Shown here: piece after piece, positions 1 to 64,000 of the stretch | Layout of the letters: each line of letters opens with the position of its first letter | Position numbering within the stretch: position 1 is the first letter of the stretch | Source of the DNA: a virus | Length of the DNA stretch: 64,000 nucleotides | Virus record (IMG/VR): IMGVR_UViG_3300014050_000004 | Coordinates: 1 to 64,000 of that record | Strand: one strand, 5' to 3' | Made by a program: the position numbers and the translations under genes | Notes under the pieces: generated by a model | The model's input: only the letters and a program-made list of their open reading frames with translations | Database searches by the model: none | What the model was told of the DNA's origin: nothing

Positions 1-692
1 CTAGTCTCTGAACCTTCCGTCCTCGCCAGGACGGCTTGGCTGCTGATTGCCATGTAAACGAACGTAAGTCTCCAACCATGAAGTTTTTTCTTGTGTCCTT
101 TTATGACTCCTGCAATGTTGCATTTAACAACTCGATCACCAAGGTCCGTGAGAACCTTCTGAAGATCTGTAACAGTTTCTTGAGGCATAATCAGATGAGT
201 TCCAGTTTTCTCGTGTTCCCAGATCATCCTTCTGGATAAAGTTTCTTTGGTAACAGGGTCTTGACGACTGACTCCCACGGATTTACCGTAAGTCCGTCCC
301 ACCTTTTGACGAGATTTAAACTGTTCTTCAGTGTTGGCTGAGCCACCTTTAGATCCCCCTCTTTTACCAAGGGTTGACTGTAATACGGGGTCCCAGAACC
401 CATTTCCTCTTTCCTTTGTAACTTCAATCCTTCGTTCATTCATCACTTTTCTGAACTCTTGGGTGTCATTTTGACGACCTTTGAACATCAGGTAATCCCC
501 TTTTTCGCCATAGGCGATCCAGCGGTATTGATGAAGAAGAATATGATCCTCTACTGAAGCATCCACATTAAGGGGAGAATCATCTGAGGATTGTTTTGTA
601 TGATGAGGTGGTTCGTGATGAAACTCTTTTAGGGTCCCTTCAGGGTACGCCTTATTACGGACGTGATCTAAATATTGCTCATAAATGTTCAT
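1..692 (-). CDS. Intron-encoded HNH-type homing endonuclease, partial (open to the window edge, absent from the ORF track)
   Basis: Hand translation from ATG 692: MNIYEQYLDHVRNK...EFHHEPPHH...SPLNVDASVEDHILLHQYRW...GFWDP...KLHGWRL, with no stop before position 1. Confidence 0.8.
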   Translation of the reverse strand, partial: MNIYEQYLDHVRNKAYPEGTLKEFHHEPPHHTKQSSDDSPLNVDASVEDHILLHQYRWIAYGEKGDYLMFKGRQNDTQEFRKVMNERRIEVTKERGNGFWDPVLQSTLGKRGGSKGGSANTEEQFKSRQKVGRTYGKSVGVSRQDPVTKETLSRRMIWEHEKTGTHLIMPQETVTDLQKVLTDLGDRVVKCNIAGVIKGHKKKLHGWRLTFVYMAISSQAVLARTEGSET

Positions 693-742
693 TTGTTTAG
701 GTTTCCAGCAGTTCACCCGATTTTACATGGCCCTACGGGTTG
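1..742 (-). mobile_element. Group I intron 2 in psbA, inserted after psbA nt 317 (within codon L106); 3' end lies beyond the window start
   Basis: D1 homology stops after DEWL. The 5' splice site follows a U, and exon AUGGCU pairs with intron GGCCAU with a terminal U.G (P1). Core elements GGUGAACUGCUGGAAACC, GGCAAUCAGCAGCCAAG and GGUUCAGAGACUAG are present. Confidence 0.88.
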
Positions 743-880
743 AGCCATTCGTCTAGAGAAGCGGCATCCCAAATGCTGTAAAAATGCAATCCTATCGCAT
801 TTGAACTTGGTACCACTGCACCGGAAATGATGTTATTTCCGTACATAAGAGAACCAGCAACTGGCTCTCGAATTCCGTCG
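743..880 (-). CDS. psbA: psbA exon 2 (D1 residues about 60-106)
   Basis: Translates to [46 protein letters not shown]. Confidence 0.97.
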
Positions 881-1743
881 CGGGAATTCTCTAAGTTTCC
901 TTAGAGGGTGGACTATATCATCACCCTTTGTTTATTCATTAAAGGGGTCGGACGCTAACATGGTATTACGAGAAAAGCGTTTCTCACCCATTAGTCTCTA
1001 GCGGTTCCGCTCACGCTTGAGCGGCTTCCGACGGGATTGCCTTACCATGATTTACCAAAATGGCAGTAATATTCAATGAATGTGTCGGATAGACAAACTC
1101 TGACTTCTAAATCAGGTTTAAGTTTAACCCGCCCAACCCTCAAACCCCATCTCTTTAAAGAGTTGAGTCTTTGAGCATAGTTGGAGTAAAAACTTTTGTT
1201 TTGTCTTTTACACTCATTTCTGGCTTTTTCTCTAACTTTAGGATCCCAGGCGCCTTTTCCTTGCTGCTTGCAGGTTTTATGACACTTAGTTACTCCTTTA
1301 GATCCAGCCCGGGAACGTAGTCTGAAAGCTTCTTCTGCCCCAAACTTTTCATTCCAAGATGAGAATCCATTTCGGTTTTGCCATTCCTTAGACCATACCC
1401 AAAGTTCTTTAACCCTTTGGACTTCTCTCCCGGTTTCTGCAGCCATTTGTTGTGTAGCAATCCAGAAAGACTCTGAATGCCAACCGAAGGCGTGCATTGA
1501 GGGGGATGTGACGTACAAGTGAATGGCTATGTTCCGTCCTCCTTGACTTTTCGGGGGTTGATGGTGCACATGCATTCCCTGCATTTGCTCATCAGTTAAA
1601 CCCCAAGACTCTTTAGCCAAAGACCTGTAATCTTTGACTTCTGGGTAGTACACGAGAGAGACAGATTTATCCATAGCGTAGGTTTCCCCGTTTTCATCCG
1701 ATTTTGTCGACACTCTTACGAGTGAAGGATACCGATGGAATTG
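881..1743 (-). mobile_element. Group I intron 1 in psbA, 863 nt, inserted after psbA nt 179 (within codon I60)
   Basis: Exon ends in U and intron ends in G. P1: GAUAU pairs with GUAUC. P10: CGACGGAAUU pairs with AAUUCCAUCG (9/10). Core GCAAUCCCG, GAGACUA, GAUAUAGUCC and a terminal CUCUAAG-GAAA-CUUAGAG hairpin are present. Splicing restores PPVDIDGIREP. Confidence 0.93.
1042..1674 (-). CDS. Intron-encoded HNH homing endonuclease (likely start MDKSV at 1674; track start 1713)
   Basis: MHVHHQPPKSQGG...SPSMHAFGWH HNH-like motif; lies between the intron P and Q core elements. Confidence 0.85.
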   Translation of the reverse strand: MDKSVSLVYYPEVKDYRSLAKESWGLTDEQMQGMHVHHQPPKSQGGRNIAIHLYVTSPSMHAFGWHSESFWIATQQMAAETGREVQRVKELWVWSKEWQNRNGFSSWNEKFGAEEAFRLRSRAGSKGVTKCHKTCKQQGKGAWDPKVREKARNECKRQNKSFYSNYAQRLNSLKRWGLRVGRVKLKPDLEVRVCLSDTFIEYYCHFGKSW

Positions 1744-1922
1744 ATATCAACGGGCGGCGCTGCGATAAACGCCACAATGAAACAGATTGATGCCGCAAGT
1801 AAGCAAGGAACCATAAGAGTTCCAAACCAGCCTACGTACAACCGATTGTCAGTGGAAGTTACCCACGAACAAAAGCGATCCCACAAAGTTTCTTGGGGAC
1901 GCTGTAAGACAGATGTTGTCAT
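1744..1922 (-). CDS. psbA: psbA exon 1 (photosystem II D1, residues 1-60)
   Basis: MTTSVLQR...[15 protein letters not shown]...FIAAPPVDI. Confidence 0.97.
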
Positions 1923-1934
1923 GAAAAAAGAATT

Positions 1935-2060
1935 AAGTAAGTGATCTCAGGGAAAGATCTGGTTACAAAATCCTTCATCACCCTCAGATGAAGGTAGAAT
2001 GAGAGGCGGATTTAACTTGCCTAGCCTCGGTAAGGGCAAGAGCGTTTTCGACGCTACCTA
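1935..2060 (-). promoter_or_regulatory. Structured psbA 5' UTR, PhotoRC-II-like RNA motif
   Basis: Hairpin CCUUCAUC-UGAGGGU-GAUGAAGG (1972-1994) followed by GAUC-UUUCCCUGA-GAUC, resembling cyanophage psbA leaders as I recall them. Confidence 0.55.
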
Positions 2061-2123
2061 AATACTATAGCCTTGGTAAAGAAACGTAAACCTTGATACT
2101 CCGGGTTGAGGATTAGCCTTTAT

Positions 2124-2900
2124 TCACCCTGCTTTCTTTTTCTCAGCAACCCTTTTCAGGTCTGCCTCACTCACCCCTTTCACCTTGCCCGCACGAATCG
2201 TATCGGCCACCCTGGCGTTTTCCTTCTTGTTAAATTTCTTCAGTTCCTCCTGGCTTTTGAGAACGGACTCCACTGGATCTTTTTTGGTCATCCTGTTCTT
2301 CGGAGGAACCGAAGCTGTCGAGGTCTTGTTGGCCTTATGGAACCTGTCCGAAGCCTTCAAACGAATCATTTGAGCTTTTTCCAAAGCAGCCTCAGCTGCG
2401 TATCTCCTGTTCTGAGCCTCTGGTCCCTTCTTCCCTTTGGTCTCTGCCATCACTTTCTTATGATTCTCCTCTGCCTTTTTCAGGAGGGTCTCTGCCGCTT
2501 TCCACTTGTCTCTAGCCCCCTCAATCTTACTCCGGGTGGCTTCTCTTTGGAGGTCAGCCTTCTCTTGCGTCAATTTAATAGCTTCTCCGTGAAGCTGAAG
2601 AGCTCTGTCGCGGAATCCGTTGCTAAGTTCCCTCTTAGAACGCGAATGGAGATCTTCGATCTTATCCCCGAGCTCTTTGATTTTGCCCGCTTTGTTCAAT
2701 TCCGGTTTACTCTCCGGAGCATCTTTAGCACCTGTCTCGGCCCCTTTCCGGCATTTTCCCCTGGTGCCGTAGGTGCTCCCGTCAGGACGCACACAACGCG
2801 TGAAGTCGTAGGATTCTCCCTCAGCAAAATTCTGCGACTGACTCTGCGCCGTTAAGTATCCATAGATTTCTAGAGCCTCTTCGGAAAAGTATCCTTTCAT
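2124..2900 (-). CDS. FTRC-motif protein with GxF leader and basic coiled-coil C-terminus
   Basis: MKGYFSEEALEIY...NFAEGESYDFTRCVRPDGSTYGTRGKCRKG. Confidence 0.85.
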   Translation of the reverse strand: MKGYFSEEALEIYGYLTAQSQSQNFAEGESYDFTRCVRPDGSTYGTRGKCRKGAETGAKDAPESKPELNKAGKIKELGDKIEDLHSRSKRELSNGFRDRALQLHGEAIKLTQEKADLQREATRSKIEGARDKWKAAETLLKKAEENHKKVMAETKGKKGPEAQNRRYAAEAALEKAQMIRLKASDRFHKANKTSTASVPPKNRMTKKDPVESVLKSQEELKKFNKKENARVADTIRAGKVKGVSEADLKRVAEKKKAG

Positions 2901-2905
2901 TACGA

Positions 2906-3187
2906 TTAGATTGGAGATATATCAGGGTTATACCCTTTTTCTTCGGAATGAATCCAAACCTTCAACCCCAGAACATACTTCCGTAGTGTTTCCGCTTGGT
3001 CAGCATGCCATGTGTTTCCGGTCTGAAAGTGTAGTCTCATATGCTCGTCGATGGCATTGAGACACTGTTTGATAACAGGGTTCCACGGTTCCCGAGTCGG
3101 TGTGTCCCAAGTTCGCCTGTTACCTGGAGGGTCTATCGCAAGCTGTTTAGTCTCTGGCAACGCACCCTCTAAGAGGTGTTCTATCAT
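2906..3187 (-). CDS. Hypothetical protein, 93 aa
   Basis: Overlaps the stop of the upstream gene (ATGA-type coupling); fills the gap in the operon. Confidence 0.75.
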   Translation of the reverse strand: MIEHLLEGALPETKQLAIDPPGNRRTWDTPTREPWNPVIKQCLNAIDEHMRLHFQTGNTWHADQAETLRKYVLGLKVWIHSEEKGYNPDISPI

Positions 3188-4752
3188 AGTTTTCCTTTTT
3201 CGTACATCTCAATCAGGTGTTTCATATCCATCCGAAGATCCTCAGCCCTTCGAGACCCGAACCCATCAAAGGACAAGCGACCTCTGCTGTCGCCCGTCAT
3301 CCTTCTGAACATATCTAGGTAGGTATCTCTAACCTTGCCAGTTTTAAGGTAGTCGCCATATTCTTGATCTACGGCTTTTTTGACCAACTTCAGAAGTTTA
3401 TCTATCTCAGGCTTTCTCTGTTCTCTCCAGCCACCAGCGGCTTTCAATTTCCCCTCGGCTGCAAGGATATTTTTGTACAGAGGCGGTTTCCTGAACTGGG
3501 ATATCATTTCAGTGTATCTTTTTCTAACCTCCTCAAGTTCACCGGAAACTCTTTTCACATCGGACGCCAATTTCTTTCTGCCTGCACCTCCCAACAAAGT
3601 CCTCTTTGAAAGAGATTCATGAATCTGATTCAGATCCTTCAGAGTGTTCGATATATCCTCCAGCCTTCTCTCTGCCACTTGCTCAAGATCTTCCTTCTTG
3701 TTCTTCAAATTGAGCAGGCCTTTTGCCCTTGCAAAAGTTCTTCTATCTTCCTCTTTCGGCAAGAGTTTCCTCAATTCTTGACCTGCTGAGGAAATTGTTG
3801 GGGGTTCTCCCCTATCCTTGAGGTTCTTCAACCCGTCAACTGCCAAAGATAACGCTCCAAATTGCTCCAACTGTTTCACTGTGGGAGAATAAGAAGGATT
3901 ATCAATCTTTGACTTGAAGCTTTCCAGCTTTCTGGAGGCTTTTTCCAAAGGTGTGCTACCACTTGGCAAAGGTTTATTCGGATTGTTCAATGCCACCCTT
4001 GTTCCCTTTCGACATTGACCTGCAGTGCCATAGGTAGTTCCGTTAGGTCTTTCACAGCGGGTGAAATCTTGAAATTCATCATTCTCGGAAAAGTTCCCTT
4101 TTTCTACCTTCCTTGCTACATTAGCCAACCTTGACAAATAGGGATTTTTCTTAAACTCTTTTCCAAGACCCTCAATATCTCCTGAATCTATGATTTTCCT
4201 GATTGCACTGCTACTCGCACCGGAGGAATCTCGAGCTACAGTTGAGGTTTGAACTCCAAGAGACCTGCCAACACTGTTCAAAAACTTTTCTTGATCGGCC
4301 CCCAAAGTAAACAGAACTTTCTCTTTGCCAAACTTCTCTGCCAAATCTGATAACACTCTGGTGGCTGCTGTGCCTTTCGTGATCTTAACTCTAGACAGAT
4401 CTACTCCTTCATCCCTCAGAACGGCCCTAAGCATCTGAGAACGTAAATCTGTGTCCACATTCTCCTTGCCTTTGCCCATGACCACATGGACAATCGGAGC
4501 TTTCTGCAACATGTCCTTTATTAACTTAGCATGGCCACTATGAGGTATATTGAATCTCCCTTGAGTTACCGCAGCTTTGAAAGGATATTGTTTCTTCCCC
4601 TCGAGACCCTTTTTACAGTTCCCTTTTGTGCCATATGCCGAACCATCGGAGCGAACACACCGAGTGAAATCGTATCTCTCCTGTGGATCGGAAAAGTGGT
4701 CTGCAAGTTCACGATACAGATCCAAAGTGTGGTTGTCAAAAGAACCTTGCAT
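3184..4752 (-). CDS. Protein with two FTRC motifs flanking an HxGH nucleotidyltransferase (cytidylyltransferase-like) domain
   Basis: GRFNIPHSGHAKLI, LGADQ and ASSSAIRK motifs; FTRC copies at 4606-4668 and 4003-4065. Confidence 0.88.
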   Translation of the reverse strand: MQGSFDNHTLDLYRELADHFSDPQERYDFTRCVRSDGSAYGTKGNCKKGLEGKKQYPFKAAVTQGRFNIPHSGHAKLIKDMLQKAPIVHVVMGKGKENVDTDLRSQMLRAVLRDEGVDLSRVKITKGTAATRVLSDLAEKFGKEKVLFTLGADQEKFLNSVGRSLGVQTSTVARDSSGASSSAIRKIIDSGDIEGLGKEFKKNPYLSRLANVARKVEKGNFSENDEFQDFTRCERPNGTTYGTAGQCRKGTRVALNNPNKPLPSGSTPLEKASRKLESFKSKIDNPSYSPTVKQLEQFGALSLAVDGLKNLKDRGEPPTISSAGQELRKLLPKEEDRRTFARAKGLLNLKNKKEDLEQVAERRLEDISNTLKDLNQIHESLSKRTLLGGAGRKKLASDVKRVSGELEEVRKRYTEMISQFRKPPLYKNILAAEGKLKAAGGWREQRKPEIDKLLKLVKKAVDQEYGDYLKTGKVRDTYLDMFRRMTGDSRGRLSFDGFGSRRAEDLRMDMKHLIEMYEKGKL

Positions 4753-4774
4753 TCAAATGGTTAAGCTACCACTT

Positions 4775-4783
4775 AGTTTACCC
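4775..4783 (-). promoter_or_regulatory. GGGTAA motif (putative late promoter)
   Basis: GGGTAAACT, 23 nt upstream of ATG 4752. Confidence 0.7.
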
Positions 4784-4801
4784 TTTGGTCACTTTGGTGT
4801 T

Positions 4802-5374
4802 TCATTGGGCTGAGAGTCTGTCGACCCTCCCGATTTCTCTAGGATCCGAAGTAGTTTTCAAATCCTCCGATCCCAACCTTCTCGTCAAGTCTGCAATCGC
4901 TGTGGAATACCTTGCTTGCTCCTTCATCGTAGCAGCATCATCCATTTTATCTTGAAGCTCCCTCAGCCTCATTTGCAGAGTTCTTCTCAGCTTATTTCTC
5001 TTGTCATTCTCAACCCTGAGCATCGAGTTTCTGTCTCTGGTTGCCAGTTCTTCGTCTGTGGCCTTTAGGTTAGATTTCAGATGACCCACTTGCTCTACGG
5101 AGAGCTTATTTTTGACAGCACTCTTGATAGCTCCTTTGACTTGGGAATTCACTTCCTGAAGCTTAGGTGTATCCATATTTGCAATTTGCTGTTCGGTGAG
5201 CTTTCTGTCCATCAGCAAAGGGTCTACCTCAACACCTTTCTTGCATTTACCAGAAGTTCCATAAGCTGTGCCATTTGGACGGAGGCAACGAGTGAAGTCG
5301 TATTTGTCGGAGGCGAGTCTGTCCATAAAGCCAAAGTGTGTAAATAAGGTATACCCTTTTTCAGTCTCAGACAC
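4802..5374 (-). CDS. FTRC-motif protein with coiled-coil C-terminus
   Basis: KYDFTRCLRPNGTAYGTSGKCKKG. Confidence 0.85.
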   Translation of the reverse strand: MSETEKGYTLFTHFGFMDRLASDKYDFTRCLRPNGTAYGTSGKCKKGVEVDPLLMDRKLTEQQIANMDTPKLQEVNSQVKGAIKSAVKNKLSVEQVGHLKSNLKATDEELATRDRNSMLRVENDKRNKLRRTLQMRLRELQDKMDDAATMKEQARYSTAIADLTRRLGSEDLKTTSDPREIGRVDRLSAQ

Positions 5375-5381
5375 TCCGAAA

Positions 5382-6872
5382 CTAAAGACTAAGCATGGTC
5401 AGATGCTTCTTGGCACGAGTCACTTGGACATAGCAGAGATTCTTCTCTTGCGAAATCTCCCAGTCTTTCTTCGCCCAACGGCTGGGGCTGTACTTGTCCA
5501 TGCCCAAAGCGAACACCCTGTTCCACTCTCTGCCCTTCGCTTTGTGAATGGTTGACAAAGTGAGAACTTTCTTCTGATTGCCATCGGAGTCAGAGAACAT
5601 TTCTCTGATGTTGCGAATCAGCTTCTCAATCGAGTCAGAACCTTCGCAGTTGTCAATCAAGATGCGGAGAGTTCCAACTTGATCCTCAATTGTGGCACAC
5701 CGATCGTTTTGGTCCCGGTCTTGAGCCTTTTTGATCTCTGTGTTTTCCCACGCAGAAAGCTTCTCCTCAAGTTGAGCAACGGTTTTAACCCGTTTCCAAC
5801 GCATTGCAAGTTTGACTAGCCCTTCGCCGATTGAGCGACCTTCAACACGGCACGGAATGCTCTCACGAATCAGCTTGTAAGCAAGCTCGACCAAGGGCTT
5901 GGTATTCCGGCACAGGATTGCATCCTCTTCCTTGAAGACCTTGTTTTCAATGGCTTTTTCCACGGTGAGGGAGTCTACAACTCCTTCAGGGGCAGTCTCA
6001 TGGGCTTCAATGTGCTCCACCCACTGCTGAGCCACGGAGACAACACTCTTGGGACACCTGTAGGTTACTGTCAGCGGGAGCTCCGAAGCTTGGAACTCCT
6101 TCTTGATGTTTTCAAGGGAGATGTGATCCGCCCCTGTGAAACCATAGATAGCCTGGTGCTCGTCTCCTACAGCAACCAACCTGCCTCCGGGCTTCATCAT
6201 CTTGCCCATCATAAACCTTCGCACAAAATTGGCATCTTGTGCCTCATCCAGAAACACCCAGTCGTATTTTGTGAACGTCAGGTTGTTGACAAGGGGACCG
6301 TAGATCATATCATCAAAGTCCACAACCTTGCTGAGCAAAGTGTTGCTTCGATCAAGTAATTTTTGAGCTTCTCCGATGGCTTTTGAGTAGGAGGTATTGT
6401 CGGGCAGCAGGTCTTCAAGAGAGTGGTGAGAAATCATTGCATCCCAGCTAAAGGAGGGATCCACTCGGAAACCAAGCTGTTTTGCCATGCTTGCGGCAGA
6501 TATGCAGAAACGTCGGATTCCCCAATCCTCAATGTGCTCCTCTGCGATAGTCTGGAGCTTGCGAGAATCAACCTTCAATCTTTTGTAAGTTGCTCTCAAT
6601 GCCGCGAAGCCGAAGGAATGACAAGTTCCTGTTTGTACCCGGTTTTGCAGCCCGAGGGGAGCTGTTCTCTGAGCGATTTCCTCTGCAATAGCCTTGTTGT
6701 ATGCGCAAAATGCTACATTCCCGGAGGTTTCCGGCAACATGTTGAGCAGCAGGGTGGTCTTGCCACACCCAGCGGCAGCTTTAACAATCAAATTGCCTTC
6801 ACCGTCGCGCACCCAGTTTTTCGCGCACTGTTGCTGGGGAGAGAGGGAGAGGACCATAGGTAGCTTTTGCAT
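5382..6872 (-). CDS. UvrD/Rep-like SF1 DNA helicase
   Basis: AAAGCGKT, DEAQD, VGDEHQAIYGF, STIHKAKGREW and YVQVTRAK motifs. Confidence 0.93.
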   Translation of the reverse strand: MQKLPMVLSLSPQQQCAKNWVRDGEGNLIVKAAAGCGKTTLLLNMLPETSGNVAFCAYNKAIAEEIAQRTAPLGLQNRVQTGTCHSFGFAALRATYKRLKVDSRKLQTIAEEHIEDWGIRRFCISAASMAKQLGFRVDPSFSWDAMISHHSLEDLLPDNTSYSKAIGEAQKLLDRSNTLLSKVVDFDDMIYGPLVNNLTFTKYDWVFLDEAQDANFVRRFMMGKMMKPGGRLVAVGDEHQAIYGFTGADHISLENIKKEFQASELPLTVTYRCPKSVVSVAQQWVEHIEAHETAPEGVVDSLTVEKAIENKVFKEEDAILCRNTKPLVELAYKLIRESIPCRVEGRSIGEGLVKLAMRWKRVKTVAQLEEKLSAWENTEIKKAQDRDQNDRCATIEDQVGTLRILIDNCEGSDSIEKLIRNIREMFSDSDGNQKKVLTLSTIHKAKGREWNRVFALGMDKYSPSRWAKKDWEISQEKNLCYVQVTRAKKHLTMLSL

Positions 6873-6878
6873 ACCTTT

Positions 6879-6907
6879 ATTATAGCGGTTGCCTCACAAA
6901 AAAGCAA
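6879..6907 (-). promoter_or_regulatory. Sigma70-type early promoter
   Basis: TTGCTT (6902-6907), 17-nt spacer, TATAAT (6879-6884). Confidence 0.75.
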
Positions 6908-6909
6908 GG

Positions 6910-6947
6910 GGTTTACCGAACCTTTCCTGTTCGGTTTACCGAACCTT
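6910..6947. repeat. 15-nt direct repeat with an embedded hairpin
   Basis: ggtttaccgaacctt at 6910-6924 and 6933-6947; the minus strand forms GTTCGG-TAAA-CCGAAC. Confidence 0.7.
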
Positions 6948-6948
6948 C

Positions 6949-7965
6949 TTACTCAAGCTCCACGTAGAGGGTGCCATTTTCACCCTTATACACCTTAGTC
7001 ACTGTTTGCTTCGTCCCTGGGGGCAACAATCCTTCCTCCTCCGCCGGGTACTTTGAGAGAGAATGAATGGGAGTCATACTATTACTTCGAGATATGAACA
7101 CCACCCCTCGGTTGGACCCATAAAGAAAGCTTGAAGCTACCTTTTTCTCAGCACTGTACGAACCGAAGCCCTTGTCACTTATTTTGTCCCCCGGCTTGAG
7201 CTTTTCAATCTCGTTATACAAGTCGGCACGGCCAAGAAGGTTCATGCCTCTATAGAATTCCACACCATTCTCGTTCTTAGGTAGTTTTTCAATAGCAGCT
7301 TTCAACTTTTTGTAAGCTTCCTTCGATTCCTTTGTAGAAGTACACTCTTTTGGTCTCCTTAGACATGTGTTTAGAACTTCGTAGCTCCCGGGACCATCTG
7401 TTTCTTTTGTATAAGTGAGTATTGCTTCTCTGTCTTCCTCTGATAAAGGAGCACTCTTTTGTTTACGCGTGCTCTCATCCAGCCAGCGACGCTTTTCTTT
7501 ATCCTTTTGTTCAGCAGTTTTTAACTTATCCTCAATCTCCTGACTGGCAGTTTTTCCTTGTGAGGAAGCCTCATATTTAACCAAGGCATCGGCCACATCT
7601 TTGGACATTTTTGCAGCCTCATCTAATTTCCCTTGACTGACAAGTTCCTGTTGCTTTTTCACCAAAGCAGAGTAATGCTCTTTCGGATCCGCCTCTCTAT
7701 TGGGCGCTGATGCTTGGAGCTCCTTTCGAGCTTCCTCTTTGGTTTTTTCGCCTTCAATAACTTCCAGTGCCAGACGGGCTTTCTTATTTCCTGCTTTGGC
7801 TTTTTCTTGCAAAGTGTTCATAACTTTTGCACTCACTTCCACACCTTTTTTGCACTTCCCTGCTGTGCCGTAAAAGGAGCCGTCGGGTCTCTGACAACGA
7901 ACGAAATTTAGAAAGTCTTGAGTTTCCTTGTTGAAGGATCCCCCAATTGTGGCAATGTTACGCAT
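6949..7965 (-). CDS. FTRC-motif protein with C-terminal VIP2/C2-type ADP-ribosyltransferase
   Basis: R-S-E triad: FYRGM, KGFGSYS, EEEGLLPPG; N-terminal FVRCQRPDGSFYGTAGKCKKG. Confidence 0.88.
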   Translation of the reverse strand: MRNIATIGGSFNKETQDFLNFVRCQRPDGSFYGTAGKCKKGVEVSAKVMNTLQEKAKAGNKKARLALEVIEGEKTKEEARKELQASAPNREADPKEHYSALVKKQQELVSQGKLDEAAKMSKDVADALVKYEASSQGKTASQEIEDKLKTAEQKDKEKRRWLDESTRKQKSAPLSEEDREAILTYTKETDGPGSYEVLNTCLRRPKECTSTKESKEAYKKLKAAIEKLPKNENGVEFYRGMNLLGRADLYNEIEKLKPGDKISDKGFGSYSAEKKVASSFLYGSNRGVVFISRSNSMTPIHSLSKYPAEEEGLLPPGTKQTVTKVYKGENGTLYVELE

Positions 7966-7990
7966 AATGCTCCATTACGACGAGAACTCT

Positions 7991-8797
7991 TCATCGATAC
8001 GGGAACTCTTCATCGATAAGTTCCTTAGCTTTATAGATCAACTTTTCAAAGGTTTTCGGTCCTGATCTACGAACCTTGGAGCTAAGGGAATAAAACATGT
8101 CGGCCCCGTCATAAAGAGAGTTTTTTTCCAGTCTGATTGCTATGGAATTGAGAGTTGAGGCAGCCTCATCCCTGGCAGCTTTTGCATTGACTCTAGCATT
8201 ATCAAAGTTTAGGATGACAGGCTTATTCTGCGTCTTGTCCCACTTGATATTGCCTCCGTGGAGGTCTCCGTGGCTAACGCCTTTGCTATTAAGTTGTAGG
8301 GAAGCTTTATACGCTTCTTTTTCTCTCCAGACCTGATCTGAGGACAGTTTCCTTAGTGCTTCTTGTTCTTTCCGCAACTGATTTATGGACAGTTCCGCTG
8401 GTGCTTTGTTGGACTGCCCAGGGCGGGGCAATGCTTCAATGTCTGCTACATCCTTCTTCTCCATAACCTGGAAGCCCACACCTTTCTTAGATATTCCGGA
8501 AGAGTGCAATCTCGGGGCCAGGCCCATATTTGCTGCTATTGAATGGGCCCGAGCAGCTTCCTCGCTATACTTACCAACTTTCAGAACCTTGCCCTTGCCA
8601 ATGTCATAAACCTTACTCCCAGAAGAGGACATCTCGCTTTTTTTCTTGGCAGCTTTTTCAGGTCTCCCCTTGCCTGGAATCTTAGCTTCTGTTTCGGTGC
8701 CTTTTCTGCACTTCCCTTTTGTCCCGTACACGGAACCGTCGGGTCTCACACACCGTGTAAAGTCGAAGTTTTCTGAGTTAGATTTAAAGGGGTTCAT
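7991..8797 (-). CDS. FTRC-motif protein with atypical (RIO/APH-like) kinase domain
   Basis: KVLKVG, LAPRL and GVSHGDLHGGNI; the DFG position reads ILNFDNA. Confidence 0.82.
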   Translation of the reverse strand: MNPFKSNSENFDFTRCVRPDGSVYGTKGKCRKGTETEAKIPGKGRPEKAAKKKSEMSSSGSKVYDIGKGKVLKVGKYSEEAARAHSIAANMGLAPRLHSSGISKKGVGFQVMEKKDVADIEALPRPGQSNKAPAELSINQLRKEQEALRKLSSDQVWREKEAYKASLQLNSKGVSHGDLHGGNIKWDKTQNKPVILNFDNARVNAKAARDEAASTLNSIAIRLEKNSLYDGADMFYSLSSKVRRSGPKTFEKLIYKAKELIDEEFPYR

Positions 8798-8830
8798 GAA
8801 AGTTGGTATACAAATTGTGATCGCTCAAAT

Positions 8831-8838
8831 ACTTACCC
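8831..8838 (-). promoter_or_regulatory. GGGTAA motif (putative late promoter)
   Basis: GGGTAAGT, 34 nt upstream of ATG 8797. Confidence 0.65.
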
Positions 8839-8908
8839 TTCCTTGAAGGAAGCCTTAATAGAATTACTCAAATACTTCGCTTTCTTTGCAAGCCTTTGAC
8901 CAACCTAT

Positions 8909-9232
8909 TCAAATCTCTTTGCCAGATCCTGCATATAGATTGCCATCAGGCCTCTGACAACGCGTATACTCATAAAGTTCTCCGAGAATTTCATAAACTT
9001 TCTGAGAAGTTTCCTCGGAGTAACCCAGAGATACCAGGTTTTCACAATGGTTGGAGGACTTTTTTGCCATGGACAAGGCTATTGCAATTGCTTGCTTTTT
9101 GGACTTGACAATCTTTCCCTCTTTGCCTCCTTTTCCCTTGCCCGAATGAAGTGGTTTCGGATCATGGTGCTTCCATCTGTGCATCACCTGGCCAACCACG
9201 TCCTTGTGGTCTCGAAAACTATGCTTTTTCAT
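8909..9232 (-). CDS. DUF6496-like small basic protein ending in a degenerate FTRC motif
   Basis: VMHRWKH...LHSGKG...KSKKQAIAIALS; C-terminus YTRCQRPDGNLYAGSG. Confidence 0.78.
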   Translation of the reverse strand: MKKHSFRDHKDVVGQVMHRWKHHDPKPLHSGKGKGGKEGKIVKSKKQAIAIALSMAKKSSNHCENLVSLGYSEETSQKVYEILGELYEYTRCQRPDGNLYAGSGKEI

Positions 9233-10469
9233 ACATTTGTCTCACATCAAGGGGAGACCCTGCCTTGCCGCCGAGATCCGGAGAGAAAGATGGTCCCATA
9301 TCCAGGAACTTTCTGTCCTTCTGGATCTCCTTAACAATCGACTCTACTTTTTTCATGTCATTGGCAGAAACCTTGTCCTTCTTGCTTGCTCTAATTGCAG
9401 AGGAAAGCTGCTCAAGCTGGTCTTCTTTGCTCTTCAAAGACTGCTTGTAGGGTTTCTCAATCTCTGTTAACACATTGATGTTCTTGTCTCTCAGTTTTTT
9501 GACTTTTTCGGCTGCCTGTTGTATCTTCGACAATCTGTCCTTAACCTTTTGGTCATTTGGGGCGTACCCCAAGTCCATCTTGTTGGACTTACTCTTCAAA
9601 TCTTTTTCAATGTTAAACAAAATTGCTCCGGCTTTTTGTAACTTTGCGTCTCTCTGCTGAGCACTCTTCCTTTCGGCAGCAGCTCTCTCTTTGTTCCCCT
9701 CGAGCATTTTTCCGGCAAGTATCCACATCTGTGTATCCTTCTCTTTACTACCTCTATCCCAAAGCTCACTAGCAAGCTTTCTCTGTTGAACAGACATGGG
9801 TCCTTTTTCTTGCGATTCCCTCTTTCTCACAAGTTCCAAATCTTTTGTGATTCGGCTCTTTGCAACGTCCTGAGCCATGGCAAGAGAACTTGGGAATTTT
9901 CTTGGCATCCTACCATTGTTGTACTCTTGAGTCCACAGATTTCTGAGCTCCATGGGAGGCATCTTTCTCAGCTTCGTTGTTTCCTCTTTGGCTCTTTTGA
10001 TCAGAGCCTCTCTCCTTTCAGCGGAGGACATCTCACTCAATTTCTTGCCAGTTTTTCCAGGTCTCCCTTTCCTTGGAACCCTAGCTTCTGTCTTACCAGT
10101 GGCCACAACCTCCTTGCCACCCTTCCCAACAATCACTTCCCCCTTTGGAAGCATTTTTGAGAGTTGGGACATGGCTTTGTTTTCGTCAGACGCTTTCGCT
10201 CTTGCGGAGGTTTCGGTGCCTTTTTTGCACTTGCCTCTTGTTCCGTACACAGAACCATCCGGGCGAACGCAACGGGTGAAATCGTAAGAACCTAAGAGAG
10301 TATCTACAGCCTTTGAAATATATGGATATCTAACTCCGCACTCTTCTGAGAAGGAATACCCCTCTCCTTCGAGACCTGATGCTTCCCCTCTAAGCTCTAA
10401 AGCGTTTTCTAAATCACCCTTCAGCAATTCTGTGAGAGTCTCAAGGTAATACCTGTCAAGTTCATTCAT
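9219..10469 (-). CDS. FTRC-motif protein, Lys/Glu-rich helical C-terminus
   Basis: SYDFTRCVRPDGSVYGTRGKCKKG at 10218-10280. Confidence 0.85.
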   Translation of the reverse strand: MNELDRYYLETLTELLKGDLENALELRGEASGLEGEGYSFSEECGVRYPYISKAVDTLLGSYDFTRCVRPDGSVYGTRGKCKKGTETSARAKASDENKAMSQLSKMLPKGEVIVGKGGKEVVATGKTEARVPRKGRPGKTGKKLSEMSSAERREALIKRAKEETTKLRKMPPMELRNLWTQEYNNGRMPRKFPSSLAMAQDVAKSRITKDLELVRKRESQEKGPMSVQQRKLASELWDRGSKEKDTQMWILAGKMLEGNKERAAAERKSAQQRDAKLQKAGAILFNIEKDLKSKSNKMDLGYAPNDQKVKDRLSKIQQAAEKVKKLRDKNINVLTEIEKPYKQSLKSKEDQLEQLSSAIRASKKDKVSANDMKKVESIVKEIQKDRKFLDMGPSFSPDLGGKAGSPLDVRQMYEKA

Positions 10470-10496
10470 TGGGGAGACAAATCGTAGGCTACTTTA

Positions 10497-10506
10497 ATAT
10501 TTACCC
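10497..10506 (-). promoter_or_regulatory. GGGTAA motif overlapping the Gly-stop of the upstream gene
   Basis: GGGTAAATAT, about 28 nt upstream of ATG 10469. Confidence 0.65.
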
Positions 10507-11535
10507 TTCCTCCAAGGAGCGTTGGATAAGATAGTCTACTTGGTTCGCCCTCTTAGAAAATCTATAACCGGACAATTCAAGACTTTTTGCTAAGGAGTCC
10601 ATGAGGCGGACGATAGCGTTATCTTCAGACAGATTTTTCCATTCCTTGGTTTTCATGTATTCTTTTCTATTGGGGTGGTACCATTTTGGAAATGCCGCCT
10701 CCTTGATAACCTGTGCAACCTCTTCCGCCTCCTTGGCTGTGTCCCTGAACCTCTTCCCAAGCTTCCTTAGTGATTCGGTATCTTTAGGGTAATCATGATA
10801 AAAGGAATCTTCAAGATCTATCAAAAACTTGGCTTTTCTCATTGCCTCCCGAACTTCTGGAGTGGTTGACTTTCTAATTCGCACGGCCTTGATCGATGGT
10901 TCATAGCCCTTGGCCTCAGGGTTCTTTTTAAGATTCTCGAGCTCTGTTAGAGAATTCCTCAACATTCCGTACTGTTCAAGTTGTTTATTGGATGGAGTTA
11001 CCTCAGGGTCTGAAATGGCGGATTCGTATCGTTTCAGTTTGGTCTTTATTTTCTCCATTGGAGTGTCTCCGCTGGAAAGTGGTCTTTTAGGGTCGTTTAG
11101 GGGGACCTTATTAGTCTCTACTCCTTTCTTGCAGCTCCCAGCAGTGCCATACACTGAACCATTTGGTCTTTCACAACGGGTGAAGTCCATCAGATCAAAG
11201 TTTTCGGAATACCTAAACTCTTCAATTCGAAGTCTCATGTCTTCCCTGAAGACAACCTCGGATTTTTTAAGTAGAGCTTCTGCTAGATAAACCTTTTCAA
11301 GGTTCTCGTCGGTGGGCGCTTTTTCGTATCGCTGTTCAGCCATTTCGAAGATACTCTGAGCTTTTTCGAAATGTTTCTCGGCTTTTGACTTTTTCTTTGT
11401 TGGAACCTTTGTCTCCTTGACGGACAAAGCTGTTTCCGCAAAGTTGAACATTTCCCCGTCCAGTTTTGGAACAGTGACTCCTTCAAAAGAGTTGTAGTAA
11501 CTCTCCACTGACTCCACTGAAAAAGACCCTTGCAT
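10501..11535 (-). CDS. GxF-leader and FTRC-motif protein, paralogous to the second module of 3184..4752
   Basis: MQGSFSVESVESYY...NFAE...YSENFDLMDFTRCERPNGSVYGTAGSCKKG...PLNDPKRPLSSGDTPMEK. Confidence 0.85.
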   Translation of the reverse strand: MQGSFSVESVESYYNSFEGVTVPKLDGEMFNFAETALSVKETKVPTKKKSKAEKHFEKAQSIFEMAEQRYEKAPTDENLEKVYLAEALLKKSEVVFREDMRLRIEEFRYSENFDLMDFTRCERPNGSVYGTAGSCKKGVETNKVPLNDPKRPLSSGDTPMEKIKTKLKRYESAISDPEVTPSNKQLEQYGMLRNSLTELENLKKNPEAKGYEPSIKAVRIRKSTTPEVREAMRKAKFLIDLEDSFYHDYPKDTESLRKLGKRFRDTAKEAEEVAQVIKEAAFPKWYHPNRKEYMKTKEWKNLSEDNAIVRLMDSLAKSLELSGYRFSKRANQVDYLIQRSLEEG

Positions 11536-11570
11536 GCTAGTTACGAACGGAATTTCTTTTGTTACTCTTA

Positions 11571-11579
11571 TCTTTACCC
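11571..11579 (-). promoter_or_regulatory. GGGTAA motif (putative late promoter)
   Basis: GGGTAAAGA, about 36 nt upstream of ATG 11535. Confidence 0.55.
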
Positions 11580-11633
11580 CTGATTTCCCTTTTAACTTTA
11601 TCTATTATCTTAATGCACTCTTTCACACTTATA

Positions 11634-12356
11634 TCACGCAATGATAGCATACCCTGAGCCATCTCCTTCCACTGTCCACCTTGACTTGAGCAAACTTTTG
11701 CTGTATAACTTTGATTCCCCATTCACAGACTGGTAGGTTCCTGAGCTATGGGTGATCTCTCCCCAAGGATCATGAACAACGTACCAAGCACCACCGGGTG
11801 CGCTTGAATCCTCTTTTTTCCCAATAACTATGATCCAATGTCCATCCCCTGAAGGGGCATTTGCTGGGCCCTTGTGGAGGATGCCGATTGGCACAGGTTT
11901 GTTCTGCCAAAGTTGGGAATCCAGCTGAGAGAAAGTAGCATTTGTAACAAACTTTGTTTTCAAGCCAAAAGAGGCCAATGCTTGGGTTTGTACCGCCGGA
12001 TAAATGCTATCTCCAATCGAAAACACCCTCTTCAAGTATGCGTCATCTCCTTTAGGTCCAGGTAAAGTTCCGGGTTTCAGGAATTCCAGCAGCATTGCAC
12101 AGGAACTGCTGAAGCAAGTTCTTGAGGCATCTGTGTAATTGTCTCTTTGGGAGAAGTAAGGAACTTTTAAAACCTTTGAATTGCTGGTTTCGCCGGTTCG
12201 ATACTTCTTGACCCAAGTGGCTTCATCCGCAAACAAGTTCGGGTTCAAGGGGGCAACTGCTTTAGCAAATTCGAGTAAAGCTTCTTTTTGGTTCTTGTTT
12301 GTGCTTCTGAAATTGGTTACAAAGTCCAGAAACTTTTCGGGTGGAAATTGAGGCAT
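11634..12356 (-). CDS. Peptidase C39-like cysteine peptidase, possible endolysin or virion hydrolase (likely start MPQFP)
   Basis: VPYFSQRDN...TCFSSSCAM...GHWIIVIG...VHDPWG. Confidence 0.85.
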   Translation of the reverse strand: MPQFPPEKFLDFVTNFRSTNKNQKEALLEFAKAVAPLNPNLFADEATWVKKYRTGETSNSKVLKVPYFSQRDNYTDASRTCFSSSCAMLLEFLKPGTLPGPKGDDAYLKRVFSIGDSIYPAVQTQALASFGLKTKFVTNATFSQLDSQLWQNKPVPIGILHKGPANAPSGDGHWIIVIGKKEDSSAPGGAWYVVHDPWGEITHSSGTYQSVNGESKLYSKSLLKSRWTVEGDGSGYAIIA

Positions 12357-12373
12357 ATTCTGCGCAGATAAGG

Positions 12374-12583
12374 TTAACACCAACAAGAACCTAAGGGCCA
12401 CATCTGACCCTCGGTGGGTATGCAAATGGGGTTGGTTGTTGAACTGAGCAGGTTTTGGTCAGTTATGGGAGAGAACCCGGAGAAATTTTCCGTCGCTGAG
12501 CTAAGCAAAGGTTCCTCTATGAGAGAGAAGCTTTGGGCGATCTCCGAAGCACTGGACAATCCCAGAGGAGTGATCTCTGCCAT
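12374..12583 (-). CDS. Hypothetical protein, 69 aa
   Basis: Starts 2 nt after the stop of the upstream gene; fills the operon gap. Confidence 0.6.
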   Translation of the reverse strand: MAEITPLGLSSASEIAQSFSLIEEPLLSSATENFSGFSPITDQNLLSSTTNPICIPTEGQMWPLGSCWC

Positions 12584-12584
12584 A

Positions 12585-13466
12585 TCAGCTCACCCTTGCC
12601 CAGATGTGAGGCATGTTGTTGTTGTTTGTTTCCAAGGATCTATAGGTCACTCCGCTGAAGACCACGGTATCGCCCCAGTTCCCTGTCACACCTGAACTGA
12701 GCAGAAGATCTGAACTTGTTTCCCCAAGATAGTGCACAGGTCCATACAACCCAGGGATTTTGAAGAAGTAGTTGGCCCCGTAGGTGATATCTGGGTATGG
12801 AATGACGGGTGTTCTGGTAGAAGCGTCAGGGATTCCAATGTAAGGGGTGTTGATTCTTGCTTGGGGGGTGTATAGCTTTAAGCTACTTTCCCCTACGAAA
12901 TAGGCCCATTTGCCCAGGCCTGAGGTTGGGTAGTAACTTCCGGCCACGGCGGAGGAAGTGCTCAACCTTGCCAACACATGGGTGTACCCTGACCCTGGAG
13001 TGCCCAATATGGTGTTTGAGTAAGCGAACCATGGACGAGTTCCAGTGCCTTCGTAGGCGATGAAGTGAGATCTTGCGGAAGAAAGGCTAAATCCCCCTGT
13101 TGATGCTATTGGGGAAAAGGTTCCTGCCCCGTTGTTGGCCGTTCCTGCAGTCCTTGCATAGTAGCAGCCGGAAGATGAGGTAGCTGAGGACCCGTCCGCC
13201 GGTTCTTCCAAGAAGATGATGCCGTAGTCACTGGAAGTGTCTCCTTCGCCGCGAGCCCTAAGCAACCACCTGACAAGGGAAGAGCCGGTACGACTCGTCG
13301 CGTCTCCGGGACTGTGCACCATGCTTATGATGGTGGGATCGTTGATCGCGGTGATCCAGTTTGTAAGGTGAGTGTTTATAACGTAACTCGGGTCCGATGG
13401 AGACCAAGTTGCACTTGCCCATACTTGGCTGGCCGTTGTGGTAAAAGTGTGTGTCGTTACAGCCAT
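12585..13466 (-). CDS. Probable virion structural or tail-associated protein
   Basis: S/T/G-rich beta-type composition; preceded by a GGGTAA motif. Confidence 0.6.
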   Translation of the reverse strand: MAVTTHTFTTTASQVWASATWSPSDPSYVINTHLTNWITAINDPTIISMVHSPGDATSRTGSSLVRWLLRARGEGDTSSDYGIIFLEEPADGSSATSSSGCYYARTAGTANNGAGTFSPIASTGGFSLSSARSHFIAYEGTGTRPWFAYSNTILGTPGSGYTHVLARLSTSSAVAGSYYPTSGLGKWAYFVGESSLKLYTPQARINTPYIGIPDASTRTPVIPYPDITYGANYFFKIPGLYGPVHYLGETSSDLLLSSGVTGNWGDTVVFSGVTYRSLETNNNNMPHIWARVS

Positions 13467-13489
13467 TTAAAATCTGTGTCTTCAAGGTA

Positions 13490-13498
13490 AGTTTACCC
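13490..13498 (-). promoter_or_regulatory. GGGTAA motif (putative late promoter)
   Basis: GGGTAAACT, 24 nt upstream of ATG 13466. Confidence 0.7.
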
Positions 13499-13516
13499 CC
13501 TCATACAAATGGTACT

Positions 13517-13538
13517 AAAAAAGCCCGCCGAAGCGGGC
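13517..13538 (-). terminator. Rho-independent terminator after hsp20
   Basis: GCCCGC-TTCG-GCGGGC followed by a T run on the minus strand. Confidence 0.88.
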
Positions 13539-13555
13539 CTTACAATTTCTGAGTC

Positions 13556-13927
13556 TCAACTCTCTGAGACTTGAACTTCAACCACTTTGGCTTCTCTTCG
13601 AGGGATTGTAACTGTTAGCAACCCGTGCTTGAGAGTTGCTGTTGCACCGTCGGAGTCTAATCTGTGACCGAGGGTCATGTAGGTTCTATCGTTTGGAGTT
13701 TCAACGGTGAGGGATTTACCTTCAATTTTGACCCTAAGGTCCGAGGGGTTCACTCCAGGGACTTCAACTTCAACGATTGTGTTATTTCCTTCGTTTTTCG
13801 GAGACCTGCAAAAGATCTCTCCCCTCGTTCTGCGGGACAAGACGACAGGGTCCATGAAGAAATCCATTGAGTTTAGTTCAGACAGAAGTCCGAGATTGTT
13901 GTATGAGTTGGTATTAAGCAGTGACAT
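13556..13927 (-). CDS. hsp20: Small heat shock protein (Hsp20 family)
   Basis: VEVEVPGV...ATATLKHGLLTVTIPRR alpha-crystallin signature. Confidence 0.9.
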   Translation of the reverse strand: MSLLNTNSYNNLGLLSELNSMDFFMDPVVLSRRTRGEIFCRSPKNEGNNTIVEVEVPGVNPSDLRVKIEGKSLTVETPNDRTYMTLGHRLDSDGATATLKHGLLTVTIPRREAKVVEVQVSES

Positions 13928-13995
13928 TTTTCTCAGGGCTAAAGAGCAATATGTGAGATATGTTGGTTACCCAACATTGTTAGTTTAGTCAACTG

Positions 13996-14766
13996 CTAAG
14001 GAAGTAAACTCAGCTCTTTCTGGTACTGCATACCTGTCAAATTCTCATGGTCAAGGACATCTTGTTTCTTTCTTGAAGGAGGGTTCCTGTACATACTCCT
14101 ATACTTTCTCACTGTTTGGACGTAAAGGTCTCCATCAAGGTCCGGATTGTCCCAATCTATGAACTTACTGGCCTTGTTCAGGTCTTGAATCAGTTTCCGG
14201 GGGTTTGTTTCGAATGGGGCTGAAGCTCCGAAGTCAATCAATTTCACATTGTCTTTGTCGACTATAAACTGAAGATTGTGAATGTCTCCATGGAAGAACC
14301 CCATCTTGTGAAGGTTTTTGAGAGCCTTGGAAGAGTTTAAAGACTGCCTTGAATTCATGGGCATATCCCCTTCCTGTTGTTGGTAACCTTCCCACAAAGG
14401 TTTACCTTTCGCTCTTTCCATCTCTATGTGTTTACTGGAATGAGAAATAACTTTGGGAGAACTCCCTAGGTTACCCATTCTAACTGCAACCTCAACTTCA
14501 TACTCACCAAATTTGTCTTTTCCATCCCCTCTTGATATTAACTCTTTCACAACTCTCTTTTCGTCAGGGCTGAATGATACTACCCCATAAAAACCTTTGG
14601 CCTTTGGTTCCCACCCCTTGTATCTCTCTGGTTTATACTCGGATTTGAGAGAGTCAGTGATCCTTGCCAAGCTTTGCGAGACCGAAGCACTCAGTGTCAC
14701 AGAGCACTTTTTGCCCTTGTTGATGCAGGACTCACGGCAGGATTTCCCCTTTATGCACTTTTTCAT
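13996..14766 (-). CDS. Four-Cys-leader protein kinase-like protein
   Basis: KKCIKGKSCRESCINKGKKC; GFYGVV, VVKE, HGDIHNLQF, LIDFG. Confidence 0.87.
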   Translation of the reverse strand: MKKCIKGKSCRESCINKGKKCSVTLSASVSQSLARITDSLKSEYKPERYKGWEPKAKGFYGVVSFSPDEKRVVKELISRGDGKDKFGEYEVEVAVRMGNLGSSPKVISHSSKHIEMERAKGKPLWEGYQQQEGDMPMNSRQSLNSSKALKNLHKMGFFHGDIHNLQFIVDKDNVKLIDFGASAPFETNPRKLIQDLNKASKFIDWDNPDLDGDLYVQTVRKYRSMYRNPPSRKKQDVLDHENLTGMQYQKELSLLP

Positions 14767-15239
14767 TTTTCTCCAAAGGATGACAATGCCTTACCGCTCT
14801 TGCTTCTTGGCCCCGGTTGAGGGTTACCTCTCGGCAAGGACACAGGAAACAGAGCAGAGGATTCTTCGCACTTGTGTTTACCTTGGCTTCCAGGTTGTTT
14901 CCCTGGATCATTGTCTATGTCAAAGCCCGGCAGGGATGGGGCTAAGGTTGTTTTATTCTCTTTGGGGGTGTCCAGCCCAGTCCCTTCACCTAGAAACTGG
15001 TCCTTCCAATCGGGAGATCTGAATAGCAAATCTTTAACCTTTGTGGAAGTGCCCTTTGAAAAACCCAAGCCTTCAAGCTTCTCAGCAAAAGACTTGCTAG
15101 AGCAAGACGAAAGAGCTATTGCTATAGCTTGCTTTCGGTCTTTCACAACCTTGCCAGTGGAACCAGAGTGTAACTTCCCCTCTTCCCATCTTCTGAGCTC
15201 TTCTTCAATACAGCTCTTTCGGTCTCCAGGAAGTGGCAT
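14763..15239 (-). CDS. DUF6496-like protein, paralog of 8909..9232
   Basis: ELRRWEEGKLHSGSTGKVVKDRKQAIAIALS...SFAEKLEGLGFS. Confidence 0.8.
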   Translation of the reverse strand: MPLPGDRKSCIEEELRRWEEGKLHSGSTGKVVKDRKQAIAIALSSCSSKSFAEKLEGLGFSKGTSTKVKDLLFRSPDWKDQFLGEGTGLDTPKENKTTLAPSLPGFDIDNDPGKQPGSQGKHKCEESSALFPVSLPRGNPQPGPRSKSGKALSSFGEK

Positions 15240-15258
15240 TTTTGTAGGTGTATTACAG

Positions 15259-15268
15259 TATTATACCC
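15259..15268 (-). promoter_or_regulatory. Variant GGGTATAATA promoter-like motif
   Basis: 20 nt upstream of ATG 15239. Confidence 0.55.
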
Positions 15269-15270
15269 GC

Positions 15271-15972
15271 TCAACTATCAGCGAAACCATAGGCAATGTT
15301 TTGTAGATTTGCAAACTTATCAGCAGCCCACTCCTTTTCTTCTTCAGACATGGTGCAACCCTCCACAAACTTCGACAGAATAACAACTTCTGCCTCGGAT
15401 AGTTTTCTGAGAGCCTCTACTAGTGGTTGGGATAGCACATAAGGTTTCACATCATCGTCGTTTGATATGAACTCCCGGGAGACCCAATCCTCTGGGGAAT
15501 TGTCATAGCTAACATGGTAGTTGTTGCTAGACATTTCAACCATCAGGACTTTAGCCTCCGCTATGCCCAAATCTTTAGCAATGTCGGAGTAGGATTTGTT
15601 TTCCTTAATTCCCTCTTCAACCGCCTTCTTGAATGAGGCAACCCATCTCGGGGTTCTAACGAGTCTTGAGTAGTCCCTAAGCTCGTGCTGAATGTACCCT
15701 CGAGCCGTCTTCCAAGCAAAAGTGCTGAACTGAATGCCCAAAGAAGGGTCATATCGAGTTGCAGCTACGCATAGAGCAAAGTTTGCTATAGACTCTAGAT
15801 CCTCTCTCGTCAGAGACCCTGTGTGGCCTCCTGTGAGGCACTTAGCCCCGTGGGCCAACCTACCAGCAATCCATCTATGCTCTTTGACAAGCTCTTGCTG
15901 CTCTTTAGTTAGCCCGGGATAAGTCTTCTGGCGCTTTTTCTTCATCTTAGGCGTGACAAGCTGTGCACTCAT
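15271..15972 (-). CDS. RNA polymerase sigma factor, SigF/SigB-like, with truncated region 4
   Basis: Region 2 REDLESIANFALCVAATRYDP...FSTFAWKTARGYIQHELRD and region 3 present; HTH recognition helix not evident. Confidence 0.87.
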   Translation of the reverse strand: MSAQLVTPKMKKKRQKTYPGLTKEQQELVKEHRWIAGRLAHGAKCLTGGHTGSLTREDLESIANFALCVAATRYDPSLGIQFSTFAWKTARGYIQHELRDYSRLVRTPRWVASFKKAVEEGIKENKSYSDIAKDLGIAEAKVLMVEMSSNNYHVSYDNSPEDWVSREFISNDDDVKPYVLSQPLVEALRKLSEAEVVILSKFVEGCTMSEEEKEWAADKFANLQNIAYGFADS

Positions 15973-17908
15973 TGTTGTTTTCTTCTATGGTAAAGGTTTT
16001 TGATTTTTTAGATTGGGCCCTATACTCCATATATGAATCATAGCCGCCTATCCACCGGTTGTCTACGTACAACTGAGGAACTGTTTTCCAACTATCCGCC
16101 CACATGCCTGTTTGCTTCGCCACTTCAACATTGACCTCAGTGAATAGCGTTCCATCCTTTCTCAATTGGTCTTTGATCAAGGTGCAATAGGGGCAGTCCG
16201 CTTTGGTGATAACGATGGCAGGATCCTCAATGTCATCATCCATCTCGTTCTGCTTTGCGATCAAGGCAGATTTGGACTTGAGGTAGTAGAGAGCTTTGAC
16301 TTTCATTTTCCAGGCGTAGATATGCAGCCTCAGAAGATACTCTGCAGGAGCATGCGGATCCACCCAAATGTTCAAAGACTGTCCTTGACAAACGTAAGGT
16401 TGTCTGTCTCCAGCCTGTTTAATTAACTCAAACTGGTCTATCTCTCTTGCGGTCTTGAAGACTTCTTTCTCTTCTTGGCTGAGAAATTCCAAAAATTGAA
16501 CACTGCCTTGGTTGCGGTTGATGTCATCCCACACAGTGTCGGGCACTCCTCTTTCGCAGAACAGTTTTTCCAAGTGGGGGTTCTTGCGGACAAAAGTGCC
16601 TTTGTCTTGTTTTGCGACGTAGTAGTTGTAATCCATGGGACTAATCCCTTCGGAGTACGCCCCAGAAATCACACTGTTTGTTTTGGTTGGAGCAATGGCT
16701 GTTAAGTGGGTGTGTCTCATGCCTGAGCCCTCGCACCATTCAGGTTCCCCCCAACGATCAGCTAGTTCTGCCGAAGCTTTTTTGGCTTCTTCCTGGATAA
16801 ATTTGTGAACTTCAATGTTGAGAGCTCTTGCACCCTCTGATTTGAAGGGGAGCATCTGGCTCTGGTACAGGGAGTGAAGACCCATGGTTCCAAGGCCCAG
16901 CGCTCTGCTCTTTCTGGCAAATCTTACGGATCTGCCCATGCCAGGCTGTTTGTCGGCTTTTCTTATGAACTCAGTTACTACCGCTTCAAGAAGATGTACG
17001 GCAATTTGAGGTGCTGATCTTCCTGTCAGCGGAGACTTCCAATCTTTCCATTCAAACCATCTTGACAAGTTCATGGATGACAAGACACAGACAAAAGAAT
17101 GGTTTTCGTCTGTGTAGAGCGTGATTTCTGAGCACAAGTTTGAGGTAGAGACGTTTAAGCCTCTCTCTACATAGCACTGAGGGTTCTGAGTGTTGACATT
17201 GTCAATGAACAACATGTAGGGACTACCAGACATGAGCCTTGTACGAATGGTCTCTCCGAACAACCATTGGTTGTGACCTCCGTTTTCTATCATGTTCTCC
17301 ATGAAGCTATTCGAGATTACGGCTCCAAGATTGCTATCAATCCATAGTCTTGGGTCTCCTTTGGTGTGGTCTTTGGCCCGAAGCATTTCTGGGTAATCCG
17401 CAGCTTCTATGTTTTCATACAAAGCAAAAGACCCCTTCCTGAGGTCTCCACCTTGGCTAACAACCTGAGCTGTAAGATCATATCCTCTAAGCCATCCGAG
17501 CTTCCCTCCTGTGACGCCTCCTCCCTTAATTGGGGAACCCGCTGGACGGATGTCACCGAAATACACACCCACTCCTCCTCCGTTCTTGCTCAGCAGAGCA
17601 ACCTCCTTCAAGTGAGAATATATGCTCTTTGTGCTATCGCTCAAGTGAACCGAATAACAACTGATGGGCAGAGCCCTGTTCGAACCAAAGTTGGCTGCCA
17701 CAGGACTCGCGCATCCAATCCAGCCATTCCACAGGCAATGAAATAGTTCCTTTTCTAGGTTAATGTCTTCGTTGTACTTGGCAGCAGCGGAGGAGATCCT
17801 CTCCATCATCATCCGCGGAGTTTCCCCAGGGAGCAAATAACCTGAGGACAGAGTTTGCATTCCTTCTGCGGATAGCCAATCAGGGGCAACAAGAGTGTGA
17901 TCTGTCAT
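15947..17908 (-). CDS. nrdA: Class Ia ribonucleotide reductase alpha subunit with internal glutaredoxin domain
   Basis: SNLCSEI, IAPTKTNS and QGQSLN motifs; CPYC...TVPQL...IGGY Grx domain; terminal CTAC. Confidence 0.96.
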   Translation of the reverse strand: MTDHTLVAPDWLSAEGMQTLSSGYLLPGETPRMMMERISSAAAKYNEDINLEKELFHCLWNGWIGCASPVAANFGSNRALPISCYSVHLSDSTKSIYSHLKEVALLSKNGGGVGVYFGDIRPAGSPIKGGGVTGGKLGWLRGYDLTAQVVSQGGDLRKGSFALYENIEAADYPEMLRAKDHTKGDPRLWIDSNLGAVISNSFMENMIENGGHNQWLFGETIRTRLMSGSPYMLFIDNVNTQNPQCYVERGLNVSTSNLCSEITLYTDENHSFVCVLSSMNLSRWFEWKDWKSPLTGRSAPQIAVHLLEAVVTEFIRKADKQPGMGRSVRFARKSRALGLGTMGLHSLYQSQMLPFKSEGARALNIEVHKFIQEEAKKASAELADRWGEPEWCEGSGMRHTHLTAIAPTKTNSVISGAYSEGISPMDYNYYVAKQDKGTFVRKNPHLEKLFCERGVPDTVWDDINRNQGSVQFLEFLSQEEKEVFKTAREIDQFELIKQAGDRQPYVCQGQSLNIWVDPHAPAEYLLRLHIYAWKMKVKALYYLKSKSALIAKQNEMDDDIEDPAIVITKADCPYCTLIKDQLRKDGTLFTEVNVEVAKQTGMWADSWKTVPQLYVDNRWIGGYDSYMEYRAQSKKSKTFTIEENNNECTACHA

Positions 17909-18891
17909 GCGTAGTTGAAGTTAAGGGTTTTCAGATTCACGGACATGAAGTCCTGGTCTGGTTTGCTGATGTAGTTGCCCCCGTCTTTGCTTTGGGAGAA
18001 AAAGTCGGTACTTGTGTTGCCAGAGATGAGAGGATGGAACCACTCTTTAATTTCGCAAGCAGCTTGATAATCGTATGGATACCTGAACCCAGGGATTCCA
18101 ATCTTTGCCAACCTGTTGTTGGCTCTGCTGTAAGTGTAATGCTTCAGGTTGTAAGGATTGACTCTCCCGTGCGACAAGGACCTATTATCGAAGGTTTTGT
18201 CGATAAAGGCGAATTCATTCTTTATGACTTGGTTGAAGCCTTCGATCACAGATGCAATCTCTGACTCAGTGAATGGCTCTTCTTTCAGAAGCTCTTTGAG
18301 CAGAGCTATGCCAGTGTTTGAATGCTGCTGCTCATCCAAAGAGGACCAAGAAATAATCTGAGACAACCCCTTGAATTTGCCCGTTAAGCCCAAAGACAAC
18401 AACACAGCGAAAGAGCTAAAGAGGCTCACCCCTTCGGCTGCTCCGCTGAATATGGCGAGAGACTCTTTGATGCTCTTGTTGTTCAAAAAGTAGCCAATCT
18501 TCTGTTGAGCTACAGGGTCCCCAAGAAAAGCTTCAAATTCGTCGAGGCCGAGGTTTTCTGAAAGGAAGTTGTAAGACCAGGCGTGTACGGCTTCTGAGGC
18601 AGCGTATTCACTCGCTACCGCAGAAATCTCATGCTTTGGGAACCATTCTTGTACGGTTGTCCAGTAGTTTTTAACGTGACACTCTAGCTGAGTGAAACCT
18701 TTGAGAATGCCTCCGATGATTTCCCTTTCATCTTCAGTACTTTTTTGCCAGTCTCTGATGTCCCCATCGAATGTGACTTCTTTGGGGGTCCATACTGACA
18801 ACCTTGCTTTTTCGAACCGCTCGAAAAACTCGGGATATTCAAAGCTCCCGTTGACTTTATAAGGCTCTCTGTACTTTCTTATGCTTGTCAT
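17905..18891 (-). CDS. nrdB: Ribonucleotide reductase beta subunit
   Basis: EAVHAWSY, AAEGVSLFSSF, DEQQH and DFFSQ motifs. Confidence 0.96.
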   Translation of the reverse strand: MTSIRKYREPYKVNGSFEYPEFFERFEKARLSVWTPKEVTFDGDIRDWQKSTEDEREIIGGILKGFTQLECHVKNYWTTVQEWFPKHEISAVASEYAASEAVHAWSYNFLSENLGLDEFEAFLGDPVAQQKIGYFLNNKSIKESLAIFSGAAEGVSLFSSFAVLLSLGLTGKFKGLSQIISWSSLDEQQHSNTGIALLKELLKEEPFTESEIASVIEGFNQVIKNEFAFIDKTFDNRSLSHGRVNPYNLKHYTYSRANNRLAKIGIPGFRYPYDYQAACEIKEWFHPLISGNTSTDFFSQSKDGGNYISKPDQDFMSVNLKTLNFNYA

Positions 18892-19519
18892 TTTGACGGC
18901 TTATGAGATTTGCATGTCGTTGATCTAGGTATTGTTTTCTGATGAGACTGTGTCGTTCCTCGTCCCACCATTTTGGTTTGTCGCCATGTCTCCATTCCGC
19001 GTACCCTTTGTAATCCATGAGATAGTCTCTGTAGGCTTGTACAGGGTCGCCCGGAATTTTCGACTCTTCTGGCATTGCTTGGACAAATTCCGTGTGGTTT
19101 GATGCTGAGCAGTTCGGGATCTCTGTGGCTATCACCCCCTGAACGAGGGAAAGACCGTATAGAGCTCCATGGGTTTTGTTTCCGTATCTAACGGAATACT
19201 CATCCAACATGCTAATCGCATGCTCTAGTAACCAGTATACGTTTGAGTTGCTTTCGTAAAGCCATTTTGAGCAAGGGTGATGAGCAAAACCCTTAATCCC
19301 ATAGAATTCTCTTTTGTCTGAAAACTCTTTTTCGCCACTTTCTAAGGGAAACAAGTTTAACTGCTCAGCTATTTCTTTCTTCCTAATCCGTATGCCAAAT
19401 GTGTTGTAAACCCAAGGTGTCAGCAACTGCAAAGACTCGGTCGGCATTTTGACCACAAGTTTGTCTGGCAAATCTCTGGCCGCTTGACTTGGGTTGTTGT
19501 CTACAGCGAATACGTTCAT
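18857..19519 (-). CDS. Pyrimidine dimer DNA glycosylase-like protein (Pyr_excise family)
   Basis: MNVFAVDNNP...DKLVVKMPTESLQLL...HHPCSKW...DPVQAYRDY. Confidence 0.8.
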   Translation of the reverse strand: MNVFAVDNNPSQAARDLPDKLVVKMPTESLQLLTPWVYNTFGIRIRKKEIAEQLNLFPLESGEKEFSDKREFYGIKGFAHHPCSKWLYESNSNVYWLLEHAISMLDEYSVRYGNKTHGALYGLSLVQGVIATEIPNCSASNHTEFVQAMPEESKIPGDPVQAYRDYLMDYKGYAEWRHGDKPKWWDEERHSLIRKQYLDQRHANLISRQNDKHKKVQRAL

Positions 19520-19608
19520 GGATGTTGTTTAGCGAAGAAAACGAATGCCCTCCGTGCTAAAACACACAGAGAGCCTGTTTGGTTCTATTTGAGTGATTGG
19601 CTAGAGAA

Positions 19609-19812
19609 TCACCAGATACCTGGGATGATTTGGCCTGTAACAGCGTAAGCGCCAAGTGCAGCGATGATACCGAGCATTGCGAGTCTGCCATTGAGCAGCT
19701 CTCCTTTCAGGTCCCAGGAAATGAGAGGTCGATAGGAATCTTCCACCATCTGCATGGGTACCTCCTTAGCATAGATGTTGTTTTTGTTGTTTTCTTCAGT
19801 GGTGACAGTCAT
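19609..19812 (-). CDS. hli: High-light-inducible protein
   Basis: ELLNGRLAMLGIIAALGAYAVTGQIIPGIW. Confidence 0.95.
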   Translation of the reverse strand: MTVTTEENNKNNIYAKEVPMQMVEDSYRPLISWDLKGELLNGRLAMLGIIAALGAYAVTGQIIPGIW

Positions 19813-19830
19813 TTTGTTTTCTTTGAGTGT

Positions 19831-20157
19831 TTACCTTGAGATTTCTCTCAAGTCAGTGGAAGAGGGATTGAAATGGTCAATCAGAACTTGCATTCCTGCC
19901 TTTGAATCCATATCTCCACAGGTGTAGCAGTCAAGGGCTACAGACCCTCTTTCAGGAAACGTATGGCAGGAAATGTGGCTCTCAGCCAAAGCATAGACAA
20001 TTGTGACTCCTTGGGGTGAGAATTTATGAAAAAATTTGTTTAGTACGGTGGAGTTCATCACTGTCACAGCTTTGTCAAATGCTGCTGCTATAGCTTCTAA
20101 GTCATCGAGAGCTAGAAAAGACACCCCATATAGGGAACAAAGAACATGATTTCCCAA
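19831..20157 (-). CDS. speD: S-adenosylmethionine decarboxylase proenzyme
   Basis: FSPQGVT...LAESHISCHTFPE...DCYTCG. Confidence 0.93.
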   Translation of the reverse strand: MGNHVLCSLYGVSFLALDDLEAIAAAFDKAVTVMNSTVLNKFFHKFSPQGVTIVYALAESHISCHTFPERGSVALDCYTCGDMDSKAGMQVLIDHFNPSSTDLREISR

Positions 20158-20158
20158 T

Positions 20159-20497
20159 TCACAAAACCTCCTGCAATAAGCTCCTCAAGTTTGTCCTCAT
20201 CTCTCTCATGGAAAGTTCTCCTGAGAGGTGACCAATATACTTACCCTCTGCGTCTGTGAGTACATACAAAGGTACGTCTACAGTGTAGTCCGGATTCATG
20301 GCGTGTTGCTCTATGAGCCTATACAACCTGCTGTTCACCGGTTTCAAAGGTTCATTGATGATGTCATCAAGATCCACAGTGAAGTACTTAAGCTCCGGAA
20401 ACCCTTCAACTACAGACTGGTCATACCTCCGCATGTGCTCGCATATCTCACAATCCGTTGAAAAGATTTTGTACAGCGAAAGTTTCTGTGTTGCCAT
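20159..20497 (-). CDS. Thioredoxin-fold protein
   Basis: CEIC motif, VDVPLYV cis-Pro segment, GHLSG. Confidence 0.75.
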   Translation of the reverse strand: MATQKLSLYKIFSTDCEICEHMRRYDQSVVEGFPELKYFTVDLDDIINEPLKPVNSRLYRLIEQHAMNPDYTVDVPLYVLTDAEGKYIGHLSGELSMREMRTNLRSLLQEVL

Positions 20498-21150
20498 TAG
20501 ATAAACTCCTTGAGTTCCGGGTACTTTTCCCTCACTTTCTTGGTGAAACGAGCAATGTGACCGTTTGTAGCTTGCTTAGAGAGGCCATGCTTACGGGCGA
20601 CATCCCCCTGCCGCATCTCGGGGGATCCATTGAGGCCGAACCTGTCGATGACAATCTGTGCACGAGTGGTGTCCAGGGAACCGCATCCTGCCTTGACAAT
20701 CTGTTCCAAGGTTGCAGGAAGCTTTTCATCCCTGATCTCGAAAACATTCGGGTCTTCTAGGTTGTTACACCAGTCCGATTGCTCGATGGATAGGCTGTAT
20801 TTCGGAATTCTGTGTTCTCGTCGAGCAGCTGCTTGCACTGCCCCCCTCACTTTCCACCAAATCCAGGTCATGGGACGAATCCTTTTACCATTAAAAGTCT
20901 TGTCCAAATCGAAGGTTGAAATGGCTTCATGAATGCCAATCAGGCCCTCCTGAACGAGATCTTCATAGGTATTTGAACTGGCCATGAAACCGTACTTCCT
21001 CGCCCATTTGTGAACGAGAGGAGTGAATTGGCGAATGGTCCTGTCTACGGACTTCCTGTCGCCTTCGACAGCCCGGTAGAAATCCTCGTCTGTGTAAGTC
21101 ATCACTTTCCTCATAAACTCTATTTTAGTGCCTCTGAGCTGTGAAGGCAA
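20497..21150 (-). CDS. Sigma70-family sigma factor with intact region 4 (true start probably near 21113)
   Basis: YEDLVQEGLIGI...TWIWWKVRGAV; MRQGDVARKHGLSKQATNGHIAR. Confidence 0.87.
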   Translation of the reverse strand: MPSQLRGTKIEFMRKVMTYTDEDFYRAVEGDRKSVDRTIRQFTPLVHKWARKYGFMASSNTYEDLVQEGLIGIHEAISTFDLDKTFNGKRIRPMTWIWWKVRGAVQAAARREHRIPKYSLSIEQSDWCNNLEDPNVFEIRDEKLPATLEQIVKAGCGSLDTTRAQIVIDRFGLNGSPEMRQGDVARKHGLSKQATNGHIARFTKKVREKYPELKEFI

Positions 21151-21194
21151 GTTCGGGTTGCCGAACCTTTGGCAAGTGCCAGCTCACTCTAGGA

Positions 21195-21407
21195 TTAGAA
21201 AGGTCTTGAAAAACCGTCTTGAAATTGATTCTTCATGACCCAAATCGTAGCTGCTTTTTGAATCATCCAAGACTGTGCCAACTGCTTAGTCAAGCTTTTG
21301 AGAGCTTCCATGTCATTGCACTCGTCTATGGTACGATTCCACTTTTCAATCTCAAACTTTTGGGCCATAGTCAATTCTATGGCTGGGGTATTGTTTTCAG
21401 GGTTCAT
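21195..21407 (-). CDS. nblA: NblA-like phycobilisome degradation protein
   Basis: IELTMAQKFEIEKW...IDECND...LTKQLAQSWMIQKAATIWVMK matches the picocyanobacterial/cyanophage NblA pattern as I recall it. Confidence 0.65.
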   Translation of the reverse strand: MNPENNTPAIELTMAQKFEIEKWNRTIDECNDMEALKSLTKQLAQSWMIQKAATIWVMKNQFQDGFSRPF

Positions 21408-21909
21408 CCTTAGGAGTGTAATAAAGAACTAGAATACCGGCCTCAAAAAGAATGTCGCTTGAGAGCGAAAAGTCCTTTTTCCATTTTTCCGAGTGGGCCC
21501 ATTGAGGGCTCGGGCAAACAATCTTGGAAACTCCGGCTTGAATGAGCTGGCTGGCGCAGGAAGCACAAGGGTGAAAGGTTACATAGGCAGTGCAGCCTTC
21601 TGTGCAAACTCCGAATTTGGCAGCGTTGAGAATAGCATTTGTCTCCGCATGGATAATAACCCTGCCCTTAAAGTCGGGATTGGAGAGCCTATGCAAGTTG
21701 TCGGACAACCCGCTCGGGAAACCATTATATCCCTTGGAAATATCTCGCTTGTCCTTAGCAAGAACACAACCAACTTTTTTGACTGGGTCTTTGCTCCAGT
21801 TTTTGACCATTTCGGCCAACTCAATGAACCTTAGATCCCAAGATGTAAGATGGGGGCTCACAGTTGGTGCCAAGAGTAGACAGGTTCTTGTCCAATAATC
21901 TCTGAACAA
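21397..21909 (-). CDS. dCMP deaminase (start uncertain)
   Basis: SKDP..KVGC, GYNG, HAETNAI and PCASCA motifs. Confidence 0.92.
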   Translation of the reverse strand: MFRDYWTRTCLLLAPTVSPHLTSWDLRFIELAEMVKNWSKDPVKKVGCVLAKDKRDISKGYNGFPSGLSDNLHRLSNPDFKGRVIIHAETNAILNAAKFGVCTEGCTAYVTFHPCASCASQLIQAGVSKIVCPSPQWAHSEKWKKDFSLSSDILFEAGILVLYYTPKDEP

Positions 21910-22121
21910 AATTCCATGAACTTATCACACATCTCCGCAAAGGAGTTGAATTTGATTCGTTCATATGAACAAGTATCAAAGAATCCTGCCCAGTGGGCTT
22001 CGAGCTCTTTCAGTCCGTACTCTACTTGAATGTAAGATACGAAAAATGACAGAGGCCTGTACACTTTGCACAGTTCAAAAAGCACCTCTACTGGCATGCA
22101 AAATTCTCCTGATGGGATCAT
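21858..22121 (-). CDS. Hypothetical protein (likely start MIPSG)
   Basis: Fills the gap directly below a sigma70-type promoter. Confidence 0.6.
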   Translation of the reverse strand: MIPSGEFCMPVEVLFELCKVYRPLSFFVSYIQVEYGLKELEAHWAGFFDTCSYERIKFNSFAEMCDKFMEFCSEIIGQEPVYSWHQL

Positions 22122-22127
22122 ACTCTT

Positions 22128-22156
22128 ATTATACAACGTGTACCAAGTGAGGTAAA
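22128..22156 (-). promoter_or_regulatory. Sigma70-like promoter
   Basis: TTTACC (22151-22156), 17-nt spacer, TATAAT (22128-22133). Confidence 0.6.
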
Positions 22157-22176
22157 GGTCGGGTAACCGACCTATC

Positions 22177-22506
22177 TCACCTGTCGTCCCCGGAACCTCC
22201 GAGCACCCCTCGCTCCTTCCTGGAACTGAGTTTTTCTAAGTTCATGGAAAGGATCTCCTCAAGAGAGTAATCGATCTCAAGAGCCAGAGCAGCAAGATAC
22301 CAGAAAACGTCCCCCATCTCTTTCGCAATGGCATCTCTCACAGGGTCGGTGAGCACTCCGCCCCCATCTCTAATGACCTTTTTAACCTTCTCAGCAACCT
22401 CTCCAGCTTCTCCCACAAGCCCTAAGGCAGGGTAGACCAGATTAGCCCCTTTATTTGGATAGATTGCAGTTCCAATGGCTCTTTCTTGGTATTCTTGAAT
22501 TAGCAT
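22177..22506 (-). CDS. mazG: MazG-like NTP pyrophosphohydrolase
   Basis: GLVGEAGEVAEKVKK...KEMGDVFWYL...NLEKL. Confidence 0.92.
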   Translation of the reverse strand: MLIQEYQERAIGTAIYPNKGANLVYPALGLVGEAGEVAEKVKKVIRDGGGVLTDPVRDAIAKEMGDVFWYLAALALEIDYSLEEILSMNLEKLSSRKERGVLGGSGDDR

Positions 22507-22559
22507 AATTCGAGTGTGTTTGTATGTTTGTAGTATAGCTCAGAGGGTCTTGGGTAACC

Positions 22560-23063
22560 TTAGTAGCACAGTTCCCTTTCTTCGGCCTCTCCGTATGCGA
22601 CCATGTCTCTCCAGCTTTTGAGGGCGTAACCGATGGAGAAGTCTATCGTAGTTGCCCTTCTTCCTATGAAATCGGCGATACAGTTTGTAAGATTTTGGAA
22701 AACAACTACGTGGTACGGGAAAATCTCTGTGTTCGTAAAGGGCAAAAACACATTAGTGCATACATTTGGACCCTCTGTCACAACCTGGAATATCCCATCT
22801 CCAAAGGGCAGGGATTTCGGTTCTTGTCTGGGGTTATTCCTCAGTTCAACCAAAGTTTGGAACCATTCAAGATCGCTTGAAAATAACGATGGTCTTATTG
22901 TAGGGTCCAACCTGTCGGCGTTAACTTTGTAGTTGTAGTAAGCACTTGCATCTACTGTGATCCTTACATTTTTGAGATAAACACCCTGCAGATTGGATTC
23001 TCCTTTCTCGGAAATCTCGTTGCTCAAGTATTCTCTAGGGTCTTGACAAATGTTCTGTGTCAT
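22560..23063 (-). CDS. Hypothetical protein
   Basis: 167-aa ORF in a tightly packed minus-strand run. Confidence 0.7.
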   Translation of the reverse strand: MTQNICQDPREYLSNEISEKGESNLQGVYLKNVRITVDASAYYNYKVNADRLDPTIRPSLFSSDLEWFQTLVELRNNPRQEPKSLPFGDGIFQVVTEGPNVCTNVFLPFTNTEIFPYHVVVFQNLTNCIADFIGRRATTIDFSIGYALKSWRDMVAYGEAEERELCY

Positions 23064-23451
23064 GGGATGTCGCTGGTTTGAATACTACATGGCCGCCGTT
23101 GTTTATCAACTTGATTGGGTCGTTTCTTAGGACTTCGGCTGTGTTGTTGTGAATCCTGTTCTTCCTGACTGCCCCTTCGTTTTGAAACTCAGGGTGCTTG
23201 CTGAGCAAGTCCCAGACGTGCCTTTTGGACTCTATGGAGAAACTACCTAAGTATCTGTCCGTAGCATTGTCTGGGTCATCCGCCATTGGCGGTTCTTCCT
23301 TTTCCTCGGAAGGCTGAGAGAGTTCCTTTCTCGACTTTACCTTGCGGTTTAAGTTCCGGTCAAGGTCAAACTTACCGTAAGCGTTGCCATAACCTCCTTG
23401 AGAGTTCAAGGGAGTTGCAAGATCGGGAATGTTGGACTCGAATTCTCTCAT
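23035..23451 (-). CDS. Hypothetical protein
   Basis: 138-aa ORF coupled to the stop of the upstream gene. Confidence 0.65.
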   Translation of the reverse strand: MREFESNIPDLATPLNSQGGYGNAYGKFDLDRNLNRKVKSRKELSQPSEEKEEPPMADDPDNATDRYLGSFSIESKRHVWDLLSKHPEFQNEGAVRKNRIHNNTAEVLRNDPIKLINNGGHVVFKPATSHDTEHLSRP

Positions 23452-23843
23452 TAGGTTAGGGGGAGTCTCAAGCTCGGAATGAAAGAATCATCAGACACTT
23501 TTCTGACCCCAATGACGTACTTCGTAGTGAAGTAGTCTCCGGGGTTCGGAATCATGTACCCGAACTTTATGATTTGCCAAAGGGAAACCAAATGAAAAGC
23601 GTGGGCTAGATCCTCTGACCCACTTACATACAGCTTAGTTAGGAGTCGAGGAGTATACAACTCACACAAACACTCTATGTCTTGTACCGTTCCAATGTAA
23701 GCGTACAAGTTGGAGGGGTCTTCCGCAAGAGAGTAACCCAAAGACTCCCATTGTTCTTTGAGTCTGAGTTGTTTTTGGCATTCGTATGTAAATGAGTCCA
23801 CTTCCGAGGATTGGGTGTATTGTAATAACATTTTTACCCTCAA
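23451..23843 (-). CDS. Hypothetical protein (ATG at 23831 likely)
   Basis: 130-aa ORF overlapping the stop of the helicase gene. Confidence 0.7.
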   Translation of the reverse strand: MRVKMLLQYTQSSEVDSFTYECQKQLRLKEQWESLGYSLAEDPSNLYAYIGTVQDIECLCELYTPRLLTKLYVSGSEDLAHAFHLVSLWQIIKFGYMIPNPGDYFTTKYVIGVRKVSDDSFIPSLRLPLT

Positions 23844-25819
23844 CCTGCGAGTAGGGCTTTCTTCGCCTCTTCTCTGAAGTGTTCTGCTCTGTCAGGAGAA
23901 TAATTCTTCTTCTCAAGCCATTCGTCGTTGCACTTTGTGTGAGCGTTCTTGATTCTTGAATGCTCTGCACTTTCCAGATCTTCCATCAGAGAATTACCCT
24001 CTAAGTGAAGCTCCTCTCCAGCATGACGCATGTTCTCCCAGTTTTCTATGACGTAATTGGCAGCTCCCCCAATCTTGAAGCCATCCCTCATAACAAGCTT
24101 CTCCATAATCTCCTTGATGACCTCAGCTGCCGTGAAGGTGGAAGAACCTTGGTTTTCAAGGCTTGTAAGCCGAAAACCTTGTTCATACGCTTTCTTGACT
24201 GATTCCCATCTCACTTCCCTAAATCCCTGATAGAAGTGAGTCGTCGGTCTACCAGCTTTAGACCAAGCCTCTTTCATCTTCCTTGTTAAAGTTTGGGCGG
24301 AAGGGTCTACTCCGAGAAAATAAAAGTGTTCTAGACACTCCACAAGAAGGTTAGGTGTGAGTTCGGGTATTTCGTAATCTCCCGTCCTTATCATCCACGA
24401 GAAGGCAATAGCATTGATCAAAGCTTGAGTAAGGTCTGCCTTGAAGCGAATCCTCTGCCTTGTAGTCCAATACCTTACCTCAACTTGAAGTCTGTTGATT
24501 TGAGGATCTTTGGTGTCGTTGATTACTTCCCAAAAGTGGTCTGTGGACAATCGCAAGCACCACAGATACAAAGCCTCAGGGCTAACTCCTAGCTTCTCGG
24601 AAAGGTATGGGATATGTGATCGAGGTCTAAGGTCAGGGGATCCAAAAGAGACGGTCCCCTCAAGGTTGTCTCTGTTTTTCAGAACTTCGTATTCTCTGTA
24701 GGTGCTGATGAGCTTGATCCTGTCAATAATCCCAGGGTCCAAATCATAGGCAAACTTTGAGTTCCAATCATTGGCATTCACCAGAATGGTGCACTTGGGC
24801 CAAATTTGTTCAGCGTTCTGAAACTTTTCCTCGCATTGGAACAAACCGTTTGTGATAAGAATCTTTGTTTCTTCGGCAGCAAGGAACTTCTTTAAAGAAG
24901 CCAAGGAGGTGTCGTCTTTGTAAGCAATATCACTGAGGGCTGCAGCTTTAAGGCCAAACCTGTCTTCTGTAGATTTGAAAGTGTGAGTGACAAAACCACA
25001 CTTGGAAAAAGCTGCGGTCATGCCATTGAAAAGAGTGCTTTTTCCCAAACCTGCATCTTTACCGACAATGACAGCTGCCATACGAGCTGTGTGATCCACT
25101 GGTTGCTTTCGGCCTGGCGGCAAATGGTTAGACCTTCCAACCCCAATTCTGCCGACAATCAACTTGAGCATCTCAAGTTCTGCTTTCGGGAAGATGGTAA
25201 ATACATCTGCCAGAGTTACTTCCCTCAAAGCTGGATCAAACCAGTCTCTATCCGGCACCCAGACTCTTGGGTTGTACACAGGGTCACCACCCCATTTCCC
25301 CACAGGGTCAAATGTGTGCCCATAGTCCAAAACTTCATGAATGTTGCGACTCTGCTTAACCTTCTTCATCTTGAGCAGTCTTTCTGTGAAGGAGATAAGC
25401 TCAGAATCCCCAGACTTTGGGCGGAACAAGGGAAGCCAAAACTCGCGCACCTCTTCTGAACACAGGTCCGGGTGAAAACAAGCTTCAATTGCTTCAAAGT
25501 CATCCTCTTCGGAAATGTCCTGCATAGGGTTGAAATCAGCAGGATAGCGTAGACCCTTGACCATCGGAGGCGGAGAAGGCTTCAAGATTCTGTGATTGCA
25601 GTGATTGCCTCCTTCCGTGAGTTCAACAATGAATTTTCTAGAGTTGAGCAAGGACACGCCTGTGTTGTAAAGCTCAGATACTCTTGTCGGGGTCTTTTTC
25701 TCTTTTTTGGGCTTTTTGTTGTTCTCTGAAGCTTGATATGAAGCTGCTTTGTTTCTCTCTCTAGCCTCCTTGAGGATATTTCTCTCTTGTTTCGAAGAAG
25801 TCTTAAACGGATCGCTCAT
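23840..25819 (-). CDS. SF3/VirE-like P-loop ATPase, probable primase-associated helicase
   Basis: Walker A GKDAGLGKST, Walker B IAYKDD, motif C ILVNAN. Confidence 0.75.
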   Translation of the reverse strand: MSDPFKTSSKQERNILKEARERNKAASYQASENNKKPKKEKKTPTRVSELYNTGVSLLNSRKFIVELTEGGNHCNHRILKPSPPPMVKGLRYPADFNPMQDISEEDDFEAIEACFHPDLCSEEVREFWLPLFRPKSGDSELISFTERLLKMKKVKQSRNIHEVLDYGHTFDPVGKWGGDPVYNPRVWVPDRDWFDPALREVTLADVFTIFPKAELEMLKLIVGRIGVGRSNHLPPGRKQPVDHTARMAAVIVGKDAGLGKSTLFNGMTAAFSKCGFVTHTFKSTEDRFGLKAAALSDIAYKDDTSLASLKKFLAAEETKILITNGLFQCEEKFQNAEQIWPKCTILVNANDWNSKFAYDLDPGIIDRIKLISTYREYEVLKNRDNLEGTVSFGSPDLRPRSHIPYLSEKLGVSPEALYLWCLRLSTDHFWEVINDTKDPQINRLQVEVRYWTTRQRIRFKADLTQALINAIAFSWMIRTGDYEIPELTPNLLVECLEHFYFLGVDPSAQTLTRKMKEAWSKAGRPTTHFYQGFREVRWESVKKAYEQGFRLTSLENQGSSTFTAAEVIKEIMEKLVMRDGFKIGGAANYVIENWENMRHAGEELHLEGNSLMEDLESAEHSRIKNAHTKCNDEWLEKKNYSPDRAEHFREEAKKALLAG

Positions 25820-25864
25820 TGTTGTTGTTTATAATGATTTGTTGTTGTTACGGCCCTACAAATA

Positions 25865-25886
25865 AGGAGGGGATGAGACCCCTCCT
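25865..25886 (-). terminator. Hairpin terminator after the SSB-like gene
   Basis: AGGAGGGG-TCTCAT-CCCCTCCT followed by TATTT. Confidence 0.7.
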
Positions 25887-25912
25887 GGTTTGCCTTATTT
25901 GAGAAATCCTTC

Positions 25913-26881
25913 TCAGAAGTCCAGACTGAAAGACTCCGGGCTATCCACGAAATTGGAGCACTTGAGAACCACCTTAACAGCAGGGTTGTTGTTGTAGGTG
26001 TAGTGCTCGAGAACCTTAAGGGTAGCAGGAGAATCTGGAGTGATAACGGGCTCAGCAGCAAGCACCTTCTTCATGGATGCGTTGGGTTTTACGATTGCCC
26101 AATCCGTAATTTCGGTCTCTTGCTCAACCCACTCTCCATCAACTTGAACACGCACAGGGGCGCAGAATGGCTCAGGAACTTGTACTTGCAGGAAGTAATC
26201 TGTTCCGTATTGACCACCCTCTTTGACCCGGTAGGTGGTAACCTTGTAATCTCCTACAGGCAGAGCGCTCACCTTGAGGTAAGGGCCAACCATTCTCTCG
26301 GACTGGCTGTATTCACCTCTCTTCGAAAGGTCAGGTGCTGCGTACACCTTGCTAGAAATGGAGTCTGGATTCTCATCCAGGAGCAGGTCCAGAAGATCTG
26401 CAGACATTTCCTCTTTAATGTCCTTCTTACGCAGAGGTACAGGCAAGGTGTACACTGTACCCTCGCTTGACACCGTGATGGAAAGCACAGGCTCGGTATA
26501 CTTGCCAATTTGCTCATCCTTGAAAGAGAACTTGGTTCCCTTGGAAGAGCCTTCTACGACAATTTTGCCAGCTGTCAGCAACACGGGAATGTCTCGTTCA
26601 CCCCAACGGATTACCAATCCACCGGTTTCAGTGGAAAAGATAGTTGGGGAGTACAGCCTCTGAAAAATGCCATTTGGGTCCGCTTTCACCGTGAAAGTTG
26701 AACCTTCTGGGTCCAGCTCATCTCCAGTGAGAGCTTTGTAAATCACGCCTAAAGCTTGTCGGTAGCTCTCAGGAAGAGCTCTGTTAGGAATATCTGTGAA
26801 AATCCTTTCGTAGGGCCTAGACTCAAGTCTAGCTCTGTTCTTGTCGTCGAGCTGAGGAGCGATCTTAAAAGTTGTTGCCAT
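25913..26881 (-). CDS. Putative single-stranded DNA-binding protein (likely start MATTF)
   Basis: Beta-rich 322 aa, next to the helicase, acidic-aromatic tail DSPESFSLDF. Confidence 0.5.
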   Translation of the reverse strand: MATTFKIAPQLDDKNRARLESRPYERIFTDIPNRALPESYRQALGVIYKALTGDELDPEGSTFTVKADPNGIFQRLYSPTIFSTETGGLVIRWGERDIPVLLTAGKIVVEGSSKGTKFSFKDEQIGKYTEPVLSITVSSEGTVYTLPVPLRKKDIKEEMSADLLDLLLDENPDSISSKVYAAPDLSKRGEYSQSERMVGPYLKVSALPVGDYKVTTYRVKEGGQYGTDYFLQVQVPEPFCAPVRVQVDGEWVEQETEITDWAIVKPNASMKKVLAAEPVITPDSPATLKVLEHYTYNNNPAVKVVLKCSNFVDSPESFSLDF

Positions 26882-26944
26882 GGTAATTGAATGATTTGAA
26901 AAAGCGCGATTGCCTAAGCCCCATTGCTTAGCACGCTTACAACT

Positions 26945-26972
26945 ATTATAGAAGTTGGGAAGGCTGGGTAAA
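26945..26972 (-). promoter_or_regulatory. Sigma70-like promoter
   Basis: TTTACC (26967-26972), 16-nt spacer, TATAAT (26945-26950). Confidence 0.55.
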
Positions 26973-28868
26973 CTATCTCCCGCCACTTTCCGTGTAAGAT
27001 CTGTACAATCTGTTTATCTCTTCGGACCCAAGGTTAATCGTTTTGGAGGAATCGTTGAAGAGCCTTGGTGACAAGGGGTCGAACTTGTAAGTTTCCTTCA
27101 CAAAGTTGTAGAAACCGTCGGAGTACACTTGTGTGGAAGTTGGAGAGATAGGGTTGTATGTGGTTCTCGTAGACTCTGGCACTGAGAAGGAAGGCCCCAA
27201 CTCCTCGGAGCGATACCTTGAGGCCAGGGCTTCTATAAGGTAGGAATCAACTCCAACAACGGTTCCTCCTTGCGTCCCCGCTTCGGTTTTGAAAGTTACA
27301 TCGTTGAGACGGAGCACCTTTTGTAAATATGAGAAGAATTTTGGATCCTGAGTGGAGAAGGTCTTTATTTGATCGCTTTGGGAGTACAAACTTTGAGGAG
27401 CTGGTGTGGTGGTTTCCTCAGGAGTCGGAGGAAGCTGTGCCGAAGGTGCCGAAGGTGCCGGGCTGGAGACCACTGGCAGTGGAGATGTAAGGTCAGTGGA
27501 GATGTAAGGTTTGCCCGGTACTGCTTCTTTTTTGTCTCGTGTACTCGTAAATTGCCACGCATAAGCTTCCCAATCTTCAAGCGTTTTGAGCTTCTGGGAA
27601 GAAAAGAAAGAGGTAATGGGTTCTTGGGCCATTGGAACTCCAACACCGAACTTCCGGGATGCTTGGATCGACAATTCAACACCGCCTTGAGTTTGCTGGT
27701 ATTCTACGGAACTGACTATCCAGTCCTCAACATAATCGCCATAGTAGTTCTTAATCAGGATTATGTCCAAGGGCTTCATCCCTGTCAACACAGGGCACAT
27801 GAATGTTGTCATTGACAACTTGGCTGTTCTCTCTTCCGTGAACAACATAAGCTTCAGAGGCCCATTCTCGTTATTGTCACTTCTAATGTTTGGCGTGTTA
27901 GGGGAACTGTGAATGCCCTCGGGAGCTTTCGCTTTTTTCTTCCCAGTCTTGGCTTGAGAGTCTGGCACCGCTTTGGTCTTCGGGTTAGAGGAAGAGTCCG
28001 GAATCTGAGGTTTTCTCCCTAGCATTGAAGACAGTTCTTGGCTCTTCTGCGGAGGTTGCCACTCATAGGTTCTTGACAGAGATTGGATGATTCCAGGAGC
28101 TACAGCGTATATGTATCTGATTGTGGGATCCGGGGTCTTACCTTTGGGGATTTTGGCACCGTCTTGAGGGAGAGAGCCTTTCTTGACTTCCCAATTGTAA
28201 GGGGAGTATACAACGGCACCCGCTCCGCCCATGTTATTAAAGAATACCATGTTGCCATTGTTCTTCACAAGATTTTGAACAGAATCCATGAAATTGGAAC
28301 CGTCGGTATAGTTCATTTTAACTATCGACTTGGTCGAATCATCGAGGGCTGTTGGGGTGTACTTGATCAGATTCTGGGCGTCAACTCCAAACTGCTTCCC
28401 TAAATTCGAGACAGAGTCTCTGTGACTCATCCCTTTCTCTTGGGCATCGGCCTGCACTGTGGAATACATGTTTGCATTGATCAGTCCATCAAGGAGAGTA
28501 ACGAGCTTAATTCCAAGCTCCATTTCTTTTCCGTAATTGTCTGATTGTCCTCCCCAGTAAAACTCAAAGGTTATATTCTTGCCACCAACGTAGTAGAAAT
28601 TGATAACAATTGAATGCTGTATGTACTGTGTTAAGAACTTTTCGTACAAACTGAATCCGAGACCGCTCGGGTTCCATTTCAGAGACCCACTTGGAGTTTG
28701 CCCTTGGTCTTCCAAGGATACTCTAGCATCATAGACCAAAGGGCCAAGGGTTTCAAGATTTGCAACTTCTGAGTAAAATTCAGGTGTTTTTTGAGGGCTT
28801 GTGAGATTTACAGGACCCCAGTAGACCTCCACTCTTGGGATTATGAGAGAGCTCACTTCTATTGTCAT
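26973..28868 (-). CDS. Baseplate hub / late-control-D-like tail protein with Pro-rich extension
   Basis: Follows the tape measure gene; KPLDIILI...WIVSSVEYQQTQGGVELSIQA gpD-like pattern. Confidence 0.65.
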   Translation of the reverse strand: MTIEVSSLIIPRVEVYWGPVNLTSPQKTPEFYSEVANLETLGPLVYDARVSLEDQGQTPSGSLKWNPSGLGFSLYEKFLTQYIQHSIVINFYYVGGKNITFEFYWGGQSDNYGKEMELGIKLVTLLDGLINANMYSTVQADAQEKGMSHRDSVSNLGKQFGVDAQNLIKYTPTALDDSTKSIVKMNYTDGSNFMDSVQNLVKNNGNMVFFNNMGGAGAVVYSPYNWEVKKGSLPQDGAKIPKGKTPDPTIRYIYAVAPGIIQSLSRTYEWQPPQKSQELSSMLGRKPQIPDSSSNPKTKAVPDSQAKTGKKKAKAPEGIHSSPNTPNIRSDNNENGPLKLMLFTEERTAKLSMTTFMCPVLTGMKPLDIILIKNYYGDYVEDWIVSSVEYQQTQGGVELSIQASRKFGVGVPMAQEPITSFFSSQKLKTLEDWEAYAWQFTSTRDKKEAVPGKPYISTDLTSPLPVVSSPAPSAPSAQLPPTPEETTTPAPQSLYSQSDQIKTFSTQDPKFFSYLQKVLRLNDVTFKTEAGTQGGTVVGVDSYLIEALASRYRSEELGPSFSVPESTRTTYNPISPTSTQVYSDGFYNFVKETYKFDPLSPRLFNDSSKTINLGSEEINRLYRSYTESGGR

Positions 28869-31800
28869 GAATGGTTCCTCGCTTCTTCGACCGCCATGCT
28901 TAGCCTCATAATGATGATAGAGGCCAATTCTTCTGGGTCTTGATTAGGTTGTTGATAGATGGAAATTGGAGCGTGTATGGTGGCATTTCCTCCGAATCCC
29001 TCTGAAGAATTGGAAGTTACAGTGGATATGGAAGCGTTTGCAGGAGACATCTTTCTCTCCCACTGCCTTGCGGCTGAGGATGAGGAGAAGAACGCCGGAT
29101 TTCCTGCTCCGAGTCCGTAAGCAACGTGAACGTGGTTGTAATGAGAGCCAGCAGCCAGAGGGGGAACAATCTGTCCGTTTTTGATGGAAAAGCCAAGAGG
29201 GGTGTATATCAGCTCCTTAAGATTCGCCCCAAACCTGGATGCTAAGAACCTGGCAAAGGACATCATTTGGGGTGTTGGGCCGCCACCGTTGGAGTAATCT
29301 CTAGCTCTGTTGGCGCCGTGCCATCCGGGATCCCCAGGCCGGAAACCACTTGTTAATTGCAGGCCGTAGGATTGAGCCATAGGAGTGAAAGAGTCCACTC
29401 CACCCGCTGGACCAGATCCTATACTGTATGTCATCTTCATGCCACCGGAAACCATGGTTTTCTGTATACTGTCCATTTTTCCGGAGATAACCATCAGGGC
29501 TGACTTGACAGAGTCAAACACAGCGAGTTTCTGACCCAAACTATCCATTTTACTGGATATGATCATGAGAGCCGATCTCATCGAGTCTAACTTGCTTGGG
29601 ACCGGAGCTGCATAAGTCTTGATGCTGGTTATGTTGCTCGAACTGATCTTTGAGGTGGAATCGAGAGAGGACAGATGAATGTTTTGGGTCTGGGAGTTTG
29701 CTGACAATTGGGCGAGATCTGTGTTCCCTCCCATCAGAGGCCCACCGTAGGAAGGTGCTTTACTTGGAGAGGACTTTGAGGGCACCTCGGTGGTAAAATA
29801 GCTCATCCTACGAGCGTGGGAGCTGGCAAATTCTTTCTCCGCTTGTGAGAGCCTGCTACGAGTGTTTTGAATCTCTGTATTCAGAGCCTGATTTTCCCTG
29901 CCTCCATTCAATACCCTGCTCAGAAACTGCCTAAATTCGAGTATCTTCAGGTTTGCGTACGACAACCCAATTCTTAGCCCCTGAAGACCCGCTTCCACAA
30001 GGAACAGGGTTCCAACGAGAGGGAACATGGCAACCTTCACCGCTATCATTGCCGCTCCCAGGAAGTCAAATCCTTTGGTAGCTCCAACTATCTTATCTTT
30101 CAAAGGGGAAAGCAAAGAATTGACTATCGGGAACAGAGCGTTGAACAGGTTTTGAAACATGTACCAAACTTCTGTCAAGATTGGTATGAGGGATCTCAGA
30201 ATGGGTCCGAAGGTGCCTGTTACGGCATATATAGCCTCACCTAAACCTCTGAACACCCCCTCAAAGAAGTCGGTTACAGGTTTGAAACCTGACAACCACT
30301 GACCGATCATCCCCCCAATGATGGCCCCCACCGGACCAAAAGCTGCTCCAACAATCGTACCGACCACTCCAGGTGCTACAGAAGCGAGAGATTCACTGAG
30401 ACCTTTGCCAGATAACAAATCCCCAATGATTTGGATTGCCGAGGTTACAATCAATAGGGCTGTACCGAATCTTCCTAGAACTTTGAAGCTTCTTGAGAAA
30501 AATTCTCCAGTTGAGGATGCCATCCTGCCAAGGAATCCGATTGCTCTAGAAGCTGCAGATGCTTGCGGGGCAACCTTTGCCATCATGCCACCTGCTGGAG
30601 GTAGCTGCTTAGGGGTCACATCTATGATGTCATCGTAGAGCCCTCCGACGGACACAGGGGAGACTCCGGAAGCAACTCCCCTCCCGCCGGACATCGTCTT
30701 CCTGAGCAACATGCCAAGCAAACCAACAAACCAAGTGAGGATTAGAGGGACCAGACCAGAGACAACAGCCATGGCAAGAGGCGGACCGAAGATAATCCCA
30801 AGCCCAAGTAACACAATTCCTCTAAGCTCTGGGGCAGACACCACGGACCATATTATGGACATTAGCTTCGTAACAAGAACTCGGATCCCATTTTCTATGG
30901 ATCTCTGTGCTCTTTCGATCAGTCGGGGGTTATTCTTGAAGGCAGCCAAGAAACCCTTGAAAAACTCAGATTGAGCTTCCGTCATGGGTCCTTTCGGGTC
31001 ACCAAGGAACCTTGTGATGGCAATAAACACGTCACCGAGGAATTTATAAAGTTCCCCGGACACTCTACCAACTTGGTAGAAGATTCTTTCCTTGCCCAAA
31101 GCGGCATCCTTGTTCATATCGGATGCTATATTTCCTAGAGTTTCCGCAAGAGGCCCCATGATCTTGTCGGTCATGTCAAGGGCTACTATGGCAAATCTAT
31201 TCCAAATCGGGCCAATCGCATTCAAAACGTTGGTGAAATTCCTAACAATCTCACCGAATACCATAGAGAAAGCTTTGAAGGGGTTGCTAATCTTTTCCTC
31301 TCCTTCCTTGATCAAATCAGCGAGCTTCTTTCTGTTGTTTTTTCTGTCTATTTCAAGCTGTTTGATCCTCAACAAGGTCTCTTCGTCTGTCTTACCACTG
31401 TCCTTCAACTGCTTCAGTTCAAGGTCATATCTTTGCATTCTTCGGTCAAAGATCTGCTTCAACTGCTCATTGACCCTTTTTTGTTCCTTATCAGTGAAGG
31501 TGGAAGCCATACCAAACAAACCAACCGAAGGGTTTGATATCGTGTCTCCAAGAGCTTGTAGTGAGCCTGTTAAGCTTGTCGACATTGCTTCAATGCCTTC
31601 CTTAGGCATGGCCACTTGAAGGGCTTTCTTGAGGGCCTTGAGCCTCTCTGCCTCTGTTTTCAAGGAAGACACCCTAGCAGCTTTCCCCCCAGCCCCTGCC
31701 GGTCCGCCCGCAAATCCCGCATCCTGAAGAGCTTTCATCAGAAGAACGTTGTCGGTGAAGAAGTCCATAGTGGTGTCTATCTTACCTCTGGTAATCAGAC

Positions 31801-32809
31801 CTTCAACACCCTGAGCAACCCTGAAGGTTGCCGTGCCCGTACCTTGGGCAAGCAAAGCCACCTGACCGAGCAAGTTTGCGTACCCTTTCGACATGTCCCC
31901 AATTTTCTTAGGATCAACCTTTCTTACATCGGCCCCTTTCTCGATGCCTTGTGCCTTCATCAGCAACGGAATAAGGGTGTCAGAAGTGTACCTCTGCAGC
32001 TCAATCACAGTTCCAGTGGGAGCAGCAGAAGTTCTAATTTCCTCAGCAACTGCCTGGTCAATCTTTTTGTAGTATTTTCCAGCTTCGGCGAAGGTTACGG
32101 AACCCCCTGCTCCTCCACCCTTATAACCAGCCATACCCAAAGCACCCATCATACCAGACTGAGCTCTGATATCCGACATTTCGTCCTTGGCTGCTTCGTT
32201 GAACTTTTTAAGGAAAAAGTTTGGCAGGGACCCAGCAGTTCTCATGACTAAGTTTATCCCTCTCTCAAACCCCTGAGCTATGCCATCTCCTATCAAGGCG
32301 AATGCATTCGCTTGCAACATCGTAGAGAGCAATCCTTGTGTTTGCCCGAAACCTCTCTGAGGCTCTCCCGCAGATCTCTGCGCAGCCGAAGCAGCTCTTA
32401 TGTAGTCTTCCAAAGACTTTGTGGCAGAGTTCCACTTGTTGGACTCCGCTCTTGCAGCATCAAAGCTTGAATCCCCTAAGGACTTATTCGCTTTCGTAGC
32501 CTCTTCAACCCTCTCCTTATACTTTCTCAGACTTTGAATACTCTGGAACAATGTGGAATTGTAATGGGAGAATTCTTTTTGAGTTAAGGATATTTCCTGT
32601 CTCAGAGACCTCAGGTCTTCGGTAAGTTTCTTGTGGGATTTTGAGCATTCTTCTGCCGTCTTTGCAATCGAAGAAAAGCTTGATTTGTTGCCTGATATTT
32701 GAGATAGGGACTTTTGTAAAGAATTTAAGGAGCTTGTTACCTTTTTGAGGCCAGGGGTTATATTGTCCTTAAAATTCCCGACCAGAGTGAACGATCTTTC
32801 TTGGGCCAT
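28865..32809 (-). CDS. Tape measure protein with C-terminal M15/LAS-type metallopeptidase-like domain
   Basis: 1314 aa, helical and amphipathic with Gly-rich hydrophobic repeats; TSGFRPGD..WHGANRARD...HYNHVHVAY. Confidence 0.85.
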   Translation of the reverse strand: MAQERSFTLVGNFKDNITPGLKKVTSSLNSLQKSLSQISGNKSSFSSIAKTAEECSKSHKKLTEDLRSLRQEISLTQKEFSHYNSTLFQSIQSLRKYKERVEEATKANKSLGDSSFDAARAESNKWNSATKSLEDYIRAASAAQRSAGEPQRGFGQTQGLLSTMLQANAFALIGDGIAQGFERGINLVMRTAGSLPNFFLKKFNEAAKDEMSDIRAQSGMMGALGMAGYKGGGAGGSVTFAEAGKYYKKIDQAVAEEIRTSAAPTGTVIELQRYTSDTLIPLLMKAQGIEKGADVRKVDPKKIGDMSKGYANLLGQVALLAQGTGTATFRVAQGVEGLITRGKIDTTMDFFTDNVLLMKALQDAGFAGGPAGAGGKAARVSSLKTEAERLKALKKALQVAMPKEGIEAMSTSLTGSLQALGDTISNPSVGLFGMASTFTDKEQKRVNEQLKQIFDRRMQRYDLELKQLKDSGKTDEETLLRIKQLEIDRKNNRKKLADLIKEGEEKISNPFKAFSMVFGEIVRNFTNVLNAIGPIWNRFAIVALDMTDKIMGPLAETLGNIASDMNKDAALGKERIFYQVGRVSGELYKFLGDVFIAITRFLGDPKGPMTEAQSEFFKGFLAAFKNNPRLIERAQRSIENGIRVLVTKLMSIIWSVVSAPELRGIVLLGLGIIFGPPLAMAVVSGLVPLILTWFVGLLGMLLRKTMSGGRGVASGVSPVSVGGLYDDIIDVTPKQLPPAGGMMAKVAPQASAASRAIGFLGRMASSTGEFFSRSFKVLGRFGTALLIVTSAIQIIGDLLSGKGLSESLASVAPGVVGTIVGAAFGPVGAIIGGMIGQWLSGFKPVTDFFEGVFRGLGEAIYAVTGTFGPILRSLIPILTEVWYMFQNLFNALFPIVNSLLSPLKDKIVGATKGFDFLGAAMIAVKVAMFPLVGTLFLVEAGLQGLRIGLSYANLKILEFRQFLSRVLNGGRENQALNTEIQNTRSRLSQAEKEFASSHARRMSYFTTEVPSKSSPSKAPSYGGPLMGGNTDLAQLSANSQTQNIHLSSLDSTSKISSSNITSIKTYAAPVPSKLDSMRSALMIISSKMDSLGQKLAVFDSVKSALMVISGKMDSIQKTMVSGGMKMTYSIGSGPAGGVDSFTPMAQSYGLQLTSGFRPGDPGWHGANRARDYSNGGGPTPQMMSFARFLASRFGANLKELIYTPLGFSIKNGQIVPPLAAGSHYNHVHVAYGLGAGNPAFFSSSSAARQWERKMSPANASISTVTSNSSEGFGGNATIHAPISIYQQPNQDPEELASIIIMRLSMAVEEARNHS

Positions 32810-32812
32810 GCG

Positions 32813-34003
32813 TTACCTCTTCTGGATCAAACCTTTGTCAATTTGAGACTTCACGGCCTCAGATACGGATTTGAAGGGTCCAGGGGAACCCGCCAAAACC
32901 TTGGAAGCAATGTCTCTCCCACTTTCCACCTGATAGGAGGGAACCTGAGTCAAACTCACATCAACAATCGCTCTCGTTGTTTTGCCGTCAAGGTCCCTCA
33001 TTTTCTCTTGGACTTTGATACTTTTGATAACAAAGAAACCACCTTCTTGAAGACCTGCTCCGTACACCTTCGAGTTGGCTGTAACTCTGTACACCGGAAT
33101 TTGAAGGTATCTCTTATCCCTGCTAATTGTCATTGTTAATAGCTCTTCTAGAGCCAGGATCTTATCCTCTACTGTCTTACCGAGAGAAAAACCCTCAACA
33201 AGGGCACCGTTGAGTGTCAATTCTCTCATACCTCTTACACCCCCTATCACAGGAGCTTGGTTTGCCCCAAAGATCGGCACCCTGTCAGCTTGAGCCGAAG
33301 TCTCCCAGGAAATGTCTTCTGGGGAGCATATGAAACTCCACCCTACCTTAGTAGAAGGCTTCTTTGAGGTTGGTGGAGAGGCTTCGTCAGCTGGAGTGGG
33401 GGTATTTGGTTTAGCTCCGGGATTGGGAGCGCCAGCTGGGGGTTGACTTGGGGCAGCGGGAGTGCTGTTTCCGACAGAAGAAGAGATGGCCTCAGGTTGA
33501 GCGGAAGAGATGGCTGGTTCGATTGTGAAAACAACATCGGCTCCCCCTCTTTGAGAGCCATGGGCGTACCCTCCGTAGTTAGCCCTCGGTTCCAGAGAAC
33601 CGCTGTCTCCGGGGAAGTATTGGCTTTTGGCAACTGTGGAGGAGGTTGGTATCAGAGAGTTAAGGAGTCGATTAGCTCCCAAGGATATACCAGAGTTGGC
33701 AAGGTTCCCCACCAATGTTCCAGCTGGTCCAAGAGCCTTGGAATTGACAATTGAATTTGTAACTACTTGACTCAGGGCTCCAACTCCCGTGGACAAAAGC
33801 CCTGGCGTAACTATAGACCCAATAAAGTTGGAAGATACATCTGCCAAACCCAAAGCTTTTCTCGCTTCAGCCCCAAGAGTTTGGTTCACTGCAACACTCA
33901 GGGTTGACGAAGCAAGATTGTTAACCAATCCGTCAACTGTGCTGTTTATCAGGCTGTTCTTGGATACTCTAACCGTCGGTATAACCCCACTGAATACGGG
34001 CAT
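32813..34003 (-). CDS. P2 gpU-like / tail tube initiator-type protein
   Basis: C-terminal FICSPEDISWE...FFVIKSIKVQE...AIVDVSLTQV; adjacent to the tape measure gene. Confidence 0.6.
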   Translation of the reverse strand: MPVFSGVIPTVRVSKNSLINSTVDGLVNNLASSTLSVAVNQTLGAEARKALGLADVSSNFIGSIVTPGLLSTGVGALSQVVTNSIVNSKALGPAGTLVGNLANSGISLGANRLLNSLIPTSSTVAKSQYFPGDSGSLEPRANYGGYAHGSQRGGADVVFTIEPAISSAQPEAISSSVGNSTPAAPSQPPAGAPNPGAKPNTPTPADEASPPTSKKPSTKVGWSFICSPEDISWETSAQADRVPIFGANQAPVIGGVRGMRELTLNGALVEGFSLGKTVEDKILALEELLTMTISRDKRYLQIPVYRVTANSKVYGAGLQEGGFFVIKSIKVQEKMRDLDGKTTRAIVDVSLTQVPSYQVESGRDIASKVLAGSPGPFKSVSEAVKSQIDKGLIQKR

Positions 34004-34006
34004 ATC

Positions 34007-34668
34007 TTATCTCCAACCTTGGCTGCGGACTTTCTTGTCCAAGGACTTTACCTTGTTGTTCCCAACTCTCTTCACACCCTCCTTTTCCAGAGTGCTCAAG
34101 GATCCTTCGGACATTCTGTATGTCGTCAACCACCCTTTACTTGTGGGAGCAATTTCGAATATGAACAGATGGCCTTCATATTCAAAGGTTCCAGAAAAAG
34201 TGCCATCTTCTTCCTGAAGGAAGTTGTTTTCAGATGAGGGGAACTTTCCTTTCTTGCTTCTTATTCTGCTCACTCTTGCTCCAAAAGAATCCTCGATTAC
34301 CTTACTTAGAACTTGCTCAACTTTCTCAGCGGCACCAAGGTTGTCCTCAAGGAAATCAAAACTCTCGGTTGTCTGGTCCCCCAAGAAAGATATTGCATCA
34401 AGGGAGTGTATAGAGTCAATGTCAGGCCACTCTAATGGGTCAACTTTTGACAAAGACTCCACAACCTCCTCTAACTCCGCAGCATCAAGAAATTCCGTGC
34501 CCTGCATCCTTGAGATCAAAGGTAGCATGGACACTGCTCCATCTGAGTATTCGTGATAAAAGTGAGCGAGGTAGGACTCTGGTATGTTTTCCGGAAATTT
34601 GCCACTGGAATCCATAAGAGTGCTCAACCCTTTAAGATAAGTGCTTAAAAAGTAATGGTCAGCTCCCA
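34007..34668 (-). CDS. Hypothetical late protein (likely start MGADH at 34668)
   Basis: ATG 22 nt below a GGGTAAGTT motif; contains GKFPENIPESY, a GxF-leader-like segment. Confidence 0.7.
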
Positions 34669-34689
34669 TCAACAATGCTACTCTATGTA

Positions 34690-34698
34690 AACTTACCC
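34690..34698 (-). promoter_or_regulatory. GGGTAA motif heading the tail operon, overlapping a Gly-stop
   Basis: GGGTAAGTT includes the TAA of 34693..35496. Confidence 0.7.
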
Positions 34699-35496
34699 CC
34701 TTCCAAAAACTCTGTTTATCCAACAAGAAGCTTCCGTCTCGTTGAACTCTGAACAGATGTCATACATACGCAAATTATCATCGCTCGTTTTTACCATCGG
34801 CCAAGGAGCCCAATGAAGAGTACATTCATGGGAAATGTTCAAACCTTTCTCCCTCACAGTAACCTTCGCAACGTAACCTCCTTCCAGAGGATTGCTTCTC
34901 TCCGAGACGAATTCTATCTTGTCTGTGAAAAAGTCTCCATACGACAACAGGTGTTTGGAAAATTTGACTTGAGTCTCCGCAATGTCTTTCACAACTCTAT
35001 CCGGAGTTCCGATGACTTCAGACACAATGTGTTCTCCGGCATTTGTGAAACTCCCGGAGAAGTAGTCTCTTAGTATTTCATTTTTGTTTACAAACCTTTG
35101 GTCTCCCCTTGCACCGACCATATCGTTGTAGCTTTCAACGAAATCGGCATCTCTTTTGTTGTCGAAACTCAACTTGTTCATCAAGGCATACAGGAAAACC
35201 CTAATTTCAAGCAAACTCTCGATGATCTTTTTGAGGAAAGTTTCTTTCTGGTTGCAGACCAGCGGGTACAATGCTCTGACGTCTCCACTCGTTGCAAAGA
35301 TCAGAGCGTCATAAGCCGTGACCTTCTCGCTGTAGTCCCGGAATTTCACCTCCACGAGCCCCAAGAGAATGCCCTGGTCCACCCCGTTGCGTAAAGGTCC
35401 AAAGTCGTTTGCCACAAACACGATCGCCATGAGCAGGTCTTTCCTGTCACATGCTTTCACTGCTCCGACTTTTTCAAGGAAACTGGAAACTCTCAT
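34693..35496 (-). CDS. Hypothetical protein, 267 aa
   Basis: TAATG-coupled to the upstream exonuclease gene. Confidence 0.8.
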   Translation of the reverse strand: MRVSSFLEKVGAVKACDRKDLLMAIVFVANDFGPLRNGVDQGILLGLVEVKFRDYSEKVTAYDALIFATSGDVRALYPLVCNQKETFLKKIIESLLEIRVFLYALMNKLSFDNKRDADFVESYNDMVGARGDQRFVNKNEILRDYFSGSFTNAGEHIVSEVIGTPDRVVKDIAETQVKFSKHLLSYGDFFTDKIEFVSERSNPLEGGYVAKVTVREKGLNISHECTLHWAPWPMVKTSDDNLRMYDICSEFNETEASCWINRVFGRG

Positions 35497-36464
35497 TACA
35501 ACACAGTGGGGGCTTCAAGGTTAATTTTTACAAACTGCTTCAAGGTTTGATCAAAGTGGTCACTCAATATGTTCGGGGCAGGGTCGTTCACGCACTCCAC
35601 AAGTTGTGAGAACCAAGGGGCCACCTTCTCAACAACAAAGTCTGTGTTAGGTTCACAAAGGTCAAACAGACACTTTGGGCTTCCAGGGGGCAAGTTGTCC
35701 CCCATGTCACCATGTTTCACTTTCCACTCTGCGAGGTTTTTGGGGTGGTCAAGATCAAAACCCATTTTGTGTTTTGTGTGTTCAATAACCCCAAGATTGC
35801 CAACTAGCCTCTCTTGTATCTTCTCCCTTGCAAAAGGTACTCTAGTGTTTGCAAAGTACACCCTGTGGTCTTCGTCAACCAACTGGCTCCAATCTCTGTC
35901 CAAAGTTGACATGAGTATTTGGCGCTTTCTAACTACGCTCTCTGGGCTGCTGTCCCTGCTAAGCCTATATATGCAACCCATGATGTCATCAGCTTCGAAA
36001 CCTTCTTGAGAAAACACAGGGAAGTAATTGTTGACGTACTCCCAGCCAATGTCGTGAATCCTCCAGAACTTGTCGTCCTTTTCCTTCCTGGTGCCCTTGT
36101 AGTTTGTTGGTATGCTGGACAGCTCAACCTTCTCCTTCTCAGCATAGTTCATCCAGGCTGTTTGGACCTCTGCAGAGCGTCTCATATATCGGTCTCTCCA
36201 GTAGTTGCCAGTGTCCTTGAAACGAGAGTCTGCAATTACAACGATTCTGTAGGGGTGTCGAGGTAGCATGTCCGGTCCCCTATTGATTCTCAGAGCCCAA
36301 GCCCCCTTGATGAGTTTGTCTTCCACATCTTCGGAAAAGTCACCTTCTATGGTGTTCTCAAACCAGTACTTTACGGCATGCAAGTACACGAAAAAGTCAA
36401 CGACCACTAACGGCGCAGGGCTAAAGTCCAGCTTGATATGGTTCTCTAACTTGGGTCTGTTCAT
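35496..36464 (-). CDS. 5'-3' exonuclease / RNase H (FEN-like; likely start MNRPK)
   Basis: VVVDF, YKGTR, GFEADDIMG, TLDRDWSQL and GDMGDNLP motifs. Confidence 0.88.
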   Translation of the reverse strand: MNRPKLENHIKLDFSPAPLVVVDFFVYLHAVKYWFENTIEGDFSEDVEDKLIKGAWALRINRGPDMLPRHPYRIVVIADSRFKDTGNYWRDRYMRRSAEVQTAWMNYAEKEKVELSSIPTNYKGTRKEKDDKFWRIHDIGWEYVNNYFPVFSQEGFEADDIMGCIYRLSRDSSPESVVRKRQILMSTLDRDWSQLVDEDHRVYFANTRVPFAREKIQERLVGNLGVIEHTKHKMGFDLDHPKNLAEWKVKHGDMGDNLPPGSPKCLFDLCEPNTDFVVEKVAPWFSQLVECVNDPAPNILSDHFDQTLKQFVKINLEAPTVL

Positions 36465-36673
36465 GAGATTCTCGGCATGGTGAGTTCCATATAAAAGGTC
36501 GGATAAACTCTGTTTGTTTCCCCGAACCATTCCCCATTATAAAACTCCCAAATTTTCACCTCGTTAGGGTTGAACTCCCCAAAGGAGTCTTCGAAAGCTA
36601 CGAGATAAGGGCCATTTTTTGTTGGAAGATCCTCCAGAAGTTTCCAAGTGCCTCTGATAACCTGATTGTTCAT
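36461..36673 (-). CDS. Small hypothetical protein, DUF551-like (start MNNQV)
   Basis: ATGA-coupled on both sides; WKLLEDLPTKNGPYLV. Confidence 0.65.
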   Translation of the reverse strand: MNNQVIRGTWKLLEDLPTKNGPYLVAFEDSFGEFNPNEVKIWEFYNGEWFGETNRVYPTFYMELTMPRIS

Positions 36674-37389
36674 TTTTCTAGGGTTTCGGTGTGGAAGTAA
36701 GCTTCGTAGGTTAATGGTAAAACGTCTTTGATAACACTTTTGATGGCTCTTGCAAGTTCGCAATGCTCATGTTGAACTACTCCCTCTTCGTCTCTTACCA
36801 TCAAATAGTGGACAAATGACCTTACGTCTCCAGTTACATAGAGTCGGGTGTACACTCCCTGAGGAAGTACGAATCTTGCAACTTCCTTCGCCACCCCCAT
36901 GTCTATGAGGTTGGTGTAGGCTTCTATGGAAGCCTTGTAGGCATTCTCCATTTCTCTTTTCATGGAAGCTGTGAGAAATTCGCTCTCAGTGGGAATGCTT
37001 TTTTGTCTGTTTTTGGAGTCTTGCTCTCGCGCAATTTCGGGGATGTAAAACATTTCCATATAGGCGTTCAACCCAGAGGTATGTTTACGCATTAGCTCCT
37101 GGTTTTCGTACCTACCCGAAAATTGCTGAAACTTGAACGACCTGTGTCTCAGAACTTGTATGGAGATTGCCAAGGGAGTAACTACTTCTACGGTTAAATG
37201 GCCGTGTTCAAACACACTGACGTGGCCTTCCCTTTGACAGTACCTTAATAGATTTACAATGTTAGGGTTTTCCTGGTTCTTGCTCGTGACCCTAGCAATG
37301 TAAGCTATAACTTCTTCGATATTTGGGGTTGCACTGACTAGGCGAGCTTTTGATGACCCTTCGATACTCCAGATGTTGGTATTTTCCAT
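36670..37389 (-). CDS. thyX: Flavin-dependent thymidylate synthase
   Basis: GHVSVFEH, QVLRHRSFKFQQFSGRY, KEVARFVLP. Confidence 0.96.
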   Translation of the reverse strand: MENTNIWSIEGSSKARLVSATPNIEEVIAYIARVTSKNQENPNIVNLLRYCQREGHVSVFEHGHLTVEVVTPLAISIQVLRHRSFKFQQFSGRYENQELMRKHTSGLNAYMEMFYIPEIAREQDSKNRQKSIPTESEFLTASMKREMENAYKASIEAYTNLIDMGVAKEVARFVLPQGVYTRLYVTGDVRSFVHYLMVRDEEGVVQHEHCELARAIKSVIKDVLPLTYEAYFHTETLEK

Positions 37390-37390
37390 T

Positions 37391-38050
37391 TCAGAATCCT
37401 AGGTCAATTTCGTCTGCTTCAACCTTCGAAGGGTCGTACTCTCCGGCCATGATTTGCATCAGCTTCAATGTGCTCATGCAGTCCACCAAAGAGTCGTGCG
37501 CCATTCCAGCACCGAGCTTTGGCAACTTATGCCACCTTAGACCCTCTTTCTTCTCGTTCCACTCTCCCTTGAACTCGGAATACTTTTCCATGGCACAAGA
37601 GATGCCAGATACTTTGGGAACCTTCAAAGAATACTTTTTGAACAAACTCCACAGAAGCTTGATGTCAAAGCCACTGTTGTAACACACAACGTGCTTGTCT
37701 TCTAATACGAAGCTCAGAAACTTTGCAACTTGGGGGAATGTTGGCAAAGACTCAACATCTTCATTGGTGATCTTATGGATACTCATGACCTTTTCTGTCA
37801 TCGGCTTGTTAGGCTTGACCATTACCGAAAGCAAAGGTCTTCCTTTCACGTTGATGACGCTGACCTGACATACTTCGGTATCGGGATCTTCACTAGGCAG
37901 TCCCGTGGTTTCAGTATCAACAATCACGGTGTTGGGGTCGGAGAGCCTTTCTATAGCCCATTCTTGAGCTCTGCTTTTGAACTCACTAAACTCTAACTCT
38001 GTGGGTTTCACTGCTTCAAAAAGTGTTTTTAGAGGGGTGTACTCAACCAA
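37391..38050 (-). CDS. DEDDh 3'-5' exonuclease (DnaQ/epsilon-like)
   Basis: IVDTETTGL, YNSGFD, AHDSLVDC. Confidence 0.92.
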   Translation of the reverse strand: MVEYTPLKTLFEAVKPTELEFSEFKSRAQEWAIERLSDPNTVIVDTETTGLPSEDPDTEVCQVSVINVKGRPLLSVMVKPNKPMTEKVMSIHKITNEDVESLPTFPQVAKFLSFVLEDKHVVCYNSGFDIKLLWSLFKKYSLKVPKVSGISCAMEKYSEFKGEWNEKKEGLRWHKLPKLGAGMAHDSLVDCMSTLKLMQIMAGEYDPSKVEADEIDLGF

Positions 38051-38261
38051 TAGTATAGTCCACAGAGCCCTCGGGTAACTCGTTCACCGAATAATAATCC
38101 CTGTTGATCCTTTCTTTCCACTCCAAAACCTTAGTGAAGGCCAAGATGAGATCTGTAGAATATCCATGCACTCTTTCCTTGTCGTCTGGACCGTCCGAAA
38201 GGCAAAACTCATACACTTCTTGCCCGTTTGGGCTCTTGATGGTCGTAATTTCAAGTTTCAT
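38043..38261 (-). CDS. Hypothetical protein, 72 aa
   Basis: Coupled to flanking ORFs. Confidence 0.7.
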   Translation of the reverse strand: MKLEITTIKSPNGQEVYEFCLSDGPDDKERVHGYSTDLILAFTKVLEWKERINRDYYSVNELPEGSVDYTIG

Positions 38262-38620
38262 TAATCGTATCTGATTGGTAGTATACCAAAGTCCTCTGTG
38301 TCATACAGTCCCCTGTCAATTGACTTACCACCGAGCCTTCTGTAAGAATACACTTTACCCGTGAAAAAGATCCTCTCATTTCTTTCCGGGATTTTGCCTA
38401 TTTTCGAGAACTGCTTTCTCAGAATCCACAAATGGTCAAGGTATAGGGACTCTCCAAGAGGTATGGGAGTGACAATAACATTCACCAGACAGAGAGAGTC
38501 TAGATCCTTACGGGTACTATGTTTCCTAAGCTCCTTGATCCTCCCTGAACAATGAACTTCGGTTCCCTTGAGAAACTTTAAATCTTCTCTTTGTCTAATT
38601 ACTGTTGATTCCTCAAGCAC
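38261..38620 (-). CDS. Hypothetical protein, 119 aa
   Basis: Beta-rich ORF; GGGTAGAAT variant upstream at 38642-38650. Confidence 0.7.
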   Translation of the reverse strand: MLEESTVIRQREDLKFLKGTEVHCSGRIKELRKHSTRKDLDSLCLVNVIVTPIPLGESLYLDHLWILRKQFSKIGKIPERNERIFFTGKVYSYRRLGGKSIDRGLYDTEDFGILPIRYD

Positions 38621-38679
38621 TCAAAGCAAGACTCTATTTCAATTCTACCCTCGAAGAAATCGGGTAAAGTTATCAGCAT

Positions 38680-39444
38680 GTGAAAACAACCTTTATGCTG
38701 GGTAAAGAAACTTTCGGTCTGAACAAGGGAGAATACGCCGACAAGCTAGGGAGAATCATTAACAACTTTCCCGTCAACTCACGGCTCATTGGGGAGCCTC
38801 GGGAATTTGTGCTGAGGTCTTGTCGCCTGGTGCAAACGTGGGAGAAGTTGGCTAATGACCCAGAGGTGCGGCTCTATGTTAGAAATATATCCATAGCTGG
38901 GGGAAGGAAGGTCAAACTCTTGAGCCTTGAGTTGAACCATACTAAGCAACCCGTTCCCAAAAACAAGCTCATGGACGCTCTTTTTCCACCTAAGAAGATT
39001 AAGTCTTCGGCAACTTCGGAGGAGAGCCACTACAACAAGGTCAAATCTGCAATGAGGTTTGGAGTTGGGGACCAACTCAAAGATTTCAGATCCAAAGCCA
39101 AACTACCTACCGTGTGCTATATATCCGGGAAAGAACTTCGCAGGGGAAACCGTATAGATGTGGACCACGTGGGAATGTCTTTCTCTGAGATAGCAGATTC
39201 TTTTTTAGCCTCAGAAGGTCTTGTTTACACTGACGTTTATTTGGTTGGCCCTCCCACCGCAAAAAGATTCAAGGACCCTTTCCTATGGGAAAGGTGGCAA
39301 TCCTTTCACAAGGAGAAGGCCCAATTCAGCTTGGTATGCGCCTCTGCTAACCGCTCTAAGGGAGCAGGAGACTACAAAACCCCGGAAAGTCTGTACGGGA
39401 GTTTTTCACGGGAAGACCCCGAAGATCTAGCCTTGGACTTTTAG
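38680..39444 (+). CDS. Hypothetical protein with DCL/DUF3223-like N-part and HNH-like C-part
   Basis: CYISG...IDVDHVGMSF...LVCASANRSK resembles a beta-beta-alpha-metal nuclease; plus-strand gene. Confidence 0.55.
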   Translation: MKTTFMLGKETFGLNKGEYADKLGRIINNFPVNSRLIGEPREFVLRSCRLVQTWEKLANDPEVRLYVRNISIAGGRKVKLLSLELNHTKQPVPKNKLMDALFPPKKIKSSATSEESHYNKVKSAMRFGVGDQLKDFRSKAKLPTVCYISGKELRRGNRIDVDHVGMSFSEIADSFLASEGLVYTDVYLVGPPTAKRFKDPFLWERWQSFHKEKAQFSLVCASANRSKGAGDYKTPESLYGSFSREDPEDLALDF

Positions 39445-39445
39445 G

Positions 39446-40495
39446 TCAGGGTACGACCTGGGTATATTTGAAGGTGACTGTGAATGCCGAGGGAGAAACG
39501 CCTGTGTTCGTCACTCTGAAGAACATTCCAGAGGTTGTGTAGAATGCTGGCACTGGCACGAAGCTAATGTCGTACACTGAGAGAGAAGTGACAGCTTCTG
39601 CTGCGAACCCAGTACTTGCGCAGGGGTAAGGAGCACCCGGAAGTGTCCGAGTATCCGAACTTCTGCCTGCACTTGTAGTGTATCCCCGAATCCAGGCACT
39701 CGAGGGTGTTGTGGTGCCTGCAGATATAAGGAAAAACAGAGTCCCAAAGTCCAAGTTGAAATCTTGGTAAGACCCTGCGTTCAGCGAAGCTGTTGTGAAG
39801 GTGAGGGTTTCTACGGTTGGAGTGGGAGGCACAGGTGCTGCGGCCCACTTCATCCCCAAGGGCTCAGCAGGATCAGCAACAAGGTACTCACCTGTGTCTC
39901 CAAGAGGTAGTATATCTGGAGTGTTCGGCCCCGAGCCTACAATCAGGTCGCCCTTGGCATCGATAATGGAGTTCTGAATCGAATCTGTTGTGGGAAGTGG
40001 AGCCCACTTCATCCCCAAAGGTTCGGAGGGGTCGGCAAAAAGGCACTCTCCAGTATCTCCGATTGCCAGAATGCTTGGGTTGTCGTTGGACTGACCCACA
40101 ATCAGGTCACCTTTCGCAGCAATTATAGAGTTCTCAATGTAGTCCCCACCTGGGCCAGGGTCACCCGACCCTGTTGTAATCCATGAGGATCCGTCCCATA
40201 TTTTGAGCAAAGGGTTACTCTCGCTTGTTGTGTCAAGCCAAAATTCACCTTTACAGTTCCCCGCATATCCGGCAGGATCGGAATTTGGAGGGTCGGACCC
40301 TACGAAGCAAGGGCCAATCTTAACCAACTCCCCATTATTGCTGTCGGAAAAGTACAGTCCGGGTTCGGCCAAGTTGATGTTGATGGCTGGTTGTCCATCT
40401 AACAGCAAGCTTGGGTTCGGCCTTTTGCTAGCTACAGAAGACCTGAGAAGTTGGATCGGAGTGATTATGTCTGAGCTGCTTGATGGCGAAGGCAT
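39446..40495 (-). CDS. Tail fibre/collar-type virion protein with internal repeat
   Basis: N-terminus paralogous to 44669..49477; duplicated NSII.AKGDLIVG...PLGMKWA unit. Confidence 0.7.
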   Translation of the reverse strand: MPSPSSSSDIITPIQLLRSSVASKRPNPSLLLDGQPAININLAEPGLYFSDSNNGELVKIGPCFVGSDPPNSDPAGYAGNCKGEFWLDTTSESNPLLKIWDGSSWITTGSGDPGPGGDYIENSIIAAKGDLIVGQSNDNPSILAIGDTGECLFADPSEPLGMKWAPLPTTDSIQNSIIDAKGDLIVGSGPNTPDILPLGDTGEYLVADPAEPLGMKWAAAPVPPTPTVETLTFTTASLNAGSYQDFNLDFGTLFFLISAGTTTPSSAWIRGYTTSAGRSSDTRTLPGAPYPCASTGFAAEAVTSLSVYDISFVPVPAFYTTSGMFFRVTNTGVSPSAFTVTFKYTQVVP

Positions 40496-40525
40496 TTGGA
40501 TAGCGGTTGTAAATGCAATAAGTTA

Positions 40526-40534
40526 AACTTACCC
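40526..40534 (-). promoter_or_regulatory. GGGTAA motif (putative late promoter)
   Basis: GGGTAAGTT, 31 nt upstream of ATG 40495. Confidence 0.7.
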
Positions 40535-40542
40535 GGAAAACG

Positions 40543-43500
40543 TTATATTTTCACTACCACTATCATCCCGTGGTTGGGGTGCTCATTTATGACAGTACTG
40601 ATAGCTTGCTGCTTGTACAAGTAGTATATGTTGTGAAGTCCAGGGGTAAGGGATCGAGCCCATTGGGACCCTGCTGTTGTGTTAATTAATTGGCACTCTC
40701 CGTAGAAAGCGTCATCCGGAGGAGCCGTTGTCGAATCTATTCCTGGAGCCACATATATTACACACTCGTAGGGAGAAGAAAGAGGATTGTTGTAAATGTC
40801 CAAGAACGCTGTAACCAAGGTGTTATTAGCTTGAACGAAACTCACTCTTGGGGCAACAGGATAGACCGAGCTTGGGGGAGTGGCCCAGCTTAAAGTTGGA
40901 TAGTCCCAAGAGTCTCCGAAGAAGTACACAGCTCTTGCATCGTACAAATTATACAAATTTGCAAGATAGACTTTCGGGAATCCTGAGCTTCCTGATCCAG
41001 AGACAACTCCGCCAAGTGAGATGGTGGAATTGCCAGCTGTGGTTGTGCGGATCACTCCCACCAATCTCTTTCCAGCCTCTCCCGATTTGTGAGGTATGCC
41101 ATCTTTGTACCCTCTTGAGGGTGGCGTTGAATCGTTGACCCAAGGAGAGAAGTCTGCAGCCAGAACAGGAGTCAAAAGAGTTCCGGAGTTGTAAAGATAT
41201 ATGTCGTAGAGGGTGTTGGCAGCGAGAGAGCTGAGAGAGAAAGATGGTATTGTGATAGTATCAAACTTGAGAACGTACCACCTTGGATACAAACCACTGG
41301 GCTCATACAAAGCAATCTCATTTCCATTCCAAGGGTGCACATACAGGGTGCTTCCGCTTTGGTCTGAGGACGGTACAGCTGAAGTAGAACTGAGACTTAA
41401 TCTCAAGTTCACAACATTCTTGACGGAATCTCCCAGAGCTTGAATAAGGGTTGCAGGAGTGACTGCAAGGGTGTTAGAAGTGAATTGCTTCACTTCTTCA
41501 TTCGTGGCAATCTCAATAATGCCAGCTTGAGTTTCTGAGGCCAGAGGGAAGTTCTGTATCTGGCAAGATTCTCCTATGATGAGGTTGTTTTCTACAGTAA
41601 GATTGTCAACAACTAGGTTCGGGTAGTAGGTTGGAATGTCAACTCCGCCAAACGGATTTCCGATGTCTGCAACGCTCGTTACAGAGCCAGTTGCCAGATC
41701 TGTCAAACCAGCAGCACTTACGAAGTACCCTTCTTGGTTGAAGCCGGTTGCATACACCCTTCCGCCCAAGCTGTTGGTGAAGTAGTATGTAAACTGGTTT
41801 TGTACGGAGAGATCTCCTTGGTAGCTTGGGAGAGCCTTCGTGTAATTCAAGAAACCAGCCCACTCCCATGAGTGACCAAACATTCGAATTATGGTCGGTC
41901 TTCTGAACTCTATGGGCCAATTTGATAGCAGGGAAGCAGCTCCATCAGGCACATAGCCTTTCATGTCAACGTTCGATGCTGGGTTCAACTCCCTGTTTGC
42001 CGTCGTTGTTGGAGTCAAAATGTCTTCTGCTTCGGAAAGTGAGAAACCAATTCCGAGCAAGAACTGAAGAACCCCTCTATAATCCGTTGAAGAGGTGTAC
42101 TGGGCTTTAATGAGAGGGTCGCTCACCCAACAAGTGGAAAGATTATAGCCGCAGTTTTGAGTGTACCCGTCTCCATCAGTATCGTTGTCGAAGTATACGG
42201 ATGGAGCAAGGGTAGAGAAGTAGTCGTAAGCGTTGTAATCGCTTGGCATGTGAACGTACGACTGATTCCATTTGTACGTGTCAAACAGAGTGTCGGAGTT
42301 CTGAATCAAGCAAGTGTAGTGCTTATTCTGATATCTAACCGTATCTCCAGGTCTGTAGAACTTGCCTGCACCCCAAAGATTCGTAGCGTTTGATCTTTGA
42401 ACAGTTATCTGTACCTTTTTCACCACCGGGTCATTTCCGATGGGGATCGGACCGGACTTGTTCACAAGCACCATGTCTTCTTCCGGAAGAAGGCTGTCAA
42501 TGCCTCCTTCTGGACCAACAACTGTCTGAATTACATAGTCTCTGAGGGGAGTCCTTACGTTGTTGTCAGTATTTGTGACTATGAGTGAGTACCTTCTTTG
42601 GTCAACGGATCTGTTGTCAACCAGGCGTCGAATGTAGACCCTATTCCCCGCCAAATCCGGATTAATTCCGGATCCTGGTGTTTCTCCTGAGTCGCTTTCT
42701 AGGGGTACGGTGATTTCAATCTCATCTGGCTGAGAAGAATTCCAGGCGGAGGCTGTGAGAGGAGATCTCCAGTCTGGCCCGACAGGGTTTTCTACCCACA
42801 AGTAGCTTCCAGCCCGGAGAGAGTAATTCTTGGAGTTGAGTATCTCAGGGTTCCCTGGAGAAGAAGGAGAGTCAAGGAGAGGTTCAGTTAGGACAAGAGT
42901 GGTTGCATTGTTCGCTACACCGGAGTCAATCGTTCCAATGTAGATGGACACTACGTTGAGAGTTTGATCCGTCAAGTTTGTAGCAATGCTTATCGACCCA
43001 ACATTCCAGTTTGTGTCTTGTGGGAAGGCTTCTGATCTATATCCCTCTGCCAAAGCTGCACAGCCACCGAAAGAGCTGTTTGAGTTGGTTATAGAGATCT
43101 CTCCGCCACTCTTCGCCCAATGGTGAATGCCCTGACCGATCGCAAAAACTGAAACTTCCTGAATGAATGCCCCATTTGAGGCTTTTATGTGGAAGCTCTT
43201 TTTCAGAGGGTCCATCCTGACATTGTTTGGATCCAAAGAGATGTAAGTGGAGTAGTTTGTGATTGTGTTGGTCCATGTTTTTGGACCGGTATTATACCTC
43301 TGCCAGCAAGTCAGGTCTTTTTGGATGCTTACCCCAGTGAACTGGGCTGTTACAATAGACCTGAATCCGGTGACATTTGAACCGTTGGCATCTATGCCGC
43401 ACAATCCGTAAGAGGACCTGACAGAGCAGTTGAAGATATAAGGAGATGATCCGAATACTCCGTCTGTGTCCTCTTCAGGGGAACCCTGAGGGGCAGGGGC

Positions 43501-44634
43501 AACAATCTCAGTTTCTCCAGGAGCAACAATCTGATTTGGGGCGTCTTGGTCGAATACCGTTTGTACCTTGTTGTAGTAAGAGGTCAGATCTGAGTCTGAG
43601 ACAAAAGAGAAACACTCCAATAGGTGGTGGCTTTGGTTGTGTCCCAGTTTGTCCTTAAAAGTGAAATTGAAGAAAAACGCTCCTCCAGTAACTCTAAGGA
43701 TAGAAGCTCTGTCATCTTCAATGTCTCCTGTTCGATCTGGAACAAAGGTTGGACGTATGACCGTCTTCCTCAGGTCTTCCCCAATTACCGAAACTCCTCG
43801 TGGAAGGATTATGCCGCCAAAGCTCGAGCTGTTCATGGCTCTCAGGGCTTCCGCGGAAGGTGTTGTTCCATTTACCCAAGGGAGCACAGAGTTGCTTCCA
43901 AGAGCATTATCAATGATGTGTTCCCCTGTGGAGCACTTGATAACGAATCTGTCGAAGAGTTGAGAATCGCTGCCAAGAGCGATTTGAATCCTGGCAACTT
44001 CAAGAGCTGCTCTGGCAATAGTCTTAAAGGGTCTCTGGGGTGTGTAACCAGCAACTGTCATCTGGTTTGTGATTACCGGTGTCACTTCAGAGTTGTACAC
44101 CCCTGTTACATACTCGTCAGATCCAATCTCAGGGTTCACATACAATGTGTAGGACCCTGTTAGCAACTCGCTACTTAGGTCTACTGGGCCGTAGCTAACC
44201 TGAGCCCACTCATCGTTTATACTGATGAAAAGGGTGTTATTTTCGGAGTTCCAGTACAAACTGCCCTCGGCAGCCTCATTATTGCCTGTCCCAATTACCG
44301 GTTCAGTGGCAGATTGAGGAACAATGGGCTTCAAGCTCATGGAAGTGGAGCCTTCAATAGAAAGCCCAAATCCTTTCTTAACCCAGAGCAGAGAGTTTGA
44401 GGTTCCGTTGAAAAGGAAAGCATCCGACTCTGGAGCATTTGGCCATGTGTAGGAGTTGAAAGCTCCTTGGTTATTTGTTTTGACCACCCCTGAGGCTGTC
44501 GTCGGATTGAAGGATATCGTACCGTCTGAAGCTATGGATACTCCCGGACCTTGCTTAACACCCTGGGGTTGTCCTGGGAGAACAGGACCTTGTCCGTTGT
44601 CTCCCATTAGCAATTGAGCTCTAGTTAGTCCCAC
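40543..44634 (-). CDS. Large tail fibre/baseplate structural protein, 1363 aa
   Basis: TLYVNPEIGSD...RPFKTIARAALE and beta-helix-like segments; paralog of the next gene. Confidence 0.75.
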   Translation of the reverse strand: MGLTRAQLLMGDNGQGPVLPGQPQGVKQGPGVSIASDGTISFNPTTASGVVKTNNQGAFNSYTWPNAPESDAFLFNGTSNSLLWVKKGFGLSIEGSTSMSLKPIVPQSATEPVIGTGNNEAAEGSLYWNSENNTLFISINDEWAQVSYGPVDLSSELLTGSYTLYVNPEIGSDEYVTGVYNSEVTPVITNQMTVAGYTPQRPFKTIARAALEVARIQIALGSDSQLFDRFVIKCSTGEHIIDNALGSNSVLPWVNGTTPSAEALRAMNSSSFGGIILPRGVSVIGEDLRKTVIRPTFVPDRTGDIEDDRASILRVTGGAFFFNFTFKDKLGHNQSHHLLECFSFVSDSDLTSYYNKVQTVFDQDAPNQIVAPGETEIVAPAPQGSPEEDTDGVFGSSPYIFNCSVRSSYGLCGIDANGSNVTGFRSIVTAQFTGVSIQKDLTCWQRYNTGPKTWTNTITNYSTYISLDPNNVRMDPLKKSFHIKASNGAFIQEVSVFAIGQGIHHWAKSGGEISITNSNSSFGGCAALAEGYRSEAFPQDTNWNVGSISIATNLTDQTLNVVSIYIGTIDSGVANNATTLVLTEPLLDSPSSPGNPEILNSKNYSLRAGSYLWVENPVGPDWRSPLTASAWNSSQPDEIEITVPLESDSGETPGSGINPDLAGNRVYIRRLVDNRSVDQRRYSLIVTNTDNNVRTPLRDYVIQTVVGPEGGIDSLLPEEDMVLVNKSGPIPIGNDPVVKKVQITVQRSNATNLWGAGKFYRPGDTVRYQNKHYTCLIQNSDTLFDTYKWNQSYVHMPSDYNAYDYFSTLAPSVYFDNDTDGDGYTQNCGYNLSTCWVSDPLIKAQYTSSTDYRGVLQFLLGIGFSLSEAEDILTPTTTANRELNPASNVDMKGYVPDGAASLLSNWPIEFRRPTIIRMFGHSWEWAGFLNYTKALPSYQGDLSVQNQFTYYFTNSLGGRVYATGFNQEGYFVSAAGLTDLATGSVTSVADIGNPFGGVDIPTYYPNLVVDNLTVENNLIIGESCQIQNFPLASETQAGIIEIATNEEVKQFTSNTLAVTPATLIQALGDSVKNVVNLRLSLSSTSAVPSSDQSGSTLYVHPWNGNEIALYEPSGLYPRWYVLKFDTITIPSFSLSSLAANTLYDIYLYNSGTLLTPVLAADFSPWVNDSTPPSRGYKDGIPHKSGEAGKRLVGVIRTTTAGNSTISLGGVVSGSGSSGFPKVYLANLYNLYDARAVYFFGDSWDYPTLSWATPPSSVYPVAPRVSFVQANNTLVTAFLDIYNNPLSSPYECVIYVAPGIDSTTAPPDDAFYGECQLINTTAGSQWARSLTPGLHNIYYLYKQQAISTVINEHPNHGMIVVVKI

Positions 44635-44657
44635 TGATGAACATAAAGATTGTAATG

Positions 44658-44667
44658 ATTTTTACCC
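44658..44667 (-). promoter_or_regulatory. GGGTAA motif (putative late promoter)
   Basis: GGGTAAAAAT, 24 nt upstream of GTG 44634. Confidence 0.7.
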
Positions 44668-44668
44668 C

Positions 44669-47600
44669 TCAGTTACTCAGGAGTCCCGCTTCATTTGCCA
44701 GGGATAGAACTATCCCAGGACCCCAACTCAAGAAGTTGGGCCCGTATATGCTCGGATTGCCACAGGAGATAAACTCGGAGTTGCCAATTACCCGCAAGTT
44801 TACAGTGGTTCCAGCAAGCGGGGGATCTCCGGAACCAATGAAGGTGATGACCGAATTCGATATCTGATAAGAGACACCAGGGATTTGTATCACGCCTCCA
44901 AGGCTTAAAATGAGATTGTCTTCTGTGACAGAGGAAGGATTGACAGGTTGTCCGTTGTATGTGAGCGGGAAGGAGACACTTGCACCATCAAACACAAGAG
45001 TGTCAAGAGAGTAGACCTTGACCGGGTAGATGGATCTCAGAGACCAGTAAGAACCGGAAGCAAAGACTCGTATGTCAGAGCTTGTATTTGCTGGGGGAGC
45101 CCCTGTAAAGTTAAAGATTATTGTCTCTGGAGACGGTCTTTCAATTGAATAGGAGAATGGAGACAGGGGACTGGTCGTTGACAAGGGAACTTGCATAACC
45201 CCTCCGAGGAACACGAATGTGTTGGAGGGTGTTATTTCGGTTGCAAGCAATCCTGTTATGTCTGATGGGGCAATAGCAGACAAATCCACCGTAAAGGAGG
45301 ATCGGGAACCGTCAAATGGTTCAATGAATTTGAGAGTGAAGACTTTCAAAGTTTTCGAAGAATCAGCACTCGTGATAACCCTTACATTTGCAACCAGATC
45401 TTCCAGTGGAGAAGCAGAGAATTGTATTGAGTTGTTGACGATTACGTAATCTTCCAAAGGTACCTGAGCTACGCCCCCCACTGTGACAATCACTGATTCG
45501 GAAGACAACTGATCTTGAGGGATCGGTAGGCCAGACCTGCGAAGTTCGAATGACAAAGATGTTCCATTGAACTGGGTCGAAATATCGTCTGCGGAGAACA
45601 CGGATACCTGGGAAGGGAATTCCACGTATTCTTGCTCTTCATACAACTGCTGATTGCCCTGATTAACAGTTGGAGAGGTTGGCTCAAAGTAAGTTGCAGT
45701 GAGAGCTTGTCTCTGAGGGCCGAATTGCACAATTTCTCCCTTGTCGTTGATTCCGGTAACAGTTAACTTGCCGCTCCACAAAGTGTACGCTTGGAAGTCA
45801 GCAGCCAACTTTCGAGTGATGTCGGTGGACTGGAATCTTGGTAAGCCTCTGGAGTAGTTGTAGTAACCCGAGAAGGTCCAAGTGTGGGTGTTTGCAATGA
45901 TTGAGGAAGGTTGGTTGAATTCCAACGGCCATTTACCAGTCGAAATTGCATATCCATTGACGGGTAGTATAGAATTCAAGCTTTCTATGGACAACAACCT
46001 TTCTCCCCAATACTTTGGCTTGAGGTAAGGCAGCATAACATCATTGGCATATCCCATGATCTCAAAGAACCTGAGAACGGATCTCTTGGTGTTTGTCCAA
46101 GCTGGGTCGTAAAGATTTGCCTCTGGTAGAGAGTTTGTGGAACACACAATCACTTGGGTTTGCATGGGCCATGTGTAGCTCGTCCCGTTTTCCGGGATTG
46201 AGGAGGTGTAGGAGCTATTGTCAGGGGTTAAGCGGATGCCTCTAACTATTGAACCGTTTAACCCAATTACACGTATGTACTCATAAGACGCTCCAGACCT
46301 CAAAGCCAGGACGGATACTTTTTGTCTTGGGTTTGGAATACTTGTTGGAGACAATACTGAGAACTCAATGACTGCAGGCCTGTACCTTCTTGGCCCGCCT
46401 GTTTCAGTGGATAGTAAAGCCAGTTGCTCAGATTGAATTAGAGTGGTTGGGGTTACAGTGTATGTGGTCGGCCCATCTTCTGTAGAGGACAGACATATCC
46501 CGAGACTCGCCGAACTGTCATCTCCATCAAAGCAATCCTGAGTCGAGTAGGCAGGGTAGGGAGATGTGGCTCCTCTGAAATATACTTCTGAGGGGTACAG
46601 GGAAGCGTAAGGGTCTGGGCCATAAGTCCCCTGGAAAGCTCCAGAGACTATGTCTTGTCTTTCGGTGACACTTGAGTCAACGAAAGGGGAGTAGGGCTGA
46701 TACGGTGCAAGAGAATAAGGACCAAATTCTCCGTTGAAGGTAGGAGTTTCTCCGTAGTATACGGAGCTCCACATATTGTTCTCCGCAACGTACCAGTTTC
46801 TTTCTTTGTGGGTGACGTATGTTCCAACCGGGTTTTTGAAGTTTGTCCCTTGGACCCAAGGCCTGCTGTAATCGGAGACTGTGACTGCCACGTAGTAACT
46901 CAGATCCTGGTTGGTATCTGCGAGAACGTAATTGAATTGGGGAGAAGAGGCTAAGCTTCCGGTCCCTACCGCGTCCACGGTGAAGACCCTTCCCCACCCT
47001 CCTGAAATACCAGGGTCAAACTGAACATTTGGTCTGATTAGATTGGATCCCAGTTGCTGACTCGTCTGGTTCAATCTCAAAACAAAGCCAACTTGAGGGG
47101 CAATGGAGTTGGGATTCGTGTTGCTCAGGTACAAAGTGTAGGCCCTGTCAAACTCTGGCCTCGGGTCTTTGAACCTTCTGATGTAAGGCACACCGAGCAA
47201 TGGCAAAAGTGTCGGGTCATTTGGAATTGTGCTATCCGAAGCCCTGAGCCTGAGGCTTGCGAACCTGAGAGGGTCATCTAAACCTGTGACTACCGTGGGG
47301 CCTCCGTCCGTTGCGAAGAATCCTCTGTAAGTGCATTGTTCTGTTTCAACCCATAGAGCACTCCCGGGAGCGAGGGAATAAGGCAACAAGAACCCAGGAG
47401 AGAAGTCGGCACTCAGCTCAATGATTTGGACTTCAGGGTCTTCCGGGTCAAGGTATATGTTGAGGATCTTGGATCCGAGAGACAACACCTTTTTATTTTC
47501 TGGGTTCTCAGCCTGAGATTTGGTCAAAGCAAGAGGTCTCTGTACCCCTTCAAGAACGAAACCTTTGCAATTTTCATTGGCCCCTCCAGTGCTGTTTATG

Positions 47601-49477
47601 CCTTGGAATCCCTCTGATTTGAAGGACATGGAACCGAAGTTAGAAGTGCTGTTTGTCAGGTTACACAACCCCCCGTTCAAAGCCCACACCCCGATAGCGG
47701 TACCGATTGTATACACGGATTGCAATTGAGCATAGGCTCCATTTCTCACTCTGAACCCGAAGTGTCTGAAGTCCTCGTCGATGTCTACGATACCTATGTT
47801 CCTCTCTTCACCAGTTACAGTTTCGGACAGGTTTTTGTAGTAGTACCGTATGTTGTTAATTGGGGTGGAGTTGAGAAGAGACAACTGGCTCTCTGTCGAC
47901 ACATCAAACAAGCTCTCTGGTCTGTCTGTAGCTGGCAAAGAGAGGTATTGCGCTTGTGTAAGATTCCACCACTTCTGCTCAGACACGCCGTTCTCATTCA
48001 CTAAAGTAGTATATATCTCGTACACAGAAGGGTCATTTTGCAGTGAAACTGCTGTGCACCCGTAAGCTGTTATAGACTTGAACCCTTCAACAACGTCCCC
48101 GTCAAAGTCTCCCCACACCATTCCATAGTCGGACCTTAGGGTGATGTCTTTCGCGTAAAAGGAAGAGTTCTTTGTTGTATTGGCATCTAAATTGCTTGGA
48201 TATGGACTTGAGGTAGCACCAACGATCTCGTAGTCCCCTCTGCCAACCAAAGAAATACCATCAACGACTCTGCCACCGAAAAACTTAGAAAAAGCCCTCT
48301 GTACTTTGGTGTAAAAGATTCCAATTTCTTCCTTGCTTGCGTTGGTTACGGCTCTCAATCTGTGAGCAGATTTCAAGTCAAGCTTGAAGGTCATCTTCGA
48401 GTTGATGCTGTCTGGTAAAGTTGGCATCTCGGAGAAAGAAACGTATTCTCCGCTGGTTTCTGTTCCCTGCAAGCTTGAAGACAAGTATGTCTTGAATGGG
48501 GAAATTGGTATCGCGTAATAATACCCTGAGACAAAAGTTCCGGTGGATTGGTCTACTTCCGCATTAAGATCCACCCTCACAAGGTCGTTGAACTTGAGGC
48601 TGTGTGGCCTTCTGGTTTCAAACACAGACAAAGAGTTTGAGTCGGAAACACTCACAACCTCAGAAAAAGCCCTCTTGTCCGAAAATGTAAAGGTGTTAAT
48701 ATAGCTGTTACCAGACCCTTTCAGAATCGAGGAGATCCCTTCATTGCTGGATGTGTTGAGGGGGCTGTCTACCGGGTGTCTGTAAGAAGGTACATAGCTC
48801 GGAGACAAGATGCACTTTTTCAGGTCCATTCCGGCTATTGTGATTCCCGTTGGAAGAATCAGCCCTCCGCTCTCAGAGTTGAACTTTACGAGATCTGTGA
48901 TTGTAACTTCCTGGTCTCCTGAGGAAAAGTCAACTGTGAAGTTGTCTATAGATTCTCCCCTCTCATTGTTCACTGCAATCAAAGAGGGAGCCAAGAATAT
49001 CGTATATCTGTTGTTCTCTACGGTTTTGTCAAAACCAGCAAGCACGTTATTGATGTACTTCTTTGACACTTCTAGAATTGCCCTGTTGAGTGTCTGGAAA
49101 GGCAGGGTCTGTCCGTTGTTGTCTAACCTATCTGTTGAATAGCTGAACTCAGGAGCAACAAAAACGCAATTTTCCGTACCCCCAAGGAAAGGGGAAGCTA
49201 CAGCTCGCCAAACTTTCTTCGCTTCCTCAATCGAACCGACATTCAGATTGCCCTTTGACAAGTCATACCAAGTCTCTCCACGAGAGGGGGATTCTAACGG
49301 TTTGGCGTAAGATATAGAAGTGGGTCCAACCTTGACCACCTCACCATTTGAGGTTTCAAAGAAAAGTCCGGGATCCTCATAATTAGTATTGAGAGCTAGT
49401 TCCCCGGGATCGATGTTTTCGTTTGTCGGTCTTTTGCCAAGGATACTAGACTTTTTGAGGATTATTTTGTCTGCCAT
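44669..49477 (-). CDS. Giant tail fibre/baseplate structural protein, 1602 aa, with three C-terminal FDG...GGV.Q.P repeats
   Basis: Collinear similarity to 40543..44634; cyanophage-type repeat units at the C-terminus. Confidence 0.75.
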   Translation of the reverse strand: MADKIILKKSSILGKRPTNENIDPGELALNTNYEDPGLFFETSNGEVVKVGPTSISYAKPLESPSRGETWYDLSKGNLNVGSIEEAKKVWRAVASPFLGGTENCVFVAPEFSYSTDRLDNNGQTLPFQTLNRAILEVSKKYINNVLAGFDKTVENNRYTIFLAPSLIAVNNERGESIDNFTVDFSSGDQEVTITDLVKFNSESGGLILPTGITIAGMDLKKCILSPSYVPSYRHPVDSPLNTSSNEGISSILKGSGNSYINTFTFSDKRAFSEVVSVSDSNSLSVFETRRPHSLKFNDLVRVDLNAEVDQSTGTFVSGYYYAIPISPFKTYLSSSLQGTETSGEYVSFSEMPTLPDSINSKMTFKLDLKSAHRLRAVTNASKEEIGIFYTKVQRAFSKFFGGRVVDGISLVGRGDYEIVGATSSPYPSNLDANTTKNSSFYAKDITLRSDYGMVWGDFDGDVVEGFKSITAYGCTAVSLQNDPSVYEIYTTLVNENGVSEQKWWNLTQAQYLSLPATDRPESLFDVSTESQLSLLNSTPINNIRYYYKNLSETVTGEERNIGIVDIDEDFRHFGFRVRNGAYAQLQSVYTIGTAIGVWALNGGLCNLTNSTSNFGSMSFKSEGFQGINSTGGANENCKGFVLEGVQRPLALTKSQAENPENKKVLSLGSKILNIYLDPEDPEVQIIELSADFSPGFLLPYSLAPGSALWVETEQCTYRGFFATDGGPTVVTGLDDPLRFASLRLRASDSTIPNDPTLLPLLGVPYIRRFKDPRPEFDRAYTLYLSNTNPNSIAPQVGFVLRLNQTSQQLGSNLIRPNVQFDPGISGGWGRVFTVDAVGTGSLASSPQFNYVLADTNQDLSYYVAVTVSDYSRPWVQGTNFKNPVGTYVTHKERNWYVAENNMWSSVYYGETPTFNGEFGPYSLAPYQPYSPFVDSSVTERQDIVSGAFQGTYGPDPYASLYPSEVYFRGATSPYPAYSTQDCFDGDDSSASLGICLSSTEDGPTTYTVTPTTLIQSEQLALLSTETGGPRRYRPAVIEFSVLSPTSIPNPRQKVSVLALRSGASYEYIRVIGLNGSIVRGIRLTPDNSSYTSSIPENGTSYTWPMQTQVIVCSTNSLPEANLYDPAWTNTKRSVLRFFEIMGYANDVMLPYLKPKYWGERLLSIESLNSILPVNGYAISTGKWPLEFNQPSSIIANTHTWTFSGYYNYSRGLPRFQSTDITRKLAADFQAYTLWSGKLTVTGINDKGEIVQFGPQRQALTATYFEPTSPTVNQGNQQLYEEQEYVEFPSQVSVFSADDISTQFNGTSLSFELRRSGLPIPQDQLSSESVIVTVGGVAQVPLEDYVIVNNSIQFSASPLEDLVANVRVITSADSSKTLKVFTLKFIEPFDGSRSSFTVDLSAIAPSDITGLLATEITPSNTFVFLGGVMQVPLSTTSPLSPFSYSIERPSPETIIFNFTGAPPANTSSDIRVFASGSYWSLRSIYPVKVYSLDTLVFDGASVSFPLTYNGQPVNPSSVTEDNLILSLGGVIQIPGVSYQISNSVITFIGSGDPPLAGTTVNLRVIGNSEFISCGNPSIYGPNFLSWGPGIVLSLANEAGLLSN

Positions 49478-49524
49478 TTTTTGTCTGCTAAAGAGCTTTA
49501 CATGAGCACAAGGGTGCCCATATT

Positions 49525-49532
49525 ACTTACCC
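49525..49532 (-). promoter_or_regulatory. GGGTAA motif (putative late promoter)
   Basis: GGGTAAGT, 48 nt upstream of ATG 49477. Confidence 0.6.
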
Positions 49533-49535
49533 TTT

Positions 49536-49700
49536 TCAGAGATACCTGCTGGCTTCCAAGGTTTCTTCGCTCACTTTGCCTTCCCTTGCTAATTTGTCTG
49601 CTGTATTGAAGGCTAGTGAAGCTTGCTCTTGTTTGTCCGGATCCCTACGAAGTCTCTTGTAGAGATCAATTAGCTCAATGTACTGTTTGTCAGATTCCAT
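49536..49700 (-). CDS. 54-aa protein missing from the ORF track, paralog of 51918..52109
   Basis: MESDKQYIELIDLYKRLRRDPDKQEQASLAFNTADKLAREGKVSEETLEASRYL; overlaps the kinase stop. Confidence 0.8.
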   Translation of the reverse strand: MESDKQYIELIDLYKRLRRDPDKQEQASLAFNTADKLAREGKVSEETLEASRYL

Positions 49701-51051
49701 CGTATAGTGTGTTTATGATTTCCATTGCTTTTTGGTTGGTTAGTTTACCCCAAGCTCCCTTATTATAGAAGCTTTCGGCATTCCGTATACCAGAAGACAT
49801 CACATCTGCTATCTCATTGTCAGACATGCCCATCTCCTTCATGGTCTTTTTGACCCTGTTCAGGTTTGAGTACATCTTTCTTAGATTCGCAGGTTGATCC
49901 TGATCTGGGTAAGAGAGTCCACTCAACGGGAGATTAGCTGCTTGCACGTCTTTGTTCAAGCCGCCAGTAACAACAGAGCCTCTGGGAAGCACCGATGTTT
50001 TGACAATTGCTGACAGAGCCTCTGACAAGGCAGCTCTAGGGTTGTCCTGAGCCAACCCGAAATCCACAAGCTTGCTGGTTCCTTTCAATGGGTCAACTAT
50101 GACATTTCTGCCATGCAAATCGTTGTGAGCTATGCCCATCCTGTGAAGACGCGCTCGAGTTTCCCAGTATATGTCACCTGTTGTCTTTCCGGTGCGTTCT
50201 TTGAGGCCATTTGGAAGTAAGGGAGAGGAAATTTCGAAACCTTTGACCTTCTCCATTGCCACTCTGCCATAGAATGTGTCAATAGAGGCGAAAGTTTCAA
50301 TCCTTCTTTTTGAATCAAGCTCCCCGCAGATGAGACGTGGCCCTATTCCGTTTTCTCCTGCTTTCTTCAAAATGTCTATCTCTTTCTTGCCAAGTTCTCC
50401 TCTCTTGACCACTACATCCCCGTCAAATAGGACACTTCCGAAACCGCCGCTCTTGCCGTTCTTCCCCCTACGCGAATTATTCTCCCAGTCGTAGTCGTCC
50501 TGAACCCCTTTGACAAACTTATCAGGGAAGAAGCTCTCGTCGAAATTCCTAGCTTTTCTCTTTGTCTCTCTCGTTAGAACTCCATCAGGTTTTTGAGTCT
50601 TTTTGAGACCCAAAGCCTCATCAAGAGAGTCCAACTCCCTCTGCAAAACCTTCTCCCTTTCCTGAGCTTTGGCTGTCCCCAACTTGGCATTTTTAGCTTT
50701 TTCTTTTCGAACCTCTTCCTTCCTTTGTTTGGCCCTTTCTATGAGACCTTCCACGTCGTTGCCTATTTCTTTCCGCTCAGAGTCCCCGAGGCGCAATGCC
50801 TTTGCTAGCCCCTGAACCTGAAGCTTCCTGGAGGGAGTGTTGATTGGGTCCTCTCCCTTGAGCATTCTTGACACATCATCTAAGACATCATCATTGGTGC
50901 TCTTCGCTGTCGGAAGAGACACATTGAAAAGACCATTGATGACACTCCTCAAAGACCGAGAGACAGGTCTTGGCAAAGAGGACCTACACGTTGAATTTCT
51001 TGCTATGCATGTTGAACCGCACACCTTACCTTTTATGCACCTTCTCTTCAT
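49690..51051 (-). CDS. Four-Cys-leader protein kinase-like protein
   Basis: RCIKGKVCGSTCIARNSTC; GGFGSV, VVKRG, HNDLHGRN, LVDFGLA. Confidence 0.9.
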   Translation of the reverse strand: MKRRCIKGKVCGSTCIARNSTCRSSLPRPVSRSLRSVINGLFNVSLPTAKSTNDDVLDDVSRMLKGEDPINTPSRKLQVQGLAKALRLGDSERKEIGNDVEGLIERAKQRKEEVRKEKAKNAKLGTAKAQEREKVLQRELDSLDEALGLKKTQKPDGVLTRETKRKARNFDESFFPDKFVKGVQDDYDWENNSRRGKNGKSGGFGSVLFDGDVVVKRGELGKKEIDILKKAGENGIGPRLICGELDSKRRIETFASIDTFYGRVAMEKVKGFEISSPLLPNGLKERTGKTTGDIYWETRARLHRMGIAHNDLHGRNVIVDPLKGTSKLVDFGLAQDNPRAALSEALSAIVKTSVLPRGSVVTGGLNKDVQAANLPLSGLSYPDQDQPANLRKMYSNLNRVKKTMKEMGMSDNEIADVMSSGIRNAESFYNKGAWGKLTNQKAMEIINTLYDGI

Positions 51052-51060
51052 TCCAGCTCC

Positions 51061-51486
51061 TCAGAAAGTGTCCGATTCGAGCATCTCCGCATATTCAAAT
51101 GCAAGGGATTCCAAAGCAGCTATCCTGTCAGTCAAAGAACTCAGTTTTTCTGAGTAGGATACTTCTTGCCCAGCTGCTAATCTGTGTTCATCATCTTTCT
51201 TCCTTGCGAGATCCTGAACTACCATCTTCGCGTCAATGTCCTCCCTCTCTTTAACCAAATTCTTGATTTCTCTCATTTGATTTTGCAAAGCCTGGAAAGC
51301 TCCCCTCTGCCTCGACAGCTTCATCTTCTCCTGCAGAGCCTCAATCTGTTCGGAAAGCTCTCTGTGTTTTTGTCCCAACACTTCGTATTCGTTGAAGCTT
51401 GCTTTTAGAGTGGATACATGCTCTGGTTCCAAAATGGTGCCTTTTGCATAATCCGTAGGCTTGTAAACCGGTTTCCTTGAACTCAT
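51061..51486 (-). CDS. Coiled-coil protein, 141 aa
   Basis: Heptad-rich; contains SYSE and EYAE motifs. Confidence 0.8.
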   Translation of the reverse strand: MSSRKPVYKPTDYAKGTILEPEHVSTLKASFNEYEVLGQKHRELSEQIEALQEKMKLSRQRGAFQALQNQMREIKNLVKEREDIDAKMVVQDLARKKDDEHRLAAGQEVSYSEKLSSLTDRIAALESLAFEYAEMLESDTF

Positions 51487-51500
51487 TGTTAGAAAAGGAT

Positions 51501-51887
51501 TTAATTCATTTTACCCTTTTTCGGAGCTGCCTTGCCAGTGCCAGCCACAGATCCCCAAGATACCAGGATGGGTTTCCCTCCTTTGATGGCCCAACCAAAC
51601 TTTTTTCCCGCTACCGACACAGGTTTGTTGTTCTGGACGGAGGAACCTTGCCCAGATGCTGTTTGTTTCAGCTTTCTCTCTTCATCCGTTTCTTCCCCAA
51701 CTTGTTGGTTCCCGGAACTGTCGACTCTTCTGCACAAGCCCCAAATCATCTTAGTGCCAGGGGGACAAGGGGAACCTGCCGGAGGTTGTTGTACGGGCTG
51801 GGATGTAGCGAAATCCCATTCAAGAACGGTATAGTCTCTACCCTCTACCAATCCATCCACACAAGGTATGTCGAATTGTCCAATCAT
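51501..51887 (-). CDS. Small protein with GxF-like leader and CPPG...CRR motif
   Basis: MIGQFDIPCVDGL...WDFA...SPCPPGTKMIWGLCRR. Confidence 0.75.
   Translation of the reverse strand: MIGQFDIPCVDGLVEGRDYTVLEWDFATSQPVQQPPAGSPCPPGTKMIWGLCRRVDSSGNQQVGEETDEERKLKQTASGQGSSVQNNKPVSVAGKKFGWAIKGGKPILVSWGSVAGTGKAAPKKGKMN
51508..51516 (-). promoter_or_regulatory. GGGTAA motif (putative late promoter)
   Basis: GGGTAAAAT, 22 nt upstream of ATG 51486. Confidence 0.7.
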
Positions 51888-51908
51888 GTTTGTCTCTGCG
51901 TATATACG

Positions 51909-51917
51909 ATCTTACCC
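51909..51917 (-). promoter_or_regulatory. GGGTAA motif (putative late promoter)
   Basis: GGGTAAGAT, 22 nt upstream of ATG 51887. Confidence 0.72.
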
Positions 51918-52109
51918 TTACAAGTAATCAGAGCCCAATACAATTTCCCTTCTGACATTACCACTTTTCTTGATCTTCATGGCAGCCTTTAGAAATTCGT
52001 TGGCTTCTGGCCCCATGCCTACTCTCCTGGCTTGTTTGTACTTTGCCATCAAAAACATGTACTCTTTTTCTTCGTCGTTCATATCAGAAACCTCTTGAAA
52101 TTTCACCAC
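51918..52109 (-). CDS. Small helical protein, paralog of 49536..49700
   Basis: EYMFLMAKYKQARR...GNVRREIVLGSDYL. Confidence 0.78.
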   Translation of the reverse strand: MVKFQEVSDMNDEEKEYMFLMAKYKQARRVGMGPEANEFLKAAMKIKKSGNVRREIVLGSDYL

Positions 52110-52975
52110 TTGACCTTGTCAGCCCAGTACGCACTTGAGGATGGTCCTTTCTCTATGTTCTTAGCGTGGCGGGCTTGAAAAGACTCTCTCCTGGCCTTGT
52201 ACGCTTCGCTCTCTCCTTCCTTTTTCGGAGAACCCTTGACTCCTTGTTGACCGAACCTTTTTATCTCTTGAGTGCCGCCAGAAGAAACTTCTTCCTTCCC
52301 TCTGTAACAAGCCTTAACTATGTGAGATTTGGTCGGATGGTCAGGAGTTGCCTTAGGTTTGTTGCACTCAAGTTCGTCTTTGTTCACCCTTTCGTAAAAC
52401 TCAGATATAACCTCTTCGGCTCTCTTAATTCTCTCCTTAAGCAACTCTGATTGCTCCTTGTGGAACTTGAATTTTTTGAGTATGAGATTGATCTCGGCTG
52501 CCGGCCCTGATCTACCCCCAAGCTTCTCATACTTCCTTTTGGCTTCTTTCATGGCTTCGTTATGCTCATCAAGCTCTCCTTTCATATTCTTGAGCTTTCT
52601 TGGGCTGATTTTGCCAAGTTGAGTTTGTGGTTTTGTAGGTTGACTCTCTCCTAGCCATTCCCTGGCCTGCTGTTTCGCTTTTTGGAGTGTTAAACCCTCC
52701 TTCTTTTGTTTGCCAACCGTCACAGTATATCGGGCCTGCTTACCGGGTTCTCTTATACCTCCCCCTCCAGTAAATGCATCCTCTGCCATTATAGAGCCAA
52801 CATTGCGACCTTGGTCGTCTTTCACAGAAAACAGCCCAGTCTCCCTCCTTTGAATACTGACGGCGGACCCTTTGCGACAGGTGCCAGCGGTCCCATAGGT
52901 TGTTCCATCCGGGCGCTGGCATCTGGTAAACTCATGCACAGAAGCAAGAATGGAGGGGTTAATGCTTCCAAACAT
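52103..52975 (-). CDS. FTRC-motif protein with a C-terminal basic phage domain
   Basis: HEFTRCQRPDGTTYGTAGTCRKG; NKPKATPDHPTKSHIVKAC...RFGQQG...SFQARH...AYWADKVKW. Confidence 0.87.
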   Translation of the reverse strand: MFGSINPSILASVHEFTRCQRPDGTTYGTAGTCRKGSAVSIQRRETGLFSVKDDQGRNVGSIMAEDAFTGGGGIREPGKQARYTVTVGKQKKEGLTLQKAKQQAREWLGESQPTKPQTQLGKISPRKLKNMKGELDEHNEAMKEAKRKYEKLGGRSGPAAEINLILKKFKFHKEQSELLKERIKRAEEVISEFYERVNKDELECNKPKATPDHPTKSHIVKACYRGKEEVSSGGTQEIKRFGQQGVKGSPKKEGESEAYKARRESFQARHAKNIEKGPSSSAYWADKVKW

Positions 52976-52978
52976 GGT

Positions 52979-53380
52979 TCAATCTCTGAAACTCAGGTAA
53001 TCTGACACTGAGGAAAGGTTTTGCTTACTCATTGTAATCTTGGCTGCAACCCAGGGCTCCAAATTGTCTTCTGGGGTGATTTGGCTTAGAATTTGCATGA
53101 TGTCTGAAGCCATTGCCCTCAACTCGGACATTGCCATTCGAGCATTCGGCTCAACCTCAACCTCATCCTCTTCATCTTCCCAATCCGAACCCCAGGCCTC
53201 ATCCTCATCGTCATACCCACCCTCTTCTTCTTCAAGGTCATCCCCGAAGAACATGTTAGGGTTGGAGTATGCCGCCCGTGAAGCTAAGGCAGGGGCTACT
53301 ACCATGTAGTCTACGGGGTTTTCTAGACCCTCTGAAAAGGACCTTAAAGAGTCCTCTGAAAAACTTCCCCACTGATTCAT
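52979..53380 (-). CDS. Acidic GxF-leader protein (likely start MNQWG)
   Basis: GSFSEDSLRSFSE; long E/D tract; PWVAAKIT C-terminal helix. Confidence 0.75.
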   Translation of the reverse strand: MNQWGSFSEDSLRSFSEGLENPVDYMVVAPALASRAAYSNPNMFFGDDLEEEEGGYDDEDEAWGSDWEDEEDEVEVEPNARMAMSELRAMASDIMQILSQITPEDNLEPWVAAKITMSKQNLSSVSDYLSFRD

Positions 53381-53904
53381 TTCTTTTTCCGTTTGAGATT
53401 TTTCCAAAGGTCTGCGTCAGCTTCTCTAGCTTTGCCAACCCCTGTTATGAAAGAGTTTACCCTTGCTAAGGCCCACTGTTGAGGAGCTACTCCGGGCCTG
53501 TGACCGGATCTCCAAGCAGCCATACCTCTGTTGTACACCTTTTTCAGTATGCTCAAGGGAATGCCAGATTTCTTAGACTTGTTCTCCAGAGCTTTGATCG
53601 AAGGCTTTTTCTTCTTCATCTCTGCAAACTTATCTTCAAAAGCTGCAGTGGCTTTGGACTTGGGAATGCTTTCATTCCTCTTTCTGAACCTTTTGTCTGA
53701 TTCCCAATCTTTGTACAATTCTTTGGAGCTGACTTTGCCTTCAGAGGCTTTTTTCATGGTTCTTTGAACCTCTCTCTGAGCTATATTTTGCTCCTCCAAA
53801 GTTAACCCTTTCTTATAGCTATCCGGCAAGTTCCTCTCTATGTACTCCGTATTGAATCCTAGAGAGGCTACCCTGGCCCAATCATAGGGGTTTGAGCGCG
53901 TCAT
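53377..53904 (-). CDS. Basic protein with DUF5824-like C-terminal domain
   Basis: KSGIPLSILKKVYNRGMAAWRSGHRPGVAPQQWALARVNSF. Confidence 0.8.
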   Translation of the reverse strand: MTRSNPYDWARVASLGFNTEYIERNLPDSYKKGLTLEEQNIAQREVQRTMKKASEGKVSSKELYKDWESDKRFRKRNESIPKSKATAAFEDKFAEMKKKKPSIKALENKSKKSGIPLSILKKVYNRGMAAWRSGHRPGVAPQQWALARVNSFITGVGKAREADADLWKNLKRKKK

Positions 53905-54235
53905 TAGGGTTCTTTATTTGTACTTTGTAGAATTCCATTTTCAGCTCTTCTACTTTTTCAGACAGCCTATAGAAATCTTCTTTCAAGACATACTTGGTAG
54001 GTAATTCAGCTCTGATGTCGTTGACTGCGTCCTGAACTTTCTGAACATGGAACAGCACCAGGTCGACTTTTTCCTTGCTTTCAGAGAAGATCTTGTCCTC
54101 TCGCTCCTTGGCCTCTTCTCTAACTTTTTCAACCCTTGTGGACCCTTGGCTTTGAAGCCAAAAAGCTCCCCCAACCCCGCTAGCTGCAGCGGTTATGATC
54201 AAAGATGCAATACCCAGTACAATTTCTGGTCCCAT
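53882..54235 (-). CDS. Membrane-anchored coiled-coil protein (holin/spanin-like, uncertain)
   Basis: N-terminal hydrophobic helix IVLGIASLIITAAASGVGGAFW followed by a coiled coil. Confidence 0.6.
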   Translation of the reverse strand: MGPEIVLGIASLIITAAASGVGGAFWLQSQGSTRVEKVREEAKEREDKIFSESKEKVDLVLFHVQKVQDAVNDIRAELPTKYVLKEDFYRLSEKVEELKMEFYKVQIKNPNDALKPL

Positions 54236-54238
54236 GAC

Positions 54239-55216
54239 TCATTCCCTCCCTGGCAAACCAGATTTTCCTTCTTTCAATCTCTGCTTCACAGATTCTGGGA
54301 GACCTGACTCCCATCCGTTTTTCTTTGCGATGGCAATGATCTTTTTCATTACAAGGTCAGGGTTCTTGGCCCGCCCAACAGAAGACCAAGCGGCACTTAC
54401 ATCTTGAGGACTTGAGATTGGGAAAGACATGCCAGGGCCAGCAAAGTCTCCCTTGACTGAGCCTTTCTGCAATTCTTTTCTCTCCTCCACAGTCCACTCT
54501 CTGAATTCTGGAGTGGGTAAACCAGATTCCCCCTTACCAAGTCTCTCCTTGACGCTTTCTGGCAAACCAGATTCCCATCCGTACTTCTTGGCAATTTTTA
54601 TGATATTCGCCATCACTTTGCGGGGGTCTTTTGCTCTCCCAACAGAAGTCCAAGCTGTTCCCACATCTTCTGGGCTAGCAATGGGGAAAGACATACCAGG
54701 ACCAGCAAATTCTCCCTTCATTTCTCCGCTGTGGAGCTTCTCTCTCTTTTCGGAAGACCACTCTCGGAATTCTCGGTCGAGTTTGGCTTTACAGGAAGAG
54801 CATTTACACTTACCTGGCCCTTCACACTTTGAGGAACACCCTTCTTCGAACACCGCCTGAGGCATCGATAAGAGTTCTGAATCATCAGCAAACTTGTATT
54901 CTTGTTTCTTAATCTCACGGAAAGCAGCAGCCCTGGCCTTCTTTCTACTCATGATTTCTTTCATGACTTCAGGCCCTTCAGCATGCTCGTTCCGATTGCG
55001 GTTGATTAAGCCAGCCCTCTTTTCTCGGGCTTTACGATTCATCTCCAGGATCGACTCATTGTGGTAGGTTAGATTTCCGTCCTCATCCGTCCTCCACTTT
55101 TTGCCGGATTTGTTCATTTCTGCTAATTTGTCTGAAGAAATTGCTGTAGCAGCGTTGATAGCTCCCCCAACCCCTGGCAGAGTCACTGAAGAAAAGTTGA
55201 GGTTGGGTATGTCCAT
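54239..55216 (-). CDS. Protein with a Cys cluster and two tandem 88-aa C-terminal repeats
   Basis: CSSKCEGPGKCKCSSC; EFREW...FAGPGMSFPI.SP.DV..AW.SVGRAK.P...GWESGLPESVK occurs twice. Confidence 0.85.
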   Translation of the reverse strand: MDIPNLNFSSVTLPGVGGAINAATAISSDKLAEMNKSGKKWRTDEDGNLTYHNESILEMNRKAREKRAGLINRNRNEHAEGPEVMKEIMSRKKARAAAFREIKKQEYKFADDSELLSMPQAVFEEGCSSKCEGPGKCKCSSCKAKLDREFREWSSEKREKLHSGEMKGEFAGPGMSFPIASPEDVGTAWTSVGRAKDPRKVMANIIKIAKKYGWESGLPESVKERLGKGESGLPTPEFREWTVEERKELQKGSVKGDFAGPGMSFPISSPQDVSAAWSSVGRAKNPDLVMKKIIAIAKKNGWESGLPESVKQRLKEGKSGLPGRE

Positions 55217-55236
55217 CACAGAGAATTTGGCTGTTA

Positions 55237-55246
55237 AGTTTTACCC
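55237..55246 (-). promoter_or_regulatory. GGGTAA motif (putative late promoter)
   Basis: GGGTAAAACT, 21 nt upstream of ATG 55216. Confidence 0.72.
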
Positions 55247-55253
55247 TGTTACT

Positions 55254-55565
55254 TTAGGGGTTTGCTTCATTATTGTCTTGTTGTGGTGTTTCCTTGCGCT
55301 TTCTGCTTTGTCCTAGAGCTGTTACAGACCCTTGAGAAGCAGAAGGAACAAGCAATGCCAGCAAAGTGGCAAGTGCAACCTTGCCGGTCTCACTGAGAGA
55401 GGAAGCAGCGTTGTTACACACGAGAGTGACCTTTTCAGACTCTTTTGAGGACTGAATTGCCGAGTGGCAGGAGAACATTTGGTACCCCACGGTCACAAAT
55501 TGAACCACGAAGATACTCACAAGAGCCCTAATCAGGAATGCTCTCTCATTGAACTGATTCAGCAT
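55254..55565 (-). CDS. Small membrane protein with two hydrophobic segments (holin-like, uncertain)
   Basis: FLIRALVSIFVVQFVTVGY and VALATLLALLVP. Confidence 0.65.
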   Translation of the reverse strand: MLNQFNERAFLIRALVSIFVVQFVTVGYQMFSCHSAIQSSKESEKVTLVCNNAASSLSETGKVALATLLALLVPSASQGSVTALGQSRKRKETPQQDNNEANP

Positions 55566-55588
55566 CTGAGTAAAATTGAGTACCTAGG

Positions 55589-55597
55589 AGTTTACCC
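55589..55597 (-). promoter_or_regulatory. GGGTAA motif (putative late promoter)
   Basis: GGGTAAACT, 24 nt upstream of ATG 55565. Confidence 0.72.
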
Positions 55598-56134
55598 TCA
55601 AACCTCATCCATCAGTTCTGCGATGATGTTATCAATCTCAGAATCACCCCCTTCTGCTTCATCGGATGCGAGATCATCTTCAAGAATGTCAAGAAGATCT
55701 TCAAGCTCATCCACCGTTATGTCAATGTCAGCCTCATCTTCCATATCTTCTTCAAACTCATCGGATCGGGACTCAAGAATACCTTCTAGCAATAGCTCAA
55801 GTTCTTGATCTTCCTCGTCATATTCCTCCTCTTCTCCCTCAAGAATGTCATCAAGCAACAGCTCAAGTTCCTCCTCTGTGAGTTCCTCCTCTTCTTCACC
55901 TTGAGCTTGAATTACCAGGCTCTGGTTGGCTTGAAACAAAGGGTCATTTCCAGGGTTAGCCTTCCACAAGCCTGTGTGTTGAATCCAGGGAGAGGTATTG
56001 ATGACGGTGTCAGTGGGTAACCCAGTGTATTCGTCGATCTCAATGTCCTCAGGGACTTGCAAACTCTGGGCGTAAGCCATCCTGAAAGCTTCAATGGATT
56101 CGGTGTCAAAATCCCCGTTGATTCTGTTAACCAT
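55598..56134 (-). CDS. Highly acidic GxF-leader protein, possible scaffold or prohead core (likely start MVNRI)
   Basis: GDFDTESIEAF leader; the C-terminal half is dominated by E/D in ELELLL-type repeats. Confidence 0.75.
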   Translation of the reverse strand: MVNRINGDFDTESIEAFRMAYAQSLQVPEDIEIDEYTGLPTDTVINTSPWIQHTGLWKANPGNDPLFQANQSLVIQAQGEEEEELTEEELELLLDDILEGEEEEYDEEDQELELLLEGILESRSDEFEEDMEDEADIDITVDELEDLLDILEDDLASDEAEGGDSEIDNIIAELMDEV

Positions 56135-56159
56135 GGTTGAGAAGTAAAGTTTCAGTGTA

Positions 56160-56168
56160 AACTTACCC
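56160..56168 (-). promoter_or_regulatory. GGGTAA motif overlapping a Gly-stop
   Basis: GGGTAAGTT, 26 nt upstream of ATG 56134. Confidence 0.7.
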
Positions 56169-56405
56169 TTTATCCCTCCATCCAGACATCTTTCCAGACA
56201 CATCTTGCAAAAGCTTAGAGTTGCCTTGAAGGTTGCCTGTGGAACTTTCTTCAAAGGTGGGACTTACAGTCTCCGAAAGCTTGTCTAGCAATGCCCCGTG
56301 TTCTTTATTAACAGCCCTTCTACACACCCGGTCGGCTGACACGAGCAAGGGTCCGCAAGGCACAAGACCTTGACTTTCTATGGACAATTTGACATTCTTC
56401 GTCAT
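56163..56405 (-). CDS. 80-aa protein with a half four-Cys motif
   Basis: ATGA-coupled; PCGPLLVSADRVCRR has the same C-x10-C spacing as CGATCIYRNNQC. Confidence 0.55.
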   Translation of the reverse strand: MTKNVKLSIESQGLVPCGPLLVSADRVCRRAVNKEHGALLDKLSETVSPTFEESSTGNLQGNSKLLQDVSGKMSGWRDKG

Positions 56406-56737
56406 GCGGATGTCCTATCTGGGTTGTGCCAAGTGTTCAGGTAGTCGGGATAATGAGAGTTCATTTTGCGTTCTAACCGAGGTTTAACATCTTCTTTGTT
56501 GCTTTCTCTCATCCCAGCAATAACTGCATCTCTCATTTTTCTAAGATCTTCTCTTGGAACGTTGCAATGAGGGCTGTCCCTGTAAGTGCGGAACCACCTG
56601 CAGACCTCGGAAGGGTCGTCTGACTGAAGCATCATGTTCCAAACAACGGTAGCCTGAGAATCCTTGAATATGCCGGATGGCAATCTGGCCTCCAGATCTT
56701 CTCTACTTGGGCGTTTGAAGCGTGTGTCTCTCCTCAT
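56402..56737 (-). CDS. Hypothetical protein, 111 aa, directly downstream of the HNH gene
   Basis: Starts 2 nt after the HNH gene stop. Confidence 0.75.
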   Translation of the reverse strand: MRRDTRFKRPSREDLEARLPSGIFKDSQATVVWNMMLQSDDPSEVCRWFRTYRDSPHCNVPREDLRKMRDAVIAGMRESNKEDVKPRLERKMNSHYPDYLNTWHNPDRTSA

Positions 56738-56738
56738 G

Positions 56739-58208
56739 TTACAACAAATTGTCTAGGTTGGGGACAAATTCCCTCAGCACTTGAGACAAATCATCACCAT
56801 ATTCGCTACTCTTCTGCTTCTGCAGGGCGAGCCTTGCGCTATTATTTCCTCTCACCGACATTGCCTCCTCGTCGGTCAAAATGCGAGCTTTTCTTAGGTC
56901 TTCCAGTTGTCCAATAAGTTGTTGTTTTTTCGAGGGGTCGACTGCTGCCAAAGCAATGAGAACGGCAGTACTCGGTTTAACTTTGGTTCCTGGCAAGGTT
57001 GGGACTCCATTGTTCATGAAAGCTGGCTTGCCTCCCATCCTGTGGTCAAGGTCTCTGTCTTGGTGCTGCCAACCCACCCCTGCCGCTCTTATCAAGTACC
57101 TTACCTTGTCACCGTAAGACTCAACAAGTTTCTTGGTATTTGCAACTCTTTCCTCGGGCGTGATGCTTGACAAAGCTTGGGACAATTCTCCAGGAGCTTG
57201 AGCCTTCTTGCCTTTCGTCGCCGCCGCCGACTCCGTAGCCGGATTGTACACCTGGTTGTTGTACTCTTCCCTTCCCATTTTCTGATACTTTTCAAGGGAT
57301 TGTTTCCACTTGGTAAAGTTGTCATCGGCTCCAGCCTTCTGGTTGTTTGGTTGAGCGGCTGCCCAGAGGAGGTTCCTTGGCTGGTCTCCGCCACCACCTT
57401 TCGCCAAAGCGTGTGCAAACGCCACCATGTGTTCCGGTTCGGCATTTCTGATGTCAATTGGCTTCCCAGTGTAGGGGTCTAGCCCACCTTGTTCCATCCA
57501 TCTTTTGACAAGGAACACACCCCTTGCTTTTGTCGGCTTACTTGAAAAGGTCGGATTACCTTTCTCGTCGTCCCCCGCATACATTACGCCTTCGCCCTTC
57601 ACAGCCCCAGCTTTGTCAATCGCAGATCTAACCTTTGCTGGCAACATGTTGTAGGCTGCTACAGCTACGGAGTCAGAGATTTCATTTTTGAGGTATTCAT
57701 TTTTGATGAGATCTCCCATACCTCCCTTTGCAGAAGGGTCAAACTTTCCTTCTTTTGAGAAAGAGGCCTGGTAAGCCTTCTCAAGGCTCTCCAGCTTCCC
57801 TGGCTTCAAAGCTGCTTCAATTTCATCGAAACTCATGACCCTTGGGGCATTCCTGTCTTGCCCGGGAGTTACGATCGTGCTGATGAGGAGGTTGGCAACT
57901 GAGTCAAGCTCTGTGTCCGAGGTTTTACCGGTATCAACCAGTTTCTTGAACAAGTCAAAAGCTTTCTGTTGGGAAGGCTCAATGTCCTTCAACTTTGAGA
58001 CCACTTCTTCAGCAGTTCCTTCCGACACTGAGCCTTGCTCCACCCGCTCAGACAGCAATTTAGAAACTTTTGAGATTGCCAAGCCTAAGGAAGGTGGCAA
58101 ATCTACCACACATTGATTGTTACGGTATATGCATGTAGCTCCGCAAGACTTCCCCTTGGTGCACTTGTCTTTTGAAGAAGGACTTTGGAAGTCGAACCAA
58201 TGAACCAT
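56739..58208 (-). CDS. Four-Cys-leader protein with an HNH nuclease domain (likely start MVHWF)
   Basis: KCTKGKSCGATCIYRNNQC; QGGLDPYTGKPI...EPEHMVAF...RNLLWAAAQPNNQK. Confidence 0.82.
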   Translation of the reverse strand: MVHWFDFQSPSSKDKCTKGKSCGATCIYRNNQCVVDLPPSLGLAISKVSKLLSERVEQGSVSEGTAEEVVSKLKDIEPSQQKAFDLFKKLVDTGKTSDTELDSVANLLISTIVTPGQDRNAPRVMSFDEIEAALKPGKLESLEKAYQASFSKEGKFDPSAKGGMGDLIKNEYLKNEISDSVAVAAYNMLPAKVRSAIDKAGAVKGEGVMYAGDDEKGNPTFSSKPTKARGVFLVKRWMEQGGLDPYTGKPIDIRNAEPEHMVAFAHALAKGGGGDQPRNLLWAAAQPNNQKAGADDNFTKWKQSLEKYQKMGREEYNNQVYNPATESAAATKGKKAQAPGELSQALSSITPEERVANTKKLVESYGDKVRYLIRAAGVGWQHQDRDLDHRMGGKPAFMNNGVPTLPGTKVKPSTAVLIALAAVDPSKKQQLIGQLEDLRKARILTDEEAMSVRGNNSARLALQKQKSSEYGDDLSQVLREFVPNLDNLL

Positions 58209-58229
58209 TTTTGCACGCATCAATACAAA

Positions 58230-58268
58230 AGTTTACCCTTTCACAAATTAAGAGAGTCGGGTAAAAAC
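58230..58268. promoter_or_regulatory. Back-to-back divergent GGGTAA motifs
   Basis: Minus-strand GGGTAAACT at 58230-58238 (22 nt to ATG 58208); plus-strand GGGTAAAAAC at 58259-58268 (23 nt to phoH ATG). Confidence 0.72.
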
Positions 58269-58290
58269 AGGGCAGAGTTGTCCTTAAGCT

Positions 58291-59118
58291 ATGAAAGACA
58301 AAGGCAACAGCCAATCAGATGGGGGTGATTTTGATGGTTTGATCCTCTTAAGCAACGAAGTATACAAAACGGTATCCACTGTTGTCAACAACCCCACCCA
58401 TCAAATGCTAACAAGTAAAGAAAAACGCAAAGCTCGCAGATCCTCGGAAGACTACGTTCCTTCCTCAAGAGGGATGGACATCAACTCCTTCCTGCCAAGA
58501 ACGAGAAGGCAGAGCAATCTATGGGATACCATAGACAATAACACAGTGACCATAGCCATCGGATCTAGCGGTACAGGGAAGACTCTTGTTTCCCTGTGGT
58601 ATGCCCTTCACCACCTGAGCCTGGGGCACTTCAGAAACGTGTACTACATCAGGAGTGATGTGGGAGTGGCCCACCAGAGGGGTAGAGGAGCCTTGCCAGG
58701 CTCTATGGAAGAAAAGATGGCTCCTCTTGTTGCCCCCTTGATGGACAATCTGTCTATCATTATGAGGTCTAACGGGGCTGCCGAGTACCTGATGTCGAAA
58801 AAGGTGATTCAACCATTGTTGTTGGAAGACATTCGCGGCAGAAGCTTAAATGACTCCTTCATCATTTTCGATGAAGCTCAGAACTCCACAAAAGAGCAAA
58901 CTAAAGCTGTCCTAACTAGAACTGGAGAAAGATCTAAGATTGTAGTAACCGGTGACACTCGCCAGGTTGACTTGAACGTATTCAACCATGACTCTGGGTT
59001 GCTAGATGCTTATCACAGGTTGTCTCAGATCCCCGGTATTGGAACTCTTCAGTTTCTCCCAGAGGATATAGTTCGCAACGGCATCATAACGGATATCTTA
59101 AATGCTTACGAAAGCTGA
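58291..59118 (+). CDS. phoH: PhoH-like ATPase
   Basis: GSSGTGKT, DIRGRSL, DEAQN, TGDTRQVD. Confidence 0.95.
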   Translation: MKDKGNSQSDGGDFDGLILLSNEVYKTVSTVVNNPTHQMLTSKEKRKARRSSEDYVPSSRGMDINSFLPRTRRQSNLWDTIDNNTVTIAIGSSGTGKTLVSLWYALHHLSLGHFRNVYYIRSDVGVAHQRGRGALPGSMEEKMAPLVAPLMDNLSIIMRSNGAAEYLMSKKVIQPLLLEDIRGRSLNDSFIIFDEAQNSTKEQTKAVLTRTGERSKIVVTGDTRQVDLNVFNHDSGLLDAYHRLSQIPGIGTLQFLPEDIVRNGIITDILNAYES

Positions 59119-59121
59119 AAT

Positions 59122-59150
59122 GAAAGGAGGGCTTACCACCCTCCTTTTTC
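59122..59150. terminator. Probably bidirectional terminator between convergent genes
   Basis: AAAGGAGGG-CTTACCA-CCCTCCTTT followed by a T run. Confidence 0.8.
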
Positions 59151-59200
59151 TTTGCTACATGTGCCACCACTCGAGTAGTTCAGCTGCCGTTTGAATATGC

Positions 59201-59386
59201 TCAGAGCAGATGCTCTGCATAGTCGTCGAAACCGTTTTGTCCGCCACACCATTTATCGTATCTTTCTTTGCCAAGGACTTGTGACCTGTTCAAGTATGAG
59301 TCCGCTTTCGGGCTCGTGATTAAACAAGTTGTGCCATGGTCCTCGTACATCAACTTGGGCACTGTGTCTGTTTGGGAAATCGCCAT
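59201..59386 (-). CDS. Small hypothetical protein
   Basis: 61 aa, WCGGQNGFDDYAE. Confidence 0.65.
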   Translation of the reverse strand: MAISQTDTVPKLMYEDHGTTCLITSPKADSYLNRSQVLGKERYDKWCGGQNGFDDYAEHLL

Positions 59387-59440
59387 TTTGCTCCGTTTAT
59401 TGAAAAATAACGAAACTTTTATGAAGGAGGTTCCATCTCC

Positions 59441-61144
59441 TTAGAATGATTCGTAACCCAGGGATCTGCGGCTTCTTGGGGAATACGACAATGAGCTAAA
59501 GTCCGGGTCGTTGAGGAAGGAATCCGAACCCAAGCCTCGCGTTCTCCGGCCTGAGACTGGAGAGGGTCTATTCAGAGTATAGCTTGACAGTGGCCTCCGG
59601 TAATCTCCGCTCTCTCCCTGAGGGAGCCCCCTGCCTGCCGAATCGATCTTGAGGGAGTAGTACATGAGAGACCAAACGCAAGCATCCACAGAGTCGTCGT
59701 GTCTCACATATGGGAAAGAAGTTAGTTCTTTGACAAACGCATCAGTCCATAAACCGCGAACAATCTTTACTCTTCCGCTTTCAAGAAGGGGGGACACAAC
59801 TTGCAACCTAACAGATTTGGATCTGTTGCCTGGCTTCATTTCCTCAATTGGAATGCGGGTCTCTCTCTTCAAAACTTGAATGAGCGATTGACCAGAAGCT
59901 GCTTTTTCTATACACAGAACCTTCGCCTTGTAGAAACTTTGTTGTTGCTTGACTCCTTCAAGAAGATCAGGGAAATCCCATCTCCCCTTCACTATGTCTC
60001 GGATGTAGACGGTCTCTGGTGACCTTTTGTTGATACCTGCGACACAAATCACACTCTCATCGGCCTGCTCTTCCTCAGAAAATGCGCAGTCAATTCCGAA
60101 CCAAATGAGATCGAGTTCTGGGCATTCTTCCTCTTCTATGACATCAATCCAAGAGTTTTTAACAATCTGGCCTTCAGCAGCTACAGGAACACCCTGATAC
60201 AAGGCTGCAAATTTGAAGGATCCCATGATCTTCTTCTGGGATTCTAGCATAGGGACCGAGAAAGTCGGGTTGCTTGGCCAATGCGACTCTCCGATCTTTC
60301 TGCCCAGCGGATCATTCCCAGGGTCTTCGCACAACCCTGCAATGTTGATCCACCTCCAACCAAAGGGGTTGGATTCCTCGTCGTAGAGACCATCCTTCTC
60401 CATAAGGATACCGTGAAGGTCCTTTTCGTGGAAACGGGTGGCAATAACCATCTGGCAATAGTGGTTCGTCCTTCTCGTAGAGGCCTGTTCTTGCCACCAG
60501 CTTTCCAAGTTGTCTAATGCCTGTTTGGAGTCTGAAGATTTCAAAGGGTCATCGATAATCATGGCCCCAACTCCCGGAGATTCCATGTCTGTGGTGCCTG
60601 CAGTGAATCCAGTGAGAACACCCCCAACCGAAGTAGCAAGGATGTATCCTCCACCTAACAAGTCGTATTTGGAATCCGGAGAGAAACCGGACCATTCCGG
60701 AAAGACCCTTTTGAACTCTTTAGACTTCATCATAGCCACAGATTCCCTGTGGAACTTACCGGACAAGGTGGCCCCGTAAGAAGCAACGATATGCTGAGTC
60801 CTTTCGTCTCTCCCAAGCAACCAAGCTAAGAACATCGAAGCAAGCATGGACTTGCCTGATCTAGGAGGGCAAGATACAATGAGTCTATTGTACCTTCTAT
60901 TTGCCACATCCTCAAAAGCTGAACCAATGATCTCATGGAAGTCTGCAACCTGGAGATCTCCGTTTTTCATGATATCAGAGAAAGCGAGGAAGCAATTCCT
61001 TGCTGCCTTGTATCTGTACTCCCGAACGATAGACTTCGGAGCTTCCATGATCATGAGCTCCCTGATTCCCCTCTGGTACTCTCTCCAAGAGGAAAACTCT
61101 TCAAGTTGGGAGGAGTGAGTTATGACGGGTCTGCTGAAATCCAT
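59441..61144 (-). CDS. terL: Terminase large subunit
   Basis: CPPRSGKS, IIDDPLK, ATRFHEKD, FGIDCA, HDDSVDA. Confidence 0.95.
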   Translation of the reverse strand: MDFSRPVITHSSQLEEFSSWREYQRGIRELMIMEAPKSIVREYRYKAARNCFLAFSDIMKNGDLQVADFHEIIGSAFEDVANRRYNRLIVSCPPRSGKSMLASMFLAWLLGRDERTQHIVASYGATLSGKFHRESVAMMKSKEFKRVFPEWSGFSPDSKYDLLGGGYILATSVGGVLTGFTAGTTDMESPGVGAMIIDDPLKSSDSKQALDNLESWWQEQASTRRTNHYCQMVIATRFHEKDLHGILMEKDGLYDEESNPFGWRWINIAGLCEDPGNDPLGRKIGESHWPSNPTFSVPMLESQKKIMGSFKFAALYQGVPVAAEGQIVKNSWIDVIEEEECPELDLIWFGIDCAFSEEEQADESVICVAGINKRSPETVYIRDIVKGRWDFPDLLEGVKQQQSFYKAKVLCIEKAASGQSLIQVLKRETRIPIEEMKPGNRSKSVRLQVVSPLLESGRVKIVRGLWTDAFVKELTSFPYVRHDDSVDACVWSLMYYSLKIDSAGRGLPQGESGDYRRPLSSYTLNRPSPVSGRRTRGLGSDSFLNDPDFSSLSYSPRSRRSLGYESF

Positions 61145-61145
61145 T

Positions 61146-61427
61146 TCAAGAATTCTGGTCTAGCTTTTTGAGCAATTTTTCGACTGTCGGATTGTACTCC
61201 TTTGCTAGAGATTTCTCCTTCTCACTCTCAGGATCCGAGAGGCTTACTATATCGGCAACCAAGTCTCTGTGGGCCTTAACGGCAGAGTTAAAGACCGTAA
61301 CGAGGTCTCGGGTTCCGCACTCGCGGATTTGATCCTGCAAAAGTTCCAAGGAGTCCTCAGCAATCTGAAGAGCCTTCGTAGCCAGTTCCTCTTTCTGCTT
61401 GAGGATCTTTTCATTCGTTTCTTTCAT
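61146..61427 (-). CDS. Putative terminase small subunit
   Basis: Helical 93-aa ORF immediately upstream of terL. Confidence 0.45.
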   Translation of the reverse strand: MKETNEKILKQKEELATKALQIAEDSLELLQDQIRECGTRDLVTVFNSAVKAHRDLVADIVSLSDPESEKEKSLAKEYNPTVEKLLKKLDQNS

Positions 61428-61576
61428 CTCATTCTCCTGTTACAAGAGCTGCAACCTTGATAAGGATTGCCTATAGTTCGTATACTGTGAATTTGTTTCA
61501 ATATCTTGTTTGCAAGACTCGGGTCGTTGTTTCGAATTGCTTGGTGGTACAGATTCCAGAGTTCTTGGGGAGACAT
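61424..61576 (-). CDS. 50-aa protein missing from the ORF track, with C-terminal CxxC
   Basis: MSPQELWNLYHQAIRNNDPSLANKILKQIHSIRTIGNPYQGCSSCNRRMR; ATGA overlap with the next gene. Confidence 0.7.
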   Translation of the reverse strand: MSPQELWNLYHQAIRNNDPSLANKILKQIHSIRTIGNPYQGCSSCNRRMR

Positions 61577-61579
61577 AGA

Positions 61580-62803
61580 TCAACACAAAGGGGTAGGACT
61601 GTCTCTTCCTTCGCAAGGCAAACAACCCAGCTTCCACAGGGAGTTTATGGAAACTTTCTCAAAAGAGTTGTCCATCAACCAACCTTTACCCTGAGGAGAT
61701 CTAACAACTAAGTAAAACCTCCCAGTCGGAGTTTGTATGAAAACATCCGTCTTAATTCCTATCAGTGTTCCTCCCATCAAACTGGATTTAGGGGAGGTGG
61801 GATTCATAGGATCCGTGTACAGATTCTGCAGTGCTCCTTGAACAACAGCGAATTCCCCTGACTGGAACCCTGAGGAGAAGGTGGAATCTAGAACACTTCC
61901 GGAATCGATTGTCCCTGTGAGTGCCCCCTTGACAGTGTTTCTCCAAAGTTCAAGGGCGTACTTCACAAGTTTCTTTCCAGTTGGGGAATATAGGACCTCT
62001 TTGATTGGAGTTTTGCAATCCCCTTGAAACATTGTCACAACAAGCTTGCCGTCCTCTGTGTAGCTGTTTGTGCTGAGTAGACAAATTGGTTGAGATAGAG
62101 GGTCTTCTGCGAAAATCTCTTCGGGGTCACAAACAAATACCCAATTCCCTGTTTGAGTGATTTCGTTGCTCCATTTAATTCCAGAAGGGCGAGTGAACTC
62201 CTCATCACCTTCTTCCGTCCCCGGATACCAAGGTACGTAAATGTCTCCGCTTGATTCTTCAACGACGCCCCCAAGGGGAAGAGAAGTTGCTAACTTGTGG
62301 CCGGGGAAGATCTCCCTACAATTCCCTCTCTGCACACATGGATCCAGGGCTATAAATGGCAAAACTTCCTCAATGACAACTGTGTAGTTCTGGGTGTATG
62401 TGTACTGGGATTGCTCTGTTATTCCAGCGAATTGGGAGGAGACACAGTGGAACGGTTCTAAAACTTGGACAAAGGACCCTGAAGGGGAACCTCCGGAAAT
62501 TGTTATTTCCGCCGCTGTAATGAGTTGAATTGCAAAGTCATGGCCGGAGCTTGACAGGTAGTTCTGACAAGAAAAGTTGAGCTCAAAGTAGAGAGTTTTC
62601 TCGTATATGAGAGGGTTCCTGTTTTTTAGTACCGAGGAAGAATTGGTGTATCTAACAACAATGTTGTTAGTTTGCTCCACGACTCCTTCGTTATCCGCTG
62701 CATCGGCAAGCCTTAAGACATTCACCCCGAGTGGAATCAGAGGAGACGCAATGAGGGCGTCACACAGGTACTGTTCAATTCTTGTGATTGTTGAGAGTTC
62801 CAA
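61580..62803 (-). CDS. Probable tail completion/terminator-like protein with C-terminal extension
   Basis: N-terminal 140 aa show a neck/tail-terminator-like pattern; lies between the gp36-like adaptor and terminase genes. Confidence 0.5.
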   Translation of the reverse strand: MELSTITRIEQYLCDALIASPLIPLGVNVLRLADAADNEGVVEQTNNIVVRYTNSSSVLKNRNPLIYEKTLYFELNFSCQNYLSSSGHDFAIQLITAAEITISGGSPSGSFVQVLEPFHCVSSQFAGITEQSQYTYTQNYTVVIEEVLPFIALDPCVQRGNCREIFPGHKLATSLPLGGVVEESSGDIYVPWYPGTEEGDEEFTRPSGIKWSNEITQTGNWVFVCDPEEIFAEDPLSQPICLLSTNSYTEDGKLVVTMFQGDCKTPIKEVLYSPTGKKLVKYALELWRNTVKGALTGTIDSGSVLDSTFSSGFQSGEFAVVQGALQNLYTDPMNPTSPKSSLMGGTLIGIKTDVFIQTPTGRFYLVVRSPQGKGWLMDNSFEKVSINSLWKLGCLPCEGRDSPTPLC

Positions 62804-62809
62804 GTTTGT

Positions 62810-63868
62810 TTAGGGGTACGTAAGGTCAGATCCACCGAGATATGTGCCACCGGAGTCACTCGGGTAAGAGAGATCGAGAGCACCCCCGAGGTCTTCGAAG
62901 TTTCTGGGAGTAATCCAGTTGGGAAATTCGGAATTTTGTCCAACAGAACCGAATCCAACCCTGTAGTCAGGGGCTTGGTCTCCTCCCATATCTGTCACCC
63001 ACCCTGAAAAACCTTTGCCGGACATGGCATTGTACCTTTGAGGCACTCTCCACGTCCTCATGATGCCCTGTTTTGTATCGATAGCTGACAATCCGTGGCC
63101 CGCTCGGATCGCTGTCATTTGCCTTTCAGCATCAAGTTGCTTCAACGCTTCCACGTAGTCTTTGGAAACATCTTCCCTTCTTCGGATGGTATCCAAATAG
63201 TATCGAGCGATGATCAGAGCAGTTCTTCTGCGGCTGCTTGTTATCAAAACTTTCCCTGCCTTTCCCGACTGCTCAATGTACGAGTCGATGAGAGCATTAG
63301 CGTCCTCGATTGCCATACGCAGCTTGGCAACATTCACGCTCGTGGCACTTGCATCATCTATGTTCGTAAGTTGAATGGCTTCTTTCAGGCCGTAAGCAAG
63401 TATGAAATCATCCGGGGAAGCATTCTTCGGATCTGCAGATCTGTTCTGATACGGAAACCCGTATCCACCGATGGTTTCTCCGAGGTTAGAATTATTTCGA
63501 GTCCCGTCTGTGTCCTCGTTGGAGGCTAGAGAGTTGAGAACAGAAACCCTGTAGAAGGCTCTTACGGCGTTTCTTTTCTTTACCACGCTGTCAGATCCCG
63601 GGGGAACTGGCGCTCTCATACATATTTCAAGGTCTAGGGGAGGTTCATAGGTAACAAACACCTCATCAAGATGGGAGAGGCTGGTGTCCAGAACCAGAGA
63701 GACTATCGTATCTGAAGCGTAAGAGACTGAAGTGACCCCGTACTGTCCGTAATTGATCGTGAAGGAAGTAGATGGTACTGCCACCCTGTTGTCCAAAGGA
63801 GAGTCAAAATACAGTGACACTCCCGTGGGGGAAGCTAGCACTGCTTGTTTCATTCTTGGGACTGCCAT
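62810..63868 (-). CDS. Mu gp36/DUF1320-like head-tail adaptor with N-terminal Ig/SwmB-like domain
   Basis: AYGLKEAIQLTN...AIEDANALIDSYI...IIARYYLD...DYVEALKQL; N-terminal LYFDSPLD...VFVTYEPP. Confidence 0.72.
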   Translation of the reverse strand: MAVPRMKQAVLASPTGVSLYFDSPLDNRVAVPSTSFTINYGQYGVTSVSYASDTIVSLVLDTSLSHLDEVFVTYEPPLDLEICMRAPVPPGSDSVVKKRNAVRAFYRVSVLNSLASNEDTDGTRNNSNLGETIGGYGFPYQNRSADPKNASPDDFILAYGLKEAIQLTNIDDASATSVNVAKLRMAIEDANALIDSYIEQSGKAGKVLITSSRRRTALIIARYYLDTIRRREDVSKDYVEALKQLDAERQMTAIRAGHGLSAIDTKQGIMRTWRVPQRYNAMSGKGFSGWVTDMGGDQAPDYRVGFGSVGQNSEFPNWITPRNFEDLGGALDLSYPSDSGGTYLGGSDLTYP

Positions 63869-63873
63869 AGGTC

Positions 63874-64000
63874 TTAATTCCTAACTAAATAGCTATCGTC
63901 GTCATTTGAAAGGGGAATGAAGGCTTCTGAAACCCAGAAAGCTCTAGCTTCATTTCTAACTCTTATAAGGTTCCCTTCTGAGGAAGGGTAGAGACAGTTC
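63874..64000 (-). CDS. 3' end of a gene that starts beyond the window
   Basis: Open frame NCLYPSSEGNLIRVRNEARAFWVSEAFIPLSNDDDSYLVRN followed by a stop. Confidence 0.6.
   Translation of the reverse strand, partial: NCLYPSSEGNLIRVRNEARAFWVSEAFIPLSNDDDSYLVRN

Follow-up and report, generated by a model that had tools for sequence, protein, structure and literature searches.

Nine otherwise unrelated proteins encoded in a 64,000-nucleotide stretch of phage DNA (hereafter the window) share a bipartite N-terminal tag of about 55 residues, in which an acidic leader helix is followed by [FY]-[SA]-E(-G-E-T) and then by a C-x13-C hairpin of basic character. In what we consider the best explanation, to which we give a probability of about 45%, this tag is an address label that loads late-made, strongly basic enzymes with swappable cargo into the virus head, the leader helix being amphipathic and the hairpin a beta-hairpin. 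Three indirect lines point to head loading: an upstream element of virion type, an F-[SA]-E-G-E motif shared with the head protease/scaffold protein, and the basic character of the tagged proteins. The phage is related to the cyanomyovirus S-CBWM1.

A conserved tag on proteins with different cargo

A sequence-only reading of the window had listed a 21-residue motif in nine copies plus a degenerate tenth, which is truncated, and a six-frame regular-expression scan with translation found all of them where they had been placed (Table 1). They lie in nine ORFs, two copies being in the single ORF 3184-4752. The consensus is F-T-R-C-x-R-P-[DN]-G-x-x-Y-G-T-x-G-x-C-[KR]-K-G, with 12 of the 21 positions invariant, and a hairpin HMM scored the copies at E values of 1e-14 to 1e-19, without any further match anywhere in the 118,465-bp genome. 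Mean identity between copies was 76% at the amino-acid level and 65% at the nucleotide level. Synonymous codons were said to differ between copies, and they do: 65% of identical residues are encoded by different codons, indicating that selection acts on the protein. The 21-residue module is conserved as proposed, but it is the core of a conserved unit that extends over about 55 residues and begins with the acidic leader, whose consensus is M-x-G-x-F-S-E-E-x-L. The 2124-2900 protein, for instance, gave E values of 4e-15 with the leader HMM and 1.5e-18 with the hairpin HMM. The truncated copy reads Y-T-R-C-Q-R-P-D-G-N-L-Y-A-G-S-G-K-E-I-stop and no alternative frame restores it; relatives of the protein that ends on it run on into a full hairpin and cargo.

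Table 1. Tag genes, leader-only genes and upstream elements in the window.
Feature	Position	Strand	Description
258-aa protein	2124-2900	-	Canonical tag: leader helix, N-F-A-E-G-E, hairpin 2742-2804; Lys-rich basic tail, pI 9.7
522-aa fusion	3184-4752	-	Tag 1 (hairpin 4606-4668), HxGH nucleotidyltransferase (residues ~58-215), tag 2 (N-F-S-E-N, then hairpin 4003-4065), coiled-coil tail
GGGTAAA	4777-4783	-	Putative core of a late-type promoter, 31 nt before ORF 3184-4752
Hairpin protein, 190 aa (174 aa from internal Met)	4802-5374	-	Hairpin 5234-5296; coiled-coil tail without assigned family
338-aa hairpin protein	6949-7965	-	Hairpin 7843-7905; R-S-E ADP-ribosyltransferase at C-terminus
268-aa hairpin protein	7991-8797	-	Hairpin 8699-8761; APH/choline-kinase-like domain
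GGGTAAG	8832-8838	-	41 nt upstream of kinase gene 7991-8797
107-aa DUF6496 protein	8909-9232	-	C-terminal end is the truncated hairpin 8912-8968
416-aa protein	9219-10469	-	Longer helical leader with Y-S-F-S-E; hairpin at residue 66 (10218-10280); basic tail
GGGTAAA	10500-10506	-	37 nt upstream of ORF 9219-10469
344-aa protein	10501-11535	-	Leader M-Q-G-S-F-S-V-E-S-V, R-Y-S-E-N, hairpin at residue 120 (11122-11184)
GGGTAAA	11573-11579	-	44 nt upstream of ORF 10501-11535
290-aa protein	52103-52975	-	Short leader M-F-G-S-I-N-P-S-I-L, hairpin 52868-52930, C-terminal phrog_7595 domain
Acidic leader protein, pI 4.1	52979-53407	-	Leader W-G-S-F-S-E-D-S-L-R-S-F-S-E-G, no hairpin; leader HMM E 3.7e-4
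Very acidic protein, net charge -59	55598-56254	-	Leader-like N-G-D-F-D-T-E-S-I-E-A-F, no hairpin; leader HMM E 0.09

Outside the motif, the proteins had been described as unrelated, and once the hairpin was masked similarity was left in just two pairs out of the nine proteins: the tail of 10501-11535 is paralogous to the C-terminal half of 3184-4752, and a 24-residue stretch is common to 7991-8797 and 9219-10469. Of the enzymes named for the cargo, the ADP-ribosyltransferase and the nucleotidyltransferase score above the Pfam cut-off, and the kinase score falls just under it. The ADP-ribosyltransferase of 6949-7965 matched PF01129 and PF03496 with 48.9 and 45.6 bits (cut-offs 22.3 and 23.4; E 1e-12 to 1e-13) and carries all three catalytic motifs: R (conserved in the alignment as F-Y-R-G), S-x-S (as G-S-Y-S) and E-x-E (as E-E-E/E-x-E, with E-E-E-G-L-L-P in this protein). 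The 3184-4752 cargo matched PF01467 with 25.7 bits (cut-off 21, E 1.4e-5), its H-S-G-H is invariant, and its model matched PPAT and NMNAT structures with a probability of 1.0 and TM scores of 0.5-0.69: it is a nucleotidyltransferase of the PPAT/NMNAT fold, an assignment at the level of the family and not of the substrate. The putative kinase domain of 7991-8797 scored 23.0 bits against APH (PF01636, cut-off 23.2) and contains the H-G-D-L-H-G-G-N loop. All hairpin proteins have a pI of 8.7-9.7, the genome median being 6.1.

The main cluster of tag genes occupies a variable island adjoining the lysis and psbA genes, outside the head module, and the gene 52103-52975 sits between terminase and tail-fibre genes; the 11.6-52.1 kb stretch that separates the cluster from this outlying copy is unrelated. 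This location, the Arg/Lys-rich hairpins and the basic tagged proteins would also suit a cytoplasmic targeting module, an explanation that we regard as rather unlikely. The basic hairpin would then bind a common partner in the infected cell (DNA, RNA, or else a hub, for example the ribosome or RNA polymerase), to which the enzymes would be brought late in infection, and nothing would be packaged. ADP-ribosyltransferase, kinases and nucleotidyltransferase do need a target. The cluster contains just one small ORF (2906-3187), which has no assigned role. Rfam revealed no RNA family within the window, and the region, compared with phage records by megablast, matched just a psbA piece.

The tag family in other phages

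A profile search retrieved 934 protein clusters (defined at 50% identity) with the tag, none of them named and all from uncultured phages or metagenomes, apart from two proteins of the isolate Synechococcus phage S-CBWM1. No member of the family turned up when 185,579 species genomes were scanned by pattern; the four pattern matches are due to chance, with no Y-G-T-x-G-x-C following. The two S-CBWM1 proteins are gp39, annotated as NMN adenylyltransferase and homologous to the 3184-4752 protein, and the hypothetical gp165. Both genuinely belong to the family, having its hairpin and upstream element, and come from a cultured phage; S-CBWM1 has two tagged genes compared to nine in the phage studied here. 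Its record neither annotates nor discusses the tag, and two papers citing S-CBWM1 do not mention its virion proteome. The cargo is not constant among homologues, in line with the variability that had been described: the C-terminal parts of 218 proteins fell into 66 BLAST clusters. Among 150 representatives, ADP-ribosyltransferases (12), kinases (about 6) and nucleotidyltransferase (1) are each a minority. Lys-rich tails are numerous in the family. Among 222 members, the median start of the first hairpin is residue 35, and in 91% it begins within the first 80 residues; 48 members have two tags in one chain.

The 934 clusters conserve the same 12-15 residues and, together with the differing codons, this indicates long-term purifying selection on the tag. 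The paralogue types of tagged proteins moreover have orthologues in many phages, those of the 9219-10469 protein being widespread. Codons and family data thus contradict the idea, hardly credible to us, that the copies have no common function and simply arose when genes in a variable island were recently duplicated or recombined. Such an origin would fit the clustering of the genes in one island, the truncated copy beside a duplicated promoter-like stretch and, elsewhere, the replacement of the hairpin of relatives by a stop and a new gene.

The motif had been thought to be without known description, and no characterised domain matched it in Pfam, NCBIfam, PHROGs or PDB sequences. The tag regions gave no Pfam match at E up to 0.1, and the single PDB row, at E 0.058, is a chance match. 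The ESM Atlas returned weak look-alikes with TM below 0.5, DUF4124 (promiscuous N-terminal hairpins) and NUMOD3, which would favour cytoplasmic targeting; the tag, however, matches no known nucleic-acid-binding family. Modelled alone, it formed a helix and a small hairpin with a pLDDT of 61; joined to the nucleotidyltransferase, it reached 52-68 compared to about 90 for the enzyme domain. Because its pLDDT is low beside a confidently folded domain, the modelled tag would fit a docking or processing peptide and not a part of the enzyme.

The two invariant cysteines, exactly two and 13 residues apart, suggest another possibility, which we judge quite improbable, namely a prodomain for oligomerisation or autoinhibition that depends on metal or a disulfide and keeps toxic enzymes inactive or paired until a trigger. 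Two hairpins might share zinc (2 + 2 Cys), or the two Cys might form a disulfide. The paired hairpins of the 48 members mentioned above and a four-Cys N-terminal module on sister proteins of the same phage agree with this, and the acidic leader could mask the adjoining basic hairpin. Yet the hairpin offers no third or fourth conserved ligand, the tag model shows no defined fold, and a prodomain fails to account for the virion-type upstream elements and the protease/scaffold motif described below. Since it would be compatible with packaging, it is no true alternative to head loading. A four-ligand zinc finger or zinc knuckle was discarded, there being only two invariant Cys and no conserved His.

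An upstream element shared with virion genes

Of 40 occurrences of the sequence GGGTAA[AG], 21 lie on the coding strand at a distance of 25-60 nt before an ORF start, compared to 1.5 expected by chance and a maximum of 6 in 2000 trials. The genes behind it encode the portal, the protease/scaffold, two tail fibres, a minor tail protein and an endolysin-like protein, and include four tag genes. The helicase within the tag cluster and other replication-region genes have elements of a sigma-70-like TATAAT class instead. In related loci, GGGTAA[AG] precedes 47 of 80 tag ORFs compared to 125 of 933 other ORFs. In S-CBWM1, it lies at -31 of both gp39 and gp165, as for the portal gene; none was present within 60 nt of the start of the polymerase, primase, SNF2 and other replication genes checked, and the single copy seen for RNR and gyrA is distant, at about -70. 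Judging from the genes behind it, GGGTAA[AG] is a putative late promoter, and we infer that the tagged proteins are made late in infection. Late-type elements before host-modifying enzymes would better suit pre-loading for the next cycle than cytoplasmic targeting. The two classes of upstream element also provide a testable early/late gene map for the lineage.

Elements shared with the head protease/scaffold protein

The head protease/scaffold protein (831 aa, Mu-like_Pro, PF10123) has F-S-F-S-E where its protease domain ends and, some 70 residues before its C-terminus, L-N-F-S-E-G-E-T; the tag reads L-N-F-S-E-G-E-T-Y-D-F-T-R-C. F-[SA]-E-G-E-[TS] occupies the same C-terminal position in 30 of 30 complete homologues and in S-CBWM1 gp170. 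Upstream of the hairpin, [FY][SA]E occurs within 14 residues in 174 of 276 distinct contexts (a count that includes internal tags of fusion proteins), with a modal spacing of 5, and is missing from 37%. The major capsid and portal proteins have no F-S-E-type site, and the C-terminal F-S-E or Y-S-E seen several times in other proteins look like chance. A leader HMM run against the phage proteome did not match the protease/scaffold, so that the link between tag and protease/scaffold is one of short elements, for which the regular expression was composed after they had been noticed. The gaps in F-S-E, its absence from capsid and portal proteins, this miss of the leader HMM and the position of tag genes outside the head module count against head loading. 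A literature search on the cleavage specificity of Mu-like_Pro proteases yielded nothing useful.

The leader, in one case just a leader-like stretch, also occurs in two proteins that lack the hairpin and are acidic and scaffold-like, unlike the basic hairpin proteins. One of their genes (52979-53407) lies immediately upstream of the tag gene 52103-52975, with GGGTAAA at 53456-53462. Cytoplasmic targeting leaves unexplained both this leader, with its presence on hairpin-less proteins, and the F-S-E-G-E shared with the head protease/scaffold. The four-Cys module, the second N-terminal module of this phage, begins a gp174-like 'virion structural protein' and two kinases.

Proposed head loading and known packaging systems

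For head loading, we propose that the scaffold-like leader would recruit the protein to the assembling prohead and that the Mu-type head protease would cleave on the C-terminal side of the Glu in F-S-E; it probably cuts its own scaffold part in the same way. What remains would be a basic internal protein associated with DNA, with the hairpin as its new N-terminus, and it would exit the head together with the DNA when the next cell is infected. Packaging, cleavage and injection of the tagged proteins are what we infer. The sequence-only reading had placed a docking or packaging tag in the motif itself. Two findings that would have spoken against it, a match to a characterised domain and a constant C-terminal part, did not turn up, but the link to head genes lies in the leader and F-S-E, not in the 21-residue hairpin. 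More tentatively, and with some doubt, we suggest an undescribed lineage-wide cargo-loading system of non-T4 cyanomyoviruses, in which a scaffold-mimicking acidic leader, cut at F-S-E by the Mu-type protease, and a Cys module (the C-x13-C hairpin or the four-Cys alternative) would together load swappable enzymes (ADP-ribosyltransferase, kinases, nucleotidyltransferase) and basic proteins into the head for delivery to the next cyanobacterial host.

Should the tag prove to be a capsid address, the proteins injected by a widespread group of freshwater and estuarine cyanophages could be read from sequence alone. Such an address would cover hundreds of unnamed protein clusters and point to enzymes for taking over the cyanobacterial host: kinases, an ADP-ribosyltransferase like Alt, and possibly an adenylyltransferase of NAD or CoA type. 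As a portable peptide, it could also serve to load foreign proteins into the heads of cyanophages, like the T4 capsid-targeting sequence (CTS). The cultured member S-CBWM1, with Synechococcus CBW1002, makes each step testable.

A head-loading tag would vary a known strategy, that of the T4 CTS and the MuF toxins. T4 packages Alt, and the CTS of IPI-III and Alt, with a consensus of about 10 residues resembling M-K-T-Y-Q-E-F-I-A-E, is removed by the prohead protease gp21 at L/I-x-E. T4 internal proteins have only a targeting sequence in common (PMC3012670). Here too, a short common N-terminal tag is found on unrelated, basic and apparently late-expressed proteins, one an ADP-ribosyltransferase, and the candidate cut follows a Glu with a hydrophobic residue two positions earlier (F-S-E). 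In contrast, the tag M-x-G-x-F-S-E-E-x-L...Y-D-F-T-R-C is unrelated in sequence and five times longer, its extra Cys hairpin would stay on the mature protein, and the head protease is of Mu type (PF10123; candidate site F-[SA]-E), not of gp21 type (S77). The phage is not T4-like, and its packaging of the tagged proteins is putative.

MuF (SPP1 gp7, PF04233) polymorphic toxins and phage polyvalent proteins were reportedly described in 2017, by Jamet and by Iyer. They resemble the tagged proteins in their constant N-terminal part, their swappable C-terminal enzyme or toxin (ADP-ribosyltransferase, kinase) and the capsid as presumed route. The polymorphic-toxin analogy drawn earlier stands for variable cargo on a constant N-terminus but is otherwise loose: no tagged protein has a MuF domain (PF04233; Pfam, E up to 0.1), the carrier is a 55-residue peptide and not a folded head protein, and most members are small, with a single cargo and no evident immunity gene. 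In SPN3US, N-terminal propeptides are removed at x-x-E sites by a protease that also cuts itself (PMC10052503). The putative system here differs from the propeptides of phiKZ/SPN3US head and ejection proteins in protease family, phage lineage and motif (F-[SA]-E compared to [A/S/G]-x-E), but would resemble them in its paralogous head-cargo families, removable N-terminal regions and repeated x-x-E sites (PMC10052503).

Tag copies in the phage genome

The window covers the first 64 kb of a phage genome assembled as one contig of 118,465 bp, with nearly all genes on the minus strand. Among cultured phages, Synechococcus phage S-CBWM1, an estuarine cyanomyovirus, is the nearest relative (58% identity for the terminase, 67% for the major capsid protein and 60% for the portal). 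The genome encodes a sheath, a baseplate wedge protein, a tape measure and tail fibres, together with a gamma-type DNA polymerase, a ribonucleotide reductase and a split psbA. The sequence-only reading had located a two-cysteine motif, hereafter the hairpin, at positions that were all matched exactly, on the minus strand throughout. Nine ORFs hold the nine full copies and the single truncated one, all on the minus strand, and no other was found elsewhere in the 118,465-bp genome. Conservation at the protein level, claimed from differing synonymous codons, was borne out, with different codons at 65% of identical residues.

The psbA pieces (window 1-1919, minus strand) cover residues 3-64 at 1734-1919 and residues 62-107 at 742-879, split by a 223-aa ORF (1042-1713), and an open ORF at 3-716 reaches past the contig end. 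The remainder of psbA is absent from the contig and the genome is therefore incomplete. No intron reached the Rfam gathering score at the split gene; two group I introns are annotated in psbA of S-CBWM1.

Features of the window related to the tag and to the upstream elements
Feature	Position	Strand	Remarks
Tag island	2124-11535	-	eight tag ORFs, flanked by endolysin-like gene and psbA
Outlying tag ORF	52103-52975	-	between terminase and tail-fibre genes
Very acidic protein, leader without hairpin	52979-53407	-	near head and tail genes
Very acidic protein, leader without hairpin	55598-56254	-	near head and tail genes
DUF5824 protein (E 2e-23)	53377-53904	-	among leader- and tag-bearing genes, terminase to tail fibres
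Class 1 element (palindrome/TATAAT)	6942, 21164, 22170 (examples)
Class 2 element (GGGTAA[AG])	4783, 8838, 13498, 40534, 44667, 49532, 55246, 58238 (examples)

Architecture and distribution of the tag

Alignment of homologues showed that the motif is real but that the conserved module is larger than the 21 residues originally delimited, spanning about 55. It starts with M-x-G-x-F-S-E-E-x-L, which opens a leader helix of about 15 residues, continues through a variable stretch to [DN]-F-[SA]-E-G-E-x, and ends with the hairpin, Y-D-F-T-R-C-V-R-P-D-G-x-x-Y-G-T-x-G-x-C-R-K-G-T-E. The profile search suggested earlier recovered a large family: 934 clusters (50% identity) among 1.84 billion representative proteins, 545 of them at E 1e-10 or better, and 147 matching stretches in IMG/VR contigs of up to 277 kb. 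The first hairpin starts at residue 35 (median) and within the first 80 residues in 91% of 222 members, 48 of which carry two tags. Internal hairpins, found after DUF6496, after a coiled coil or in the second half of ORF 3184-4752, still have a [GN]-[FY]-S-E piece ahead of them.

The possibility that the motif belongs to a characterised domain was not upheld, as the tag matched nothing in Pfam, PHROGs, NCBIfam or PDB sequences. No source gave any member a name referring to it, and the libraries searched contain neither a name nor a description for the tag. It was absent from the 185,579 species genomes scanned and therefore belongs to a lytic phage lineage. Modelled alone, it formed a helix (residues 7-21) and a small hairpin with a mean pLDDT of 61; fused to the nucleotidyltransferase, it was modelled at pLDDT 52-68 compared to about 90 for the enzyme. 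These models suggest that the tag is an appendage outside the enzyme fold, probably in need of a partner.

Cargo of the tagged proteins

With the hairpin masked, the nine proteins were unrelated apart from two pairs, so that the proposed unrelatedness of the parts downstream of the motif holds generally but not for these pairings. ORF 6949-7965 does encode an ADP-ribosyltransferase (ART), of the R-S-E type with all three catalytic motifs, and the HxGH nucleotidyltransferase was recovered in ORF 3184-4752, a homologue of S-CBWM1 gp39 whose confident model resembles phosphopantetheine and NMN adenylyltransferases. The presumed kinase of ORF 7991-8797 is kinase-like, with a score slightly below the Pfam cut-off. 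Other cargo consists of Lys-rich tails, probably helical. The variability of C-terminal domains extended to the homologues, with 66 BLAST clusters among 218 proteins; in 150 representatives we found ART in 12, kinases in about six, a nucleotidyltransferase in one and DUF6496 before the tag in six.

ORFs 7991-8797 and 9219-10469, otherwise unrelated, have in common a 24-residue basic stretch, A-[KR]-[IV]-P-x-K-G-R-P-x-K ... S-E-M-S-S (67% identity), just downstream of the hairpin (residues 36-59 and 127-150, respectively).

Upstream elements

GGGTAA[AG] occurs 40 times on the coding strand of the genome. Of these occurrences, 21 fall 25-60 nt ahead of an ORF start; 1.5 would be expected, and none of 2000 random placements gave more than 6. 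The element precedes the genes for the portal, the protease/scaffold, both tail fibres and a minor tail protein, and likewise an endolysin-like gene and a number of small head-tail region genes; outside this range, it is found at -101 of the tail sheath gene and at -15 of the homologue of gp174, a 'virion structural protein'. Four tag genes carry it (10501-11535, 9219-10469, 7991-8797 and 3184-4752) and the remaining ones are placed behind these in tight operons. In related IMG/VR loci, it was present 15-70 nt upstream of 47 of 80 tag ORFs versus 125 of 933 other ORFs on the same strand. In S-CBWM1, GGGTAAA stands at -31 before both tag genes, the portal gene and gp168, at -35 before the protease, -36 before the tape measure and -30 before the endolysin; the polymerase, primase and SNF2 genes have none within 90 nt of their start, and the RNR and gyrA genes only a distant copy at about -70. 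A 40-nt block upstream of gp39 is shared with gp168 and gp174. We read GGGTAA[AG] as a putative late promoter core, its timing being judged from the genes behind it.

A second element precedes nine other genes: a palindrome, TCGGTwAnCCGA, that overlaps TTTAC, and then TATAAT within a few bases of the start codon. It is carried by the UvrD-like helicase gene located inside the tag island. In these class 1 copies TATAAT lies 5-8 nt before the start codon of near-leaderless genes of the replication region, and class 2, GGGTAA[AG], stands 27-57 nt ahead of genes with virion or lysis functions and of tag genes. In the gap at 8798-8908, which follows the truncated hairpin, a promoter-like stretch occurs twice, as A-A-G-C-G-A-A-G-T-A-T-T-T-G-A-G and as G-G-G-T-A-A-G-T-A-T-T-T-G-A-G, a doubling that suggests a recombination scar at the tag junction.

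Head protease and a possible route into the capsid

The product of the gene next to the portal gene on its downstream side is 831 residues long; its Mu-like_Pro protease domain (PF10123) leads into a long, acidic region resembling a scaffold. Tag-like elements occur in this protein in three forms: F-S-F-S-E where the protease domain ends, a pair of leader-like pieces (G-E-F-S-E-D-D-I-D-N-L-V ... E-F-S-E) and, about 70 residues from its C-terminal end, L-N-F-S-E-G-E-T, comparable to L-N-F-S-E-G-E-T-Y-D-F-T-R-C in the tag. S-CBWM1 gp170 and each of the 30 complete homologues fetched have F-[SA]-E-G-E-[TS] at the same C-terminal position, and nearly all of them have F-[SN]-F-x-E at the domain boundary, usually as F-S-F-S-E or F-N-F-A-E. 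Such conserved sites at the boundaries of a protease-scaffold fusion are suggestive of self-processing sites. The leader HMM did not match the protease/scaffold, and a tag-like regular expression, composed post hoc, gave 8 matches for 0.25 expected; as evidence for function, the shared element is suggestive only.

All hairpin proteins are basic (pI 8.7-9.7, for a genome median of 6.1), and the leader and the leader-only proteins are acidic. This charge pattern fits basic DNA-associated internal proteins with a removable scaffold-like prepeptide. We tentatively propose, with a probability of about 0.45, that the tagged proteins are made late and loaded into the prohead, where they would enter via the leader; the Mu-type protease would cut them after F-S-E, and the basic hairpin-headed cargo would stay with the DNA to be delivered at the next infection. 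In 174 of 276 distinct contexts, [FY][SA]E lies at most 14 residues upstream of the hairpin, most often at a spacing of five, and an obvious F-S-E is missing from 37% of hairpin contexts. The main competing explanation, that this basic hairpin is a cytoplasmic targeting or nucleic-acid-binding module with no packaging, appears unlikely to us. A role of the Cys pair in oligomerisation or masking, compatible with either reading, seems more improbable still.

Prohead loading would have parallels in other phages. T4 Alt is delivered at the next infection, as are internal proteins. T4 internal proteins and their capsid-targeting sequence provide a precedent for loaded cargo (PMC3012670), and propeptide removal is seen in SPN3US (PMC10052503). 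The tag matches the overall design of the T4 capsid-targeting sequence but differs from it in sequence and protease type; the design of MuF polymorphic toxins is matched only loosely, the tagged proteins having no MuF domain. The analogy drawn by the sequence-only reading stands for the constant N-terminus with swappable cargo, but membership in either system fails on sequence, protease type and MuF domain.

A 220-aa protein encoded after the protease/scaffold, outside the window (76075-76737 of G000, the whole genome; L075:12075-12737), has a Cys-rich C-terminus, C-x2-C ... C-R-C ... C-R-C-R, and no match in Pfam or NCBIfam. This end resembles the C-terminus of MuF/SPP1 gp7 head proteins.

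A second cysteine module and neighbouring genes

An N-terminal four-Cys module, K-[KR]-C-x-K-G-K-[SV]-C-x3-C-x6-7-C, is present in the window at 49690-51051, 56739-58223 and 13996-14766, all on the minus strand, where it opens two kinase-like proteins and the gp174 homologue, which shares 48% identity with S-CBWM1 gp174, a protein annotated as 'virion structural protein'. The kinase gp162 of S-CBWM1 begins with it as well. It may be an alternative address module. ORF 51061-51486 aligns at 63% identity with residues 2-103 of P0027, a homologous protein from the family searches that runs straight on into hairpin and cargo; the ORF ends exactly at the expected hairpin start and, nine bases further, gene 49690-51051 begins with the four-Cys module and kinase. 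The junction looks like a head-module swap.

Within the 326-aa protein at 54239-55219 (minus strand), a unit of about 90 residues, E-F-R-E-W ... F-A-G-P-G-M-S-F-P-I ... G-W-E-S-G-L-P-E-S-V-K, is duplicated in tandem. The protein has no Pfam or PHROG match, and its gene is preceded by GGGTAAA.
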